Assembly: GCF_963676685.1 (NCBI RefSeq)
Contig: NC_092351.1
Coordinates: 61,008,001-61,072,000, forward strand
Length of the DNA stretch: 64,000 nt
Source of the DNA: Mytilus edulis
Taxonomy: Eukaryota
Reading direction: 5' to 3'
Part shown: positions 1 through 64,000 of the stretch, piece by piece
How positions within the stretch are numbered: position 1 is the stretch's first letter
Layout: every line of letters starts with the position of its first letter
The notes under the pieces: generated by a model
What the model was told of the DNA's origin: nothing
Seen by the model: the letters and a program-made list of their open reading frames with translations, nothing else
Database searches by the model: none
Made by a program: the position numbers and the translations under genes

Positions 1-531
1 AAAGAAGTTGAATATCAAAATAAAAAAAATATATTTTTCTATGTCCACCTTGAAAAATATAACCGGAAGTAAGGGTTTTAAGACATATGTCTCATACATT
101 GTATCGCTTAGAGGCATCAAAGAAAGGTTCATGCACAATTTAATGATAGTAGCAATACGTTAAAACACATTTCAATCACTCTCTCTAGAAAATAAGCTTA
201 TTTTAGTACAATGTCTGCCATGTTGGATTTTACCGGAAGTAGGGTTTTAAAAGTCATCTAATCTATATAATAAATCAGTAGTACATAACAAAGGTTTGTA
301 CCAAATATCGTTATAGCAGCATGATAATAATACCTTTTCACATACTAGCCTTTGATATTGAGCCGATTAAAGTACAATGTCCGCCATTTTGGAATTTCCC
401 GGAAGTGAGACTTTTTTTAAATGCCTCCCTATCTGAAATAAAAGAGTAATAGTTGAGGATGGTCTATGCCAAAGTGCATGCTTGTAGCAGGATGTGCACA
501 ATTCGTCTGAAATATGCTTGTATCCGCCGGA
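1..531. repeat. Partial non-autonomous element with degenerate internal tandem units (CCGGAAGT motif), possibly HINE/Helentron-like
   Basis: CCGGAAGT recurs at ~63, ~233 and ~399 (period ~170 bp) with similar context. Related motifs occur at 28125-28266. Confidence 0.4.
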
Positions 532-535
532 CTAT

Positions 536-642
536 ATTGTTTGTCTGTTTGGTTTTTGTTTTTCATTTTTAGCCATGGCGTTGTCAGTTTATTTTCGATT
601 TATGAGTTTGACTGTCCCTCTGGTATTTTTCGTCCCTCTTTA
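536..642 (+). repeat. 3' fragment of the abundant retroelement-tail repeat
   Basis: Matches the 3' part of the copies at 9579-9796, 40016-40232 and 63100-63387 (tttagccatggcgttgtcagtt...cgtccctcttt). Confidence 0.75.
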
Positions 643-1599
643 TTAAAGAGAATCAAAAAGTTAAACCACTGTCCACGAGTATTTGCAGGGTTTGAGCGCC
701 CATCATCAGATTTTATCTAGTCACATTCTGTGTGTACCTTTCCCAAATCGGTAGCCTGTATTTCAGTTGTTGTAGTTGGTTCCTGTCAGTCTTTCGTATT
801 GTTTTTTTTTTCAAAATTGTTTTATTGTAAATGAATGGCGAAATATGCAAAGTGATATTCAAACTAATAAGTTTTTTAACAAATCAATTCATTAAAACTT
901 TTTTTACGCGGAACACCATTAGTTAATTATGACACTAACCTAGAAAATCTATAAACGTAACCTTAACTATAATTCCTTTATAATAATATGTTTCATCAAC
1001 GTTAAAAACAACAGACTATAGTTATTTAAAAAAAAAAACATTGTTTCGTTTTAATTAAGAAAAAGGCTTGTCGATAGGTAGAAATCATGTTTGGTATAAT
1101 TGGTTTTAGGATCCATGAATCTGTGTATGCATTTGTCATTATATTGTCGAGTAATACATATTTATGATTGATAAGAGATATAATATTGTCACTACATATA
1201 TAATGTAATTACGACTTCTTTAGTTCCTGCTTAGTTGGGTATCTTGCGGTTTGTAGTTTTTACGTGGATTTCTTTAACTGCGTGCTGTTAAGATGGCTTT
1301 TTGTGGAGAATAAATATTTTTAAAATCGGTGGGGATCGTATGTAGAAAACGGTAAATATTTATGAATTTGAGCTTTATATACATTCGGAACATTTTTTTT
1401 TTTTGGCGGATTGTCCCTTTAAATGAAACAACTGCTATTGTTATAGGTCATACCTTTACAGTTTTTTTAGCTGCGAGATGGCTAATATCTATTACTCACA
1501 TGTTCGTCCTACCTGATACTATGGCCTATATTTTTTATCTGAACTTTGACAAACGTTTAAATGTTTATTAAAACTTGTCTAAAAGAAATAATCCACAAT

Positions 1600-2880
1600 G
1601 CTTTTAAACATAAAAATGGTAGCATAAGCAATTAATTATAACGTTTGGATACTCTATGGCATATGTGTTAATAGTAAACTAAAAGGTAAAACATGCTATA
1701 CAAATTAAAGGACCGAGAGATCAGAATGCTGGAATTTCTTATTGAAAACATATTTGTTAAATTTGGACATTCATATGGGAACGAACTGTGCGCCTCTTTG
1801 CCGACTGATTCTTAATTTTATACGAATCGGATTTCCTTCAGACACAAGCAAAACTATCAAAAACTAGGAGATCAACGACGAAATGTATGTCAATTTATTT
1901 CCCATTCAGATATATTGTTGATATACTATCCATTAAAGGAGTACTGGCTACGAGATATGAAAAAAGGGAATGATCTCGTTTGGTTTGATTTTCTAAAGAA
2001 ATTATAATTCATTTAAAGTTGACAATTAGGTTCAATTCTGTCAAAATAAGCAAATAAATATGGCTGTCGAATTATTCCCTTGCTAATGAATAATTTAAAC
2101 ACATTGATTCCGTATCCATGTGATTTTCAATTTAACCCATTAAATAAGGATTAGTTACGCATGCATAATTCATGTTCAGCCACTTAAAGGAAAAAATGTC
2201 AACATTGAAAGTGAAATAAAGTCGGACCATTTCGTTGACTGATTTGATTCACAAAAAAATCATTCTTATTCCGGTAAAAACATTAATTGCCTTTGTTAAC
2301 CTATCACATGAAATCTATCAGTCCTATAAAACTGTGATCGTCGGCAGTACATGCATTCGGAGGTTCTCTAAATAGTTAATAAGGGGTGTCTAGACTAAAA
2401 TACACACGAAATACTGATATACATTATCGAGTTCATGATTTATTATCTGTTTATTCCAGAATTATTGTAATTTAGATATACGTTTTGGTATGTTTTAATT
2501 CAAATATGAGAATTTGAGTCAAATCGGTAAACAAGAATTTGACAGCTGGTACCCATTAAACAATAAAAAGTTGTCTAATTTGGTTTCAATTATATATCCC
2601 CTAGAACTATAAATTAACTATAAATTAAGGAAACAGAAGAAACGGCTTCATCTATCTCATTTTTAGACTTATACCACGAATTTAACATACATTGTAACCT
2701 TTGTACCAGAATCTATGACAATCGAGACGACTTTTGTTCTTCTAAATTATCAATTTTGCACAATATAGTACGATATACTTTGCCTGCAGTGGGATAACAG
2801 TTCACGACTTATTCGGTATTTAAGAGCTTGCAGCTGCTACGCAGATCTGTAAAACGACACCAGGGTGTGCGAAGAAAGTT
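1600..2880 (+). pseudogene. Decayed reverse-transcriptase retroelement fragment (Penelope-like RT type), split by a TIR insertion
   Basis: Degenerate RT remnants: MLEFLIENIFVKFG, MGTNCAPL, FRYIVDILSI, SSISFLDL, YDNRDDF, LIRYLRAC. Same family as 19996-20745. Frameshifted. Confidence 0.65.
1937..2556. mobile_element. Non-autonomous TIR element, probably Kolobok-type (TTAA target)
   Basis: Ends ttaa|aggagtactggct ... agctggtaccca|ttaa (degenerate TIRs). It interrupts the RT relic at LSI/NN. Confidence 0.5.
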
Positions 2881-3009
2881 CAACAGTGTGTGAGAAGAGA
2901 GTATAAAACTTAAAGACAGCTTTGAAGAACTAGTAACACTTTATTTCATCAAACCATATCATTTTTTCAAACATGAAATGGAAACGAATCCCTATTTGAT
3001 ATAGGTTAA

Positions 3010-3123
3010 TAGTTAAAACTGTCACCTTGGACTGCAATGTAGATCTAACCAGACTGTGAGTCAACTCTCGCTTTAACGATTGCGGACATTGTCTTGTCGA
3101 ATAATTGAATCGATTGTTTTGAT
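3010..3123 (-). pseudogene. Degenerate paralogous fragment of the TRIM-like gene propeller region
   Basis: Aligns with 4700-4810 (tgtcaccttggac...ttgtcttgtcgaataattgaatcgattg). Confidence 0.65.
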
Positions 3124-4389
3124 AAAAGCTTGTGTACAGGTTAAGATAATTATATTGTATACAATAACTTTAGTCAACTTTCCCAATCTTGCTAGATTGA
3201 AAATTGTTGGGTGTGTGTGTGAATACCATGAATAGTTTGAATAGTCTTAAAGTCTGTTTAGATCTTTTTCTTTTCCTAGGGTGGCTTCTCATTCTTCAAA
3301 TTGTTTGTCAGTGTTGAAACTATTTTAGTATTGTTTGGGTTTTTGGCAGAACAATACATCTTGCTGATATGGTGTGGTTTTCATTTTCCCACTTTGCATG
3401 GCTACCCTTCCGCCAGAGCGCATATATCTCCCCCGGTTTTTGGTCGGCTTCTTTTTCCTTAATGTATATTTTTTATCTCGTGTTTGTATACTGTTGATTG
3501 TCTTTTCCCCGTTTTTGCATTATTTCCAATGTCATTGGCAGTTTATTATCTTTCGCCTCTCATGTATGATTACTTCAACTTGTATTGTTTATCGAACATA
3601 CGGTGAATTATTCTGAATACATTATGATCTGAGATGGATTAAATACATGTTTGAAGAAATGATATTCAATATGCACGAATTTAGGGGAATGTGAACTCTT
3701 GTTGTAACTTACTTTTTACAGAAAGATCACTGAAGTGGCAGAATCTTTTGTTTATCACTAGAATGATAGAACTTCCGGATCAACTACCACAATTTACAAC
3801 AGTAGTATTTTCTTAATGAAAAATTTAGATTATAGTCTGAATAACGTTTAGCAATTATATAAACAAGAATATATTTAATGGTGATTAGAAAACAACTAAA
3901 TATTGAATAGTTTCAAGAAGTATATAAATAAAGGCAACAGTAGTATATCGCTGTTCAAAACTCGTAAATCCATGGACAAAAAACAAAATCGGGGTAACAA
4001 ACTAAAATGAGGAAAACTCATTATATATAAAAGGAGAACAACGACATAACATAAAAGTGTAACACACATATAAAACATAATAATATCCAGTCAGAATTTA
4101 AACGAAATTCATCAAGTATTGTCTTTTATTCAAAATGAATTAATTTAAATTGTTAGTGGCACTTTGATACGAATTATATTTATTTACCGGATAGACAGAA
4201 ACAGACATTTAAACTAATATAAATTCATGTTCAGAAAGTTATGACAAGAGATCACAACTTATTATACAGTGTATATATGAAAGTTTGACAGATAGTTGTC
4301 AAAAAAATTGAACTGATTTTTGTCCTGTCATGATATGGTCGTAAATGTTTTAAATCGGATTTTAGATTGTAAGGTACATTTCCTCCCTT

Positions 4390-6108
4390 TTATGACACGT
4401 TATAAACAACGGCTGGTCCACGTATCTGTGCAAAAAGCAGGTTCTTTCTCTTTTTATCAAAATACAAAGCACATGGACGCGATATTCTATCATCAAATGT
4501 AAGAATCTCTTTACCATTTGACCCATCTGACGACAGGATAACTATATTGTTTGTATAGTAAGAACAAACAAAAATGTTTGCATCTTCATCAAGGGAAATT
4601 GACAAAGGATAAGCCAGCAAGTCTGCGTCGCTAAACACCCACTGTTTCATTCCAGTAACGGCATAGCATGTAATCGTATGCTGTTCTGCTCTGGATTCGT
4701 AGATGTTGTCACCTTGGACAGCAATGAAGATCGAACCAGACTTTGACTCACTTCTCGCTTTTACGATTGTTGAAATTGTCTTGTCGAATAATTGAATCGA
4801 TTGAATTCCCTTTGATTTAACATAACATATTATCATTCTTTTTGTGAAGTGGTAATCTATGCTTTGACATTCACCATTTGTTTTAATACTTTCTATAATA
4901 TTCCCAGAGTCGATTTCGATAATTTGAACGGCACGAATGGCGGATATGGCTACTGTTTTATCACTAATGATGGTAATGTCAAACGGCCCACTAGTTACTT
5001 GAACTGTTTTCAAGAGAGTACCATCAATACTGAGCATGATAAGTCTCTGTTGGCTCAAATCTGCAAATATAAATTGTCCGTTAGATAAAACAACGGCACC
5101 ACGAATGTCAGATCCCTTAAACAAATCATCTGGCATTTCAATTGTTGATGCACAAGTAAGTTTTATTTCTTCAACAGTCCTCTGGATAGATTGGGGAATT
5201 TTCGTAAAAATCTGTGCCTGCTTTTCTCTTTCTGCATTGAAAATAACTGATAACGACCCTAATTCTACAGATATAAATCCAAAGGTTGTTATTGATGATA
5301 ATATCCCTATTGTATCATTAATTTTGCATTTCCAGATATTTTGTTGAAGGCTTCCATCTTTTATTAAAGTCTGGAGATATTTTTCTTCCTTTTCAACATC
5401 AGCTTCAATTAGTTTACTACCCATATATGCCTGAAGATTTGATCCATATTTCTTGACGGATGTTATGCTCTCCTGCAATTTATCTGCATATTTTGTTTTC
5501 TGTGAAAGATCTGCTACCAATTTATTAGTTTTTAAATTAACCTTCATCTCGGCAGCATCTAGTTCTGTCTGTATCTGTTGTTCTAGTTCATCCAAATGAG
5601 AGTTTATTGTAATTCTCAATTGTGTGACTTCATTCTGACATTTTTCTCGTTGGTGGAGGAACCTGGTTAGATCATCTATGCGATCCTTTATGATTGCATC
5701 AATGTTGTTTTTTATGTCTTTGATACTTATCTCAATGGAATCAAATAAAGTTGATGACTTGGCATTCTTTAGAACATCACGAAGTAGCTGTAAACCAACA
5801 CACTTTTGGTGAATAGTAGAAATACAAGCCGGGCAACATAGTTTGTTATGATGAGGACAATAATTTTCAAATTTCATATCATGCTCCGTGCAGAAATTTG
5901 AGATATTTGCAATTGATGCGGGAAGTTTTCTATACCTTTTCATAGAAATGACACCATGTGTTCGTGTTGCTTTCGAAATACTGTGATGATTATCATGGCA
6001 TTCCGTACATAACCCTTCATCGCATTCAGGACACCAATAAGCGGATACTTTTGTAATATGACGAACTTTACAAACTCCACAAAATGTACTGTCGGAAGAG
6101 TCAGACAT
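4390..6108 (-). CDS. B-box-type zinc finger, coiled-coil and C-terminal beta-propeller (NHL-like) protein; RING-less TRIM-like, 572 aa
   Basis: N-terminal CxxC..CxxC..CxxC..H..H, then CxxH..CxxH..CxxC..H B-boxes; heptad-rich middle; propeller repeats (PFDITI, YPLSISLD, RPCALYFD). Splice acceptor tttacag lies just upstream of the ATG, implying a non-coding first exon. Confidence 0.88.
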   Translation of the reverse strand: MSDSSDSTFCGVCKVRHITKVSAYWCPECDEGLCTECHDNHHSISKATRTHGVISMKRYRKLPASIANISNFCTEHDMKFENYCPHHNKLCCPACISTIHQKCVGLQLLRDVLKNAKSSTLFDSIEISIKDIKNNIDAIIKDRIDDLTRFLHQREKCQNEVTQLRITINSHLDELEQQIQTELDAAEMKVNLKTNKLVADLSQKTKYADKLQESITSVKKYGSNLQAYMGSKLIEADVEKEEKYLQTLIKDGSLQQNIWKCKINDTIGILSSITTFGFISVELGSLSVIFNAEREKQAQIFTKIPQSIQRTVEEIKLTCASTIEMPDDLFKGSDIRGAVVLSNGQFIFADLSQQRLIMLSIDGTLLKTVQVTSGPFDITIISDKTVAISAIRAVQIIEIDSGNIIESIKTNGECQSIDYHFTKRMIICYVKSKGIQSIQLFDKTISTIVKARSESKSGSIFIAVQGDNIYESRAEQHTITCYAVTGMKQWVFSDADLLAYPLSISLDEDANIFVCSYYTNNIVILSSDGSNGKEILTFDDRISRPCALYFDKKRKNLLFAQIRGPAVVYNVS

Positions 6109-6913
6109 TGTATCTGTAAATATAAATTATATACAGTCATGAGACTCTGCTATTCGAAAAAAATAATTAGTTTTATATTATCTTGCATAGTACATGACGA
6201 CATGTCGTTCTGTAAAACGGTAACTAGTAAACATATTGGTCTCTTAAGGTCAATCTGATATGAGCACCTTTTAAGATTAAACAATAAATCATCAAGTCAT
6301 TCCATTTTTTTCAGTCAACTTCCAGACTATTCACACTCAAGATCAAATTCGCTTTCAGTCAATCAAGACCTGTAATGTCTATGTTCAGATTATCCAGTAT
6401 TTTTTATTTACCTGCACACATCATACTGAATTGTCTGGGTAACTAAGGAACGCGTACAAAATAAACTGTCAGCAAATTTTCTGAACAGTATTTAATTTCG
6501 GATGAGCTGAATGACTGCACATGACTGAATCATTTATTAATTCGACTTTTAAGATGATTAAGATATCTGGATATTTAATTATTATGATTTTGTTCATTTA
6601 TGGTTTTTTTTCTGTCTTAGGTGTTCTTTCGTTTATTTTTACTGTATAACTATTACGTTATGTTGTCATTTTAGTGGTTTTTCAAGCATTGCAATACATA
6701 CTGTAAATTTGGCTAGCCCAAAATTCAGGTTTTACCTAGCATTTTTTTCTCGACATGTCCTGTACTAAGTCCGGAATATGGCAGTTAAATAGTCAGTTTA
6801 TATGTATGTTGGCATTTTTATCGTAGAAGGTCAGTGTTTCTGTTAATCCGTCAATTTCCACTTATGGTTATATGTGGGAATAGTTATCAAAAGTACCAGA
6901 ATTATAATTTTAT

Positions 6914-6957
6914 ACGCCAGACGCGCGTTTCGTCTACATAAGACTCATCAGTGACGC
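6914..6957 (-). ncRNA. Minimal type I hammerhead ribozyme
   Basis: Reverse complement reads gcgtca-CTGATGA-GTC-ttatgta-GAC-GAAA-cgcgcg-TC-tggcgt: conserved core, stems I and II, palindromic stem III, GUC cleavage triplet. Confidence 0.85.
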
Positions 6958-7268
6958 TCAGATCAAAATAGTTAAAAAGCCAAATCAATACAAAGTTGAA
7001 GAGCATTGAGGATCCAAAATTCCAAAAAGTTGTGCCAAATACGGCTAAGGTAATCTACTCCTGGGGTAAGAAAATCCTTAGTTTTTCGAAAAATTCAAGG
7101 TTGTGTAAACAGAAAATTTATAAAAATGACCATATAATTGATATTCATGTCAACACCGAAGTGCCGACTACTGGGCTGGTGATAACTTCGGGGACGAAAC
7201 GTCCACCAGCAATGGCATCGACCCATTGGTGTAAATAATTATCAAAAGTACCAGGATTATAATTTTAT

Positions 7269-7312
7269 ACGCCAGACGCGCGTTTCGTCTACATAAGACT
7301 CATCAGTGACGC
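7269..7312 (-). ncRNA. Minimal type I hammerhead ribozyme
   Basis: Identical motif to 6914-6957. Confidence 0.85.
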
Positions 7313-8989
7313 TCAGATCAAAATAGTTAAAAAGCCAAATCAATACAAAGTTGAAGAACATTGAGGATCCAAAATTCCAAAAAGTTGTGCCAAATACGGC
7401 TAAGGTAATCTACTCCTGAGGTAAGAAAATCCTTAGTTTTTCGAAAAATTCAAGGTTTTGTAAACAGAAAATTTATAAAAAACTGACAAAAAAAACACTC
7501 AAGTTAACAAAATTAAACGTCTAAATTAACGATGAACAAACGTCAATACATTCTTGTTCTGTTTTAGATCGGACAAGTTCAAAGTCAATTTAATGGTGCA
7601 AGAAAATTGGTACCGTTAATTTTATTAATAAGAAAAAAATATATGTTGCCTGAGGGAGTTCATCTCATTTAAGCAATCTCTTTATCAATGTTAATCTTTC
7701 ATTATTCAGCAAAATTTCATTTCGTTTAAATCACAGATAAAATAAAATAATTGAATGATATAGTTTCACATTTTGCGTGTACAATCTGGCCTTTTTCATG
7801 TTTTTATGCAAAACAACATATTGACAGAAAAATACAATCTGAATGAATAAATATATACATATATCTTAAAATGTATGATATATACATTTGATTACCGGAG
7901 GTGTTCTTTGTTGGGGTGTGTATTCAATAACAAGGAAGTAAATAGTCAAGGTAACCAGGTTCAAAGTTTAAATACCAATTTTTAATATCACATCAATATT
8001 TTTATATATTGATTTACGATATTCAAAGCTAATGTTTAAATAACTTAATACGGTGTTAACAATTCAATGAGTACAAAGGGAGACAACTCGAAATTTATGT
8101 GGATGTTAAATGAAAAATAACGCATTTCAAAATATTCGTACGTCTGTTCACGGTTTTTCGAGTGATATGGTCCATTTTTTCGAGTGTAGTTCGGTATTTT
8201 TCGGGTTATAAAACATGCAATAAGTTCAATTAACGGATATTTCGTTATTATACATGTAACAGGTTTTGACATTACTACCCATCTTATATTGAATACTAAA
8301 TAGGTTTTGATCACCAAAGAAGCACATTTTCCTTGTATTTAATCAAAATAATCAGTGTTTGTTATTGTCCGGGTTTTTTCGAGAGCAACTGTGAAATCGT
8401 CCGGGTTTTTAGACGATTGGTCCGGGTTTTTTTACAGAAAATTTGATAAAGAAAAAAGGTATTCCAGACTTTAAAAAATGACTTTTTTCTTGTCTATAAC
8501 TGAAATTAAGTGACGGACAATATATTCCCAATAAGTCATCAAAAACATATCAAAATGGATCTCTTTTTAATTTAATACAAATGTCTGTTTTGAGTGCGTT
8601 ATACAACTGTTTTCCAGTGTGCATTTAGAAATTACTTGATCTTTAACAAAACGGTGTCTAAAACATAATTCAGGGAACTCATAATCATTTTAACTTTTTT
8701 TTTGTTTAATCATTTTTCTTGTGGTGAACTCCGGAGATAAATAAAAGAAACCTATTAATAAACACTCAGATCTTGCAATAAACATAAAAAAAACACGCAC
8801 ACTTTATCCATCCCATTCTTATTGCCATTGAACACAAAATTTGAATAAAATTCAGATAAGATAAACAATGCAATGAATAGTTCATTAGCCTAAATATGAT
8901 CCTTTAGCAATTATAGACAAATACAAAATGTGTATATTATATGCTATCACAAGCTAGATTGTCCAGTACTTCGAACGACACTAGGAACA

Positions 8990-9145
8990 CTTGCAGCTAA
9001 CCATGCGAATAAGTCTCTATTTGGACTCTACAGGAAACTGCGAAATATCTCTTTACCTGTTGATTTACAACTGAGACTTTTCGATGCCCTTGTACAGCCA
9101 GTTCTCATCTACGGCTGTGAGGTGTGGGGTTTTGAAAACACTTAC
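8990..9145 (+). pseudogene. Non-LTR retrotransposon (LINE) ORF2 fragment, post-RT region
   Basis: ANKSLFGLYRKLRNISLPVDLQLRLFDALVQPVLIYGCEVWG; the P.L.YGCEVWG motif is typical of LINE ORF2 downstream of RT. Confidence 0.7.
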
Positions 9146-9168
9146 AATTTAATATATATTTAATATAG

Positions 9169-9471
9169 TATCACCAGCCCAGTAGTCAGCACTTCGGTGT
9201 TGACATGAATATCAATTATATGGTCATTTTTATAAATTTTCTGTTTACAAAACTTTGAATTTTTCGAAAAACTAAGGATTTTCTTACCCCAGGAGTAGAT
9301 TACCTTAGCCATATTTGGCACAACTTTTAGGAATTTTTTATCCTCAATGCTCTTCAACTTTGTATTTATTTGGCTTTTTAACTATTTTGATCTGAGCGTC
9401 ACTGATGAGTCTTATGTAGACGAAACGCGCGTCTGGCGTATAAAATTATAATCCTGGTACTTTTGATAACT
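9169..9471 (+). repeat. Retrozyme-like repeat unit (partial), opposite orientation to 6879-7482
   Basis: Reverse complement of ~6880-7183. Confidence 0.85.
9396..9439 (+). ncRNA. Minimal type I hammerhead ribozyme
   Basis: gcgtca CTGATGA gtc ttatgta gac GAAA cgcgcg TC tggcgt read directly on the + strand. Confidence 0.85.
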
Positions 9472-9578
9472 AATTAGAAAAGATACACCTCAGCTTCAAG
9501 TATGATAGCAATAAACATTAATGCAATAAACCATTCAGGTCAGAACTACCCATTTTGTAGTTATCGATTAGATAAAAT

Positions 9579-9796
9579 GTGCCACATGTGGAGCAGGATC
9601 TGCTTACCCTTCCGGAGCACCTGAGATCAGCCCTAGTTTTTGGTGGGGTTCGTGTTGTTTATTCTTTAGTTTTCTATGTTGTGTCGTGTGTACTATTGTT
9701 TTTCTGTTTGTCTTTTTTATTTTTAGCCATGGCGTTGTCAGTTTGTTTTAGATTTATGAGTTTGACCGTCCCTTTGGTATCTTTCGTCCCTCTTTT
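9579..9796 (+). repeat. Abundant retroelement-tail (SINE-like) repeat
   Basis: gtgccacatgtggagcaggatctgcttacccttccggagcac...cgtccctctttt, with several near-identical copies in the window. Confidence 0.8.
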
Positions 9797-11169
9797 AGAC
9801 CAAACAATTTAAAAATCTATGGTATATTTTTCTAGGGATATTTTATAAAAAGTGTAAAATAGCGTGCTGTGCCTTAAATAGACCACCCGTAAATTATACA
9901 GTGCATCAATATTTTAGATTTTAGCAGATGTAACAGGTAGTGCGGGATAGTTATGATTCTGTATACCCCTTATGGATTCAATGCTTCAAGGTAAATGTCT
10001 TTAATTCTCGTTGGGAGATAAAAATTCAGGAATCAAACCTCAGTTAGCTTTGAATTTACGCAGAAAATAAATAAGTGCCATCTAGGAATAAATCAGGATT
10101 CTATCCATTTAAAGATTGTTACCAAATGATTGGTTTATCATTGGAAGGCTATTTTGGGAATAGTCCGGTACATCTTTTTGTGATCTGTTTATTATTGGTA
10201 AACGTTTTCCCGTGTGACCGATAGGGGGAATGGGGTGTTTTTTCAAAGGACTAGGTTGACTTTACATAACACATATTCATTACAACCAAGCTAATAGATT
10301 TTGCTGAATTCTTTCCTGTAAGTCACTCTGTCTTTTTAAGGCTCATGTTATACGATTCACTTAACAAGTTGTCATCGTTTGTGTAATGTAATGTGTTTGT
10401 TGCAATAGTGTTCCGTTTTGATCGAATAAAATAATTGTATATCTTTACAATTTTTCTTTTGTATCTTTCTATTACTTTAGTACTATTGGTTTACTAGTCA
10501 TCCAACTCAATGACATTTTAACTGTCATAATAATGAACAATGAGAAAATAGGTGCTGTATTGTATTTTTATCGGTTTAGGATTGTTTTAATTATGTCTGG
10601 CCTGTGTCCAAACAGTTCTAGCGTGGGTTTTACAAATAACGAAAAAGATTTTGTAATCATGGTGAATATCGATAAAACAAAAAGCTTGTCAAAAACAATT
10701 AAATACAATCTTTATTGTGTTCAAAGAGGGTAGAAAACTCACAACCCATAACTCGGGCCCCTCTTGGTTACATGTATAGGTATTTTTTTATCTGAAATAA
10801 ACGTACTATGCTATCAGAATTGTTTCATATAAGATAATAAATATGACGAAAAATAGCTTTTGTTAGTATTACTACAATCACATCTAAATAAGTGTGCAAA
10901 TGTACAATATTATCTCAACGACCTTTCTATGTCATAATGTATTCGTACTTGTTAAAGTAAAACAAAAATTGCACAAATAAGATGACTGATCCCGAAAATG
11001 ATAGAGGATATCTGGTGTAGTTTACATTGTCATATAAAGTTCGTTAAAATTGGACTGATAGTTAAATAATTAAGAAAGTCACAAACTCATAGAAAATGAA
11101 CCTCCGGGATCCTTGTCTTGAGACATCTTGAAATGTCTTGAGACAAATTTCCAAGACGCGTGAGGCTGT

Positions 11170-14100
11170 TCATAAAAGGAGATGGACTGAGGTATTCGGT
11201 TCCATGATATTAGCATCACAAAGTTGTGTAGTGTGCTCAAACATGTGACAAAGTTTAGTCTGTGAGGAAATAGAAAACACTTTACAGTCAATAATTTCTC
11301 CACACGCATTTGCACAGTCAACTTTCGCTTTTAAACCATTTCTGTGTATAACTTCTGATTTCAACGGCTGACTTGAAATGGCACTACCGTAGAATGCTGT
11401 TCCATACTGTTGAAAAGTTGGAACACTGATGACTTCTCCTACAATGCAAATATGATTGTTTTCATTTTTATCATCACAATTTTGTCAAAAACAATAACGT
11501 GACTCAGCATGTTGAAGAGTTCTAAAAAAATGAATAGTATACTCTATAAATTGAATTTTTCTCACTTCACGTTTTTGGTTTTTGTTTGTTACAACCATTA
11601 TTTATATTTTTACTGAAATCATCAATTCGAATGAGAAAAACTAAGGGCTTAATAATGTACAAAACAACGAAAAACAAATATTTAACACAACAACAAACGA
11701 CAATCACTGAATTACAGCCTCCTGACTTTGGGACAGTCACATACATACGGAATTTGATGGAGTTCAAAAAATCAGCTGGAGTCCAAAGCCTAGCCCTAAC
11801 CTCGGAGAGTGGTGTCAAATTAAATGTTTTGTAAGTGGAGCATCAACGAACATATAACATATTTCTGTAAAATGTGCATTGTTTAATTAAGTCTAAAATC
11901 AAAACTTACTAATACGATAAATAGATAGCCTCCAATCTGCACCACACATTTGTGTCCAGTTCCCTAAACATGGTGTATTACATTCTGAATCGCTGACATT
12001 CGGATGGATTGCAAGATCTGAGTGTGGGTCATTACCACAATGGCACCATTGTCGAGACTGGAAAAAAATAATAAAAAAAAACTTTCTTTTTTTGTGGTGA
12101 AAACTATCCAACTTATAGTAATAGTATGTCGTGTATATGTAACTACAGTAGTATACATATCTTTTCGGGGCCAGCTGAAGGACGTCACCGAGTGCGGGAA
12201 TTTTTCGCCTCATTGAAGACTTATTGGTTTACTCCTGCTGTTGTTTGTTACACGTTCGGGTTTTTGTCTCTTTGACACATTCCCAATTTCCATTCTCAAT
12301 TTTAGCATACTAATGCTTCACTGGACATTTATCATAGGAAATTTATAGGTTTGATCAACTCATCCAAGATGTATTATGTTTTGAATCGTTAAATATTTGT
12401 GTATCGAGCATCACCGATAAACCTTTTATAAATTATACTTTAACTCTTCTGTGTAATGTTCTTATAATTTTTTTTTATTAATTGTTTGTCCAATGGTTTT
12501 AGCTGATTTCTGCGTTCATAAGTCAAAGACACCACATGAAGATGTTTATAATGCTCACATCTAGCAATGCATTCCACTCTTAATGGAAAAGAGAACATTT
12601 TGAGCTTTTTAGGGGTGTAGTTGTGATTGCAAATGAGGCATCAATCTAACAGAGACAAGATAACTCGGATTGAAGCAATCGTACAATCTTTACTTATGAG
12701 CAAAATCAATACTATGAATCATTTCAAACTAAGAACTAATGTTGGGCTCACTGTTAGTTTTTGATTTTGATTTTTTTGTTCATTGTATTACTTAATATTT
12801 GCTTTTAGCATGTGTCCTTAATGAACACCCAAGTCCTTCTTTTTTTTCAGTATCATTAAGATTATTCTGTGACCAACAGTTATTCAGCCAGTTAAATGTA
12901 GATGCGATACTCATAATGCATAATCACGACTTATTGAATTATGCCCTTATAACTCGCTATGCGGTATAGGCTTTGCTCATTGTTGAAGGCCGTCCGGTGA
13001 CCTATAGTTGGTAATTTCTGTGTCATGTGGTCTCTTTTATAGAGTTTGCAATCATACCAGATCTTCTTTTTATATTTTAATGATAAAATGTAGCATATGC
13101 ATATTGGACACAAATTAAAAGGTTTTAAATAAAGGAGGAAAAAGACGTTATTAGGTGTCATGGGCCTTGTTTTATCGTTCAAAATACATTATATGGTTAT
13201 TACCTGCACACCGGCATATCTAAACCCATCATCTGCGCATCCAAGTATACACAAGTCTATAGTCAAGGTTAAAATGTTTGTGCCTCCATATAAATAAGGA
13301 AACTTTCTGATTGGATCGGAATCTATGAAACAGCCTACGTACTCTGCATGTCCTGAAAAATTAAACTTTCATTACAGTTTCATCATTAGTTGTTTTACGT
13401 CATAGCCTTTAAATAAAGAAAAGAAAAGAGATAAAACACAGTATTGTTTACGGTGATATTGTCAAATGAAAATTATCGTTACAAACGAATTGCATTAAAA
13501 TACCATTTACAATGCTACATTTTGCCGATATTTATATCTAAATTGCAACCTGTTTATGAAGTTTTGTTTAAATACCTTGGATGTGTACTCATTGATTTTT
13601 AAGTATTGAAAAATATTAGTCGGAAAAGTTATTTTTCTAACATAGTACAAAATGTAGTGATATTTTTCAATACTGTATTCATCATTATTAATTTTATTCT
13701 AAGTAGTTTTAAACAAACCGAGACATTTTTTGCTGTCAAGTTATAACCACATATATAAAATAGTCCACCACCCTGCTGTCGTCAATCTTTTATCAAACAG
13801 CTGTTTATGATCTATTCAACTAAATTCGTTAGAGGTGTACTTCTAATTAAAATATAAGTCTAGAATGAAACGGTTTATTAATTGATTACAATAATGTACT
13901 TAACTAGCATTCACATATTTTGGAGGGCCCTCATGGGGTTTTTGATTATGTGATTACTTGGCCGTTTTTTTAATGATTATTTGATTATTAAGCCAAATAT
14001 TTCATGATTATTTAATTACCTAGGACTGTATTTTTAGTTTATGATTATTTGATTACTAAAGATAAGCAAATATTTAATGATTATGTGATTATATTGGCAA

Positions 14101-16459
14101 AAAAATGGTGATTATGTGATTACTAGGACCCCCCCCCCCCCCATGAGGGGCCTCATTTTGGAGACTCCTAGGTCAATTGCTATTTTTCTTTGTGCATAGA
14201 CATAGTTATGAAAGGTACCAGGCTTATAATGTTATACGCCAGACTACAAAAGACTCATCAGTAAAGCTCAGATCAAAATAGTTTAAAGCCAAACAAATAT
14301 AAAAATGAAGAGCATTAAGCACCAAAAATTCAAAAATATTGTGTCAAGTACGACTATCTATCTGCATTGGATAAGAAAATCCTTAGTATTTCATACTTTT
14401 GCAAACTGAATTTATAAAAAAAAAAATACCATATAATTGATATTCAGGTCAACACCGAAGTGTTGACTACTGGGCTGGTGATACCCTCGGGTACAAAAAC
14501 GTCAAACATCAGTTGCATCGACTCAGTGGTGTAAATAGTTATTAAAGGTACCAGGCTTATAATATAATACGCCAGACGCGCGTTTCGTCTACATAAGACT
14601 CATCAGTGACGCTCAAATAAAAAATGTTAAAAGCCCATAAAATATAAAGTTGAAGGGCATTGAGGACCCAATATTCCAAAAACGTTCTGGCAAATAAGAA
14701 AAATAAGGCACGCTCTCTATTCCTGATTTCAACAATTTGTGTTTTATTTAGATTGTTCTGTTACACACCTGAACTAGGTTGTATCATATATATTTACCCA
14801 GTCACATTTTTATGTACTTGTCTCAGGTCAGAAGCACGTTATCCTAATATTGGCTTTGGTAGACGTGTGCAATAATTAGTTTTCGTTTGTCGCTGTTTAC
14901 ATTTGCGTCCGTTATGTGAAAAATGTAATCATTTCTAATCCTTTAATGTGTTTTTCTTTATACCAGAATATTTACTGTTAATATGTACAAAGCCCTGAAC
15001 ACGCATGACAAAATTGTCAAAGTTGTTAACTAATAAACAGCAACACCAACATCTCTAATTGACGAACAAACTTATAAAATTAAAAACCACTAATGAGGGT
15101 ACATAGATAGCAACAAAAAGTGTCCCATGTCTAAACGAGTATATTTATAGATTTTAATAGTCTACAACTTCACAGTCTAAGGCTTTTATATAAGATACAG
15201 TCGCGGTCAGTGTTTATTGGAAAAAAGAGCCGGAGAGCTCGGATATATTTTTGGCAAGAAAACTGACAATCATAGTAAAGTAAGATTGAAGCCGATCGAC
15301 TTGCCACGTGCTGGTTTCGAACTTAGAAATCTGGTAATGAAAATCCCGTTAAAATAAACGCTGTCATACTCTCTACCGCTAAGGCCTCTTGATCAATAGA
15401 ATAAAAAAACATGAACCTGCATGTAGGGTCATAATAAAAACTTGATAGGTTTAGCTAGCTATAAAATCATGTTCATTAAACAATCTACATAAGAAGATGT
15501 CTGTATCAAGTCAGAAATATGACAATTGTTGTCCATTCCTGTGATGTGTTTGAGCTTTTGATTTATCACTTGATAAGGGACTTTGAATTTTCCTTGGAGT
15601 TCGGTATTTTTGTTATTTTACTTTTTACTTACATGGTTGATGTTAGGAATCATTATTTGTATTTTTCAATTCAGAGAAATAAATTTAACGATATCAATGT
15701 GTATAATTTACTTACCAAGCGCAGAGTATGAACACTGAAACATATAGACAAAGGCAATGATAAATATATTATTGACGGTGTTAGCTTAAATCGATCTTAA
15801 TTTGTATCATTCTGAATGCATTTTAATGGTCCAACCTCGTTTAGTTTCAGCTGTATTTGTTTTGTTTTGATTTATGTGGGTTTCTTTGTGTCTTTAGTAA
15901 CTCTTTACTCTATGTTTTGAAAGAATGTATATAATATGTTCATATAGCGGCTGTAAATAGAAAACAACCCATTAAGCATTACATTCAACATTAATTCAGC
16001 TTTACATTCAATGGTAATTTCTTGACAACAACAATGATTAGATGTTTTAGTGGTTCGAAAACATATCTTATAATAAAAATGAAACATTACAGAGGGGCGG
16101 TCGTAAGATGAGGGGGATATCTGCACGGAAGAACGCGAAATAACATTGCCTTTACACGATGAAAGAACAATTAAAAATGTCTTGCAACCGATTTCACGAA
16201 ACACGGTGAATACCGAACCTTAAGCTTTTTCACGGCTGCACGTGAAATAAAATTGGAAACACGTTTCACGGAAATAACCCTTTACCGCCCCTTATTACAA
16301 CCCTGAACCCATACCTAAAAGTTAAAAGTCGTTACCCTAGCCTTTCCCTTTACTCCGTATAATATGAAATACGAGAAGAGTTCGGTTTATTTTTCTTACC
16401 TGTAAATCAACCTGCTCTAATTGAAATACCAAAAACATAAGTTCTATCAGTCTATGCAT
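11170..16459 (-). CDS. Probably secreted WSC-domain + PAN/Apple-like protein, 214 aa, 5 coding exons
   Basis: Exons 16400-16459, 15716-15734, 13204-13352, 11910-12057, 11170-11438, all GT-AG and phase-consistent (645 nt). WSC: YVGCFID...CILGC..DGFRYAGVQ..WCHCGN...ECNTPCLGNWTQMCGADWRLSIY. PAN-like: DCANAC..IIDCKVFSI....LCHMF. Confidence 0.8.
12165..12304. repeat. Interspersed SINE-like repeat fragment
   Basis: ggggccagctgaaggacg...tctttgacacattcccaatttccattctcaatttt; a related inverted piece lies at 54912-54975. Confidence 0.5.
12945..13075. repeat. Interspersed SINE-like repeat (ttgaaggccgtacggtgacctatag family)
   Basis: Related copies at 30120-30300, 43385-43580, 45600-45830, 50510-50645, 54470-54595, 57230-57375 and 62830-62965. 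Confidence 0.65.
13923..14154. mobile_element. 232-bp MITE with 16-bp TIRs and GATTA-rich internal repeats
   Basis: gagggccctcatgggg ... ccccatgaggggcctc (15/16 inverted match), flanked by the direct repeat ATTTTG. Confidence 0.7.
14203..14693 (-). repeat. Diverged retrozyme-like tandem (1.4 units); intact hammerhead at 14569-14612, the other copy internally deleted
   Basis: Similarity to 6879-7482; acgccagacgcgcgtttcgtctacataagactcatcagtgacgc at 14569. Confidence 0.8.
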
Positions 16460-17009
16460 GACACGTTTATATCTGAAACAAACAACAATAAAGCTGAAAT
16501 ACTTTGTATTTATGCATATATGCTTGAATTGAATTGTACAAGGCAAAAAAAAACATCTAAATACTGATTTGTAAATACCATTGGAAGCAGTTCGAACAGT
16601 GACATGTCTTGCCATTTGTTAATAATTCTTATAGTAAGGTCCAACGAGTTCATATTGTTTGAATCGATATACAATCGTTATAGGGTGACCCATTGCATCA
16701 ATTGTTGACGATAGATAGTCGACGTGCAAGTCTTACCGTTGGGTTGAGTCACTACTGGTATATTCAAATTATATCAGGTTTGAATCATATACTTTTTCAA
16801 TGATATTTTGAGTCGCATTGTATAAATTACAGGTGATTCGTAACGTTTAATGTTCTTGTTAACATGGTTAAGACACGGTATTTTCGTATGTATGGTTTCC
16901 AAACACACTGTATTCGTGATATTTCCGTCGTTTTCTTTAATGTGTTATAGCATTCTAGTGGATATATGTCCGAATGTTTTGTGGTTTTATGTTTTTGTGT
17001 AAAGAATTC

Positions 17010-17571
17010 GAAGTAGGTTCGGTAAGGGCCCGATTATTAAGTTCAATGTTTCAGGATAAAATATATTTTAAGATGATGAAAAAACGTCTGAGGAAGTTAA
17101 ATAGAAGTAATTGTTTTCAAAGTTTTATTCTGAAGCGTTGATCTTTATATGCCAAATAGATCAAAAACAGCAATTTTTACAAATTTGACAAAATCGTACT
17201 GATTTCAACCAAATAAATGCGTAGAAAAAAATAGAGCGCAAGCGCCGACAAACTAAATAATTGATTCAGATATGTGTAATGCCATGTCAATGATTGTGCT
17301 GAAAGATTTGTTTGTCGACGACTGTGTGCTATGTTCCTATCCATGAAATCAATAAAAATCTAATTTCTTTAAATTTTCGTCGAAAATAAAAATTAGTGCA
17401 ACTTTATAAACAGTGCGATAGTACCTAAATTTTCAAAAATAATACATCTTCGATATTTTCATTGTATAAGCCATGATTCATTTTTGTATCGGTCAATTTG
17501 ATCTAATTTATTAATCCTTTCCATAAATAGGGGCCATTTTAGCATGTTTATGACCTTATCGAACCTACTCC
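17010..17571. mobile_element. MITE with ~20-bp TIRs
   Basis: gaagtaggttcggtaagg ... ccttatcgaacctactcc; the TSD is not clean. Confidence 0.55.
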
Positions 17572-19049
17572 TTTTTAGAGTTTTAGATTTTGATAGCAGA
17601 TGAGTCAATCGTTATCCTGTGTCGTAAGTGAACAACACAACGGGTGCTACTAATGGAACAGGAGATGCTTGCACTTCTATAGCACATAAGGTCCACCTTG
17701 TTTTGTGAACGGTTCGTGCATGTTGCTCAGTTTTTAGTGTTCTGTATAGTGTTTTGTGAACTTGTTGGTCTTTCGCCGCTTTTCTGTTTTGCCATTGCGT
17801 TGTATTTTCTTTCGAATCTTACTTAGTTTATTCTGCCTAAATTTTTGTTTTATCAATTTGCTGCTTTAAGCAATTTATAAACACCATGATGCTTTGTGTT
17901 TTTTTAACTATTGAACATTTGTTTGAAATGCGTTTAGTGTTGTAATTTTAGGATTTAAAATATGCTTTGTCTTGAGATTTCTTATTTCACTTCGATGTAC
18001 TTCGGTATGTCCCTGTGTTGTTTATCATATCAATTTACAAAAATGGCAACTTTTAAAAAAGCTTTGTTGAAGATTGCATTACATATATCTCAATGAGAAA
18101 AAAACTCATATGAAACTTATTAAAAAGTGTAAAATTTGTTTAATATACCTAAATCGCGGAGTTTTTCACTACTTTAAATCAAGTGTACGTGTTAAAAGAA
18201 AATCATATATATTATCAAATTCTCCATAACTGTACAGCTATGTATTATATTGTCTTCAAGTATACGTATACGCCGATATGTTCAATACTGCGTATGCAGT
18301 TACATCAACTGCGAGTTTCAGACCTCCGGTTAGAATTTCGACCACCGCACCGTCAAAGTGCGAGGCGAAAACCAATATTAAAGGGCGTACTGGTGTAAAT
18401 GTATATTTGTTCCGCTGTACAGAAGTTCTCCTGGAAACTTTGTTACAAACAATGCCATAATATCTGGTAACAAATATGCTATACCCTTTATTCCGTACGG
18501 AACAAATACGATAAAATGTCTTCCATTTAGAACTTGTATTATGAAGGAACTTCTTTTTCATGACAATGGACTATAAATAGTAGTAACTTATTTTTAAAGA
18601 ACAAATTATATGCACCAACAAGTGTTAAGATCAATGACACGATCCGGTAAACTTCAGCAGAAAACTCGAAAGTTAATTAATTAGCGATCAGCTATCTTTG
18701 AATGATATATATTATGCTGAATAAACGTTATGGATTAGTAATAATCTTTTTTCAAAAAAAATGTGCATACATAGTACAGAACTAGCTTGAGAATATCCAT
18801 GCATTGGTTCAATAATTTTAAGACCACAACATTAATATTACAAGAAACTCGTTGCTTGGATCTTTCATATATGACTTTAACGAATGAATTGTTAATTTAC
18901 ATTCAACATTTATAGTACACAAGATATAGCGCTATTTAATTCCTTTTGAATACAGTACTATGTGTCATTAAGAAGCATGATGTATTCATGATTTAAATCT
19001 TCTAGATCTGTATTTCTAATATAAAACGTATTTTCTTGAATGCATCTTA

Positions 19050-20745
19050 AAAGAGGGACGAAAGATACAAGAGGGACAGTCAAACTCATAAATCGATAAC
19101 GCCATGACTAAAAATGAAAAAGACAAACAAACAAACAATAGTACACATGACACAACATAGAACACTAAAGAATAAACAACACGTACCCCACCAAAACCTA
19201 GGGGTAATCTTAGGTGCTCCGGAAGGGTGAGCAGATGCTGCTCCACATGTGGCACCCGTCGTGTTGCTTAGGTAGCACTCCACAGTTAGAAAAGAAAATA
19301 AAAAATGAGCCACAAAATGTTTTATCATCTATTCCTGGATTTCTAATACATTAACCTAACTGTGTGTGTTGCATATGTATGTAATCAGTATCTTCCATCA
19401 ATTTGATTTTCAAAAGTTGAATGGGTGAAAAATTATTCCTTTTCAGTGTATCCATGGCAACATTCTGCATTTATTTACCATAAAATATGACAAAAAAGGG
19501 GGGGGGTAAACATGTCACATTTCCCCCCAAAATTTGGATCAAATTAGAATTTCAATGCCTTTGAGTGATACCTTTTTAGAAACTGTTTTCATAAATCTTC
19601 CTAATGATCAAATAAAAAAATGGGTGTCTTACGCATCATTTTTTAGTTAAATTTAATAACAAATTTCGTGCGACAAAAAGTTGGAAAAAAAACATTACAA
19701 TAATTGTCGGACCAATGTATGGTATGGACATACAAATACGGACTGTCATACAAAAAACAGCCTATACTACATACAATATATTATCGTGATAGTCATATAA
19801 ACCCAATACGAAGGCTATTTAATACTCAGCTATCAAAAAATGAATTTTATTGCACACTAGCTCTTATATTCGAAAAATCCACAAGTGCCAAATGCGAAAC
19901 TACACATAACTGTGGAGTGCTACCTTATGAGATAACAAATCCGGTAAATATTCTAATTCGGTAGGTCACATTCATGAAAGGGATGGGGGTTGCAGCTACG
20001 ACGCCAGGAAAATATCCGATATCACTTGTGAAACGTCCATTCCACAACGGTCAACCGATTCGTGATGACGTCCGTAAAATTTACGAAGAGATGATTTCAA
20101 CTTCACCATCTGGAACTCTTGATTTAATAGCTTCCTTGTGAGCAACAACCCTCTATCAAGAAAAGCATGATCGGAAATGCAGGTTTGGGAATATCGTATC
20201 AACCGGGAGACATATACACCGTATGCAGATGCCGCTGGAATGTTGCCACCAAGAAACGGAAAGTTAACAATTGGAAAACTAAAATCATCTCTTTTGTCTT
20301 TTGTTTTGTTTTCAATTATTGTCAATTTCTAGATGTGCGTCAAGATATGAGGCCTACTTAACAGTATCTGTTGTATCCTTTATCTCTAGTTCCATGGAAT
20401 AGATGCGTTAGACATAGTCACTAATTTTAAATTATTTAGTGAAAGAACATCATCTATATTATAGCAGAAAGTCGTGTTAAAGGATATTGCTAACCTCTTA
20501 TCTTTCTTCCTAAGAAGTTCCTGTATGAAGTCAGTCTCATAAAAATACAAAAACAAGTCGACAAGAAGAGAATGCCGATAGTCTGTTGAAAAACACGTCC
20601 TCCGAACGTATCAAATATGTTGTCAATCAAGAAATCAAGCATCTTGTTACTGTCAGTTTCAGAGAACTTTTTGTTAAATGCATTTTGGAGATACGTGTAA
20701 AATATGTTGTTTCTTTTTTTAAGTATAACGACATGCACACATTAT
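19050..20745 (-). mobile_element. 5'-truncated decayed RT retroelement (Penelope-like RT type) including its 3' tail, interrupted by a MITE
   Basis: MLDFLIDNIF..FGGRVFQQTIGI and DKRDDFSFPIVNFPFL..NIPA..AYGVY.S.LIRY..KLKSSLRKFYGRH. The tail continues across the MITE and matches 63100-63387. Confidence 0.8.
19271..19924. mobile_element. 654-bp PIF/Harbinger-type MITE
   Basis: Perfect 18-bp TIRs ggtagcactccacagtta / taactgtggagtgctacc and a TTA target duplication on both sides. Removing it restores the host repeat. Confidence 0.85.
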
Positions 20746-21337
20746 ATTGCAATACCAACGAAGTAAAACAAATTAAATCTAGCTTAAACAAAAATTGCAT
20801 TTTACATATCTTAAAAAGAATCTTTATATATATTTACCCCATGTATTCACAAAAATAGTAACAATCGTCAATCCCTCGTAAGCAATGTCAATGACTGGTA
20901 TGATAATGTCTGATTAAAGTAATAAACCTTGAACCATGTTTTCCCTGAAAAATTTACAGTACTAATTTTAGTAATATATATTTTTTTCTAATTATTGTAC
21001 ATGTTGTAAAATACTAATTAAATTTACCCCAACGATTTTTCAATTTTAATAAAAGAGAGATTCGACAAAGACTTCTATATTAATTTTCCTTCAATGGATT
21101 CAATTGTCAATTTTGATACAATTCTTTCATTGTTAGATTGTCACATCAAGAAGTACACAAATTTAAATAGTTACGATGAACTTCTTTGTATTTTTTATTC
21201 ATTAAACGTCTGAAAATAACAACATATTTTATTAAAATGTAATTTTAACAAAGAAATCGACAGATAATGGAAACATACAATAACAGATGTGATGTGTCAC
21301 AGTTTTCTTTAACTGGGACTATTATACTAAATATTAT

Positions 21338-21529
21338 TGTTTGGTTTTGAGTGTGTAAGTACGTCACGGTGTGTTCGATTAGGATTTTCAATAAAATACA
21401 AGCAAGTGTATTGTTCAATATTCATTCAAAAGAAACAAGAATCGTAAGTACAATATACATATTAACGCGACGTCACATCGTTAGTGGCGACGGCACACGT
21501 ACGAACGCATAACGTTGCAATCCTTGACA
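21338..21529 (-). repeat. 3' LTR (192 bp)
   Basis: Direct repeat of 25728-25922, about 22 substitutions plus a 3-bp indel by manual count. Confidence 0.9.
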
Positions 21530-21668
21530 TCCTGGGGGCCACCGAAATGGAAACTACTAAAGAAAAATTATAAAATTTACAATCACATAGAATACAAAAA
21601 GATTTTACTCTTACTGTCTCTGTAATTTACGATACTTAAAATGACTCCTGAAAATTACTTTAACTAAT

Positions 21669-24600
21669 TTAAAATTGTCTTTCGATTTGCCCCTTTGTCA
21701 TTGAATGTAATTGGTACGTAAAAGTCCTTTTTTGTTTACTGTTGATGGGAACGGAGTGAATAGTGCGTTTTACAAACCATGGGGCTCTATTTGGGATAAA
21801 TTTCCATTCGGTTCCGCGCTCCACCACCTTTTGTTGAATTGTTTCGGCTGCAGCTTTAAATGTATTCGCGTTATCTGACATCATTATTCTTGGAAGTGAA
21901 TGACGTGCCATAAATCTCCTAAAAACTAACATGAATGACTTCTTTAATATCCGGTACAATTTCTAGATGTACTGCTCGTGTTGCTGCACATGTAAACAGG
22001 CAAATATAAGTTCTGCAATCAATGTTATTTTGTTCTTTTGTACACAAATCACCTGTAACAAAAAAGGAATATTCATCGTTAAGTCTATCTTTCGGAAGCG
22101 GCGGTGGCTCAGGTGCGCGGTAAGGTTTTCCTGTTACTTTGGGCATTTTCTAAGGTGGTATTTCACACATTGACGAATTCTCGGAATTCAAAACTTCTGC
22201 TGAATATGTGCAATTGTGCTGTTTAGTCCAGAGTGTAGATTTTTGTGATGCTTGTCTCTAATTATCAATGACGTAAAATGGTATTTCGTTGGTAACAAAA
22301 TTTGATTCCTCGTATTATAATCTAATATTGCGTTGTTTATTCTTCCTCCGCAGCGCAATAATCCGTTGTCGTCCAAATAAAGTCTAAGTTGTCTAATTAT
22401 AGCAACTTTATGTTTCGATGATGGGTTCAAACTATCAATCTCCAGTTCAAATGTCGTCCGCTGAACATCACGAATAAGTGTATTCTCAGCTTCTCCGATT
22501 TCTTGAATGCTGAATATTCCAATCGTTCGCTCGCTTTTACCATGTTTACGGGTCTTCAGATTACGAATAAATCTTAACACGTATGCTGTTATTCTAACCA
22601 ATTTACTAAACGAGCTATATTTTTCAATTTGAACACAATTTGTCTGTGGTACATGTATCTCAGCGTACATAGATTATTCTGTAATTGTTGAAAATGTGTT
22701 ACAGTTTTCCACATTTCTTGTCCAGTTGGGCCCTTCTGCCTTGTTTGCGACCCATTTTGGTCCCTTTATCCGAAGTGCACTATTCAACAGCTGTTTTGCC
22801 GTAATTCCACGGGTAAGATAATCTGCTGGGTTTTGGTCTGTTGGGTAATATCTCCAATCACTGTTTTCGGCCAATTTTAATTTCTTTGAGACGATTAGAT
22901 ACAAATGTAGGTAATGTTTTTGTTGACGATATCCACCTCATCACTATTTGACTGTCACTCCAAAAATATGTCTTCTATGTGTCAATAAATCCTACTAAAT
23001 AGTTCGCTAATCTAGCGCCCATCAGTGCACCCATTAATTCCAAACGTGGCAAAGTTATAGTTTTTACCGGAGCGACTCTGTTTTTTTGTAAATAATAGAC
23101 CAGACGTGTTCCCTTTGACTAAATAGGCACACGCACCATATGCTTGTTGACTGGCGTCTGTAAATATATGAAGTTCAATCTCTCTTGCGCATCAGATTCA
23201 GGTGTTATTTGGCGGGAAATTTCTGTTTTTGTTGCCACTTCTATTTCCATAGCGATCGATTTCCACTCTTCTTTTAAAGTACACGGTAATAGTTTGTCCC
23301 AATTTAACTTCTCTTTCCATAATCTTTGCATAAAGAGTTTTGATGTCACAGTAGCTGGGAATATTAATCCAAGCGGATCAAAGATTCTTGACGACTGGCG
23401 CAACACTTCTCGTTTTGTTAATGGTATATCATCGTTTTCTGTCAAAGTAAGTTGATTATACAAAATGTTATCAGATTTTGTGTTCCAGCGCATTCCAAGT
23501 ATTTTAACTGTCTGGTCCTCGTCTCCTGCCTTTTCTTATATTGCTCTATTTCGTAAGTTTTCATTGATAGAATTCCATGATCTCAAGTTAAAACCGGCAT
23601 CGTGTAATAATGTGCGAGATTCTGCATAAAACTTGAGTAGAATTGTCTCGTCAGGAAAGCTCGTTAGCATTTTATCTACATATAAGTTCCTTTGCAGTTC
23701 TGAGGATGTGTTAGATGGGCTTTCTCTAAAGTGTTTCATCAATGTAGCACTGAAAATAAAGGATGAACAGGTTGCACCAAACAGTACTACTTTGAATCTG
23801 TAAGTTATTAATGGACTATTCGGATTGTTAGGGTTCTGTAACCAAAAGAATCTCGTAACATCTCTGTCATTTTTGTCTAATTCTATGTGTAGAAATGCTT
23901 TCTCTATATCAGCTGTCACTGCATATTTATCCATTCTAAAGCGTGTCAAAATTGTAGTAAGGTCGTTCATCATAGGAGGGTATTCTGCTAAACAATCGTT
24001 GAGACTAGCGTTGTAAGAATTTGCTTTACAGCTACAGTTATAAACTATTCGCATAGGCGTGGTTGTGGAATCCTTCTTTACAGCGTGATGTGGTATATAA
24101 TGAATTAGATTTTCAGTAAGAGTCTCATCGCTTACCTGTTCTATGAAACCTCTCAATTCTTGGTCAGATATAATATCTCCATACATTCGGAACATTTCTT
24201 TGTCTTTTGAAATACGACGTATTACATTTTCTGTTCTTCTTTTGACGATCTCTTTGTTTGTTGGTAACTCCGGGCAGTTTTCTTTCCATGGTAGTTTGGA
24301 CACATATTTCCGATTTTGTTTTGTAATGGACGATTCGGCAAAGGTTTCCATGACATCTATCAATTGCGTATCAACTTCCTTTTCGTCAATTCCTAAAGAC
24401 TCCAGTTTCCAAAATTTCTCTAAATCGCAAGTTTCCTGTTTATGAGATATCAAAACATTCATCATTGAAGTTGACTGGTTATTTTTCTCGACTGGAACTG
24501 GGCCTGACAATAAATATCCGAGTTTGGAGCTTACAGTAGTCGGACCATTTCCACGTATTACTTTTTCTTGCAATATATTCCAATAAAAGTCTGCTCCAAT

Positions 24601-25697
24601 TAGAAGAGTAAGCTCAAAAGACTCTGCGTCTGTAACGGGTTGGGCTAGAGATAATCCATGTAGATAGTGAAGTCCCTGTCCCTTTTGCCAAAATCCTTCT
24701 TTACACTTGCTACAAAATTTGCGGTGTGATTAGCTGTCGACGATTGATACATGTATTCATTATGTCCTGATTCCTAAATTGAAAGTTCTCTGCAAATAGC
24801 GTCTTGTAGTTTCTGTTTTCTCCAATCATCACTTCCGTTTTCCCGTGTAATATTTTTTCAGAAATCTTGTGGCAATTTCCCTTGAATAACTGGAATCAGT
24901 AATGAACCAATCATTTCTTCGCATTGTCCTAATGATCATAGACCTCTGATGTATGCCTCGGACTTATCGTGAAATGCTCTTAAACTCTCTAAACGCTCAT
25001 CAGGCACCGGCATATCCAAAAGTGATCTCATATATGCATTGATTATCTTGTGGGTTTGACCATAACGATTCTTTAAAAGTTCAATAGCCTTGTAGTAATT
25101 TGGGTTGGTCATGGTGAGGCCTGAAACTACGTGTGCGGCATCTGATTGCAATAAGAACTTCAAATATGAAATTTTCTGAATGTCGGATAGTGTACTGTTA
25201 TGATGAATTGTCGATTCAAATGAATCGTCGAAATATTGCCATTCTAATATATCTCCGCTAAAATTTGGTAGCGTTTACTTGGGTAGGCGATGATTTTGGC
25301 TTGAGGTTGAACTTGTTTGTGATAGCTCCCGACTGGAATGCGTAAATGGGTTTGAATGTGGTATAAACTCTTGTACATTGCTATCTAGAATTGAAGAAGT
25401 GGCGATGGCGACGGGTTGCAAGAACTTTTAGTATTTTCTAATTTTACTTTCTAACTCTAAATAGTACTCATCTGTTTCTATAATTTCATCAGTAATTTCC
25501 TCCGAGTCCACTGTATTTAAAATCTGCTCGTCTATATTGGCTAAAGTTTTCTTTTTCTTTTTAACTGCCCCCAATAATGTACATATTTCTTCCGGGTCTA
25601 AAGGCGTATCAACGATGGCGTCCTCCAGTTTGTTAAAAACTTTCGTCACCGCTGCTCTGTTTCCCGCTCTCAACGATTTCAATCTGCTTATGTCCAT
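21669..25697 (-). pseudogene. Frameshifted BEL/Pao gag-pol polyprotein
   Basis: Collinear ORF fragments 25428-25697, 24936-25163, 23536-24573, 23119-23493, 22674-22904, 22188-22670, 21919-22146 and 21669-21959, broken by stops, frameshifts and deletions. Confidence 0.9.
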
Positions 25698-25713
25698 TCT
25701 CTCTCTCTCCGTT

Positions 25714-25726
25714 AGTCACGGCACCA
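25714..25726 (-). other. Primer-binding site complementary to the tRNA-His 3' end
   Basis: TGGTGCCGTGACT on the - strand, 1 nt from the 5' LTR; eukaryotic tRNA-His ends ...AGTCACGGCACCA. Confidence 0.8.
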
Positions 25727-25727
25727 A

Positions 25728-25922
25728 TGTTGAGTTTTGAGTGTGTTAGTACTTCACGTTGTGTTCGATTAGGACTCGCAATAAAATACAAGAAAGTGTA
25801 TGGTTCAATATTCACCCAAAAGAAACAAGAATCATAAGTATAATATCTATGGTAACGCGACGTCACATTGTTAGTGGCGACGGCACACAAACGAACGCAT
25901 AACGTTCCCGCAATCCTCGACA
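25728..25922 (-). repeat. 5' LTR (195 bp)
   Basis: TG...CA ends, adjacent to the PBS and followed by the ATTAT TSD. Confidence 0.9.
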
Positions 25923-26349
25923 ATTATTATCCCAGTCCAAGTTTTCAAACAGTTAAAATTAGCCAAAAACTAATCCACTTTTTTTCTAAATTAAAATTGT
26001 TCACAAGAGCTAAATAAAATTGGTCAAATTTATATTAAATATAAGTATACTAGTCCAAGTGTTCTAACAGCTTAAATCATGTTAATTGAAAACAAAGTCT
26101 TCAATTTACCGATTTAAATTGAAATAGACAAAAACTAATCCCATCTTTTTTTCTAAATTAAGATTGTTCACAACAAGAGCTAAATAAAAATGCGTCAAAT
26201 AAAAAAAATCTTTAATCTCCTTTGACTGAATTCGCTTAGGTTGCCACGTGACAGTTCTTACGAGAGTTCACGTGGTTAAGGATACTGCATATCGAGAAGG
26301 AATTGGCAAAAAGAGAACGGGAAGATGATAAAGCAATAGCATTACATGT

Positions 26350-26926
26350 CTGGGGCCGTGCTAATGAAAGTATCCTAGAATATGTCATGAGACATGTCTA
26401 AGAACATTATTTAGGATGGTCTTATGACGTGTCGGAGACATGTCTTAGGATGTAACACAAAGCTTATGATAATCCTAACTACGACGGCCTTAAGGCCATC
26501 CTAACACATTGGTTTAATTGAAACAAAATATGTAGAGAAGCCAATGACATATATTTTATTGTATTTCACTATATATGTGAGAAGGTGAGGTAGGATGACT
26601 CTTTCTAGAAAACAATTTACTAAAAACAAAGTTGGAACATAATACTAGAAGATACGTTATTAAACAAGATAAAAACAAATGAATTTCATACGACAACAGA
26701 ACTAAAAAGTCGTACAACATAGGTAAATGAGATATTCGTGCTGCAATCCTAACTACGATGGTCTTAGCCTAGAACCATCCTAACACATTTGTGTAAGTGA
26801 AAAAAAATATGTAGAGAAGCCAATGGCATATATTTAATTGTATTTCACTATGTATGTGAGAAAGTGAGGGCGGTTGACTCTTTATGGAAAACATATCCTA
26901 TGATACTTTCATTGACACGGCCCCAG
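26350..26926. mobile_element. MITE with ~25-bp TIRs and an internal duplication
   Basis: ctggggccgtgctaatgaaagtatc ... gatactttcattgacacggccccag; internal direct repeat 26471-26615 vs 26746-26893. No TSD seen. Confidence 0.6.
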
Positions 26927-27197
26927 AAAATTGGTCTATGTTGTGTCATATGTTCTATTGTGTGTCTGTTTGTCTGCTTTCATTTATAGCCAGGCGTTGT
27001 CAGTTTATTTTCGATTTATGATTTTGACTGTCCGTCTGGTATCTTTCGTCCCTCTTTAATGTTAGTACGTAAATTATTTTTTTCCTTTGGGTCCACTCGA
27101 TTTCATTACATATATTGAATAAGGATAAAAAGTATTTTTTCAAAATCTAGATTAACATTACACCGTTAAGTCTGGTGCAAAAAATTGTATGCCATAT

Positions 27198-28447
27198 TTA
27201 GGTCTTTCCACTTTTCTGTGGAAAGACCTATTGTTATTCAATTGATTATAAGGTCTTTCCACTTTTCTGTGGAAAGACCTATTGTTTTTCTTTTGATTAT
27301 TATTTTTTTTTTCTTCTTCCAACACTTTTTTCTGACGGTGCTTTTTTGTTTCGCAAGATGTTGCTGAGATTTTTTGCGTATGATATCGAACAGTTATTGC
27401 GCTTTTGAAACTGACACTGTTAAGCCAAACACTTTTTATTGTAAGAGTTATCTCCCCAAACACTGTTTTTCTTTTTACAAATCTCCTTCGTAACCGTTAG
27501 AGATTACGACAAAATTATTTCACCAATTTGCTCGTTATATCCTATGGATCTTTAAAATAGTTTTGTGCCAAGCGGTCCGGACATTCCATATGAGAGTTAT
27601 TTCATCTTCTGTATTTAAAATAGGTAAAATGCAATTGTAATTGGTAAACCATAAGTGATAGAGACCTAGGTTCTTTTGATTTGAGGTCCTTGGTCCAAAA
27701 AAAAAGAAAATAGGGTCAAGGTCAAAGGTCAAGGTCATTTCTATATTTAGATTTTGGCTTATTTTCACCTATTTTCAAACACGATATAAGATATCGACAA
27801 CATATTTTTACTTAATTGTTAGTTGCAACATGTCGTAACACATACATATTGGTTTAAAGGTTACGCTTACTTCAAATTAGAGTTTTCTCCCCTCTTTTAT
27901 TTAAAAATATGCATATGGTGATATAACTCATGAACTAAAAATAATCAAGATCTAGGGTCTTTTGATTCGAGGTCCTTGGTTGATGACCTTGAAATTGAGC
28001 TCAAGGTTATAGGTTAAATTGACGTTCTAGATTTCGACCTTTGCTTTTACCTCATATGTATACATGATAAAGACATGGGCCTTTTTGCATTAGGTTTCAA
28101 GCCATTTAACCTTGGAAAAGCCAACCGGAAGTGGCCTTGTGTAAACCAGAAGTAGCTATTTTTTGTACTTTATAAATATAAAAGTATATAAAACGAGATA
28201 TTTTTGGAATCAGTGTCAAGTAAACTTTTAAATAATACCAGAAGAAACATTTTTCAACCCGGAAGTAACAAATTATCTCCATCATTTAAAAAATATTTCA
28301 TAGAAACCATATATTTTTGGAATAAGCGTTCAATAAGCTATCATTTGACGATGGAAATTACATTTTAACCCGAATTTTACTACTTTCATATCAAAATACA
28401 TGGTTTTTGGTGGAGAGACCTTCAATTGTTCTCTGAACAATTGGTTT
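27198..28447 (+). mobile_element. HINE/DINE-1-like (Helentron-associated) non-autonomous element
   Basis: 5' hairpin aggtctttccac-N6-gtggaaagacct (duplicated), 3' subTIR gtggagagacct followed by the stem-loop caattgttc-tct-gaacaattg, T-rich ends. Confidence 0.6.
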
Positions 28448-31400
28448 TTAATTGTTGTTTTTATTTCGTTTAAGGATATCGTAACTTTTATGACTATCCT
28501 AAGACACTTATTTATATATCCTAACTTTAGGACCAAACCTGACAAAAGGCGTCCTAAGAAATGTCCTTGTCCTAGAACAGCTTCGTTGACACGGCCGCTG
28601 AAGTTTTTGATAACATAAAGTATTTTTTCATTTACGAAACGTCAATGTTCACTTGTTAATAGTAAAAAACTAACAAAGAACATATAATATAGTCAACTTA
28701 TTCATTTTGTGTTTTTGTTTTTATAAATTTGAACTTGTATGTACAATTTCTATCTAATATAATAATTTTCAAGATAACAATTAAAAACTGCAAATGTCAT
28801 TAGAATAACAAAATTAACAGCAAACCATCAACGGGTTGTCTGATACGCTTGAAAATGTCAGGGCAGTTGAACAATTTTACTCCGTCAGATTTGCTCTAAA
28901 TGCTTTGATTTTTGATATATACGCCACAATCTACATTTTACCCCCTGGGTTCTATTTTAGCAATGGCGGCCATATTGGTAGGCGGGACATTTTTTTAAAC
29001 TAGATATCCTAGTGATCGATGATTGTGACCAAGTTTGGTTGAATTTGGCCAAGTTGTTTCAGAGGAGAGGATTTTTGTAAAACTTAATAGATGACGTCGG
29101 ACGATAGACGCCAAGTTATGAAAAAGCTCATTTTGTCTTTTGGGCCATTTGAGCTAAAAAAAAAAAAAAAAAAAAAAGACCTGTTTTCCTGCCCCCACCC
29201 CATCCTCCTAATCATGACTTTTACCTATGTTACCACTAAAATGAACGTACATACTAAGACTTTTTCACTTTTTATTTTCATCTTTACATTTACTTTTATG
29301 TTTAAATGTTGCCATTTATAAAACAAAACTTTATGACAAAAGAGATGATATCTCCCAATTGATACGATATTCCCGTGCTTGCATTTCCTATCATGATTTT
29401 CTTGATAAATGGTTGCTGCTCACAAGGAAGCTATTAAACCAAGAGTTCAAAATGGTGAAGTTGAAATCATCCCTTCGTAAATTTCAGTTTATTTAAGATT
29501 TACGAGTTTGACTGTCCTTTTGGTATCTTTCGTCCCTCTTTTATATCGGAACTTTACATTTTACATGTAGTTTCCCTAAATGCCTTCTTATAGTTTGAAA
29601 TATACTGAATGGGTAGTCACCAATGTCTATAACACCCCCATGTGTAGTTTTTTTTTATAATAGAATTCATTATCTAAAGCTGGTTCTCTCCCTTGTAACA
29701 TACGAGTAACTCGGATACCTTGTTGTGTAATATCTGTCAGAGTCAAACAGATACAGAAGAGGGAATCAGTTTACCATGATCGTTCTACTTCTTTCATGAA
29801 TAATTCATTATGTGTTTTAAAAAAATCTTTAGAATTCTATATCTTTGTCACAGTTCATAGACAAAAAGACCGTGGAATTATAATTTGACTTTATTATGTA
29901 ATCTTATTATATATAGTATGTCTGAAATTTTCTTTTTGAACATAAAAGAACTGTTTGCATTCAATGAAACAATGATGTGCTAGATCTTACATTCATGCTA
30001 TTAAGTAGAGTTCTATGCATGATGGGTTTAAGAATAGAATCAGCCGGTGCATTCCACAAATAGTTCCTGCGATAAATATTCAGTAAGATCGAATATTCAT
30101 TATCAGTGCTACATGTCACAATGTGTAAAAGTATGGCCTTCAACACTAATCCTTGGTTCCCAACGAACAGCAAGCTATAAAAAAAACCAAAATGACTAGT
30201 GTAAAACCATTCAAACGGGAAAAACAACAGTCTAATCTATACACTTATGAACCACATCAACAAACGACAACCACTGATCATCAGGTTCCTGACTTAGGAC
30301 AGGTTCAAACAAAAATTTGTTTTACCATATGTAATAGGTACCAACCTTCACCCTTACCTGAAACAATAGTGTGACATCACAAACAGAGAAAGCCACACTA
30401 TAAAATATAAATTAAAATGTTTTAACCCAATCAAAACACATATTAAAAAAACAAGTAAAAGTACACGGAAGAAATAGATTTGATCTACGACACAATGTAA
30501 ATGTTTATATAATAACAAAGAGACATCTACATGTAACGTTATTACAATAGAGGTTTAAATATTGATGCTATAATATACAAAACAGTGTGTACCATTATTT
30601 CACAGATATGCAGTTTTAGTTTGTAGGAAATGCCATACAACAATCCAGTGGGAAATCTAATGAAAACCAATAAAAGAAAATTACATCTTTTTATAATAGA
30701 GTCGAGAAAACCAAAAAATAACAATGCCGATGATGACACTGATCAAAAGATATTTCTAAATAACAATTGTATATGTTAAAGGTTTTTTTTAAATAAATAT
30801 AAAAAATACACAATGTCTTTTGTTCAGTATTTCATATCGAGATAATTGCATTAATTAAGAAGGTTGTGAAACTGGAATTTAATATATGACAATCTTTGCT
30901 GCAAATTGATAAAACAAAATTGGAAAAATCATGTACTGTTACAAGCAACATATGAAGATCTTTCGGTTATCTTTTTTAAAGTGTTCCACAAAGACCTTAG
31001 CATGTTACAATTTCCCGAAATATACTTTTTTTCACATTCTGAGTGTCCGAGTACACCGGTGACATGACAGTTCAATGTAGACAGTTTTCCATTCGGCAAT
31101 CCTCGATAGAATCCGCTGCTCTCAAGATGAGGGTACGAAATTGGCCGAGTTGAGACGAATGGAAAGTTTTCATGAATATAACAATTTACAAGTTTGAGCA
31201 TTCTAAAAAGCTATGCACTGCTTTGCTCTACACTAATTTAAGATTATATGTGTGCATGTGGTTGTTAAATTAGTATTGGAAATGTGGTATTTTTAGATAT
31301 TGATTGATATAAAATGGATGTACTTTAAGGGTGTGCGTTATACACCCATGCTTTAAAAAATTGAAAATTAAAACAATTATACAATTAGGCACAACTCTTG

Positions 31401-31867
31401 AGGTGTGCCTTTCTGGAGGTTTGCCTATATTGTCAGAAGTTATAAAATACAGATAATGCTTTTTTGTAAACATTGTATAGGAACATTGTTTAGCAAAGCA
31501 AATCGTGCAAATTGCAGAGTAACAAAGCAATTAAACTCGTATTAATAATTGCTGTATCTCAGCCTCATTATAATGCAACCAATCACAATCTATACGTGAT
31601 AAGTAATTTATTCAAGATGCACGGTGTGTATTTCGACTGAAACTAATAGCACCGCACCGTGATGCGAAGCAAAAAACGGTCTGCATGTTTCGGTTGAAAA
31701 ATTCAAGACAAGTATTCATTTGTACACAATGTTCATTTTTTTGTAATACTCCGACGGTGTGACGGTGTCTCCAAAAAATTTCAAGAATCGAATATTTTTT
31801 TTTAGTTTTCTTTTTTTAAAACACTCTCCCACTGTTATAAAATATTCTCACATCGAGGCTTATATTA

Positions 31868-32041
31868 TGTAGGACTCAAATCTATGGTGGGTTCCAAATC
31901 TATGGCAGATTCCTAATCTATGGCAAATGTGACGTCATGCCATCCCAAATCTATGGCAGATCTTTTTACAATCCTAATCTATGGCAAGTTTTGTAATTTC
32001 CTAATCTATGGCGGATTTTTGTTGTCTCTAAATCTATGGCA
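31868..32041 (+). repeat. Left TIR (31868-31935) and iteron array
   Basis: AATCTATGG at 31879, 31897, 31915, 31948, 31976, 32003 and 32031. Confidence 0.92.
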
Positions 32042-32549
32042 AATTGTGTGCAGATGGAAAACAATGCAGTACACTTACGACCAATCACTTGTCTTAAACA
32101 AGTAGAAATGTACGACAACGAGATCATGTCTATAAACATTTGTAAAATAAACACTCCATAATGGTCAACCCAAAAAAAATCGTAAATGATGCATTTATAT
32201 ATATCGCAGACATCAAGATTAAAATAATCTTCCCCGTAAAGAATAAACATGTTCTAATCTGTGCATGGTACCTGTTTAACTAAACCAACTATGGAGTCCC
32301 TTAGCAAAAAAGACGGCCATTTGTCATAAAAAATATATAGAACTGATTCCATTTCTAAAAGGGAAAATCCATTGTTTTCCCTTTTTACCTTTGTAAACCA
32401 ATTTTAGATTAATTTAAATCATTAAATGCCTTTTTAATGCTTTATTTCTAACTTAAGTATTAGATTTTTCATATTGGCTCAAGAATTTTAACAAATTTTA
32501 CAATATCTTGTAAATTTATTATGAAATGTTTCCTCCAATATACTATATA

Positions 32550-32871
32550 CTAGTCCATAGACAATTTCTAACAATTCACATAGCATAAAATTTGCTATCT
32601 GGTCGTTAGTCCAAAACTGGAGAAGTGACTTTTAATTGTTGTAAAAACACAACCTCAATAAAAACTTGATAAATACCAAATGTTTAATCCACAAATGTTT
32701 TGAATAGATATTTTGGTCTTTCGACCAAAAATAATGTTTTCAAACGATATTGTATTATTCTGGTCTATAGACCAAATATTCATGTCTTTTCTTATTCATA
32801 AAGAAAAACCAATCAAACAATTAAACCAATCTATAGTATGTTTGATACTCATAAACTGGTCTTTAAACCAA
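32550..32871. promoter_or_regulatory. Left cluster of 16-bp palindromes YTGGTC-N4-RACCAR (putative protein-binding sites)
   Basis: 32713 ttggtc-tttc-gaccaa, 32760 ctggtc-tata-gaccaa, 32856 ctggtc-ttta-aaccaa, 32599 ctggtc-gtta-gtccaa, and a degenerate copy at 32550. Confidence 0.65.
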
Positions 32872-33144
32872 AAAAAAAAAAGAAAAAGGAAAGAAGAAGA
32901 AAATGATTCGGTAGAATTTTTAGTATTTATTATCAAAGACAAAAGATCAATATCAACGAATGAGGCCAGATAATAAAAAAACACAAAACAAATATGACAA
33001 AAAGAAACATCTACGATTCACTGTCAATGTCATTCTAATAGCTTTATGTCTCTCACATGTTATTGATAAGTAACTACTAAGATATTTAGGAGAATAAAAC
33101 AACTTTTATTAATGAAATATTTCAAATGTGTTCGAAACTTGTAA

Positions 33145-36100
33145 TTACAACTGACAACTGTCTAAATAATATATAAGTTGGTTTGAAATAGAAGGATAAA
33201 TATGTGATGTAACAATTCTTTCCCAAAGACTTAGAAATATTTTGAGGTAAAATATCAACACTAAATGCAAATATTCGTCTATCAAAAAATACATGAACAA
33301 TGATTCTAAAAGAAAATATATCGCTAAGTATAATCTATGTTTTTGATAATAACTTTTAGTTTCACAAAAATAAATGTATGAAGAGTAAATTTTTCTGGTA
33401 ATTTCTTTCACATTCTTTTTCCTTTTCTTTCCTTGGCATGTTTTCTCTGAAATAGAAGAAACGATATATTTACATAATTTTGCTTAATGCATATTCATCT
33501 TTTTTTCTTCAGCTTTAAAGGAAGATATCAATATGAGGTTCAAAATGGTGATACTTTCGTGACTATTCACGAAAAAAAAATCAATTCAAATGAAAGAACA
33601 AAATATAAATCACATAATACCTTCTGATTCTTTTCTATTTCCTTTTGGTGTCCTTTTTTGTTGTTTTGGCTGTACTTGCACCTGAAATGTAAGAAATCAT
33701 ATACATTGTAGTTTGTATGAACAAATCACGTTTCTTAATAACATCGAATGCAGATTTTTAAATAATTAATATTTCAGTTAACATATAACAGAAGACGATG
33801 GCGAAAAACAATTGTCACATTTAGTAGCGTGATCGACTTCTTAACATTGCAATGATTTCCACAGAAACAAGTATTAAAATGTGTAGTGGGTCGCTCTAAA
33901 GTTGGAGCGATAGGACTGGTTTTTTTTTTTACTTTGCTCCATGTTGAAGGTTCACTGTCACTTTCGAATGAAAAACGTAGAGCGCTGTTCCTTTGATTTA
34001 AAACATTTCGTGACGTATAGTAATTTTGTGTCCTATATTGATAAACTATGTCTTATCTTTTAGTTTAATGAACTCTGGAAAGCATAATATACGGACAAAC
34101 TTATCACACAGACTTAAAGCATTATTTATATTGTGATGATATACCTTTTATACTTTTTTATTTCAATACAATGAAACTGGAGATTAAATTTATTAATATA
34201 TTAAATGAGAAATATGAAAACTTATATAGATAAGAACTAGACCGACTTACAAAACATTCCTCTCGCTCATTTTCCAATAATCTCCTTAGTTCTGCTGGAA
34301 TGTCTTGATCAACGGATGGTCCTTGTCTTTTCAATTGCTGTTTGGGTAACAAAGGTAAAATCCATTTTGCCTTTGATAGAACTTTTGTCCTTCTGTATGG
34401 CAAACTGTCTCTATTTTTTTCTAGATGTCCAAGAAATCCTCCCCACCACTTTTGCTCTGTATGTTCTATTTGATCGGTGAAAAGACATTGCCACTGTGGT
34501 ATTCTAGATTTGATCTTATTTATATCTATCTTCTCGAACAGAGGATTGATAACTTTTGGTATTCCCTTTGGTAAATTAGGTTTTCCGGAAATGAGTTGAA
34601 TAATGCCATGTTCAGTTTTCCATTCGCTGTCTTGGAAAGCTTTGTACTGCATTTTCACATTATTTGTTGCTAAATCCCGTATAAACTTATAATGCAAAGG
34701 TTTCGTATGCTTACGAATGTCGTTAAGGCTTGATGTTATCCATGAACGAATGTCATAAATAGCCTCTATATCCTTAACGTTCGGAAGCATCTCCTTCAGA
34801 CGAGGCATTGTTTCAGCATCATTTCTACGAAGAGTTTCAGCTATTCGACTAAAAGCGGCATCCACATCTTCGTGTGTATGTCCTACTGGTAAAAATGATA
34901 AATGCACCTGAAAAGAAAATTTCCTATTTGTAACAGTATAATAATAGGTGATTTAAATACGCTAACATGTAATGCTAGACTGAACTTACATTATAAGTGT
35001 GTAAAATGCCAAATTGATTCATAGTATGTCTTGTATTATAAGAGTTGACAATACCCTTCGTATTGAAAGGCAGGAAACTTCAAAATGTATATGAATAAAG
35101 AGCACGTGATATGCCCGTATTATTTTCAAAGAATGAAGTTCTAGTACTTCTAAATATCATGTTATAAATCTATAAAAAAAATAACCTTCAAGGGATGTTA
35201 TACTGATAGATATAAACCAGCCTACAAGGTTTCATGAAATCATTTTGAGTTTTTGTCCGAAAACTGACTAATCCCCCCCTCCTTTTATGACTAAAATTCC
35301 ACAACTCGGAACGATAATTGCCATAATATGCAACATCGATAGTATACTTCAATAAACACTTCACCAAAATATCATGAAAAATGTTCTACGCATTTGACAG
35401 TTATTATACGAAAACACTCGAAAAAGCCCCTTTTAAATGGATAAAATTCCTATAACTTGAACACTTTTAAAATCTATAATTTATAAAAATAGAAAGAAAC
35501 TCAGGTAGACAGATCTATATAAGGGAGCTACCATTTGATTTTAATGGGGGGGGGGGGGAGGGGGGGGGGGGCTAGGATGAAATTTGAAAACAATATGCAG
35601 GACAGTTTTGAGTAAAAAAATGAGACACTTGAAAAAAAAGTCAGGTCGACTATTTAGGTTAATAAAAGTCAGGATAAACTAAAAAAAAAAAGGCAGGACC
35701 AAACAGAGTGAAAAATAAAAAGGCAGGACAGAGATTACAGCTTAAAAAAAAATGCAGGACAACATTTTTCATCCTAAATAGTAATTTCTATTCAATATTA
35801 TAAGTGTCACTGGGAAAACAATTTCTAACTAAAATCGTAGAAGTATTTTACTTCCATGCTAAAACCTTATATTACAGGCATCATAACTTACATGATCAAC
35901 CAAAAGTCCCACAAAAAATTCCCAAAAAGGGGTCTTGTAAATGGATGTTTTACAGAGAGGCGTAGCAATAGCATGTATAAACTGTAATCAATGATACATG
36001 TGTGCAATTTCAGAGGTAATTATATTGATAGGCAATAATTAATGTGTCAATTGATCATATATTTTCATTGTCTGGTAAGATACAATGTATACAATGTATG

Positions 36101-39100
36101 TATATACTGTGCACTGTTCTTTTTATCTACTTGAGATGAATGACCCCATGTGGTTAGCATCTTTATCTGTGGAATTATTGTTGACACAAGATAATTAATC
36201 CTTATTAAGATGTCACAGATTATATGTTAGAGAAGAATTATATACAAATCATTAAATTAATATAGTATATAACAAGAGGCTACGTTTTTCAAGTCCAGTC
36301 TTACATTATAGTCCCTCCTCGTGAAAAAGAAGGGGGAAGACGGCCCTGATCCCGAAGTCCCGGGCTTAAAAACATGAAATCCCTAGGTCCCGAATTTAAA
36401 AAAAAAAAAAAGACCCGACATCCCGAACTTCGGAAAGAGAATTCCCGGATCCCCAAAGCGTAAATCCCGAGCTTAAAAACACCCCGAAAAAGGTCCTGCC
36501 GCCCCTCAAAGAACCATTAAATTTCGAATAAAGCAAATCATTGTATTTATTTCTCGCGTAATGATAACACATAAGAATTCAGTGCTGATGAATTTTAATG
36601 CACTATATTTTCAAGAATTTTAGGGAGCACAGGCCCTTATAATCATCCAATACCCATACCCCCCACGGTTGGATCTGCCTATGCAAATATGCTTAATACT
36701 TCCCACAGTTTTAACCCTTAAACCTAACCGTTTTAAATCTAGAAATAACCACACTTTTTAAATCTAGCAATAGATAATTTCTAAGTGAAGAGGAAGTCCC
36801 AAATAAATTTGCCGAGGGGAGGAAAGAGGAACATATTATTTTATGCGTAAAACTATTTTCACCTTTAAGGGTGCACACGCCCATATGTATATACATGTAC
36901 CTTCACAACCACCTGGTAACTGTTCTTTTAAATGAAGTAACAAGAATCGCAATGATATGTAAATTGCAACTTACCTCATTGAAAATACGTTGGTGAACAA
37001 GGAGTTCACAAAAACCCAATACATATCGATTTTTATTTTCCCGCCAACAATTATCTGCTTGCAAGTACAAAATAGGCGGTAACTTGTTACCCTACAAGGA
37101 CAATAATCATAAAATTACTTCAGTATCGTATCTTACCATGTTTTACCTTATGGACATAGTTTTATAATAAACTTCTTATAATTACTCGTAGTAATCCGTA
37201 AATAGCTCCCTAATAATTCATTTCAACTGTCAAAATTGTCGCAAAAAATGACAAAATCGTAAGGGTTTGTAAATGTGTGTGATGCTTAAGGACTCGTTAG
37301 ATAAATCCGTGGATGTGAAGCGGTGCAGGATACCAGGGATTGTTCATAGATTAACTCGAACCATATACAAAGTCAACTGGGATCAGCCTATTCAGACAAA
37401 GAGAGTTTCTACTTTATAAATGATTAAACGAGATTCTATGAAGAAGGCAATTGGGACCGTTAATGAAAATGCAGTGAGATTATAAAATGATAATCATAAA
37501 GAAATAAAAAAAAAGAATTCAATTTATGGAAAAATCAAGTTTGTTTAAAGAATTAATGAAGATTGTATTCAAAATATTGAATCGCCATCATGATGGAGTA
37601 GAATTACGGATTTACATAAAACTTTTTGGGGGCACATTAACCCGTTTTCAAAGGCAACAAGTTACAATAGCTATTTTTATGCCCCACCTACGATAGTAGA
37701 GGGGCATAATGTTTTCTGGTCTGTGGGTCCGTAAGTCCGTCCGTACGTCTGTTCGTTTGTTCGTGTACTTTGGGCACATTCTTGTTAAATATAACAGGGA
37801 TTACGTTAAATATAACAATAAACCATTCTAAAAGCACAAAACTCTGTCATTCAAATTATATGGCTAATCGGGCGAACTTATTTGTTTTGGGTGTATAGAT
37901 TAATTAGTTTCAACAAATTAAAAAGATATGTAGAAATGTGGACCACAGTAAAACTCGGGGACCAATTCACTACTTAATTGATATGGGTCTGTTATCTTAT
38001 CCTTTACATATACTTTCGATTCAAAAAATATATTACTTTTCATATATTGCCTAGGATAAATTCAACTTTTTATTCTTATGATTTTGTGTGATGTCTTCAT
38101 AGGAGTTCAAATCTAAGAATCAGAGATTCCTTGTGTCATGTTGACGTACGGCGAGACTGTTTGCTGTGAAAAAATACAGGGCGTGTCATATAACAAGTAA
38201 TTGGAACTCTTTTCATCTTATTTCCGATTGTTTTCCAATATATTCTTCAAGCTGGAAATGTGACCAATTCAAGCTGAACGCCCTATCACTTGTATACAAC
38301 CAAGGATGTTGGCATTCGAGGAATAAACCAGTATAGGGAGTGCTCATCACCACCCTTACCCCACCCGAAGTCATACATGTATTGACTGATCATACGTTTA
38401 AATTGTGAAGTGTTTTACTTACCATAAGTTTTGAAATCTGGTGAAGAATTAGCATAAGGATATTCATGGTCAGATTAGAGTCGTGCGCATATTGGTTCCA
38501 GTCGAGAAAGGTGAAAAATTTGTTTTGTCCATGAGCTAAAACTCCGGTGACATGTGTCGTTAGTTGGTCAACTTTATTCACAGCCTGCAATAAAACGTGT
38601 CAATAAGACAACCACATATATGGACCAAAGTAAAAGATATATAAATTCGTTTTAAATTAAATATTTTACTATCCTAAAGAAATATAATAAAACAATGATT
38701 TACAAGGCATACTATAAAGAGGAAGTCTGTAACAAACTGACAATATCAAACGATGTTTACGGAACAAGTTACTGCCATATTCCTGCATTTTTGTAGCTTG
38801 GTACATGAATTTTAATGAGAAAAAAAAATGTACACGTATGAATGTATGGATATGTCATTTAATTTACAGTTGTGGCGTCAATTCGCGAATAATTCCTCTC
38901 AAATTGCCGTCTAAAAACTTGCAATGAGATAAAAGCTAAAGTATGTTAAATTAATTGTACATAAAAAAATCGCTCTAAATGGATAGATTGATTTATTGTT
39001 TGTTGCTCAACCTGTATTGCTCTTTAAAAGAAAACGTATGGTAAAAGATACAAAATAAAATCTGCATAATTCCAAAGTTCCACATCAAACTCTATAATCG

Positions 39101-42100
39101 AAAGAAAAACTATGATGTTCGTATATTTCCGAAGAGGGAATTTTCTGTTATATAAAATACCTAACTTACCTTTGCCATTCGACCAACAAAATGAGGAAGA
39201 TTCGTTTTTGCTACAATGAAAACAAAACTTAAAGTTCATTATATTTCAGTCATCAAAGTTTGTTTTAATAGAATAACATCACACTTCCCATTTGAAATTA
39301 AAAAAATGCGAAAAAATAATTCCTTATTCGGTTCATTAGTTTAAATAAAATAGAAAAGATTTTAACTTCAATGTTTTTTTCTGTTCCTTCCAGATCTTAT
39401 TGGTTTTGCCTTTAAAGTAATCAGATGCTCAAAGGCAATTAGAAATTGGCAAACTGAGTCAATAGTATATCGACTTATATAAAACTGACGCAATGTTAAC
39501 TGACTTTTACAAAAATGACCGACCATTTATCTTACGGTCGACCCATTTTTCTCTAAAAAGTCCAAATATTTATCCGTAGATCATAACTTACACTGATCCA
39601 TTCCATCTATAATTAAGCTTAGATATTGTGATGGGGATGTCTTTGCAGCATTTTTCTTTGTGTAATAGTACTTTCTTTCCAACCTGCAAAAATAGATATT
39701 AAACATATTAAAATATTAGTTTGCTGTTCCGCTTGTGTCTAGCAAGCAAAGTCCACAAATACAACCCGATAAATTGATTGTCAGATTTTTATTTTATTTG
39801 TATTGTTAAATATCAGCTGCTTGATACAATATGGAGCGTTTTGAATTCGTTCGCTGCGCTCACTCGACAAAAAACTTCATATCGTGACCTGCAGCTTACA
39901 ATAAATATGCAGACACCGTCACTGTTACACACAAACCTACACAACAGAACACTATCGATAAATGTTATTGGCTGTAGCTATAGTTAATTTATATTCTTCT
40001 ATGTGTAGTCTAAAGTGCCGCATGTGTAGCAGGATCTGCTTACCCTTCCGGAGCACATGAGATCACCCCTAGTTTTTGGTGGGGTTCGTGTTGTTTATTC
40101 TTTAGTTTTCTATGTTGTGTCATGTGTACTATTGTTTTTCTGTTTGTCTTTTTCATTTTTAGCCATGGTGTTGTCAGTTTGTTTTGGATTTACGAGTTTG
40201 ACTGTCCCTTTGGTGTCTTTCTTCCCTTTTTTATAACTTAAGTTGGATTTCATATTTATTAATTGCATATTTACATACATCTGTCTGCTATTGTGTTCTC
40301 TTCGTTCAGCTCGCAATTTTTCTCTCATCACTGGATCATGCGTGGTCTCTATCTGTCGTTCCAAACTTGTACATACTGTGCATTTCGAAAAGGAATTGGT
40401 CTGAAAGTGTAAATACAATTACATACACATAGCATATACTGACAAATGTTTGAGCTACATTCCAAATACTAATTTGTAACTATTTTAGTTGCAGTCTCAC
40501 ATCTACATATACGTAAGAAGTCTAAATTTATAAGTTAAATCCACAGTAAACGTTTTGCAAATAATCAAATCAGTGGCGGATCCAAAAAAATTATAAGTGG
40601 GGACCCACTGACTGCCCAAGAAGGGGCCAGCTCTGGTCATGATTCAGTGATTCCCTATATAACCAACCAAAGTTTCCAAGAAAAGGGGGCCGCCTAAATT
40701 CGCCTCTGCATATACAATTATTATAGTGAAATTGGTTAATATTAAACTGTCCAAAATATGTCCTGGTTTACAGCATCACCTTTGTTTCGTAATGTACTTA
40801 ATATAATGGAATAATATTATTAGTACCATTTTTATAACGCAAAGGAACGTACGCGTTTCAGACCTTATTTTTATTTTAATATATAAGTTTTAACTTGATT
40901 TTTTAAAGATATGGCCTAACTTGATTTAATTTATACCTTTTTGACTTTAAGATTGGGTAAATATTTTTTCCACATTCCGTAGAAGGCTGATGGCATTAAA
41001 AATTCTTCTGATCTTTCCTTCATATCTTCTTTATATCTTAAATAAATCATGCACTGTCGTGTCCGATAAGGTAGTAATAGTGTATTACAGTCGGGCATCC
41101 TGTCAACGTAATATGTAGCGTATTCCTCCAGCCAATTTATAGCTTGGAGTGATTTTATGCTGGCACAGTAGTGTCTCTCCGATACAGAAAAACGTGCTCC
41201 TCCTATGAACTTTTTTCGATTAGAGTAATAGAAATTTTTGTGAATTCCAAGCATTCTCATCAATGCCTTTGGACAAACTACATGTCCGTTCTGTATACGG
41301 AAGTATGGTGTATACTCCATATTAGTTTCAGAGAACTTTTTTAATAACCACTGGTTGCGACCATTTATTGTCTTTGACCAGAATTCTAATCGCATGTTTT
41401 TAACCTCCACGAAAGAGAATTTCTTCGTACAAACTTTACTACAACAGCGTCTACATGACTTTAAATCCTTCTGAATACTTGCTACTTTTGTATGACGAGC
41501 AAGGAGACGACTTCTCTCTGGATCTACAAAAATGTGATATGATAGTTTTGTTAATAAACTAAAACACTAATTTTTTTTATTTTTATTTTTTCTCTTTGCT
41601 TTTTTTCCCGCTTTTCTTATAGCTATACGATAATTGGATCATTAAATGTAATCAATTAATCTTATGTACATGTATTTGAACATGCAATTGACCGTACTAA
41701 GTGTTTCAACCACATGTGATTTAATCAACTGACAAAAGAAAAGATTAACGAACAACATTTAACATATGAATTGATAAAGAACAATTGACCTTCACAAAAT
41801 ATCTGTATGAATCTTTAGGACCATCAATCAACGTTAGCAATAATGGGCACTCATTGAAACATGATTCTCAAATCATGTCAGATTTTAATAGCTAGGCTGC
41901 TCTTCTTTTAAAACACGAAAACAATACGCAATAAATTAAATGCGTTAGGTGCATTTTTCTAGATTAACACCCAACAAGAACTCACAAAGCCCTGATGTAT
42001 AAAAACGATACAGTTGAATAGCTATTTTATAAAAAATCACTAAAAAATAATAGCCAAAGTCCTTCAAACGCCAACTTTGCCGAAGGTAGTTTTAAACGTT

Positions 42101-45100
42101 TCTAATTACGGTAGTAAACACTAAATTTTGTTAAGGAAATTCACAACCATTTAATGTACCGGTACTGAAACAAGTGTGTTATCTTTTGACGAGCAAAGGC
42201 AGGTCGTATTTCTCTTTATATTACTTTCCAACTTATCGATAGAGAGTTGTCTCATTGACACTCATACCACATCAAGTTCCTTTATCTATTATGATAACAA
42301 ACAAAAAAAAACACTTACGTGATTGCGATTCAAGCAATGGTTTTGTTTCTTCTTGGGGAAATGTAGCTCTAACATCATGATACATTTCTGCCATACCAAT
42401 TGATGCATCTGAATACACTGAAACATTTTCATTTATATTGCTTGCTGAGCGAGAACTAGCAAGATATGACATTCCTTCAAAACCAGAAGATAGTGACAGT
42501 ATTTCGGTTGATGCTAGATGAAGTGTTTCCGTATCTTCTTCGTTGAATTCATAAGGCGACGAAGGGCAAATATTGCTTCTCAGTTTTGTGCTAATTTCTG
42601 AACCCATATAACAAGAACTTTCATGTTCACTGCTGGAAATTCCGAAAGCTGGTTCTAACTCGATTAAAGTTGCAGTTACGGAATAATCAAACAGTCCAAA
42701 GTCATAATTATCATCTGATATGTCTCCGACCTTACTGATCACTGGTATTTTTCTGGGTGTACTGGTCATTAAAGCTTTGTTTGGCGATTTTAATGTTGTG
42801 TCATAATTTACTGCATCCTCTTCAAATGACTCTAATGTTTTTGTTTCTAGAATTAACGACAGGCTGGATTCAGCAGTCTTGCTTAAGTCTTCAAAACAAT
42901 ATGAATCAGACTGTCCAAGATTATGTATAACAGAATGTCCAAGATTATACGAATCCCCTAAATTATGTGGCTCCGACAATGAATCTCCTAAATTTACCCC
43001 GTGATTTTCGGTATAATTTAAACACACTACTGAGTTTTCCGCTGATTCTAAAAAATGAGAACCACCAAGATTACTTGAATTTACAAATGTATATTCATCA
43101 GTAGCGCTCGATGCATCAGCGAAAACAGTCACATCATTCAAAATTGATTCAACAGGTAGGATAATTTCCGGCACCTGAATGGAGAATGTCAATATCCGTC
43201 TCTGAAATAAACAATCGATTATTATGAGCATAAACTGTTAAAAGTGACAATGGATATTTGTAGTCGTATTTTATTCGCTGAACTCCGGCAGTTTTTGTTG
43301 TGTTACTGTGTTCATGTTACCCACGATCTCTTTTTACTCGTATATATATTCATACGGTAAAAAATCAGAAAGCTGATGAATATATAAAAAAGAAGATGTG
43401 GTATGATTGCCAATGAGACAACTATCCACAAAAGACCAAAATGACACAAATATTAACAACTATAGGTCACCGTTCGGCCTTCAACAATGATCAAAGCTCA
43501 TACCGCATACTCAGCTATAAAAGGCCCCGATAAGACAATTTAAAACAATTCAAACGAGAATACTAACGGCATTATTTATGTAAAAATGATGAAGCCTTGA
43601 AACGTATGAATATTGAAAAGACTAAGGGATAATATATAGACCCTTCTACAACGAAATTTGTTTGACATGCACACGTATAAAAATTGCGGTTTTTATCCAA
43701 CGCAATCATAGGTTTGAACGTAGTTTTCAATTTAGACTCGTATATATATATATATACAACTCGTCTAAACATCAACCCATATATATATATACTGCATACA
43801 TATAGTGTAAACGTTTTGAAACTGTATTGCTTGACATTTTTTTACTATTGATAGTTTTGAATTCTTTACGTTTTACTTTTACGTAAGTGCGTGTAGTAAA
43901 AAAAGGGAGGGGTTGTTCCTCGACGCAACAATGTATCAATCAAAATTGATCTTCTTCAATATTTAAAATAATATAAGCTATGAGAAAAATCAGATGGATT
44001 TAAATTAATTTTTGTTGTTATCTTCACCCAAAAAAAAAATCCATCAAATTTGGGATCAGCATATATTTTTAAGGAAAAAAAAATCACAATTCCCTCCCCT
44101 TTGAAGTTTAATGGTCGTTCTCTAATTTTGGTGCTATTTTCACATTTCTTGATCGGTGTGAGAAAAATATTTCTCTAATGTGTGTGCTATGTTCACATTT
44201 CCTGACCGGTGTGAGATAACTCAAATAATGCAAGTTCTTTCCGTGTCCGGTTGTCTCCTACACGAGGTTAATGTAGCCTTCGTAGATCAGCGGAATAAAA
44301 CGACTGAATTATTCGGGTAAGGTGCGTGTGAGAGAAAATATTTCTCCTCACTATTTAAAAATCTGTTCTCGGCAACTGATTGGTTGAAATTTAATTGTGA
44401 CGTTAAATTTTCTTGGTTTTCTTCTTAATTTAACATACAACATTCAATTGAAAGTGTTATTTAAGTCTCATCCCTCAACAAATACATGTAAATACATTGT
44501 ATAAACTTGAACTAACACAAATAAAATGAGAGCCATTATAAGAGACTATTAAAATGCATATATATAAGTCACTAAAGAATATGAAATAAAATACTATTTA
44601 CACATGTACAAACGTGCTGGAATAAACAAAACAAGAACACAAAGTAACTGTAGGTCTGTATAAATTACCTATTTTTTTTATTTTTTTTTTATTTAGAGTT
44701 GTCGTCTTGCTTTATTCATACAATATTATATAGGCTTATTAAACAGTTGTTACAGTAGCTAAAACAAATAGCAAAGAAACAATCACCACTGCTTCAGACT
44801 TAATCCCACTGAATGTGTGGATCGTAGCTTTTAAGTTATGCAATGTCCGGATAAAATGTTACAGAAGCTGCGCCCCGTGGTGAAAATTGCCGTAAAAGTA
44901 ATGTATGTATACTAAGTATTCCGATCTATAACGAAAAATCTTACTCGCGATCAAATCATCAAAGCAAGAAAACACTTACATGTAATGCGATTAGATCTCC
45001 AATTATACATGTAACGTTTAGGAGGATTAATACGTTACTATTAACAAGATTATATTAAAGTCTGTTTTGTGAAAAAAATCATAACTCGATAAACTTGTCT

Positions 45101-46170
45101 AAGTGTTTTTTTTATTAGATGTCCGCTGCTGACCCCATACTTTTAAAATGTATCATTTGATATCAGTCCCGTGACTAAAAACAAGTTCAGCTTATTTTAA
45201 AATATACAGTGCTAGGTTATTTTACTGTCACAGAATTTAATACGATGGTCGTAGGAAATTGTATATGGCACGTCGAAAATAGGATAGGAAGGTACAAACA
45301 TGTGCAGTTTCCAGGAGAGAAATTTTGTATATATATAAAAAAAAAAAGGAAACATTTTAGTCTTGCTACCCACGTCTAACTAGCAAATCGATGTTTATCC
45401 TCAAAAATACCAGATTAACCTTTCTCTTATCTGATTTATTAGGTTAATAAGATCCACCAATTTTCCCTGATCTTAATGTTAAAGCATACCCAAAGAAAAG
45501 TCATATATATGATCGATCTGCATTTGATATGTTAAATTCTTTTAAAAAGGAGTGAAAGATATAATCACAACAATAAATGTAATAAAAGAAAAACGATATG
45601 ATTACAAAAGGCAATTCTCTGCAAGAGACCAAATTACACAGACATTTACCGCTATATGTCACCATACGGCCTTCAACAAGACACAAACGAGAAAACTAAC
45701 GGCGTAATGTATGAACAAAATAAGGATAGAAAAAAATAATATGTTAATAAACTCACATAAATAATAAAACAGCAACAAACGACAACATTACCACTGAATT
45801 CCAGGCTCATGAATAGGGACAGGCACATTTAGAATGTGTCCGAACCAGGTATATAAGCGAACGCCTTAAACCCCCCTTTTTCTGTCCAGTATATATTCGG
45901 TTTAAAAAAAACGCCAATAACTACCCAAATGTATCTTGAAGTCTTTGATCATGAATATTTAAAACGTTTTCATTGTAAAAATATGTGTGAACCTCTATAT
46001 TTTAATATATTTTTTTTTATTTTTTTTTTTTAAAATATGAATATTTCAAATTGACTTACCTCTGACACTGGGTTGCAGTTCTCTCTTATATTCGTCTTGA
46101 CACCATTCAAAGTTTGAACAGATAACAACACGTTTAAACACAGAGCCGATAAAAAAATACAGTAGTCCAT
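33145..46170 (-). CDS. DDD/E transposase, Sola-like/DUF7869-type, ~1035 aa, 11 exons (first exon and last-exon extent uncertain)
   Basis: Exons 46060-46170, 42319-43174, 40937-41523, 40279-40400, 39592-39683, 39170-39210, 38423-38584, 36975-37091, 34251-34907, 33621-33681, 33145-33446; GT-AG, phase-consistent, no stops. Motifs CRRCCSKVC, KCTVC..H, LIIDGMDQ, LYLQADNCWRENKN, FLPVGHTHEDVDAAFS, and a basic NLS-like C-terminus. Confidence 0.85.
37677..37785 (+). mobile_element. Short internally deleted HINE-like element in a transposase intron
   Basis: Same 5' (tatgccccacctacgatagtagaggggca) and 3' (gtgtactttg..cacattcttgt) ends as 47278-47796. Confidence 0.7.
40016..40232 (+). repeat. Retroelement-tail (SINE-like) repeat in a transposase intron
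   Basis: Near-identical to 9579-9796. Confidence 0.8.
43385..43580. repeat. SINE-like repeat in transposase intron 1
   Basis: Inverted match to 12945-13075 (tataggtcaccgttcggccttcaacaatg). Confidence 0.65.
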
Positions 46171-46353
46171 TATGTTCTAGTTGAAAAGTAAGAAACACAT
46201 GGTTTAAAAATATACATGTAAAAAATGCGCACGTGTCTAGCAGGCGTGGCTTCGCAATGCGATTAAATATAACCAGTGGTGAGACATTGTAAATGTAGCA
46301 GTCCACTAATTTTTTTTCTAAATCGAGATCAAACGTTTATATATTACGCAATA
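46171..46353. promoter_or_regulatory. Putative bidirectional promoter between head-to-head genes
   Basis: 183 bp between the predicted ATGs (46170 on -, 46354 on +); contains CACGTG (46230) and the palindrome TCGCA-A-TGCGA (46252). Confidence 0.5.
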
Positions 46354-49054
46354 ATGTCGGGTTCAGAGAAATGGAAATTCGTAATCGAAAACGGAAGACT
46401 TTGTGTAGAGGAAAATGGTAGATATTTTGAGGACATCGACAATGTTGGAACAACAAGAGACTTTGGAATTATCAAGGTGACTATCTTGACTGTATTGAAT
46501 GACATCTTCAAATGTTAGGGCAAGTACATTTAGATTTTGAATTCCTTGACATCATGTCAGTGTTTCAAACAAAATCATTGATTGATCATGTACATCTCTC
46601 TATACAAATATCTCCACTCTTGTTTTCAAAATGAAGTATACTTTTATAAATGTTAATCCATCAATAAGCTGCATATTCTTATTACATTTACCCTTGTGAA
46701 GTACCAACTGTTCATTTTAATGTGGAACGGTCATACAAATCACATTTATTTTATTCTTAGACTAGACTTAACACAATATCGATCAATACATGTATATTAG
46801 TTTTCGTCAATACAGAAATACGAATGTTGGCTTCATGTTCAATGCTTGTCAACGTTCACAAAACACATGATGTTTTCTTATAATTTAAGGTTACATATGA
46901 ATCTGGAAAAGCGAAAATGTATAGTTTGAAAAACTTATGCGAAGGTCTTGGTTTTGGGCCAGCTGTCAAGACTCGTTCAGGTTTTATGAAAATATGGGAC
47001 TCATTGAAAGGTGAGAAATGTATTTAAAATTTGTGTGTTGTTCTTGTATCATGAGTATATAGTATATGTATGGATATTGGCTTCTCTTGCATTCGTCACA
47101 ACTCGGCCGAATCCGTACCTCCATCTAAAGATAGAAGGAGAGTAGCGGCGACTCCGAGGATTGCCAACTGCTACTCTTGATTTTGACCTTTTGTCAGATA
47201 TTCGGAATCCTCTACTTTTCTCCATGTAGTACCAATGAAAAAAAAAACTACCAACCCTTACTTTTTAATTCATATTGTTATGCCCCACCTACGATAGTAG
47301 AGGGGCAATATGTTTTCTGGTCTGTGCGTCCGTTCGTCCGTCTGTCTGTTCGTTCGTCCGTTTGTCTGTTCGTTCGTCCGTCTGTCTGTCCGTTCGTTCG
47401 TCCTTCTATTCGTCCGTCTGTCCCGCTTCAGGTTTCAGTTTTTGGTTAAGGTAGTTTTTGATGAAGTTGAAGTCCAATCAACTTGAAACTTAGAACACAT
47501 GTTCCTTATGATATGATCTTTTTAATTTTTAAACCAAATTAAACTTTTGACCCCAATTTTACGGTCCATTGAACATAAAAAATGAAGGTGCATGTTTCAG
47601 GTTAAAGTTTTTGGTCAAGGTAGTTTTTGATGAAGTTGAAGTCCAATCAACTTGAAACTTAGTACACATGTTCCTTATCATATCATCTTTCTAATTTTAA
47701 TGCCTAATTATATTTTTTATTCAATTTCATGGTCCATTGAACATGGAAAATGATAGTGCCGAGTGGGGCATCCGTGTACTTTGGACACATTCTTGTAATT
47801 ACATATAGTTAAACTAGTCATTCATTAAAATCTAATACAATTCTTGTTATTTTTTCAAAGTGTTTGAAAGAAAAAAGGTACCAAAATTTTAAATGTGTGA
47901 GCATTCTAAGAGAGAATCATTTCCCGCCAAATTTTCAATTGATTATATTTTAAAAAACAAAGTCGCGGACCTATTATTTTTTCCTGCTTTTTAGCCTATG
48001 TTCAGTTATTTATATAATATCAATATATACCAGTTGATTAAAAAGCTAGTTATTATCAAAAAGAGAAGCTAACATCCTTAATCGAACGAAGGCTTAAGTT
48101 TTTGTCGTATATATTTTAAACATTGACTTTGTTGCGATGCCAAGAGGATGAAATTGTTTTTAGAAAATGACTACCATGAACAAACATTGATAATAGCTTA
48201 TTTCCATGACTAGTAATCCTCGCTCAATACTCCACTGGACCTGATACGGCACCCAATAGTACTTGTGGTTAAAAATTTGATTTTATTCAACAAATTAATT
48301 AATGAACTGCTGGTACGTGACCAAATGGTCAATGTTAATCATCCGTATGATTGCTCTATGGAATGTTTGCAAAGCTTCAACGGAGGCACTTTCTTGGCTA
48401 GATAATATCAATGAACTTGTATTGGTATATTCGTTAAGTGTTTGTATGTGTTTTATTTCGTGATAGGAGGGGTAAAGAAAAAGGCAAAAGGGGTGGGTTA
48501 TTGGTTGTCTTTGCCTACTGCAATGTACTAGTAGTGTGCGTGTGAGTGCTTTTCTATGTTTACTTGTCCAATTCGAATTGTCTTTTTTTTACTGAAGAAT
48601 ATAACTGTAGCAAACAAGTTTTAACTACAATATGTACATAACTTTTACAGCAAACGTAGATAATTATCAGCTACAGACATCTTCAACAGATAACATCGAT
48701 CAGTCGAAGAACCAAGTTAATATGAATATTTCAGGTAGATGTGATTCTTTTAATACATATTTGATATTTACACACGCTTTCGTGAAAACAAGTTACTAAA
48801 AATATAAACTAATCCGTAAATATGAGAAAAAAAAAACAGATTGAAAAACTCTTACCATAACCAATAATATTAATTCATATTTTATGAATAAAAGAAGTTA
48901 TAGTATACTAGTATGCGAGATGACAAATAACGATTCTATAGAGGTCCTATTATCGCCGTATTACATTTGCGAATATTTTGTTTTTAAATTGCATCTTCAC
49001 TTTTCCGCACAGACCCCTTTTGGATCAGCCACTGAAATACAATGTTCAAAAATG

Positions 49055-49085
<31 letters not shown>

Positions 49086-52000
49086 ATATAAATGGAATGT
49101 AATAAAAATGCAGTTATGGAATTATGAGCTGTGTAAAACTTGCAATTGAAATGCTGTATCCGTAAAATATTCAATAATAATGGACAGGCCGTCTATACGG
49201 ACAAAAGGTCTTTTGCCCCCCCCCCCCCCCCCCCCTATTTTTTCCATTGTCATTGTTTCTTTAAAAAATTGAACACGCACCGGCGTGACACGGAGAAAAT
49301 AATGGCAATTTAGACAGCTAAAACTGTTCTTATGACATGACATTGGAATAAAAAAATCATGTGTCACGTTGGCGCACGGAACACCTGCAAAATGAATGAT
49401 AATTACAATATTTGAATTATGAAAGGAAGTTTACCAACTTACCTCACCCAGTTGCTAATATTAGTGGTTTTGAAGTTCACCCAAACAAACATTCAAATCT
49501 CAGGGACTATTCTAACATAAGACGTAGCTTTCCGAAACAGAATTTAAGAAATGAGAAAATAGGGGGGCCAAAAACAGGCCTTATCGTACCAGAATTGCCA
49601 GTTTTCCTGCCACATCGACTTCTTGCAACAGAGATTGGTTTTGTTTCTGTTATAATTAAGAGTTTTTATTTCTATTCACTGAATCATAATATGGGTCATG
49701 TGGTCAATTTTATTCGTTTAACTTAGTTCTAAAGCATAAAACATGGCGCGAACGTTACGATTTTGTTCGAGTATCCGTACAAAAAATGATACAAGAAATT
49801 GGAAGATTTTTTTTTTACAAAACATACATTAAAATTAACATTATAATAATTGTGTTTGCAAAGTTCCATTCTATTGTTGTGACAAATACGAAAAATCTAA
49901 TTCAAGATATTGCCTTTTTCTGTGAATAGATGTAACGGGAGGGGAGGATTTAACCAGGACTGACGACAACGTAAACACATTGGATAATGTGCAAAGAAAA
50001 TCCTCGACGCGTATGTCACCAGTCCACACGAAATTATTGTCACCAATGGACAGTTCTGAAGGTATTTTTTTAATCCTCCTTCTTGCAAACAATTGATCTG
50101 CTGCGTCGTAATAATAGTCATGTGTAATTAAAATAGGTATGCAAGTAATATAAAATATATTCCACTTAATATATATATGATTTTACAATAAAACTGGAAG
50201 AGACCAAGATCAAGTAAAACATGTTAATGAAAATTATTTACTATTTGAATAAAAACCATAATTACGATGCGAAAATGCTATGTATATTTTATTTTTGCAA
50301 CAGATGCATCGACAGTTGAAGATATTCTAGAACGTAGCATGAGTTCTTGCACTGAAGCGCATATGAATAAAGAAGACGTTTCCGATAGCACACCAGTTAC
50401 AGTGGAGCAGTCAATTTTGGACGATTATTTAATAGGTATGATATACCATCTTCATTCTCTTAATAGGTGCTACTCATGGTATGAAGTATAGTGTCTTTTA
50501 ATCTTACTTTTTATAGCTGACCAAATGTTGTATTGGCTTTGCTCATTGTTGAAGGCCGTATTATGGTGACCTATAGTTGTTAATTTGTGTCATTTGGTCT
50601 CTTGTGAGGGGTTGTCTCATTGGTTATCATATCACATCTTCTTTTTTTTATACTTGTCTGTTTTTTTGACATCGCGTAATATATTTTTTTCTCTAGTTGC
50701 TGTTTTTGTTTAATAACCATTTAAAAAAATAATAGTGAATGTGTTGAATTTATGTTAAATGTCCAGTGGAAAATATTATATTATATGTGTCTATCCAACA
50801 AGCCCAGCCAAGACGTTAGGCTTTATTCATTATGTAACACTCCGGAAGAAGAGTCATCATACAAGGACACATTGGAGACATTGGATTGTTATTTTCTCAG
50901 CGGAGAAGCCGCAGGTATTAATTTTTAAGTCGACGATGACGATTACGATGACGGTGACGTCCAGTGGCAAATATGATGGCATATAATGGCGATTGAGTGT
51001 TAATGTTTTATTAATACACTCATATATTGTACTAGATAGCATGCTAAATTGTGTTTTAACCCAGTACTTCTCAGTTCTTTTCTTTTACTACGAAATGTTA
51101 CATGTTTGGCGAAAAAGTAAAAATGGGTAAGTCTTAGTTTTGAACAAACTTGGGGATCGAACACACGATTACAAGGATCGCTTCCAGAAGCAAGACCACC
51201 GAGGAGGTCTTTTCTTATTGCGTATACGGGTACTGGAAATTGTAACCATATCAAAGTTCAGAAATATTACTTTTATTTCAAATGTTCAAACACTTTCTCA
51301 TTAACTGAACAACATATCTTTTTGTATATTTTGAATTGCTGATTTTCCATTCTAAAATGATAGCATTTGTTTACTTTTAGGAGACACATTAAAGGTACAT
51401 ATTCAGAACTTAGTTACACCTGCCGATGATCGCTGTTTTCGAAATCTGGACACGAAACATGCTCACTGTCTAAAACAATTTTATGAAAATCAGCAAATAT
51501 GTCATACAATTCTCATTGGCAACATTGTCAGCGATGTTACTACTAATATAGATAATTTGTCAAAGCTTCTTCAAGAACCTGGCAAAGTAGCAGTTGAAAC
51601 TTTAGGTGGTAATCATACAAGACATGCGCTACAATGTTTATTCGCAAGCCAAACTAAACCTATTAGCATGGTAACATGTCGGTTATACAACAAATTACCA
51701 GACGAGTTGGCGCTACAATTAGGATATGAACACAATGCATCTAATACAATAGGAAAACCGACAAGTTTTGTTGATTTAGTAAAGGTGTTTCGAAAAGAAG
51801 CAACAAAAATAGTAGGAGATACAGATATTAGCTGCATGCAAAATAGTGAAGTAAAGCAATGGAAAGATATTTTATGTACCATTCTAGGGATGGACAGAAA
51901 GGCGGAAGAATTTCATAACAAGTACAAAATTGTTTTAAAAATTGCAAAATCAAAGGATTCAGTATGGAGAAAATTTTTAGAATTCTGTTCCGCTTTCGAA

Positions 52001-55000
52001 ATGAATGAAATTAGAAATACTCCAAGAGGATCTTTAAAGGTTACACAGTTGAGAGATTTTTCAATGCTTTCTAGTGATAACCAAATACATATTTTGGAAG
52101 AAACATTACAGACAAAAGACTGGAGAGTATTTAAGAGAGAAGTAGAAAGGTAAATAAATGCAAATCATGACGTGTGAACTGTAAAACAAATTCACTGCAT
52201 TATATGATTTTCTTAAATGTTGATTTTATATTTGTAAATGAACGATACTTCCTTACTATTAATTGTTCATTTCTTGGTTTGTAAATTATGCTTCAAAAGG
52301 CATTCAGCAAACATTTACGTTATATCGGGAATGTTATTAAAAAAAAAAAGAACCGTGACTTTCGTAATTTAATTCACAGTTTAAGGAAAAATTGGAGCAT
52401 TTCATCGACCTCAGTAAGGAAATTCATTTGTAATATTATGATATTAAAAATAAATTATGAAAAAAGGAATGTACACACCAGTTTTCAAAGATTTATCACC
52501 TATAAAATTCTTCACGAAAACAAAACACAAAAAAAATACCTAATAAACGCTTACACAAGAATAAAGGAAATGTGCAGGCAATGTTATGAGAGACAGCAAC
52601 CAAACGACACATATAAACTAAAACTATCTAGAGACAACACATAGCCTTACAAATATAGGCAGTCGCCATGCAATTTGTCAAGCTCTTAATTTTCCATTAT
52701 ATACATTTTGTGAATAAGTTACACAAAGACTACCAAAGATCTTTCGTTTTATCGAAATCACAAACAAAAAATGTATTTATGAAATGTCAATCGCAAATTC
52801 ATCTCGTCAACCTTTTCGATAGGTCGTGTATTTGGTGGTTGATGTAGACTGCAGCCTTGTAATTTTGTAAACTTATGTTTTTTTTTGGTTTTTTCTTAAT
52901 GTATAAAAAGTGCAATTTCATAGATCGCATCGATATTTTTGGTAATAAGCCCACCTTTCATTTAAAAAAAACCCGGTATATTGAAATATTACAGAAAAAA
53001 GCTCGCACTGTACTTATATCAGTATTGAAGTTACTAACTTTGATGATATCACTGGATTTATTTTGTAGTGTTAGTTCAGATCGAAAGAAAACAACTGGGA
53101 AAACAAAAGCAGATCCGTCAGATGTTGACAGAAAGATTAATGAAAGGTATTTTAGCACTTTAAACGAACATACAGAATAAGTTTCATGCCTCCATTTATG
53201 ACAATTTTTTTCTGAATTTTATCATTTCACGGGATTTCCAAATGTCATTGATTTATATGATTGCGTACTTTAATGTTTGAACATCATTTGGTGCATTTCC
53301 GAACGCGCATATAAATCATAAATCCCTACTGCATGGCTGGCGGCACAAAACTGCCATTTTGATTTGTTTTAGTTTACGATTTTATTCCAAAACTACCGTT
53401 TTGTTAATTACTGTTAAGAGATATTTTTTTTTAAATTTTAATGTTTTAATTTGTTGATGAAATTTTTTAATATTAAATACTAGACTCGCAAATTTCTGTT
53501 GCAAGCTGGTTTAACTGTAATAAGGGAATAGTTCACTTCTTCTTTATGGCAAGCATTTAAAATGTGTCTTTGCCGATTTGAATTTACCCATTAAATAATT
53601 GAGTAATTTTATTATATTTATCTAGTGAGTGTAAAATAAAACAACTGACTACCGAAAGAGAAAAATTGTCAACTACTTCATCAACATTAAAATCAAAGTT
53701 GACAGAAGAACAAAAGAAAACAAAGGACTTCGAGACATTGTTGAATCAAGAAAGGAAAAAATGCAGCGCACTTGAAATTAAATTACAGCAATTGAGGAGA
53801 TCAGAGACTGAACTCAAAGTTGTCTTGGATAAGCAGATTGATAAAAATGAAAAATCTAGTAATCTTCTACAAGTTGAAAAAACAAAATACCAAACCCTGG
53901 AAGAAATGTACAATAAATTGGTAAGTTGAATATTCTGTTTTATAGGGCTGTAATAGCCCTTTAGACAAAACGCTTATTATTTTGTTGATGATATGTGGAA
54001 TAATATTCTGAAACAGACTTACGATAGTTATAAGATCACATTAATGATGCATAAAGATTTGTTCAATTGACCATACAGTCTGCTGATCTTTATCTTGCAT
54101 TACATAATTAATCAAACATATTTATCAGCTTAGAATAAATACGAGAGACAACAAAGAAAAATGGTTTATACAATAAACATCTTGCATGTTATGTACCTGT
54201 TTTAAACATAATAATAAAATAGTGCTTATTTAAATGTTCTCAATACGCAAACTCTGAAAACAATGATGTTTTTACAGGAAGAAGCAAAAGCTTGTTTAGA
54301 AAAGAAAGTTCAGGAATTTGAAGAATCTATTAGATGTCAACATACTGAAAAACACATAAGCCAAGTAAACTACTCTATTGTAAGTTTTATAACCTACGTA
54401 TATATTTACCTAACAATAAAAAAAAATGTCCTTTAATTCTTTGTTAATTGTTTTTCATTTGTCTTTTTGGGGACTTGTATATAGCTGACTATGTGGTATG
54501 AGTTTTGCTAACGATGGTAGGCCGTGCGGTGACCTATAGCTGTTAATTTCTGTGTCATTTGGTATCATTGGCAATCATATCACCCATTCTTTTTTACAAT
54601 AAGACATTTTTTGTTTGTTCAACAAATGATATTAACTTTGTTGATCTGAGTGTACGTAATTAACTTAAAATCGGGAAGATTTGTTGAGTTTCGTACACGT
54701 GTAGTTCTGCTTTCGTTGCAAGTTACAAAATAATTTTGACCCCTGTATTCATAATTTCTCTTTTTTTGTATTTGGTCAGATTCTATTATTCATATGCATT
54801 TCCTTTACAAATGATTGATTTTCATTGGATAATTTTAGTTTTTCCTTTTTATTCTAGTTTATTGTAAATTTTAGTTCCAACGTGTGTATCGTCAAGTTTG
54901 TTGACTATTATAAAATTGAGAAAGGAAATGGTGAATATGTCAAAGCGACAACCACCCGACCATAGAGCAAACAACATTTTATACATTTTATAATGACTAT

Positions 55001-56577
55001 TATGTATATCAGTCTAGTATGTCAAGTGAACGTTAAGTTTTTCAATATAGATTTGTATATTAAGTTTGTTTGCTGTTTATGACTACATATTACTGTAACT
55101 GTCTGTGACGTGCCATTGTCATTAGAACACTTTTCATAAAGTCTCTTAAAAAGATATACATAACATATTTTTATATATTTACAGGTATCTGATAGAGTCT
55201 CGACTCCAAAACAAAAACTGAAAAATGACTGCAGTGACACTTTAAACAAGAAGAAAAGAAGGATGAGTTCAAAGGTAAATAAAAGAATAAAAAAAAGGTG
55301 TACAAACAATTATAACAAAATCTCCGATTACAGAATAATTCTGGCTGTGACAGTATTGGCGTAAATAGACAGTGGGCAAATTTGAACATTCTGGACATTT
55401 CTGTCTCTCCAAGAATGTTTTCTATCCAGAGCAATTTTGAAAAAAAAGTTCTCAAAACTTGTGCTTTACTCCAAATCTTTTTGAGCCATGTGGGCCATAT
55501 TAGTTGGCAGGTGGAATCATTAAATTTTTTAAAACAAAATATTCCAATGATGAGTATTGTCGAATTTAGATAAATCTGGCAATATAATTTCAGAGGGGAA
55601 GATTTGCTAAAAGGTTTACAGATTACGACAATACATGTAGTACGCTTTTTTAACCTACTTTTAGGACGAGTTTAACTGCTAGATAGGTGGAGCCCAGTCG
55701 GCCATGTCTTTAAACCTTGTCAATCTTTCTGGTCTAGACACGAAGAAATACACGGTGTGGTATAAACTCTATCATATGTTTTGTGCAGTTGTAAGATGCT
55801 TATTTTTCATTTATGTTATAGGAATTTGAAGTTGGTACGTCTGTTGAAGCATTTTGGTATCCAGACAAGTGTTGGTACACTGCAAAAATACTAATGAAGA
55901 CAGGAAAAGGTAAGTACTGTTTTATTAAAACAAAATTTGGAGGACAAGTGTTATCAGATATTATATCAGACTGTACAAAATAATTCTGTCGTATAAAGAA
56001 ATTAAAGTGGAAATGTTTGTACTCAATCAACACATGTACAAAATGTATGTAAGTTGAAAAATAATCATATTATTAAAATTCTCCAAATCATGGTAGCAAT
56101 CCTGATGAAGCAATTCAACAAAAAAAGACTTGGCGTTTATTTTTACAGAACAGTACTTGTACTAAACTATCGTTTCGGTATATATTTATTTCAATAAATT
56201 GTTTTACTTATGAACTTTGTTTTAAATCTGTTTGCAAACTGAACGCCATGTATCAAATTTACTATAATATGGATTTTTTCCAAAGTACTACTTTTAGGCG
56301 TTGCATCGTCCTGAACATGTTTGTACTATTTTCCGATGGACGTACTTTTTAAGGCTTGTCACCACTACTTGATTGAAGTCAGTTACTCTTTACTAGTATC
56401 ATTATAGTTTCAACATTCAAGCAAAATTAGACCACAATTTATTATTCATTAATACTCAGATCTTTTAAAAATAAATTGATTTTTTTTACAGGCTATGAAG
56501 TAAAGTACGATCTTGATAAATTTGTCAAAGATCTCCCTTTGAAATATGTAAGAGCAGAAAAGATATCTACAGAATAG
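46354..56577 (+). CDS. ParB/Srx-like domain + coiled-coil + NLS + Tudor-domain protein, 694 aa, 12 exons
   Basis: Exons 46354-46476, 46890-47010, 48651-48734, 49930-50061, 50304-50435, 51381-52149, 53069-53146, 53626-53920, 54278-54364, 55185-55274, 55822-55909, 56492-56577 (2085 nt, open, GT-AG). ParB-like: VHIQNL..FRNLDTKHAHCLKQ..ILIG..VETLGGNHTRHALQ..RLY..LALQLGYEHN. NLS: KKKRR. Tudor: FEVGTSVEAFWYPDKCWYTAKIL..GYEVKYDLD...LKYVR. Confidence 0.82.
47278..47796 (+). mobile_element. HINE/DINE-1-like element with a (TCYG)n microsatellite
   Basis: 5' gcccc..ggggc hairpin, GTCC/GTTC/GTCT microsatellite at 47325-47425, ~170-bp internal tandem, 3' subTIR gtggggca plus a small stem-loop. Confidence 0.7.
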
Positions 56578-57482
56578 ACAGATTTGCTGAAACAAAGGAG
56601 AATGTCCATCATTGGAGGATAACTATGATGCTAGCCAAAGAGGAGAAATATTTGACGAACATGTGTTTTTTTATAATTATTATTGTTGTCCCTATAGAAA
56701 TAATATAAAAAAAAATGTTGTAGATATTGCGTAGTTGTTAATAATTGTCATAGAAATAATCATATAGCTACTCTGCGTAAAGAAGTACAGCAGTCACTGT
56801 GACAAATTTGTGGATTTCTTTATCATTTACTTTAACACCAGAAATTTGCGAAAAAAAAGAAAGCAATAGAATATACCAATAATAAACGTTTAACTTTTGA
56901 TTCATTAAGCTTATTAATTGCATTTTAAGTTGGGTAGTGATGTTTAATGGATAAATGATAGTTAATATCATTGACTTTAAGTTTTCTACCATTTTAGGTG
57001 AAGCGAATTAGTATCTACAACGTATATTTCAATATTAAAGACAGATACACCCGGTTCACAAAATCGTTAGAAAAATAAATCTAATTTCAAATAAAGTGTT
57101 CCAAAGTAATATGCAATTTCACTGTAATCAATAATATAGATCTAAAAACAGAAACATTTATATGAAAATCATCTTTCAATAAATACTTCGACTTGTATGG
57201 TACACGTTTTTCTTTACCAGAAATATGCATCATTTCGGGGCTTTTTATTGTTGAAGATTCGGTAAGGATTTTGCTCTTTTTAAAAGGCCGTATGTCACAG
57301 AAAACCTATAGCTTTTTTATGTCATTTGGTCCCGTGCGGAGAGTATTCTCACTCGCAATCATACCACATCTTCTTATTGAATATTTGAAAACAAAATGTT
57401 ACCGGTTGATTATGTATATATACTGTATGTACCTTTTTAGTCTATGAACAATTGTGATTAGAGTAACATTTTCACGTTGTTC

Positions 57483-57953
57483 TTGGTCTAAGAACCAAAA
57501 AGCAATATACGCATTATATTTTACATTCAATTTTGTTCTTGGTCTAAGAACCAAAAAGTGTTATACGCATTATATTTTACATTCAATTTTGTTCTTGGTC
57601 TAAGAACCAGAAAAATAAGATTGATACTATTTTATTTGATATCATTCATTTAGTTGGTCTTTAGACCAAAATCTGTTGGACAATAGCGCTATCATCTGCA
57701 TGAATGTAACATTTTATTGTTTAAATTAATTAAATATAAACAACTTAGCACTGACGCCTAATGTCTAAAGTGTTTCTGTTTTTGGTCTCAAGACCAGACT
57801 TCTTCAAGCATAAACAGTTTTACGCAAGTCAATACAAATAACAGTTCGTTGTGTTGTTTTGAAATGATGGGTTCATGCATGGATTCAGCCATACCAGATT
57901 TATTCAAATTGAGAACTAACCCGATATTTTTTATATTCTGGTCCAATGACCAA
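57483..57953. promoter_or_regulatory. Right cluster of 16-bp palindromes YTGGTC-N4-RACCAR
   Basis: 57483, 57539 and 57595 (ttggtc-taag-aacca[a/g], 56-bp tandem); 57654 ttggtc-ttta-gaccaa; 57782 ttggtc-tcaa-gaccag; 57938 ctggtc-caat-gaccaa. Confidence 0.7.
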
Positions 57954-58615
57954 AATATGTATACATCGATCTAAAATTATTCCAATTCTGTAAGACAAAA
58001 CTGTTATAATTTATCAAAAAATAATTGGGGAAAATTTCAATGTCTCTGCTAGTGATATATCAATGGTATGGGTGTTATAATTTTCAAAATTATTCAAACT
58101 TTGCAATGAAGTCAGTTATATATGTCGATCTGCATTGGTATTTTAACTAGTACATGCAAGTATAATGGTTGACATGTATCAAAGAGGAAAAGAATGCAAT
58201 TTCCCTTTTAGAAATGGATTCAGTTATAGATAAAAAAAAGTTACAAATACAAAAGTTTGAATTTTCAAATAATGATTTTTAAGCGATATCGTTAATACAT
58301 CTGTTTTAGGGGATGACGATTTAAATCAAATTGGTATCTGGTAATTTCATCTTTTACTTTATAAACATTGTCAGCCGTAGAAAGTAAACTACTACTAAGA
58401 CTCCTATTCTAAAATATGCGCTACTGAAAATAGTGGCGCCCTTATTCATCGCGGGCTTCGGCCGGTACAGCACATGTTGTCCGTCTTCGGGATAATAGGT
58501 CACACCTTCCTTTAAACCATCCTCAAATTGTTGTCAAGGGAAATACCTTCATCTTGAATGGTGTTCAAATCTATGAGTTCCGCCATCGTTGGCGACTATT
58601 CTAAAATATGGCGTT

Positions 58616-58748
58616 ATAGTTTTAAAGGTAATAGGATTATAATTTAGTACGCCAAACGCGCGTTTCGTCTACACAAGACTCATCAGTGGCGCTCATATCA
58701 AACTGATATTTATAAAGCCAAACAAGTACCAAGTTGAAGAGCATTGAG
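58616..58748 (-). repeat. Retrozyme-like fragment with a hammerhead (58649-58692, GUU triplet) inside the transposon right end
   Basis: acgccaaacgcgcgtttcgtctacacaagactcatcagtggcgc. Confidence 0.75.
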
Positions 58749-58784
58749 TTTTATTGTGACCTTATATGTTACTCTTTTCCCATG

Positions 58785-58914
58785 ATCTGCCATAAATTTG
58801 GAGAAAACAAAAATCTGCCATATGTTTGAGTTGTTTGGCGTTTGCAACGTCACATATGCCATAGATTAGGAATCTGCCATAGATTTGGAACCCGCCATAG
58901 ATTTGAGTCCTACA
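58785..58914 (-). repeat. Right TIR (58847-58914) and iteron array
   Basis: Reverse complement tgtaggactcaaatctatggcgggttccaaatctatggcagattcctaatctatggcatatgtgacgt, plus two degenerate iterons further in. Confidence 0.92.
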
Positions 58915-61900
58915 TATATACTTTGAAGGAAGATATAACGATCATCTGTTTCCCTGGAGCCTACTTTCTCAACATCGACCTTTCTATGATATAGTCCAAA
59001 ATGTAGTTTGCTTTTCTGAGAATTGAAGTGTAATGACGAGGCTATGGTTCGAAATCACCTTTCTGCACCATAATAGCCTATCAAGTTACGTAGAGACCAT
59101 TACTTGAACGGTGTTGATATGTTTCGAACTAACATAAAAGTAATAATTAATCCGATGTAACTAAATGTTATAAGTAAAGTACATGTAATTGGTAAGTTTG
59201 TTCCAAACCAACCGACATTGTCAATTTCTAAATGCAAGTCAAGATATAACTGCATCTGTTGTATCCTTTATAGCAAGGATGAGTGTGATTTGAAATCTGT
59301 GTAATAGTGGAATAGTTAAAAACAATCAAAGAAAAGTATAATTGATAAATGGTTCACTGTTCGTCCAGTTGCAAATATATCATGCATGTAAATGACAAAC
59401 AACTACCCGTGGTGGGTCTTCCCGCATGAAGAACGTGATAGACTTGAAAATAATGAATACTGGAAAGGGACAGAAACTTCACTTTGCAAATGTTCAAATA
59501 CGAACCCCACAGAGTTGTTTCTATGACCATTCAGCATACAAAATAAATGGCACTCTCTCAACACGAGGCATCTTATTTAACGTCCTCATCAGACGAGGCT
59601 GCCTGTATACATACATGTATGTACCTGAATCTCCGCACAATCAATTACAAACAGACGCCTTTTATTTATTTTTTTAACACATATCGACTATTTAAATGAT
59701 AAAACTCCATAAAAGGCTTTGCATCCTTTGAATTGTATGTTAACTAGATTTCAACACAAATTAATAATAAAACCAAATATGTTGCATATAAAAAAAGAAG
59801 TCGTAGTATGATTGACAATGAGACATGTCTCCACATTATACATTTGTTTCCAGTTTTATTAAAAATTAAGACGAGGTTTTTAAAGAAAAAATATTTGGAT
59901 ACATTGATTTTTTTTAATTACAATACTTTACGAAAAAGGTTCTGAATGGAACGTTTAACTATAAATAAATACAAAGATATTCAACAAATTTTGAAATAAT
60001 TGACAAACTTCTTAAATTAATACACACACTAGCACAACGAAATCCACGAAAATACTTTTAATAGCTTACCATTTGGGGATAGCAATAATATTTCCGAATT
60101 GATATAAATAAAACTCTATTAACTTTAGCTTAAATGAAATCAACCTTATCTTATTCCAAATATTTTACATAAAAGCGCCAGCCTTCAGTAGAACTGTAAT
60201 AGTATTGAATTTAAATACAATAGTAAATTTACTTCTAATAGGTCAACTCTGAATAAGTAATCATTATGCATAAATAATCAATAACTGCTGATTTATTTGA
60301 TATCTTCTTTATAACCAATCAACGTTGTTTTTGAGATTTGTTCGAAGACTAACAGTTGTTCTGATTGATTGATTGGTATTTGAAACGACTTTCAGCACTT
60401 TAGGTTATTTTTGGCGGTCAGTTTTTATTGTTGAAGGAAGCCGGTCTTGTCGAAGAGAATAACCTATTTCTGGCAGGAAAACTGATAATCTTAGCCAATT
60501 AGGATTGCAGTCGAGCGCACTTGCCGAGTTGGAAACTCGATCTAACAACCTCGGTATTGACATGATAAGGATACAATAGTTGAACTTCTTACACCACTCA
60601 GCCACTGAAGCCATTGAAGATAATGAAAAATAATAAGCCGATGTTCAGTAGAAAATATCAATATTTAATCAAAAATTGTTTATACAGCTTCAAGTATTAA
60701 ATGCGATTAAAACTTTAGATTTAAATCAAATTTCATATTTAAAAAAGTGTCTACGTAAGAACAAAAAAGACGACATCAACGAAACACTAGAACAAATGTA
60801 CCTTGATAAAATCGTTAATAAAAAAAGTACTTAACTTAATTTGTCTGGTAGATGTTGTCTAAATCATTATTTAATTATGATCGGATATTCCAATATTTAC
60901 TTTATCTAATTAAACTGTTTGCAAGGAATACATTCGATAAAAGCCTAGTATTTACATTAAATGAAATAAATGGAAACACAAACAAAACATTTGTTAGGAA
61001 TGGATTTTTGGTAAGTTTTTAAATTTGGAAAACAAAAATATAATACCAGAAAGCACTTCTACAGTAACGAAATTCAATCATTCGTCTAACCTTGTAGAGT
61101 TTTTCTATACTGAATAGCTTTGAACGTTCGCCTTATGTTTGAAATTTGACTACTAAAAATGCAGGACATTACAAAGCAAGACTGCAATATTTGGTGTGTG
61201 TAATGATTGTAAGGTATAAATATCCAACTGCCAGGTGTCATCTGACTTTGACGTCATTTTCCTCCATGCTCAGTGGTTAAATTTTTTTTTATGTGTTTTG
61301 GCTGTTTTTCTGATACTATATGCAATAGGTCTACTATATTTAGTGTATGGAAAGCATATTGTGTGTATGGTGTACATGTATTTCCAGTTTGGTTCACGCA
61401 GACCTAATTTTCTTGAATAATGTTAAATTAATGTGATAGTTGTAGTAAAGCTTTGTCTATAGAACTTTCAGCATAGTACCAATGGTTAGTAAAGAAGGCG
61501 AGACATTTCAGCTGCACACTTGTTTAACCTAACTTAAGATTTTCGAATATGAACAATTGTGGAGTTTTTCTTAATAGATACGCCAATTTCTCTTCTACAA
61601 CACCTATACAGTTGTAGCCCGTCACAATGTATATAAGTTGGAACAAAAGGAACGTAAGGTGCACCCTTCCTTCTTCTCCTTTTTCCTTTTTTAACTAACT
61701 TCAGTTTTTCGAGCATAAACCTTCACGCAATTTTTCTTAGTGGATACACTAATGTATGTTCTACGTGCATCACCTGTACAGTCGTTGCCCGTCAAAATCT
61801 TCGTACATATCGATCTGAAATCAAATAAAAGGTTGCCACTCTCCCCCCATGCACCGCCCCCCCCCCCCCAAAAAAAAATTATTTTCGTTTAGTCAATTTC

Positions 61901-63099
61901 TGTTAATTCTATCTAAGTTTAGATTTTCGAACATAAAACCATACTTGATTTTTTCCTTGACAATGTTTCCCCTACATCGCCTTTTAAGTCGTTTTCAATT
62001 AAATCTATAAATCAGTCAAAGGATAAGCGTAAAGTTCCCTCTCCATTGGCGAATCCAGGGGGTCTCGGGTCCCAGTCACCCTTTTGTGGGCAAAATTTGG
62101 TAGATTATATATAAAATCACTGAAATATGATTGGATCGGGTCAACTCATAGGGCAGTCAGTGGGTCCCCTTGATGAGAATTTCTAGATCCGTAACTGCCT
62201 TTCGCAAAATCGTATTGTACCAATGTGCTACCCTATGAGTATGGTAATCCAACTGTCTATTGATTATTGGTTTATTGATTTTGGGGGGGAAAAGCTTCGT
62301 ATTCTTTATGTATAAAATATTGTTTCCCTTTTGTTTTCATTTTGTTTTCGTTTTTGGTTAAGATTTTATGTATTCTCATAATTTTCCATTCTCTGTAATT
62401 GTTCGCTATAGCTCGGAAAAAAGGGATTCTCTTATGTGAAATTGTAGTTAAATTTAAGTTATTCATTTGTACCTCTTTAGGGTTCGCCAGCTTATTGTTC
62501 GCTAGCTTGAGTCAAGTCCAGAAAGAGCATATACACATATTTCAGAAATAGCGGTATCGCTTCTTAGTCCAACTAAAGTTATCTGAAAAAGCTTCATTGA
62601 ACATACAACTGGAATATCTTAGTGTTCCTTCAAAGTCAGGAATTCGTAAAAAAGGGGGGGGGGGGGGTTATGTCCTGTTACGTCCCAAATTTTTTAGTAT
62701 GACTTATAAAAATGTAACTAGCGCTCAAACAAAAGTATCAACTACGTTCCTCGCTTTTTGTAAAGTTTACACCGTTGGTTTTCCCGTTCGAAAAGTTTTA
62801 CACTGTAATAGTCATTGTTGGGGCCCTCTACAGCTTGCTGTTCGGTGTGAGCCAATGCTCCGTGTTAAAGACGCTTTGACCTACATGTATAATGGTCTAC
62901 TTTTATACAAACTGTGACCTGGATGGAGAGTTGTCTCATTGACACTCATACCACATCTTCCCATATCTATATATATACAATATAAAAATATTAAGTCCGT
63001 ATTCTCTCCCAAAAATAATCCACAATACAAAAACAAAAGCGCATGTAAACTAATGATATTGATAATATCAGCATTTCAGATAGGTTAAATACAATCCCC

Positions 63100-63387
63100 T
63101 TCCCTTTCATGAATGTGACCTACCGAATTGGACTATCTACCGGATTTGTTATTAAATGAGCAACACGACGGGTGTCACATGTGTAGCAGGATCTGCTTAC
63201 TCTTCCGGAGCACTTTAGATCAGCCCTAGTTTTTTGTGGGGTTCGTGTTGCTTATTCTTTAGTTTTTCATGTTATGTCATGTGTTTATTGTTTGTCTGTT
63301 TCTCCTTTTCACTTTTAGCCATGGTGTTGTCAGTTTATTTTCGATTTATGAGTTTGACTGTCCCTCTGGTATCTTTCGTCCCTCTTT
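63100..63387 (+). repeat. Longer copy of the retroelement 3' tail
   Basis: tccctttcatgaatgtgacctaccgaatt...gcaacacgacgggtg...cgtccctctttt, equivalent to the uninterrupted form of 19050-19985. Confidence 0.8.
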
Positions 63388-64000
63388 TAAACTTGCTATA
63401 TTTTGGTGTACTGGATTTCTTGCAGAATGTGTCATTGTGTATTTCCTTTTTTTTTATTAGGTTACCATTTATAAGGATATGAAGGTGTTTTACAGATATT
63501 AGAATGATGTACTAAAAAGTAAGTCTGAAATCGATGCAAAAAAAAATAGATAAAAAAATATAGTGTTGATTAAATATAAAGAACATATTGATTGATTATT
63601 GGTTGTTTAACGTCCAGTGGCAAATAGTTGATGCATATTTAGGACGAATATAATAAAGATCAATTGGCAGGAAAATAAAGTATATAAAGTGAAGTAGTAA
63701 AAAAAATAAAAGAATATAGAATTGATGATCTGGCTCCCCCCCCCCCCCCCCCCCTCCCCCCCTTTTAAAAAAGTCAACACCAAAACAAAACACTCACACG
63801 CGTGTATATATTTCTCTAAAAAAAATCTAAAATTTTGGTTTCATAGTGCCCAACCTCCCCCAACCCCCACCCCCAAACATCAAAGTTCTTGATCTGCCTC
63901 TGAATATATAAGATCATTTACATGTATAAATAAAACGTTAAAAATTATTCAATCGTGATTAATCCGACAAATTCATCACTTACATGTAGCCTGAGGGAAA

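What the first reader, a model, noticed from the sequence alone, without database searches (positions are those of the whole stretch)
31868..58914. 27-kb cut-and-paste transposon pairing a spliced transposase with a ParB-like/Tudor partner gene
Seen: 68-bp TIRs differing at 2 positions lie 27,047 bp apart with TA on each flank. Between them are two divergent intron-rich genes with open frames and three tiers of end-specific motifs (TIR iterons, a 31-bp internal inverted repeat, 16-bp palindrome clusters). Known: most animal DDE transposons are a few kb, and two-gene superfamilies such as Harbinger (Myb/SANT partner), CACTA and Kolobok use other partners. Inference: this is a mobile unit with a transposase plus a ParB-like clamp and chromatin reader, an architecture I do not recognise as described.
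Basis: partly seen in the sequence, partly recalled or inferred. Interest (0 to 1): 0.95.

Follow-up and report, generated by a model that had tools for sequence, protein, structure and literature searches.

The report
Giant mussel transposon with ParB-Tudor partner

Summary
The 70-nt inverted repeats at 31868 and 58914 are real. They belong to a 1.16-kb MITE family with at least 696 candidate hits in the genome and a 4-bp target duplication, usually TATA.

The large element is nested inside this MITE. It spans window 32341-58225 (25,885 bp). Its own terminal repeats begin AACTGATTCC, and it is flanked by a 4-bp ATAG duplication. Removing it restores a continuous MITE.

Three other copies in the same Mytilus genome share homology that stops at these inner ends in all three copies on the right and in two on the left. 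The two with both ends intact have their own 4-bp duplications.

The minus-strand gene encodes a DUF7869 transposase whose D-D-D motifs resemble published Sola1 cores. The plus-strand gene encodes three parts:
- a domain that folds as ParB (pLDDT 96; Z 12.2 to ParB);
- a coiled coil;
- a Tudor-like C-terminus.

Both subterminal regions carry arrays of a 14-bp palindrome, TGGTCnnnnGACCA. A family with only about 39% transposase identity keeps the same gene pair, similar termini and a 4-bp duplication, but uses a different palindrome.

ParB-like accessory genes are already reported on giant algal transposons, including a Sola1 element. I therefore rate this a new variant of a known kind, and I found no earlier animal example.

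RNA-seq showed almost no expression. The splice models are unconfirmed.

The parts
31868..32340 (.). Left half of the host MITE. It is a different element from the large transposon. It holds the 68-70-nt terminal repeat and seven ATCTATGGC iterons.
   Evidence: 26 of 30 fetched genomic matches are 0.9-1.5-kb elements made of this part plus 58230-58914. Their target duplication is 4 bp, mostly TATA.
58230..58914 (.). Right half of the same host MITE.
   Evidence: joining 32340 to 58230 while keeping one ATAG gives a sequence colinear with intact MITE copies. Copy L005 even has ATAG at that site.
32337..32340 (.). Left copy of the ATAG target-site duplication of the large element.
58226..58229 (.). 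Right copy of the ATAG target-site duplication.
32341..58225 (.). The large element itself: 25,885 bp, Sola1-like, with two genes.
   Evidence: homology with copies on C6 (two) and C14 stops at the right end in all three and at the left end in the two C6 copies (C14 left end disrupted); the left end has only about 6 near-full matches in the genome.
32341..32400 (+). Left terminal inverted repeat, starting AACTGATTCCATTTCTAAAAGGGAAA.
   Evidence: (pair I4, 67 nt, 79%). The first 26 nt match the right end at 25 of 26 positions. The C3 family terminus AACTGAGTCCA is similar.
58166..58225 (-). Right terminal inverted repeat.
32600..32870 (.). Left subterminal array of the palindrome TGGTCnnnnGACCA, 4 copies.
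   Evidence: Five copies are conserved at the same place in C6a, C6b and C14.
57484..57952 (.). Right subterminal array of the same palindrome, 6 copies. Three of them lie in a 56-bp tandem repeat.
   Evidence: Six (C14) or seven (C6a, C6b) copies are conserved in the other copies.
34161..43231 (-). Transposase gene, coding part. Exon blocks seen at about 42275-43231, 40934-41452, 40269-40418, 39590-39715, 39155-39235, 38417-38599, 36963-37091 and 34161-34913. Candidate catalytic motifs are IIDGMDQ, QADNCWRENKN and GHTHEDVD.
   Evidence: DUF7869 at E 2.9e-27, 1.1e-15 and 7.1e-17 on three exons; the same blocks are conserved with the C3 family; dN/dS is 0.04-0.14 on the two conserved core exons tested, with no premature stops. 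One search gives the frames.
51381..52153 (+). Partner gene exon encoding the ParB-like N-terminal domain plus a helical domain. Conserved motifs are GGNHTRxAL and HN.
   Evidence: 124 homologues. One search gives the motifs; pLDDT 96. ParB, Noc, KorB at E 1.6e-5. Z 12.2 to ParB, and Z 11.4 at rmsd 2.4 Å over 96 residues; sulfiredoxin is the only PDB sequence hit.
53067..54385 (+). Partner gene coiled-coil exons at about 53067-53141, 53624-53920 and 54248-54385.
   Evidence: the public gene model P0104 maps here at 72-88% identity. Searches give only coiled-coil-type weak hits; dN/dS is about 0.4.
55822..56574 (+). Partner gene Tudor-like C-terminal domain, split by an intron. The exons are about 55822-55911 and 56485-56574, and a stop codon follows 56574.
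   Evidence: an HMM of the C-termini of homologues from four genera hits exactly these two frames (E 1.2e-9 and 0.084). Searches give sub-threshold Agenet, Tudor_2, Tudor_3, SH3_Hsr9 and DUF4537 hits; one homologue is labelled 'Tudor domain-containing protein'.

Best explanation
Window 32341-58225 is a 25.9-kb autonomous cut-and-paste DNA transposon of the Sola1-like (DUF7869, D-D-D) kind. It inserted, with a 4-bp ATAG duplication, into a pre-existing 1.16-kb MITE.

The element encodes two divergently oriented, intron-rich genes:
- a transposase, which presumably cuts at the AACTGAnTCC termini and makes 4-bp staggered target joins;
- an accessory protein made of a ParB-like N-terminal domain with a helical DNA-binding-like domain, a coiled coil and a Tudor-like C-terminus.

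Both subterminal regions carry arrays of a family-specific 14-20-bp palindrome.

Inferred, not shown: the ParB-like protein, dimerised through its coiled coil, binds these palindromes much as ParB binds parS. It thereby marks or bridges the two ends, which lie 26-35 kb apart. The Tudor-like domain links the complex to methylated chromatin or to a methylated protein partner. I put about 0.4 on the palindromes being the ParB-like protein's sites rather than the transposase's.
For: Nesting:
- Short family members consist of the outer 470 bp plus the outer 685 bp only.
- Joining the flanks recreates a contiguous MITE.

Mobility:
- Copies on C6 (two) and C14 share 86-97% identity. The homology stops at the right inner repeat in all three and at the left one in the two C6 copies; the C14 left end is disrupted.
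- Their duplications are CAAA and ATAG.
- Both genes are present in every copy.

Pair conserved over long times:
- The C3 family is 34.9 kb with ~450-bp terminal repeats. Its terminus is AACTGAGTCCA and its duplication is AAAT.
- It keeps the same divergent pair at about 39% (transposase) and 42% (partner) identity.
- A third pair lies on C12.

Selection: dN/dS is 0.04-0.14 for the transposase core exons and about 0.4 for the partner exons.

Transposase kind:
- DUF7869 hits.
- The motifs DGMDQ..LP, DNCxxENKN and FLxxGHT parallel the published Sola1-1_AP core FDLEKVL, DNCGGQNRN, FLERGHT (PMC3985635 supplement).
- Sola elements have D-D-D transposases and 4-bp duplications (PMC10741241).

ParB fold. 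Tudor-like domain.

Palindrome arrays:
- 12 matches against 0.72 expected. They cluster 260-740 bp from each inner end and are conserved in all copies.
- The C3 family has 13 and 15 copies of a different palindrome at the same relative places.

Precedent: ParB-like accessory genes on algal Sola1 and Plavaka elements, the latter next to inverted-repeat arrays.
Against: - No statistical comparison with Repbase or Dfam Sola1 transposases could be run. The Sola1 assignment rests on motifs read by eye plus the duplication length.
- RNA-seq from four runs gave at most about 1x depth on partner exons in one run and no junction reads. Expression and splicing are therefore unverified.
- Nothing shows which protein binds the palindromes. 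Subterminal repeats are transposase sites in many superfamilies.
- The ParB arginine-rich GERRxR box is replaced by GGNHTR, so nucleotide binding is uncertain.
- No Tudor-like exon was detected in the C3 family.
- Copies differ by about 9% in non-coding DNA, so current activity is unproven.
- The homodimer prediction gave no verdict.
Confidence: 0.8

Rival explanations
1. The element and its boundaries are as in the best explanation, but the palindrome arrays are transposase binding sites. The ParB-Tudor protein would then have another role, such as tethering to chromatin, choosing targets or countering silencing, and would not act at the ends.
For: Subterminal repeat arrays bound by the transposase are common in hAT, CACTA, P and Mutator elements (established knowledge). 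The transposase has an N-terminal cysteine-rich and helical region that could bind DNA. The helical half of the partner matches the ParB DNA-binding domain only moderately (Z 5.5 and 3.6).
Against: Palindromes of 14-20 bp suit a symmetric dimer such as ParB on parS. The palindrome sequence changes between families together with the partner, although it changes with the transposase too. In red-algal Plavaka elements, inverted-repeat arrays lie next to the ParB-like gene.
Confidence: 0.35
2. The ParB-Tudor gene is passively carried host cargo, or a gene on its way to domestication, with no role in the element's own life cycle.
For: Homologues in four Haliotis species fall in one 90%-identity cluster, which looks like a conserved host gene. 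The partner's dN/dS (about 0.4) is weaker than the transposase's. Other DUF7869 transposase families in the genome show no partner hit.
Against: Three families that diverged to 35-42% identity keep the pair. For C3 the same divergent orientation inside the terminal repeats was seen directly. Partner and transposase have diverged to similar extents. No premature stops were seen in any tested copy.
Confidence: 0.1
3. One reading: a single 27,047-bp transposon bounded by the 68-bp repeats, with a TA duplication.
For: The outer repeats are 97% alike and flank both genes.
Against: None of the three other fetched copies has the outer repeats within 40-60 kb fetched. In the two copies with intact left ends, homology begins about 470 bp inside the outer left repeat; in all three it ends about 690 bp inside the right one. 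The outer parts alone form the abundant short family. That family's duplication is 4 bp, and the window copy's flanks ATTA / TATA do not match.
Confidence: 0.03
4. A host gene pair copied by segmental duplication, not a mobile element.
For: Copy number is low, at 4-6, and expression is very low.
Against: Homology breaks are sharp at inverted-repeat ends. Different 4-bp direct repeats flank copies on different chromosomes. The precise insertion inside a MITE is confirmed by paralogous empty sites. A transposase domain is present.
Confidence: 0.02

Closest known systems
Sola superfamily, Sola1 group (Bao et al. 2009, as summarised in PMC10741241; core alignment in the PMC3985635 supplement)
   Same: It has 4-bp target duplications and terminal repeats within the reported 11-1124 bp range. 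The D-D-D type motifs parallel the Sola1 core: D..Q..LP, DNC..(Q/E)N(K/R)N and FL..GHT.
   Different: It is far longer, at 26-35 kb. Bivalve Sola1 consensus sequences average about 5.4 kb (PMC10294476). It also has many introns, a second conserved gene and subterminal palindrome arrays. Sequence similarity to Repbase Sola1 proteins was not scored.
Sola1-1_Ec32 of the brown alga Ectocarpus (PMC12477816)
   Same: [quoted passage not shown]
   Different: There the ParB-like domain is fused to a DNA methyltransferase. Here it is followed by a coiled coil and a Tudor-like domain, with no enzymatic domain detected. The host is an animal. Direct homology between the two ParB-like genes was not tested.
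Plavaka (KDZ) accessory gene PAG3 of red algae (bioRxiv 10.1101/2025.02.11.637652)
   Same: It is a ParB-like N-terminal domain on a giant DNA transposon, with arrays of inverted repeats proposed as its binding sites on the element.
   Different: The transposase superfamily is different (KDZ). ParB is fused to a 2OG-dependent oxygenase. There the arrays lie next to the gene; here they lie in both subterminal regions.
Bacterial ParB / Noc / KorB CTP-dependent DNA clamps
   Same: The predicted fold of the N-terminal domain matches (Z 9-12), and it is followed by a helical domain. The likely target is a roughly 16-bp palindrome present in arrays.
   Different: The GERRxR box is replaced by GGNHTR. 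The C-terminal dimerisation domain is replaced by a coiled coil plus a Tudor-like domain. There is no ParA partner. Nucleotide binding is untested.
PIF/Harbinger two-gene transposons (transposase plus Myb/SANT partner)
   Same: It is a cut-and-paste element that needs or keeps a second, DNA-binding protein encoded beside the transposase.
   Different: The transposase fold family is unrelated, the duplication is 3 bp, the partner is Myb-like, and the elements are a few kb long.

Membership tests
Sola superfamily (Sola1 group) | 4-bp target-site duplication | tested here: met
   ATAG (window), CAAA and ATAG (the two C6 copies) and AAAT (C3 family). The definition comes from PMC10741241.
Sola superfamily (Sola1 group) | D-D-D transposase with the Sola1 core signature | tested here: inconclusive
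   The motifs IIDGMDQ..LP, QADNCWRENKN and FLPVGHTHEDVD parallel Sola1-1_AP and an aphid homologue in the published alignment. They differ from the Sola2 (DGCAGQ) and Sola3 (DNASSY) lines. The comparison was by eye only, with no score. The Pfam hit is to DUF7869, which carries no superfamily name.
Sola superfamily (Sola1 group) | Significant sequence similarity to Repbase/Dfam Sola1 transposases | not testable with these tools
   No Repbase or Dfam library is available here. The reference sequence is present only as text in a supplement, and I did not type it into a tool.
Sola superfamily (Sola1 group) | Terminal inverted repeats at the ends of the mobile unit | tested here: met
   The window family's repeat is 60-67 nt (pair I4). 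The C3 family's is about 450 bp at 93.5% identity. The termini are similar between the two families.
ParB/Srx-fold N-terminal domain | ParB/sulfiredoxin fold | tested here: met
   The AF2 model has pLDDT 96. Foldseek's top hits are all ParB, Noc, KorB and Spo0J, at E 1.6e-5. VIA gives Z 12.2, and Z 11.4 at rmsd 2.4 Å over 96 residues. The only PDB sequence hit is sulfiredoxin, at E 1.5.
ParB/Srx-fold N-terminal domain | Conserved nucleotide-binding boxes (GERRxR, ENLQR) and CTP binding | tested here: inconclusive
   The family-wide motifs are GGNHTRxAL and HN. They are closer to the GGCHR motif of sulfiredoxin than to the ParB box II. Binding cannot be tested here.
ParB/Srx-fold N-terminal domain | Pfam ParBc (PF02195) match | tested here: not met
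   There was no Pfam hit for the exon at E up to 1 or for homologues. The relationship is at fold level only.
Tudor / Royal family domain | C-terminal domain of about 55 residues recognisable by Tudor-family profiles | tested here: inconclusive
   All hits are below the curated cut-offs, but they are consistent. They are Agenet and MORC2 chromo-like on the window exon, and Tudor_2, Tudor_3, SH3_Hsr9, Agenet and DUF4537 at the C-termini of six homologues. One homologue carries the UniRef label 'Tudor domain-containing protein'. Homology of the window exons to those C-termini is shown. No structure was predicted for this part.
   Both the MITE family and the large element make 4-bp duplications.

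The most novel reading that the evidence does not exclude
Animal Sola1-like giant transposons encode their own ParB-type system. A ParB-coiled-coil-Tudor protein would load on family-specific parS-like palindrome arrays at both ends. It would bridge ends 26-35 kb apart for synapsis, possibly as a nucleotide-gated clamp, and couple the element to methyl-marked chromatin. This would be a eukaryotic transposon counterpart of bacterial partition complexes. It may be shared with algal Sola1 and Plavaka elements, and related genes may have been domesticated in abalone.
Probability: 0.3. Interest if true: 0.85.

Novelty: new variant of a known kind. Interest (0 to 1): 0.66.

Why it matters
ParB-like accessory genes on giant DNA transposons were noticed only recently, and only in algae. 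There they are fused to DNA-modifying enzymes.

This mussel element shows the same association in an animal, but with a different effector module: a coiled coil plus a Tudor-like reader. It also has arrays of family-specific palindromes at both ends.

That gives a concrete, testable model for two open questions: how very long cut-and-paste elements bring their ends together, and how they interact with chromatin.

It also offers a compact set of parts for transposition assays: two genes, two ends and a defined palindrome.

Finally, it is a practical warning for annotation. The most conspicuous terminal repeats around a large element can belong to a small element that it landed in.

Tried and rejected
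- **Perfect palindromes.** A search for perfect palindromes of 12-20 nt found no clusters. The arrays appeared only with a spaced pattern.
- **RNA-seq.** Four runs with the same species label gave almost no reads on partner exons and no junctions. The only deep bins, 54433-54631 and 54831-55029, come from unrelated interspersed repeats. This shows low expression in those samples and nothing more.
- **ParB-like homodimer prediction.** It gave no verdict (score 0.30 against a mark of 0.32), so it is not evidence either way.
- **Literature.** A search for 'DUF7869' found nothing. The Bao 2009 and Yuan and Wessler 2011 papers are not held.
- **Tudor-like exon in the C3 family.** None was detected.
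- **Spliced proteins.** All searches used single exons by reference.
- **Earlier scan notes.** One unchecked note on this same stretch (s1-834842) called the transposase Sola-like with TGT...ACA termini and a TA target. I agree with the Sola-like part and reject the termini and target.

Full report
**1. The observation**

TA lies on both flanks.

The window is part of a 1.37-Gb genome, at G000 contig C8. Public homologues of the encoded proteins come from Mytilus edulis, M. galloprovincialis, M. coruscus and M. californianus.

**2. The outer repeats belong to a small, abundant element**

- The first 193 nt of the supposed element have at least 696 candidate matches in the genome, and the 40 that were scored are 92-95% identical.
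- Of the 30 loci fetched (one is the window itself), 26 hold a complete element of 0.9-1.5 kb with both repeats.
- These short elements align to only two parts of the 27-kb span: its first ~470 bp and its last ~685 bp.
- Their target duplication is 4 bp. In 23 of 26 copies the two flanking tetranucleotides are identical, and 19 of these are TATA.
- The window copy has ATTA on the left and TATA on the right. 'TA' is therefore only what remains of a decayed 4-bp duplication.
- The ATCTATGGC iterons, 7 on the left and 3-4 on the right, are features of this MITE.

**3. The large element is nested in that MITE**

Protein searches of the whole genome found both genes together at three further loci, two on C6 and one on C14, at 96-97% amino-acid identity.

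- I fetched 40-60 kb around each. None contains the outer repeat.
- Homology with the window starts at 32320-32387 and ends at 58225-58229.
- Alignment of the junctions shows that all copies end with ...GGATTCAGTT on the right and that the window and both C6 copies begin with AACTGATTCC; the C14 left end is disrupted. Their flanks are unrelated.
- The flanking 4-bp direct repeats are ATAG (window), CAAA (C6a) and ATAG (C6b).
The first 26 nt of the two ends agree at 25 positions.
- Joining window 32340 to 58230, keeping one ATAG, gives a sequence colinear with intact MITE copies. One of those copies has ATAG at exactly that site.

The mobile unit is therefore 32341-58225, which is 25,885 bp. 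The central idea survives with new boundaries.

The C14 copy is degraded. Its left end is disrupted. It carries a 13-kb insertion inside the transposase N-terminal exon and a 5-kb insertion elsewhere.

The left end of the large element has only about six near-full matches in the genome.

**4. A second, distant family with the same design**

On C3 a 34.9-kb element has ~450-bp terminal repeats at 93.5% identity. Its termini read AACTGAGTCCAAAATGAAAG, and its duplication is AAAT.

It carries the same two genes in the same divergent orientation. The transposase is ~39% identical and the partner ~42%.

A third pair lies on C12, at 37% and 35% identity, divergent and 25 kb apart. I could not fetch it.

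The gene pairing, the terminus AACTGAnTCC and the 4-bp duplication are therefore old and conserved features (terminus and duplication seen in the window and C3 families).

**5. The transposase**

Three minus-strand exons hit Pfam DUF7869, at E 2.9e-27, 1.1e-15 and 7.1e-17. This family has no assigned function and does not appear in the searchable literature.

Eight exon blocks are conserved with the C3 family, and their frames are open. Candidate catalytic motifs are IIDGMDQ followed by LP, QADNCWRENKN, and FLPVGHTHEDVD.

The published RNase H-like core of Sola1-1_AP and an aphid homologue reads FDLEKVL..TP / FDLQQCLPTP, then YSDNCGGQNRN / YSDCCPGQNKN, then FLERGHT / FMVPGHS (PMC3985635 supplement). 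The Sola2 and Sola3 lines in the same file are clearly different at the second motif.

Sola elements are defined by D-D-D transposases and 4-bp duplications. Their reported terminal repeats range from 11 to 1124 bp and their sizes are mostly 2-9 kb (PMC10741241).

On this basis I call the element Sola1-like.

Between the window copy and the other three copies, dN/dS is 0.04-0.14 on the two conserved core exons tested. It is 0.5-0.8 on the acidic N-terminal exon. There are no premature stops.

**6. The partner gene**

*ParB-like part.*
- Exon 51381-52153 has 124 homologues at E ≤ 0.001 in the representative library.
- Their alignment shows the invariant or near-invariant motifs P..R....H, GGNHTRxA, Y..L and HN.
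- Pfam finds nothing.
- A profile search of PDB sequences finds only sulfiredoxin, at E 1.5, with a sensible alignment.
- The AlphaFold model built on the alignment has mean pLDDT 96.
- Foldseek's best matches are all ParB, Noc, KorB, Spo0J, PadC and pNOB8 ParB, from E 1.6e-5 at probability 1.0.
- The second-look aligner gives Z 12.2 to Myxococcus ParB with CTPγS. It gives Z 11.4 at rmsd 2.4 Å over 96 residues to the Caulobacter ParB N-domain, and Z 10.8 over 186 residues to KorB.
- The helical second half aligns to the ParB DNA-binding domain more weakly, at Z 5.5 to Spo0J-parS.
- The ParB-like reading is supported at fold level. Whether the domain binds CTP is open, because the arginine-rich box is replaced by GGNHTR.

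*Coiled coil.* A public gene model, P0104, maps onto exons at 53067-53141, 53624-53920, 54248-54385 and 56485-56571. The middle exons are coiled coil.

*Tudor-like part.*
- The C-terminal domain is split between 55822-~55911 and 56485-56574.
- I built an HMM from the last 62 residues of homologues from Haliotis, Mercenaria, M. galloprovincialis and M. californianus. Among all six-frame segments of the window and the C3 locus, its two best hits are these two frames, at E 1.2e-9 and 0.084.
- Those C-termini, and the window exon, give consistent but sub-threshold hits to Agenet, Tudor_2, Tudor_3, Hsr-9 Tudor, DUF4537 and the MORC2 chromo-like domain.
- One homologue is labelled 'Tudor domain-containing protein' by UniRef.
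- I rate the Tudor-like reading as probable, not proven. No such exon was found in the C3 family.

*Selection and expression.*
- dN/dS for the partner exons is about 0.4.
- RNA-seq from four runs showed about 1x depth on partner exons in one run only, and no junction reads.
- The splice model therefore rests on public annotation and on open, conserved frames.

**7. Palindrome arrays**

- TGGTCnnnnGACCA, allowing one mismatch, occurs 12 times in the window against 0.72 expected. None of 100 shuffles reached 12.
- Four copies lie at 32600-32870 and six at 57484-57952. These are 260-740 bp from the inner ends.
- Three of the right-hand copies sit in a 56-bp tandem repeat.
- The same arrays are conserved in the other copies, 5 on the left and 6-7 on the right.
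- The C3 family has no such motif. Instead it has 13 and 15 copies of CA(A/G)AATAAATTTATT(T/C)TG in its two subterminal regions, with only two more copies in the 50 kb examined.
- Arrays of family-specific palindromes placed symmetrically at both ends are therefore part of the design.

**8. Mechanism**

*Shown.* This is a nested, mobile, two-gene element with 4-bp duplications, conserved termini, conserved pairing and purifying selection.

*Inferred.* The transposase cuts and joins. A dimeric protein binds the palindromes.

My preferred reading, at about 0.4, is that this dimeric protein is the ParB-like partner acting on parS-like sites. It would help pair or mark ends that lie 26-35 kb apart, with the Tudor-like domain giving a link to methylated chromatin or to a methylated protein.

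The main rival, at about 0.35, is that the transposase binds the arrays and the partner has another role.

A homodimer prediction gave no verdict.

**9. What is known**

- A 21.5-kb Sola1 element of Ectocarpus carries an opposite-strand gene for a ParB-like domain fused to a DNA methyltransferase. The authors mention similar proteins on green and red algal transposons (PMC12477816).
- Red-algal Plavaka elements carry PAG3, a ParB-like domain fused to a 2OG oxygenase, next to inverted-repeat arrays (bioRxiv 10.1101/2025.02.11.637652).
- The Ectocarpus paper also calls a Gypsy element the first TE with a Tudor domain.
- I found no report of a ParB-like accessory gene on an animal transposon, nor of a ParB-coiled-coil-Tudor protein.
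- A survey of bivalve transposons lists Sola1 consensus sequences of ~5.4 kb on average (PMC10294476). The 26-35-kb two-gene forms seem to have been missed.

**10. Verdict**

- I class this as a new variant of a recently recognised kind, and as the first animal example I could find.
- It has an unusually clear set of candidate cis sites.

**11. Limits**

Noticed in passing
window 31868-32340 and 58230-58914; loci L002-L030: The host MITE family (termini TGTAGGACTC, ATCTATGGC iterons, ~1 kb, at least 696 candidate hits) also makes 4-bp duplications, mostly TATA. Its autonomous partner is unknown. Other DUF7869 transposase families in this genome, for example the ~17 hits at 45-48% identity, would be candidates.
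   Followed up: partly
proteins P0012, P0134, P0135, P0136: ParB-coiled-coil-Tudor homologues from four Haliotis species (H. rubra, H. cracherodii, H. rufescens, H. asinina) fall in a single 90%-identity cluster of 543-548 aa. This looks like a conserved, possibly domesticated host gene derived from this transposon protein family.
   Followed up: no
window 49039-49250: A run of about 20-30 G and a run of about 20 C, some 140 nt apart, form an inverted repeat inside the element (pairs I7 and I11). Its nature is unknown. It may be a small nested insertion.
   Followed up: no
window 44691-44951, 46031-46591, 46841-47211, 50371-50491: These islands are 95-99% identical between copies, against about 91% for the element overall. 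They lie between the two genes and have no assigned function. They may be 5' exons and a shared bidirectional promoter, or a further small gene.
   Followed up: partly
window 43369-43520, 50525-50664, 54480-54596, 57325-57378: Fragments of a common interspersed repeat lie inside the element's introns and intergenic DNA. They account for the only deep RNA-seq bin pile-ups, at 54433-54631 and 54831-55029.
   Followed up: partly
window 22188-24573, minus strand: There is a BEL/Pao-type LTR retrotransposon remnant here, with Peptidase_A17 at E 6.2e-21 and RVT_1 at E 4.5e-11. It coincides with the GC-richer stretch at 22-26 kb.
   Followed up: partly
window 4390-6108, minus strand: A 572-aa open frame has weak B-box zinc-finger hits, which suggests a TRIM-like protein.
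   Followed up: no
G000 contigs C2264, C933, C1460: Unplaced contigs carry further copies of the C3-type family. On C2264 the transposase and partner hits are tail-to-tail and 24 kb apart, which suggests two adjacent elements or an assembly duplicate.
   Followed up: no

Follow-up and report, generated by a model that had tools for sequence, protein, structure and literature searches.

The question raised by this locus is to what kind of transposon its long, intron-rich transposase gene belongs, and where that transposon ends. Within the window – the whole 64,000-nucleotide stretch of Mytilus edulis DNA analysed here – the original prediction had assigned the gene to a distinct DUF7869-type lineage with TGT...ACA termini and an apparent TA target. 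Our best overall reading, which we regard as quite probable, is of a two-gene Sola-related transposon that lies inside a MITE and whose transposase is partnered by a protein with ParB-fold, coiled-coil and Tudor-like parts.

Boundaries of the transposon and the MITE around it

The limits of the transposon were placed where other copies stop matching; the MITE lies to either side:

32341..58225, no strand: whole giant DNA transposon, AACTG...CAGTT, 25,885 bp
32337..32340, plus strand: left TSD copy, ATAG
58226..58229, plus strand: right TSD copy, ATAG
32341..32400, plus strand: left TIR; 36 of the outermost 40 positions pair with the right end, the complementarity fading out at about 60 bp
58166..58225, minus strand: right TIR, pairing with the left TIR
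31868..32336, plus strand: left part, with TGTAG end, of a Ginger2-like MITE of about 1.1 kb split by the transposon
58230..58914, plus strand: right part of the same MITE, with CTACA end; TATA flank at 58915-58918

That the element is a 25.9-kb transposon with a 4-bp target duplication (TSD) is virtually certain. The match of three chromosomal copies to the window ends at AACTG/CAGTT (the left end of the C14 copy falls just inside), and that of copy C561 runs to its contig ends. The transposon is intact and recently mobile, the latter because the other copies are 98.4–99.8% alike. All three complete copies of the family have a TSD (ATAG, ATAG and CAAA); one comparison gave 4-bp TSDs at 7 of 8 pairs, and ATTT, TTTG and AACA come on top of these from other comparisons, the last in an element that came from a filter demanding a TSD. 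Overall, 4-bp TSDs accompany 10 of the 11 paired elements of the clade, the paired element C12 being without one. TIR length is about 40–60 bp in the window element, and about 450 bp and more than 1.2 kb in two related families. A 17.9-kb copy of the AAGAG family at C1:7.67M has only its ends in common with the C12 element, and contains no transposase or ParB match. An 'AA...TT with TSD' match at C8:82.5M was discarded as a dispersed repeat rather than a terminus.

TGT...ACA inverted repeats with ATTA and TATA flanks are indeed present, at 31868 and 58914, outside the interval in which they had been reported. They bracket the gene, and TA is the sole common part of their 4-bp flanks: to this extent they favour a DUF7869 lineage that has TGT...ACA ends and targets TA, yet we consider it vanishingly improbable. 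The TGT repeat is missing from all regions fetched for the four other copies, and 31868–58914 was accordingly dropped as the whole element; both halves are explained by intact MITEs of about 1 kb; and 29 of 60 MITE loci match the window's joined flanks without a break, equivalents of an empty site that show the TGT ends not to be the transposon's own. The inner TIR pair has a perfect ATAG/ATAG duplication, the TSD of the MITE is likewise 4 bp, and 4-bp TSDs in other copies – which the original prediction had itself named as evidence against it – were looked for and found. The TA target was claimed because the transposon is nested in an unrelated MITE whose ends were misread. What survives of the proposed lineage is a separate subgroup of Sola-related DDD transposases; its TGT and TA grounds belong to the host MITE. 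The window element is not of a TA-targeting lineage, but is instead a giant Sola1-related variant; the TA duplication of Tc1/mariner was not found at the transposon ends in the window copy or the paired elements.

The MITE duplicates 4 bp, not 2 bp, in 37 of 42 distinct copies, with a bias toward TATA. A 4-mer other than TATA is repeated in 7 of 12 informative copies, a number reached in none of 100,000 permutations. TA and 6-bp duplications were rejected, non-TATA copies duplicating exactly 4 bp, and a 3-bp (TAT) duplication fits 0 of 42 copies. Beside one MITE copy (L020), four of eight alignments of empty paralogous repeat units show the site with 4 nt missing; the others differ. The left flank in the window, TATTA, is likely TATA with one inserted T, and a purine precedes TATA at 80 of 84 MITE ends. 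The split MITE thus resembles Ginger2 non-autonomous elements, for which the available text of PMC2836005 gives TGTNR ends, a 4-bp TSD and an RTATAY target, in all three features.

The transposase and its Sola relatives

The transposase gene occupies the left part of the transposon:

33145..46170, minus strand: DUF7869 (Sola-related) DDD transposase gene, 11 exons, GT-AG
46170-46060, 43201-42319, 41523-40937, 40400-40279, 39683-39592, 39210-39170, minus strand: exons 1-6
38584-38423, 37091-36975, 34907-34251, 33681-33621, 33446-33145, minus strand: exons 7-11

The gene is intact, as had been proposed: the GT-AG model (46170–33145) runs to 1,044 codons uninterrupted by stops, three exons score above the Pfam cut-off for PF25273/DUF7869, and the motifs IIDGMDQ (39613–39593), QADNCWRENKN (37061–37029) and GHTHEDVD (34883–34860) fall on three separate minus-strand exons. 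Exons 2–9 are joined, with lengths exactly as predicted, in two contigs (X15 record 2 and X16 record 7) from runs guessed to be RNA; these contigs showed no placement of exons 1, 10 or 11, and the NCBI model P0004 differs from the 11-exon model at start and end. In the raw RNA reads of two runs, this gene and the accessory gene are hardly covered at all. The transposase core has a dN/dS of 0.06 (p 3e-14).

The catalytic residues are likely D594, D679 and D721; in P0004 numbering, D516 and D643 are invariant and D601 near-invariant among 115 sequences. The predicted fold gives RNase H-type matches to IstA, TnsB, Mu and integrases, and to Mos1/Metnase at Z 8.3–9.1; the place of Mos1 among the top matches reflects the shared RNase H core, not membership of Tc1/mariner. 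A winged-helix region resembles RFX (Z 7.1, rmsd 3.2, 65 aligned; sequence E 0.049) and, going by the model, could itself read palindromes. With DUF7869 excluded, Atlas returned no named family for the core, and the term DUF7869 was not found in the searched literature, most subscription papers and Repbase Reports not being searchable.

Judged from its sequence, the protein is a DDD transposase that is related to Sola and belongs to a subgroup of its own. The element combines three conserved aspartates in an RNase H fold – the available part of PMC10741241 gives a DDD triad for the Sola superfamily – with a 4-bp TSD, TIRs whose length lies within the 11–1124 bp reported for Sola, and homology to a short family of the same genome. 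The intronless ORF of that family is matched by profile A1 (E 1e-47), and by the window transposase in BLASTP at 20% identity over 391 aa (E 3e-8). The short family has GAGCC ends and ATAT/AATT (AWWT) flanks, its TSDs being taken from sister copies L207, L211 and L214; its Sola label derives from the AWWT TSD, a Sola1 hallmark in the accessible portion of PMC3845634, and not from a Repbase entry.

With canonical short Sola1 the window element shares a DDD transposase, a 4-bp TSD and a homologous core. Whereas the canonical-like Sola1 elements of the mussel genome are 3–5.5 kb long, with G-starting ends, AWWT targets and DFSQ/DFAQ at the first D, the window element is intron-rich, two-gene and AA-ended, with ATAG/CAAA targets and DGMDQ; the first-D motif D-[GNA]-[MA]-D-[QHN] occurs in 115/115 relatives. 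AWWT accounts for none of three TSDs in the window family and for one of ten in the clade (ATTT).

There is also a giant counterpart. Sola1-1_Ec32 of Ectocarpus, as far as PMC12477816 is available, is 21,549 bp long, with AACCG ends, a 4-bp TSD and a ParB-methylase gene. The window element resembles it in giant size (21.5 versus 25.9 kb, both above 10 kb), AAC-type ends (here AACTG), 4-bp TSD, imperfect TIRs and an accessory gene with a ParB-like domain that is read in the opposite direction to the transposase – a likeness taken from the published description. The ParB-like domain of Sola1-1_Ec32 forms one protein with an N4mC/N6mA methyltransferase, which was not found in the window element; a coiled coil and a Tudor-like part stand there instead, and the host is an animal.

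The accessory gene and the palindrome arrays

The second gene is read divergently from the transposase, and palindrome arrays lie near both ends of the element:

46171..46353, no strand: 183-bp spacer separating the predicted start codons of the head-to-head genes
46354..56577, plus strand: accessory gene, 12 exons, 694 aa, open frame
46354-46476, 46890-47010, 48651-48734, 49930-50061, 50304-50435, 51381-52149, plus strand: exons 1-6
53069-53146, 53626-53920, 54278-54364, 55185-55274, 55822-55909, 56492-56577, plus strand: exons 7-12
51381..52149, plus strand: predicted ParB/sulfiredoxin-fold domain and helical region, motif GGNHTRHA, model pLDDT 96
55822..56577, plus strand: Tudor/Agenet-like C-terminal domain, two exons
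32600..32870, no strand: left subterminal array, 4 copies of TGGTC-N4-GACCA with at most 1 mismatch
57484..57952, no strand: right subterminal array, 6 copies of TGGTC-N4-GACCA

The accessory gene is very probably a working part of the transposon. It is present in all five copies of the window family, and the head-to-head layout is repeated in the four other copies together with the spacer, likely a promoter common to both genes. The large exon matches NCBI model P0001 at 95%; exons downstream of 52149 rest on splice signals, dN/dS and P0001, a model possibly derived from this same assembly. The whole gene is under purifying selection (dN/dS 0.34, p 6e-6), with values of 0.05 for the C-terminal Tudor-like part and 0.42 for the ParB exon by itself, the last not significant (p 0.08).

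By modelled fold and GxxR-type motif, the accessory domain belongs to the ParB/Srx superfamily. The top nine structural matches of the model, from one structural aligner, are all of the ParB/Srx family (Z 6.1–9.4; the best is PadC, Z 9.4, rmsd 2.7, 95 aligned), and at least 90% of the 71 homologs keep the motif GGNH-R-A. Sequence matches to sulfiredoxin and DndB are weak, no Pfam family was found for the exon, and its best matches among PDB sequences reach just E 0.05–0.8. Bacterial and plasmid ParB/KorB/Spo0J–parS systems are alike in predicted fold and repeated palindromic sites, but identity to the accessory domain is 8–16% and ParA is absent from the window system. The nearest named Atlas cluster is fungal DUF3723 (score 0.96), linked to Starship studies; we note it as a lead only. 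The protein has a coiled coil besides its ParB-fold and Tudor-like parts. The C-terminal domain is likely a Tudor reader on sequence grounds: phmmer matches Tudor proteins, Pfam Agenet is matched at E 0.006 (17.5 bits, below the cut-off of 27), and homologs P0138, P0190 and P0134 give weak Tudor-like C-terminal matches too. The 694-aa model contains no methylase motif, and methylase families are absent from the Pfam matches of P0001 and of the 71 homologs.

Two other families of the genome, with transposases 38–40% identical, carry the same two genes head-to-head. Adjacent accessions for the pair occur in the oyster Saccostrea (XP_062608883/884) and in Branchiostoma (XP_078670991/993, XP_078695072/073, XP_019625503/509, XP_019616710/724, KAI8522101/104), a linkage read from accession order, not DNA. 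Four of 20 ParB-like clusters looked up were paired with a transposase, the remainder not being scorable; no transposase lies within 40 kb of the ParB-like gene at C11:31.9M. In a tree of 63 transposases (alternate non-focal rows and one outgroup family, a sampling that favours close relatives), those linked to ParB form one clade of 19 tips with support 0.998. Haliotis ParB-like homologs form a one-per-species cluster without an evident transposase neighbour.

Of the 12 copies of TGGTC-N4-GACCA in the element, 10 lie within 750 bp of an end; there are none in the rest of the window outside the transposon, and shuffled sequence yields a mean of 0.2 (maximum 2 in 30 shuffles). Every giant family examined carries its own repeated palindrome near its ends; four short AWWT elements have no such array. 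Arrays are present in the C7/C8 family (AACGC ends), where no ParB match was found and the transposase is frameshifted and partial – this family may have moved in trans – and in the C1:60.8M family, with ParB fragments at E 0.5–3.5 only. The available text of a preprint (bioRxiv 10.1101/2025.02.11.637652) states that ParB proteins bind palindromic repeats, and describes a ParB-like gene, PAG3, with palindrome arrays beside it in red algal Plavaka (EnSpm). Plavaka shares with the window element giant size, a ParB-like accessory gene and inverted-repeat arrays, but its transposase is of another superfamily, the fusion partner of PAG3 is a 2OG oxygenase and the arrays lie beside the gene only. 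For ParB with Sola or animal DNA transposons, just the Ectocarpus, red algal and adenine-methylase papers of the searchable literature were relevant by title and abstract.

Possible roles of the partner protein

We envisage that the Sola-related DDD transposase would cut and paste the element, excising at the AA ends and integrating with a 4-nt stagger by means of D594/D679/D721, with both genes co-expressed from the 183-bp spacer. The ParB-like domain would load on the family's own parS-like palindromes at both ends, the accessory protein would dimerise through its coiled coil and the Tudor domain would dock on methylated chromatin proteins, the whole helping to pair ends 26–40 kb apart or shielding the element from silencing. 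This action of ParB on the palindromes we hold tentatively, at a little short of an even chance. A broader proposal – that a giant (about 17–40 kb) Sola-related lineage in molluscs and amphioxus runs a ParB/parS-like system in chromatin, Tudor replacing methylase – seems to us rather unlikely; a ParB clamp would sit on family-specific arrays, and the Tudor reader would tie end pairing or anti-silencing to histone marks.

The arrays might instead be binding sites of the transposase, the ParB–Tudor protein serving as regulator of the common promoter, anti-silencing factor or, by way of Tudor, target-site tether: a serious contender, if still doubtful. Many hAT and CACTA elements carry subterminal repeats that their transposases bind, and the parallel speaks for this alternative, as do the winged-helix region of the transposase, the presence of arrays in a family where no ParB gene was detected, and selection stronger on the Tudor part than on the ParB exon. 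Set against these are the short relatives, which have a homologous transposase and no arrays; palindrome binding by ParB and arrays flanking ParB-like genes in red algal transposons, as far as the preprint is available; and the frameshifted partial transposase of the ParB-less family, which may mean movement in trans. We think it improbable that the second gene was simply picked up as neutral cargo and plays no part in transposition: the dN/dS of the ParB exon alone and the homologs without an evident transposase neighbour (the Haliotis cluster, C11:31.9M) would fit, but the selection on the whole gene, head-to-head pairing kept in three families despite 38–40% transposase identity and apparently in two phyla, and the single clade of ParB-linked transposases, drawn from a sampling that favours close relatives, argue otherwise.

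Read as a two-gene Sola-related transposon, the mussel element connects DUF7869, a Pfam family so far uncharacterised, with transposition of the Sola type. It also carries a ParB-accessory design, known from algae in the searchable literature, into animals, here with another effector. One genome holds several families with differing palindromes and ParB-like proteins, and these lend themselves to a cross-specificity test of the accessory role and of the way in which DDE elements of great length bring their ends together. Intron-rich elements of this type are annotated as host genes, and ORF-based TE surveys miss them.

True ends of the element and the repeat around it

A critical issue is where the element ends. 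The original prediction gave it TGT...ACA termini and an apparent TA target. Such inverted repeats exist, at 31868 and 58914, but belong to a different entity: used as queries, they retrieved 60 loci, and most of these are elements of 0.9–1.4 kb whose similarity to the 31868–58914 span is confined to its outer 470 and 690 bp. Four further transposase-region copies in the same genome (C6:19.65M, C6:76.0M, C14:26.6M and C561) align to the window from ~32320 to 58229, or as far as their contigs extend; the TGT repeat is absent from the aligned regions of all four, and similarity to the window ends at AACTG and CAGTT.

Features of the window
31868–32336 and 58230–58914: halves of a TGT...ACA MITE
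32341–58225: giant transposon, AACTG...CAGTT ends, ATAG on both flanks
46170–33145, minus strand: transposase gene
46354–56577, plus strand: accessory gene
4390–6126, minus strand: frame of 578 codons in one exon, with Cys/His clusters; its middle resembles a coiled coil and its end is likely a beta-propeller, by eye similar to B-box/TRIM-like proteins
6874–9476: inverted repeats of 250–300 nt, 96–97% complementary, ~2 kb apart; likely another DNA transposon or MITE pair
21338–25906: two 179-nt direct repeats (88%) around broken frames, by eye BEL/Pao LTR retrotransposon pol-like

Joined together, the flanks of the element run uninterrupted across 29 of the 60 MITE loci (some loci being one copy fetched twice), which indicates that the transposon inserted into the MITE. 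The element itself has ATAG on either side, a target duplication of 4 bp; the apparent TA target is an artefact of nesting. The C6 copies carry 4-bp duplications (CAAA and ATAG), and an exact 4-bp repeat bounds 10 of 11 paired elements examined (12 pairs listed; the exception is C12). The four other copies are 98.4–99.8% alike among themselves and ~90.5% alike to the window copy, so the family has moved recently. The copy at C14:26.55–26.60M lacks the left TIR and contains two large insertions, ~13 kb in transposase exon 2 and ~5 kb in the accessory gene.

The MITE family is itself abundant, with 691 first-look candidates of ~0.9–1.4 kb (L002–L060 among its loci), TGTAG ends and a TATA-biased 4-bp duplication. 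That duplication is exact in 37 of 42 distinct complete copies, although in 30 of the 37 it is TATA, which cannot separate 2 bp from 4 bp. Among 12 informative copies a non-TATA 4-mer is repeated in seven (AATA three times, CATA, TATT, TGTA and TATC), a number reached in 0 of 100,000 permutations; the remaining five show a one-base difference. Ends, duplication and target fit the signature described for Ginger2 – TGTNR ends, a 4-bp duplication and an RTATAY target (PMC2836005) – and TATTA, the left flank of the window MITE, is most simply TATA plus one inserted T.

The transposase and its relatives

The prediction of an intact 11-exon gene holds as an open model: 1,044 codons joined by GT–AG introns, with the three candidate catalytic motifs, as proposed, on three separate minus-strand exons. 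A Pfam scan of 12 pieces placed three, from exons 7, 8 and 9, above the DUF7869 cut-off. Exons 2, 3 and 9 are found on each of two contigs whose runs are guessed to be RNA (one also has exon 7), and in both the exon offsets equal the summed lengths of the intervening exons; exons 2–9 are thus spliced as modelled, exons 1, 10 and 11 being unplaced. One contig has four extra letters in exon 3, and the raw reads of two RNA runs barely cover the gene. The closest database proteins (95–98%) are Mytilus by source name, which makes the host a mussel; perhaps deriving from the same assembly, they are not independent. Two of the three Asp, the first and the third, do not vary among 115 relatives, and at least 90% of these keep the second. 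In the AlphaFold model of P0004, the NCBI version of the protein, confidence is high from around residue 255 onwards, and the structure matches those of DDE/D transposases and integrases. Selection on the gene is evident from a core dN/dS of 0.06 (window versus C6:19.65M). Three oyster relatives (P0005, P0016 and P0091) have an OTU protease domain at the N-terminus.

Sola elements are described as encoding DDD transposases, with 4-bp duplications, variable ends and lengths mostly of 2–9 kb, some above 15 kb (PMC10741241); the hallmark of Sola1 is AWWT (PMC3845634). A bivalve TE survey with a minimum ORF length of 300 aa gives Sola1 as ~5.4 kb (PMC10294476). Short elements with AWWT duplications in the same genome score on DUF7869 (PF25273) and are homologous to our transposase, so the domain also covers canonical Sola1-like transposases and the giant family is tied to Sola1. 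The duplications of the giant element are not AWWT, and we therefore file it as Sola1-related rather than canonical Sola1.

Related elements in the same genome
L206, L207, L211, L212, L214: short elements, 3.2–5.5 kb where ends were found; G-starting ends, AWWT duplications
C1:7670801–7688745; C3:70998853–71018738; C5:69824457–69841967; C11:53036446–53055923; C14:33905144–33921714: AAGAG-ended, 16–20 kb
C7:63071212–63099629; C7:61983441–62004031: young AACGC-ended family (L070–L075 and about ten more matches)

Related families, 17–40 kb long, end in AACTG, AACGC or AAGAG, and a pattern built from these ends found 32 matches versus five in a reversed control. In the C3 and C12 families, whose transposase exon shows 38–40% identity, a ParB-like exon again lies head-to-head, and a coiled-coil frame is present too. 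The transposase of the AACGC-ended family is partial and carries a frameshift; this family has palindrome arrays of its own, and one copy contains a 166-bp tandem array. Four of the five AAGAG-ended elements were checked, and all have 4-bp duplications; the one opened contains palindrome arrays without a transposase or ParB match, which suggests that these are large non-autonomous derivatives.

The accessory gene and the palindrome arrays

The second gene starts 183 bp from the transposase start, on the opposite strand. With an exon taken from P0001, its NCBI model, it comprises 12 exons and an open frame of 694 codons. An RNA-type contig matches it exactly to the predicted donor at 52149, then continues for 468 letters with no further splicing seen. 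Its large exon has a confidently predicted fold (pLDDT 96), and in a structural comparison with 48,161 chains the top nine all belong to the ParB/sulfiredoxin family: PadC is first (Z 9.4, rmsd 2.7, 95 aligned), with KorB (9.0), Pnob8 ParB (8.0), SerK, Srx, SbnI and Spo0J also matched. A GGNH-R-A motif is conserved across 71 homologs. After the large exon come a coiled-coil-like region and a Tudor/Agenet-like C-terminus, the latter scoring under the Pfam cut-off; no methylase signal was found in the protein or its homologs.

Among five transposase-bearing families the ParB-like partner is clear in three, present as fragments (E 0.5–3.5) at the expected place in one and not found in one. Beyond Mytilus, 4 of 20 ParB-like clusters looked up hold a protein whose accession is adjacent to or near that of a DUF7869 protein from a contig of equal length. 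Accession order thus points to six pairs, in Saccostrea and Branchiostoma, of which two probably represent a single locus present in two assemblies. A ParB-like exon at C11:31908792–31909409 has no DUF7869 match within 40 kb, and four Haliotis species each have one ParB-like plus Tudor-like protein of 543–548 aa (P0138, P0243–P0245), a candidate domesticated copy.

Near the ends lies a palindrome, TGGTC-N4-GACCA: the element has 12 copies, ten of them within 750 bp of an end, compared with none elsewhere in the window and a mean of 0.2 in shuffled sequence. It is retained in both other complete copies, and each of the C3, C12, C7 and C1 families has a distinct repeated palindrome close to the ends; no comparable array was found in four short AWWT-type elements examined. 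The DDD enzyme would cut and paste the element, and the spacer between the genes would drive divergent transcription. That the ParB-like protein binds the palindromes is a little less likely than not, if the reading we slightly prefer: it would dimerise through its coiled coil and read chromatin through its Tudor-like domain, so as to bring the far-apart ends together or counter silencing. A serious competitor, rated only a little lower, has the arrays bound by the winged-helix region of the transposase (374–451 of the P0004 model), the accessory protein serving in regulation or targeting. Neutral cargo is an improbable account of the accessory gene. The gene is common to all five copies and under selection: dN/dS is 0.34 over its full length (p 6e-6), 0.05 in the Tudor part and 0.42 in the ParB exon (p 0.08). 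Three of the four other copies have a splice or frameshift lesion in it and one is clean.

Red algal Plavaka elements are reported to have a ParB-like gene, PAG3, adjoining inverted-repeat arrays (bioRxiv 10.1101/2025.02.11.637652). The closest described element among the sources consulted is Sola1-1_Ec32 of Ectocarpus: 21,549 bp, AACCG ends, a 4-bp duplication and an opposite-strand ParB-like plus methylase gene (PMC12477816). Whereas that element carries a methylase, the mussel transposon has a Tudor-like reader. Allowing that Repbase may already contain such families, it is a giant Sola1-related, ParB-carrying variant, resident in an animal host, in which a Tudor-like reader replaces the methylase.

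Follow-up and report, generated by a model that had tools for sequence, protein, structure and literature searches.

A transposon of 25.9 kb in the genome of Mytilus edulis carries arrays of a 16-bp palindrome, TTGGTC-N4-GACCAA, in both of its subterminal regions, and it encodes, in addition to a transposase, a conserved second protein of which the N-terminal domain is predicted to adopt a ParB-CTPase-type fold. The arrays most likely act in cis, as places where a symmetric dimer of some protein encoded by the element docks, as judged from the sequence and arrangement of the sites. The product of the second gene, hereafter called the partner protein, in which the ParB-like part is followed by a coiled coil and a Tudor-like domain, is the reader that is favoured here, with somewhat less than even confidence. 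The element lies within a 64-kb stretch of DNA, which is referred to as the window.

Two arrays of a 16-bp palindrome

A sequence-only reading of the window had pointed to six sites of the form YTGGTC-N4-RACCAR at 57483-57953. Upon direct reading of 57300-58200 and a pattern scan, all six have been found as exact matches, starting at 57483, 57539, 57595, 57654, 57782 and 57938. Three of them, Rt1 (57483..57498, TTGGTCTAAGAACCAA), Rt2 (57539..57554) and Rt3 (57595..57610), are carried by units 1, 2 and partial unit 3 of a 56-bp tandem repeat (57477..57614), which has one palindrome per unit and comprises 2.4 units in the window copy, in agreement with the tandem amplification recognised earlier; other copies of the element have 3.4-4.4 units. 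The right array is completed by R4 (57654..57669, TTGGTCTTTAGACCAA), the arms of which are perfect, R5 (57782..57797, TTGGTCTCAAGACCAG) and R6 (57938..57953, CTGGTCCAATGACCAA). The left array (32600-32871) consists of four sites, the three exact ones being L1 (32713..32728, TTGGTCTTTCGACCAA), L2 (32760..32775, CTGGTCTATAGACCAA) and L3 (32856..32871, CTGGTCTTTAAACCAA); the fourth, L0 (32600..32613, TGGTCGTTAGTCCA), is degenerate by one mismatch in the window copy and intact (…GACCA) in other genomic copies of the element. Neither the sites nor the tandem repeat are assigned to a strand.

The two clusters thus contain 10 sites of 16 bp with inverted arms of 5-6 nt. Their symmetrised consensus is approximately tTTGGTCt-nn-aGACCAAa, in which the centre is free, and the 20-bp duplex form of the palindrome is TTTGGTCTTTAGACCAAA. 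The inversion of the arms gives the sites a dyad symmetry, such as a dimeric reader would call for. The centres of the two half-sites are spaced 10 bp apart, and both half-sites are therefore presented on one face of the DNA, a geometry usual for a symmetric dimer. In the tandem units (57479-57495 onward), a second palindrome, GTTCTT-N5-AAGAAC, overlaps the TGGTC/AACCA site, and all of Rt1-Rt3 have AACCA as the right arm instead of GACCA.

Boundaries of the element

The distance of the arrays from the ends depends on where the element is taken to end. It could be read as 31866-58916 with iteron TIRs, and the right cluster had accordingly been placed 1.0-1.4 kb inside the right TIR. This delimitation has been rejected and the distance revised, because the iteron TIRs, including that at 58847-58916, belong to a separate MITE and other copies of the element end at ~58229. 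The true element extends from 32341 to 58225 (25,885 bp), with the termini AACTGATTCC…GGATTCAGTT and a 4-bp target site duplication (TSD), ATAG. Its left TIR (32341..32400, plus strand) starts with AACTGATTCCATTTCTAAAAGGG and is preceded by ATAG at 32337-32340, and its right TIR (58166..58225, minus strand) ends in …GGATTCAGTT and is followed by ATAG at 58226-58229. The left TIR has at 32357-32385 an 11-nt inverted repeat of its own, AAAAGGGAAAA-N7-TTTTCCCTTTT, which is kept partly in the right TIR.

In a search of the window's own genome, the outer ~480 bp and ~690 bp have been found to correspond to a family of ~1-kb MITEs, present in at least 40 copies, whose 70-nt TIRs are built of iterons of the AATCTATGGC type and of which the present copy is split by the 25.9-kb insertion. 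The left half of this host MITE occupies 31862..32340, with its iteron TIR at 31866-31935, and the right half 58226..58920, with its iteron TIR at 58847-58916; both halves lie outside the element and have no strand assigned, and the TGT…ACA termini and TA target likewise belong to the host MITE and not to the element. An intact copy of the MITE runs contiguously across the insertion point. Short fragments of hugely abundant repeats are present at 57327-57387, directly left of the right palindrome array, and at 58608-58700, inserted in the host MITE; they have a summed contig depth of 10^4-10^6 in four of four sequencing runs.

Other long copies of the element, on C6 (two), C14, C2 and C561, are homologous to the window from ~32330 to ~58229 only, and alignment of the ends gives ATAG on both sides as the TSD for the window and for one of the C6 copies, and CAAA on both sides for the second of them. 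The element is near-identical across contigs of four organism labels from public sequencing runs, and these contigs, from other individuals or species, track the window to 58225/58226 and no further, which provides independent support for the right end; contigs in X1 and X3 continue past this point with sequence that is not on the window. A search with the terminal 30-mer, which also supports the right end, gave 11 genomic occurrences as against 0 for the control, and the family is low-copy and without miniature derivatives. The element appears to be a cut-and-paste transposon of 25.9 kb that is low-copy and has recently been active.

Measured from the true ends of the element, which is nested within a MITE unrelated to it, the left array is found at a depth of 259-516 bp and the right array at 273-728 bp. 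L0, at 259 bp, and R6, at 273 bp, are the outermost sites, and Rt1 is 728 bp from the true right end. The palindrome had been contrasted with the TIR iteron and a second, dimeric binding protein had been deduced from the difference. This argument no longer applies, the iteron TIRs being foreign to the element, although a second specificity still holds on other grounds, because the true TIRs are without the motif and the outermost ~250 bp at each end contain no site.

Specificity of the palindrome

In the 64-kb window, YTGGTC-N4-RACCAR gives 14 strand matches, whereas 0.04 are expected from 100 dinucleotide-preserving shuffles of the window, none of which (0/100) reached 14. When up to one mismatch is permitted, 12 of 12 sites in the window are within the element, and 10 of these 12 are in the two arrays. 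An unbiased scan of the element for any palindrome with 5-nt arms recurring at least three times returned the TTGGTC-type motif and no other. Genome-wide, two sites 20-50 bp apart are found as 33 matches versus 5 in the control, nearly all of them in the 5-6 copies of the element; the motif is thus well above background and specific to this element family. Arrays are present in every copy of the element and at both ends, 3-4 sites on the left and 6-7 on the right being found in the other copies (4 or 5) at offsets matching those in the window.

Comparison among the eight independent sites confirms that arms are conserved and that spacers and flanks vary: pairwise identity is 93% in the arms, 42% in the spacers and 29% in the 24-nt flanks, the last being the level of random pairs from the same regions (30%). 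Because the flanks are at random identity, the sites are not duplicated segments, and the arms alone have been maintained. It is very unlikely, in our estimation, that the sites lack function and either remain from local duplications or arose by chance from the base composition of the AT-rich subterminal DNA. In the right array, three of six sites are indeed copies within one tandem repeat, and when genomic copies of the element are compared, variable columns are not significantly fewer in the arms than elsewhere (4.5% versus 7.8%, p=0.27), a comparison in which the copies, only 7-10% diverged, are too similar for a test of arm against flank. Such an origin is nevertheless hard to reconcile with eight independent sites that are alike in the arms alone, with the very low number expected per window, and with the occurrence at both ends of what is the sole recurrent palindrome of the element. 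Owing to the similarity of the copies, what speaks for function is that the arms recur at both ends in contexts that otherwise have nothing in common, rather than purifying selection between copies.

In the 1.37-Gb genome, the strict 12-base site is found at 147 places, versus 65 for the control. At C11:8.60-8.75 Mb and C11:25.87-26.29 Mb, arrays of TTGGTCATATGACCAA or TTGGTCAWWTGACCAA are found at ~0.4-2 kb intervals, forming a satellite-like repeat with the same arms as the element palindrome. These occurrences elsewhere in the genome, together with the location of both arrays downstream of the 3' ends of two outward-facing genes, would be accounted for if the palindromes were sites for a dimeric host factor or regulatory elements (for example an enhancer or insulator, or a signal related to 3' ends or to silencing) and not transposition sites. 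We consider this quite unlikely, in view of the near confinement of paired sites to a low-copy element family and of the mirror-image placement of the arrays, the outermost sites of which are at almost the same depth from the two tips as is seen for cis-acting transposition sequences.

Transposase and partner gene

A multi-exon transposase is encoded on the minus strand, and its last exon (34158..34907) matches Pfam DUF7869 at 2.9e-27. With a DUF7869-type transposase and a 4-bp AT-rich TSD, the element fits a Sola-like assignment. Sola2 elements have 4-bp AT-rich TSDs (PMC3627910), and the mussel element resembles the Sola superfamily in its 4-bp AT-rich TSDs (ATAG, CAAA, ATGT), its TIRs and its putative DDE-type transposase. 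It differs in that it is much larger, curated bivalve Sola1 elements having an average of 5.4 kb (PMC10294476), and in that it has a second conserved gene and palindrome arrays; its placement is via Pfam DUF7869 alone.

The partner gene is on the plus strand. A 265-codon open frame, 51356-52150, is the exon for the predicted ParB-CTPase-like N-domain and a helical domain, and its product is the candidate reader of the palindrome; it is followed on the same strand by coiled-coil exons around 53603-54433 and by Tudor-like exons at 55822-55980 and 56431-56574. The exon product has 94 representative homologues, in Mytilus, Mercenaria, Mya, Haliotis, Owenia and Branchiostoma, the long forms of which include the coiled coil and the Tudor-like domain.

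The two genes have been kept together. The frame of the ParB-like exon is open in five of five copies of the element, with 95% identity, and that of the transposase exon in the four copies in which it was located, with 97% identity. In two diverged paralogous lineages of the same genome, the divergent transposase/partner pair is kept at a distance of 23-25 kb, namely at C3:16304759 (-) / C3:16328420 (+), spanning 16304759-16329070, and at C12:67352910 (+) / C12:67327557 (-), spanning 67327557-67353380; the proteins of both pairs have about 34-41% amino acid identity to those of the window. The strict motif was not found for the C3 paralogous element among the matches listed. A compact version of the divergent pair, with DUF7869-type transposase exons on the minus strand and a ParB-like exon on the plus strand, is present at 700-4820 of a metagenome contig from another organism (L068, VSKX01088038.1, GC 40%), which stops 272 bp past the transposase stop; the metagenome contigs with family members are too short to contain element ends. 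The pair has thus been found in three further diverged lineages (C3, C12 and L068). An abundant DUF7869 clade of ~17 copies, with 46% identity, has no partner match nearby. Since the pair is kept in diverged lineages, the partner is an integral component of one clade of DUF7869 transposons.

A diverged member of the partner family, with the signature GGNHSRQA, is encoded on a protist-like metagenome contig (L071:1-3709, ERZ802827 NODE-8157, GC 51%), where it is split by a short GT…AG intron and followed by a methyltransferase-like ORF. Eight copies of a 19-bp palindrome, tcATCCCAGnCTGGGATga, are located on this contig at gene boundaries, including one within the intron of the partner-family gene. 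These might represent either a genome-wide repeat of the protist or a second pairing of a ParB-like protein with a palindrome; because one copy is in an intron, a genome-wide repeat of a different organism is the simpler reading, and the contig has not been counted as co-variation of motif and protein.

Predicted fold of the partner protein

An AF2 model of the partner exon product has a pLDDT of 95.4. In a Foldseek search with this model, ParB-CTPγS, Noc, KorB and Spo0J are top-ranked, with ~250 aligned columns, E values of 2e-5 to 3e-3 and a probability of 0.99-1.0; the ParB and Noc matches are at 2e-5 to 1e-4, and sulfiredoxin is ranked lower. VIA-align ranks PadC (Z 9.5) and KorB-CTP (Z 9.0) above pNOB8 ParB-N (200 aligned residues, Z 8.1) and Srx (Z 7.7). 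At the level of fold, the N-domain is thus modelled as a ParB-CTPase-type domain. The nearly invariant residues of the family, which include GGNHTRxA, HN and R, are pocket-like, and they presumably sit where ParB has GERRxRA and ENxxR. A homodimer prediction for the 256-residue partner module scored 0.30 as against a mark of 0.32 and speaks neither for nor against dimerisation.

The helical half was also folded alone (pLDDT 94.6). Its best Foldseek match is Spo0J at a non-significant E of 0.56. In VIA-align, matches over nearly the whole domain (~94-100 residues) are mostly to DNA-binding domains of the ParB family, namely KorB (Z 5.1), SopB-DNA (Z 4.5), KorB-operator (Z 4.3) and Spo0J (Z 4.3), all within the noise range for helical domains, and the top row is a designed helical protein, 8eov (Z 6.1, rmsd 7.5), of similar aligned length. 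With ParB matches at noise-level scores, the presence of a ParB-like DNA-reading domain, with an HTH, in the modelled partner is no more than plausible.

The likeness to ParB is one of fold. No member of the partner family reaches Pfam ParBc, and Pfam and PDB sequence searches gave no sequence-level link to ParB. A 2025 survey of the ParB-CTPase fold describes sulfiredoxin as its main eukaryotic representative and makes no mention of transposons or Tudor fusions (PMC12704722); it was conducted with Pfam PF02195 at the gathering threshold (PMC12704722), and the omission is probably due to the partner family missing Pfam ParBc. In the literature searched, no report of a ParB-CTPase-type fold on a eukaryotic transposon was found.

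Comparison with ParB-parS

The sequence-only reading had gone as far as a ParBS-like module on a eukaryotic transposon. Several features resemble ParB-parS: the mussel sites are clustered 16-bp palindromes, and the linked gene encodes a predicted ParB N-domain fold followed by a helical domain. In sopC of the F plasmid, tandem 43-bp units each contain one 16-bp palindrome bound by SopB, and the mussel 56-bp tandem, with its single palindrome per unit, is similar to sopC in layout. On the other hand, TTGGTC-N4-GACCAA has no known likeness in sequence to parS, NBS, OB or sopC, and its central 4 bp are free whereas the core of parS is conserved. The protein signature is GGNHTRxA in place of GERRxRA, and neither ParA nor CbiA was matched in Pfam among the larger ORFs of the element that were scanned. 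Furthermore, the setting is the nuclear genome of an animal, and the mussel protein continues into a coiled coil and a Tudor-like domain. The ParBS-like module is a reasonable hypothesis, for which the modelled ParB-type N-domain in a conserved second gene speaks, and against which stand the dissimilarity to parS and the noise-level matches of the helical half. As functional analogues of parS, the arrays would be sites where the ParB-like protein is loaded as an NTP-gated clamp, from which it would spread over or bridge both ends, the Tudor-like domain linking the 26-kb element, whether integrated or excised, with chromatin; in this full form the analogy seems to us unlikely.

Candidate readers of the palindrome

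Among DNA transposons, subterminal arrays are read in more than one way. The 12-bp motifs of En/Spm are read by TnpA and the sites of Harbinger by a Myb-like partner, each a second protein encoded by the element and not the catalytic transposase. In other systems the transposase itself is the reader. In piggyBac, 19-bp palindromes on both ends are bound by the two CRDs of the transposase dimer, and in piggyBat subterminal sites restrict activity (PMC11707139), while BED domains of Hermes bind quasi-palindromic subterminal repeats cooperatively (PMC10368747). The mussel arrays are like these in that a short motif of dyad symmetry, as would suit a dimer, recurs within the two subterminal regions but seldom in other parts of the element or of the genome. 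They are unlike them in that the sites begin only ~260 bp from the tips and reach to ~730 bp, in an element of 26 kb, and in that the candidate reader is predicted to have a ParB-CTPase-type fold.

The precedents of piggyBac, piggyBat and Hermes (PMC11707139, PMC10368747) would allow the arrays to be auxiliary sites for the transposase itself, whose last exon is given above, the palindrome being read by an accessory DNA-binding domain of a transposase dimer. The sites would then raise avidity for the ends or restrain activity, and the ParB-like/Tudor protein would act elsewhere, for example in chromatin or anti-silencing. The symmetry of the arrays about the element and their presence in all copies are compatible with this role, and the N-terminal transposase exons, in which no fold has been recognised, could bind DNA. 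We nonetheless regard this reading, the main rival, as somewhat less likely than that of the partner protein. The motif is neither in nor adjoining the true TIR, with the first 250 bp free of sites, whereas the transposase-bound repeats of piggyBac and Hermes start within the first tens of bp; moreover, a conserved second protein with the fold of a DNA-binding protein is on hand.

The partner protein is therefore favoured as the reader, as a conserved second protein with the predicted fold of proteins that read centromere palindromes and with a dimeriser of its own; being a chromatin reader separate from the transposase, it would also need an anchor on the element. The failure of its family to reach Pfam ParBc and the low scores of its helical half (ParB-family VIA Z of 5.1 or less) speak against this reading, which is put forward tentatively. 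If it is correct, the helical domain of each subunit would read one TTGGTC half-site and the coiled coil would provide the dimer. Arrays at both ends might then let the partner mark and bridge the two distant ends of the element; alternatively or additionally, the Tudor-like domain might tether the element to chromatin.

Implications

Subterminal arrays of binding sites are already known for DNA transposons, and it is the pairing with a second gene of predicted ParB fold that is unusual here. Also unusual are the presence of a dyad-symmetric 16-bp site at each end of so large an element and the joining, in a conserved second gene, of the predicted fold of ParB, which binds centromeres in bacteria, to a Tudor-like domain of chromatin-reader type. 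Were the arrays functional analogues of parS, they would constitute the first system of ParB-parS type in an animal nucleus, and on a transposon. If the partner reads the sites, the NTP-switch mechanism of ParB would extend to animal mobile DNA, which would also hint at a way for transposons of such length to locate and pair their two ends or to select chromatin targets.
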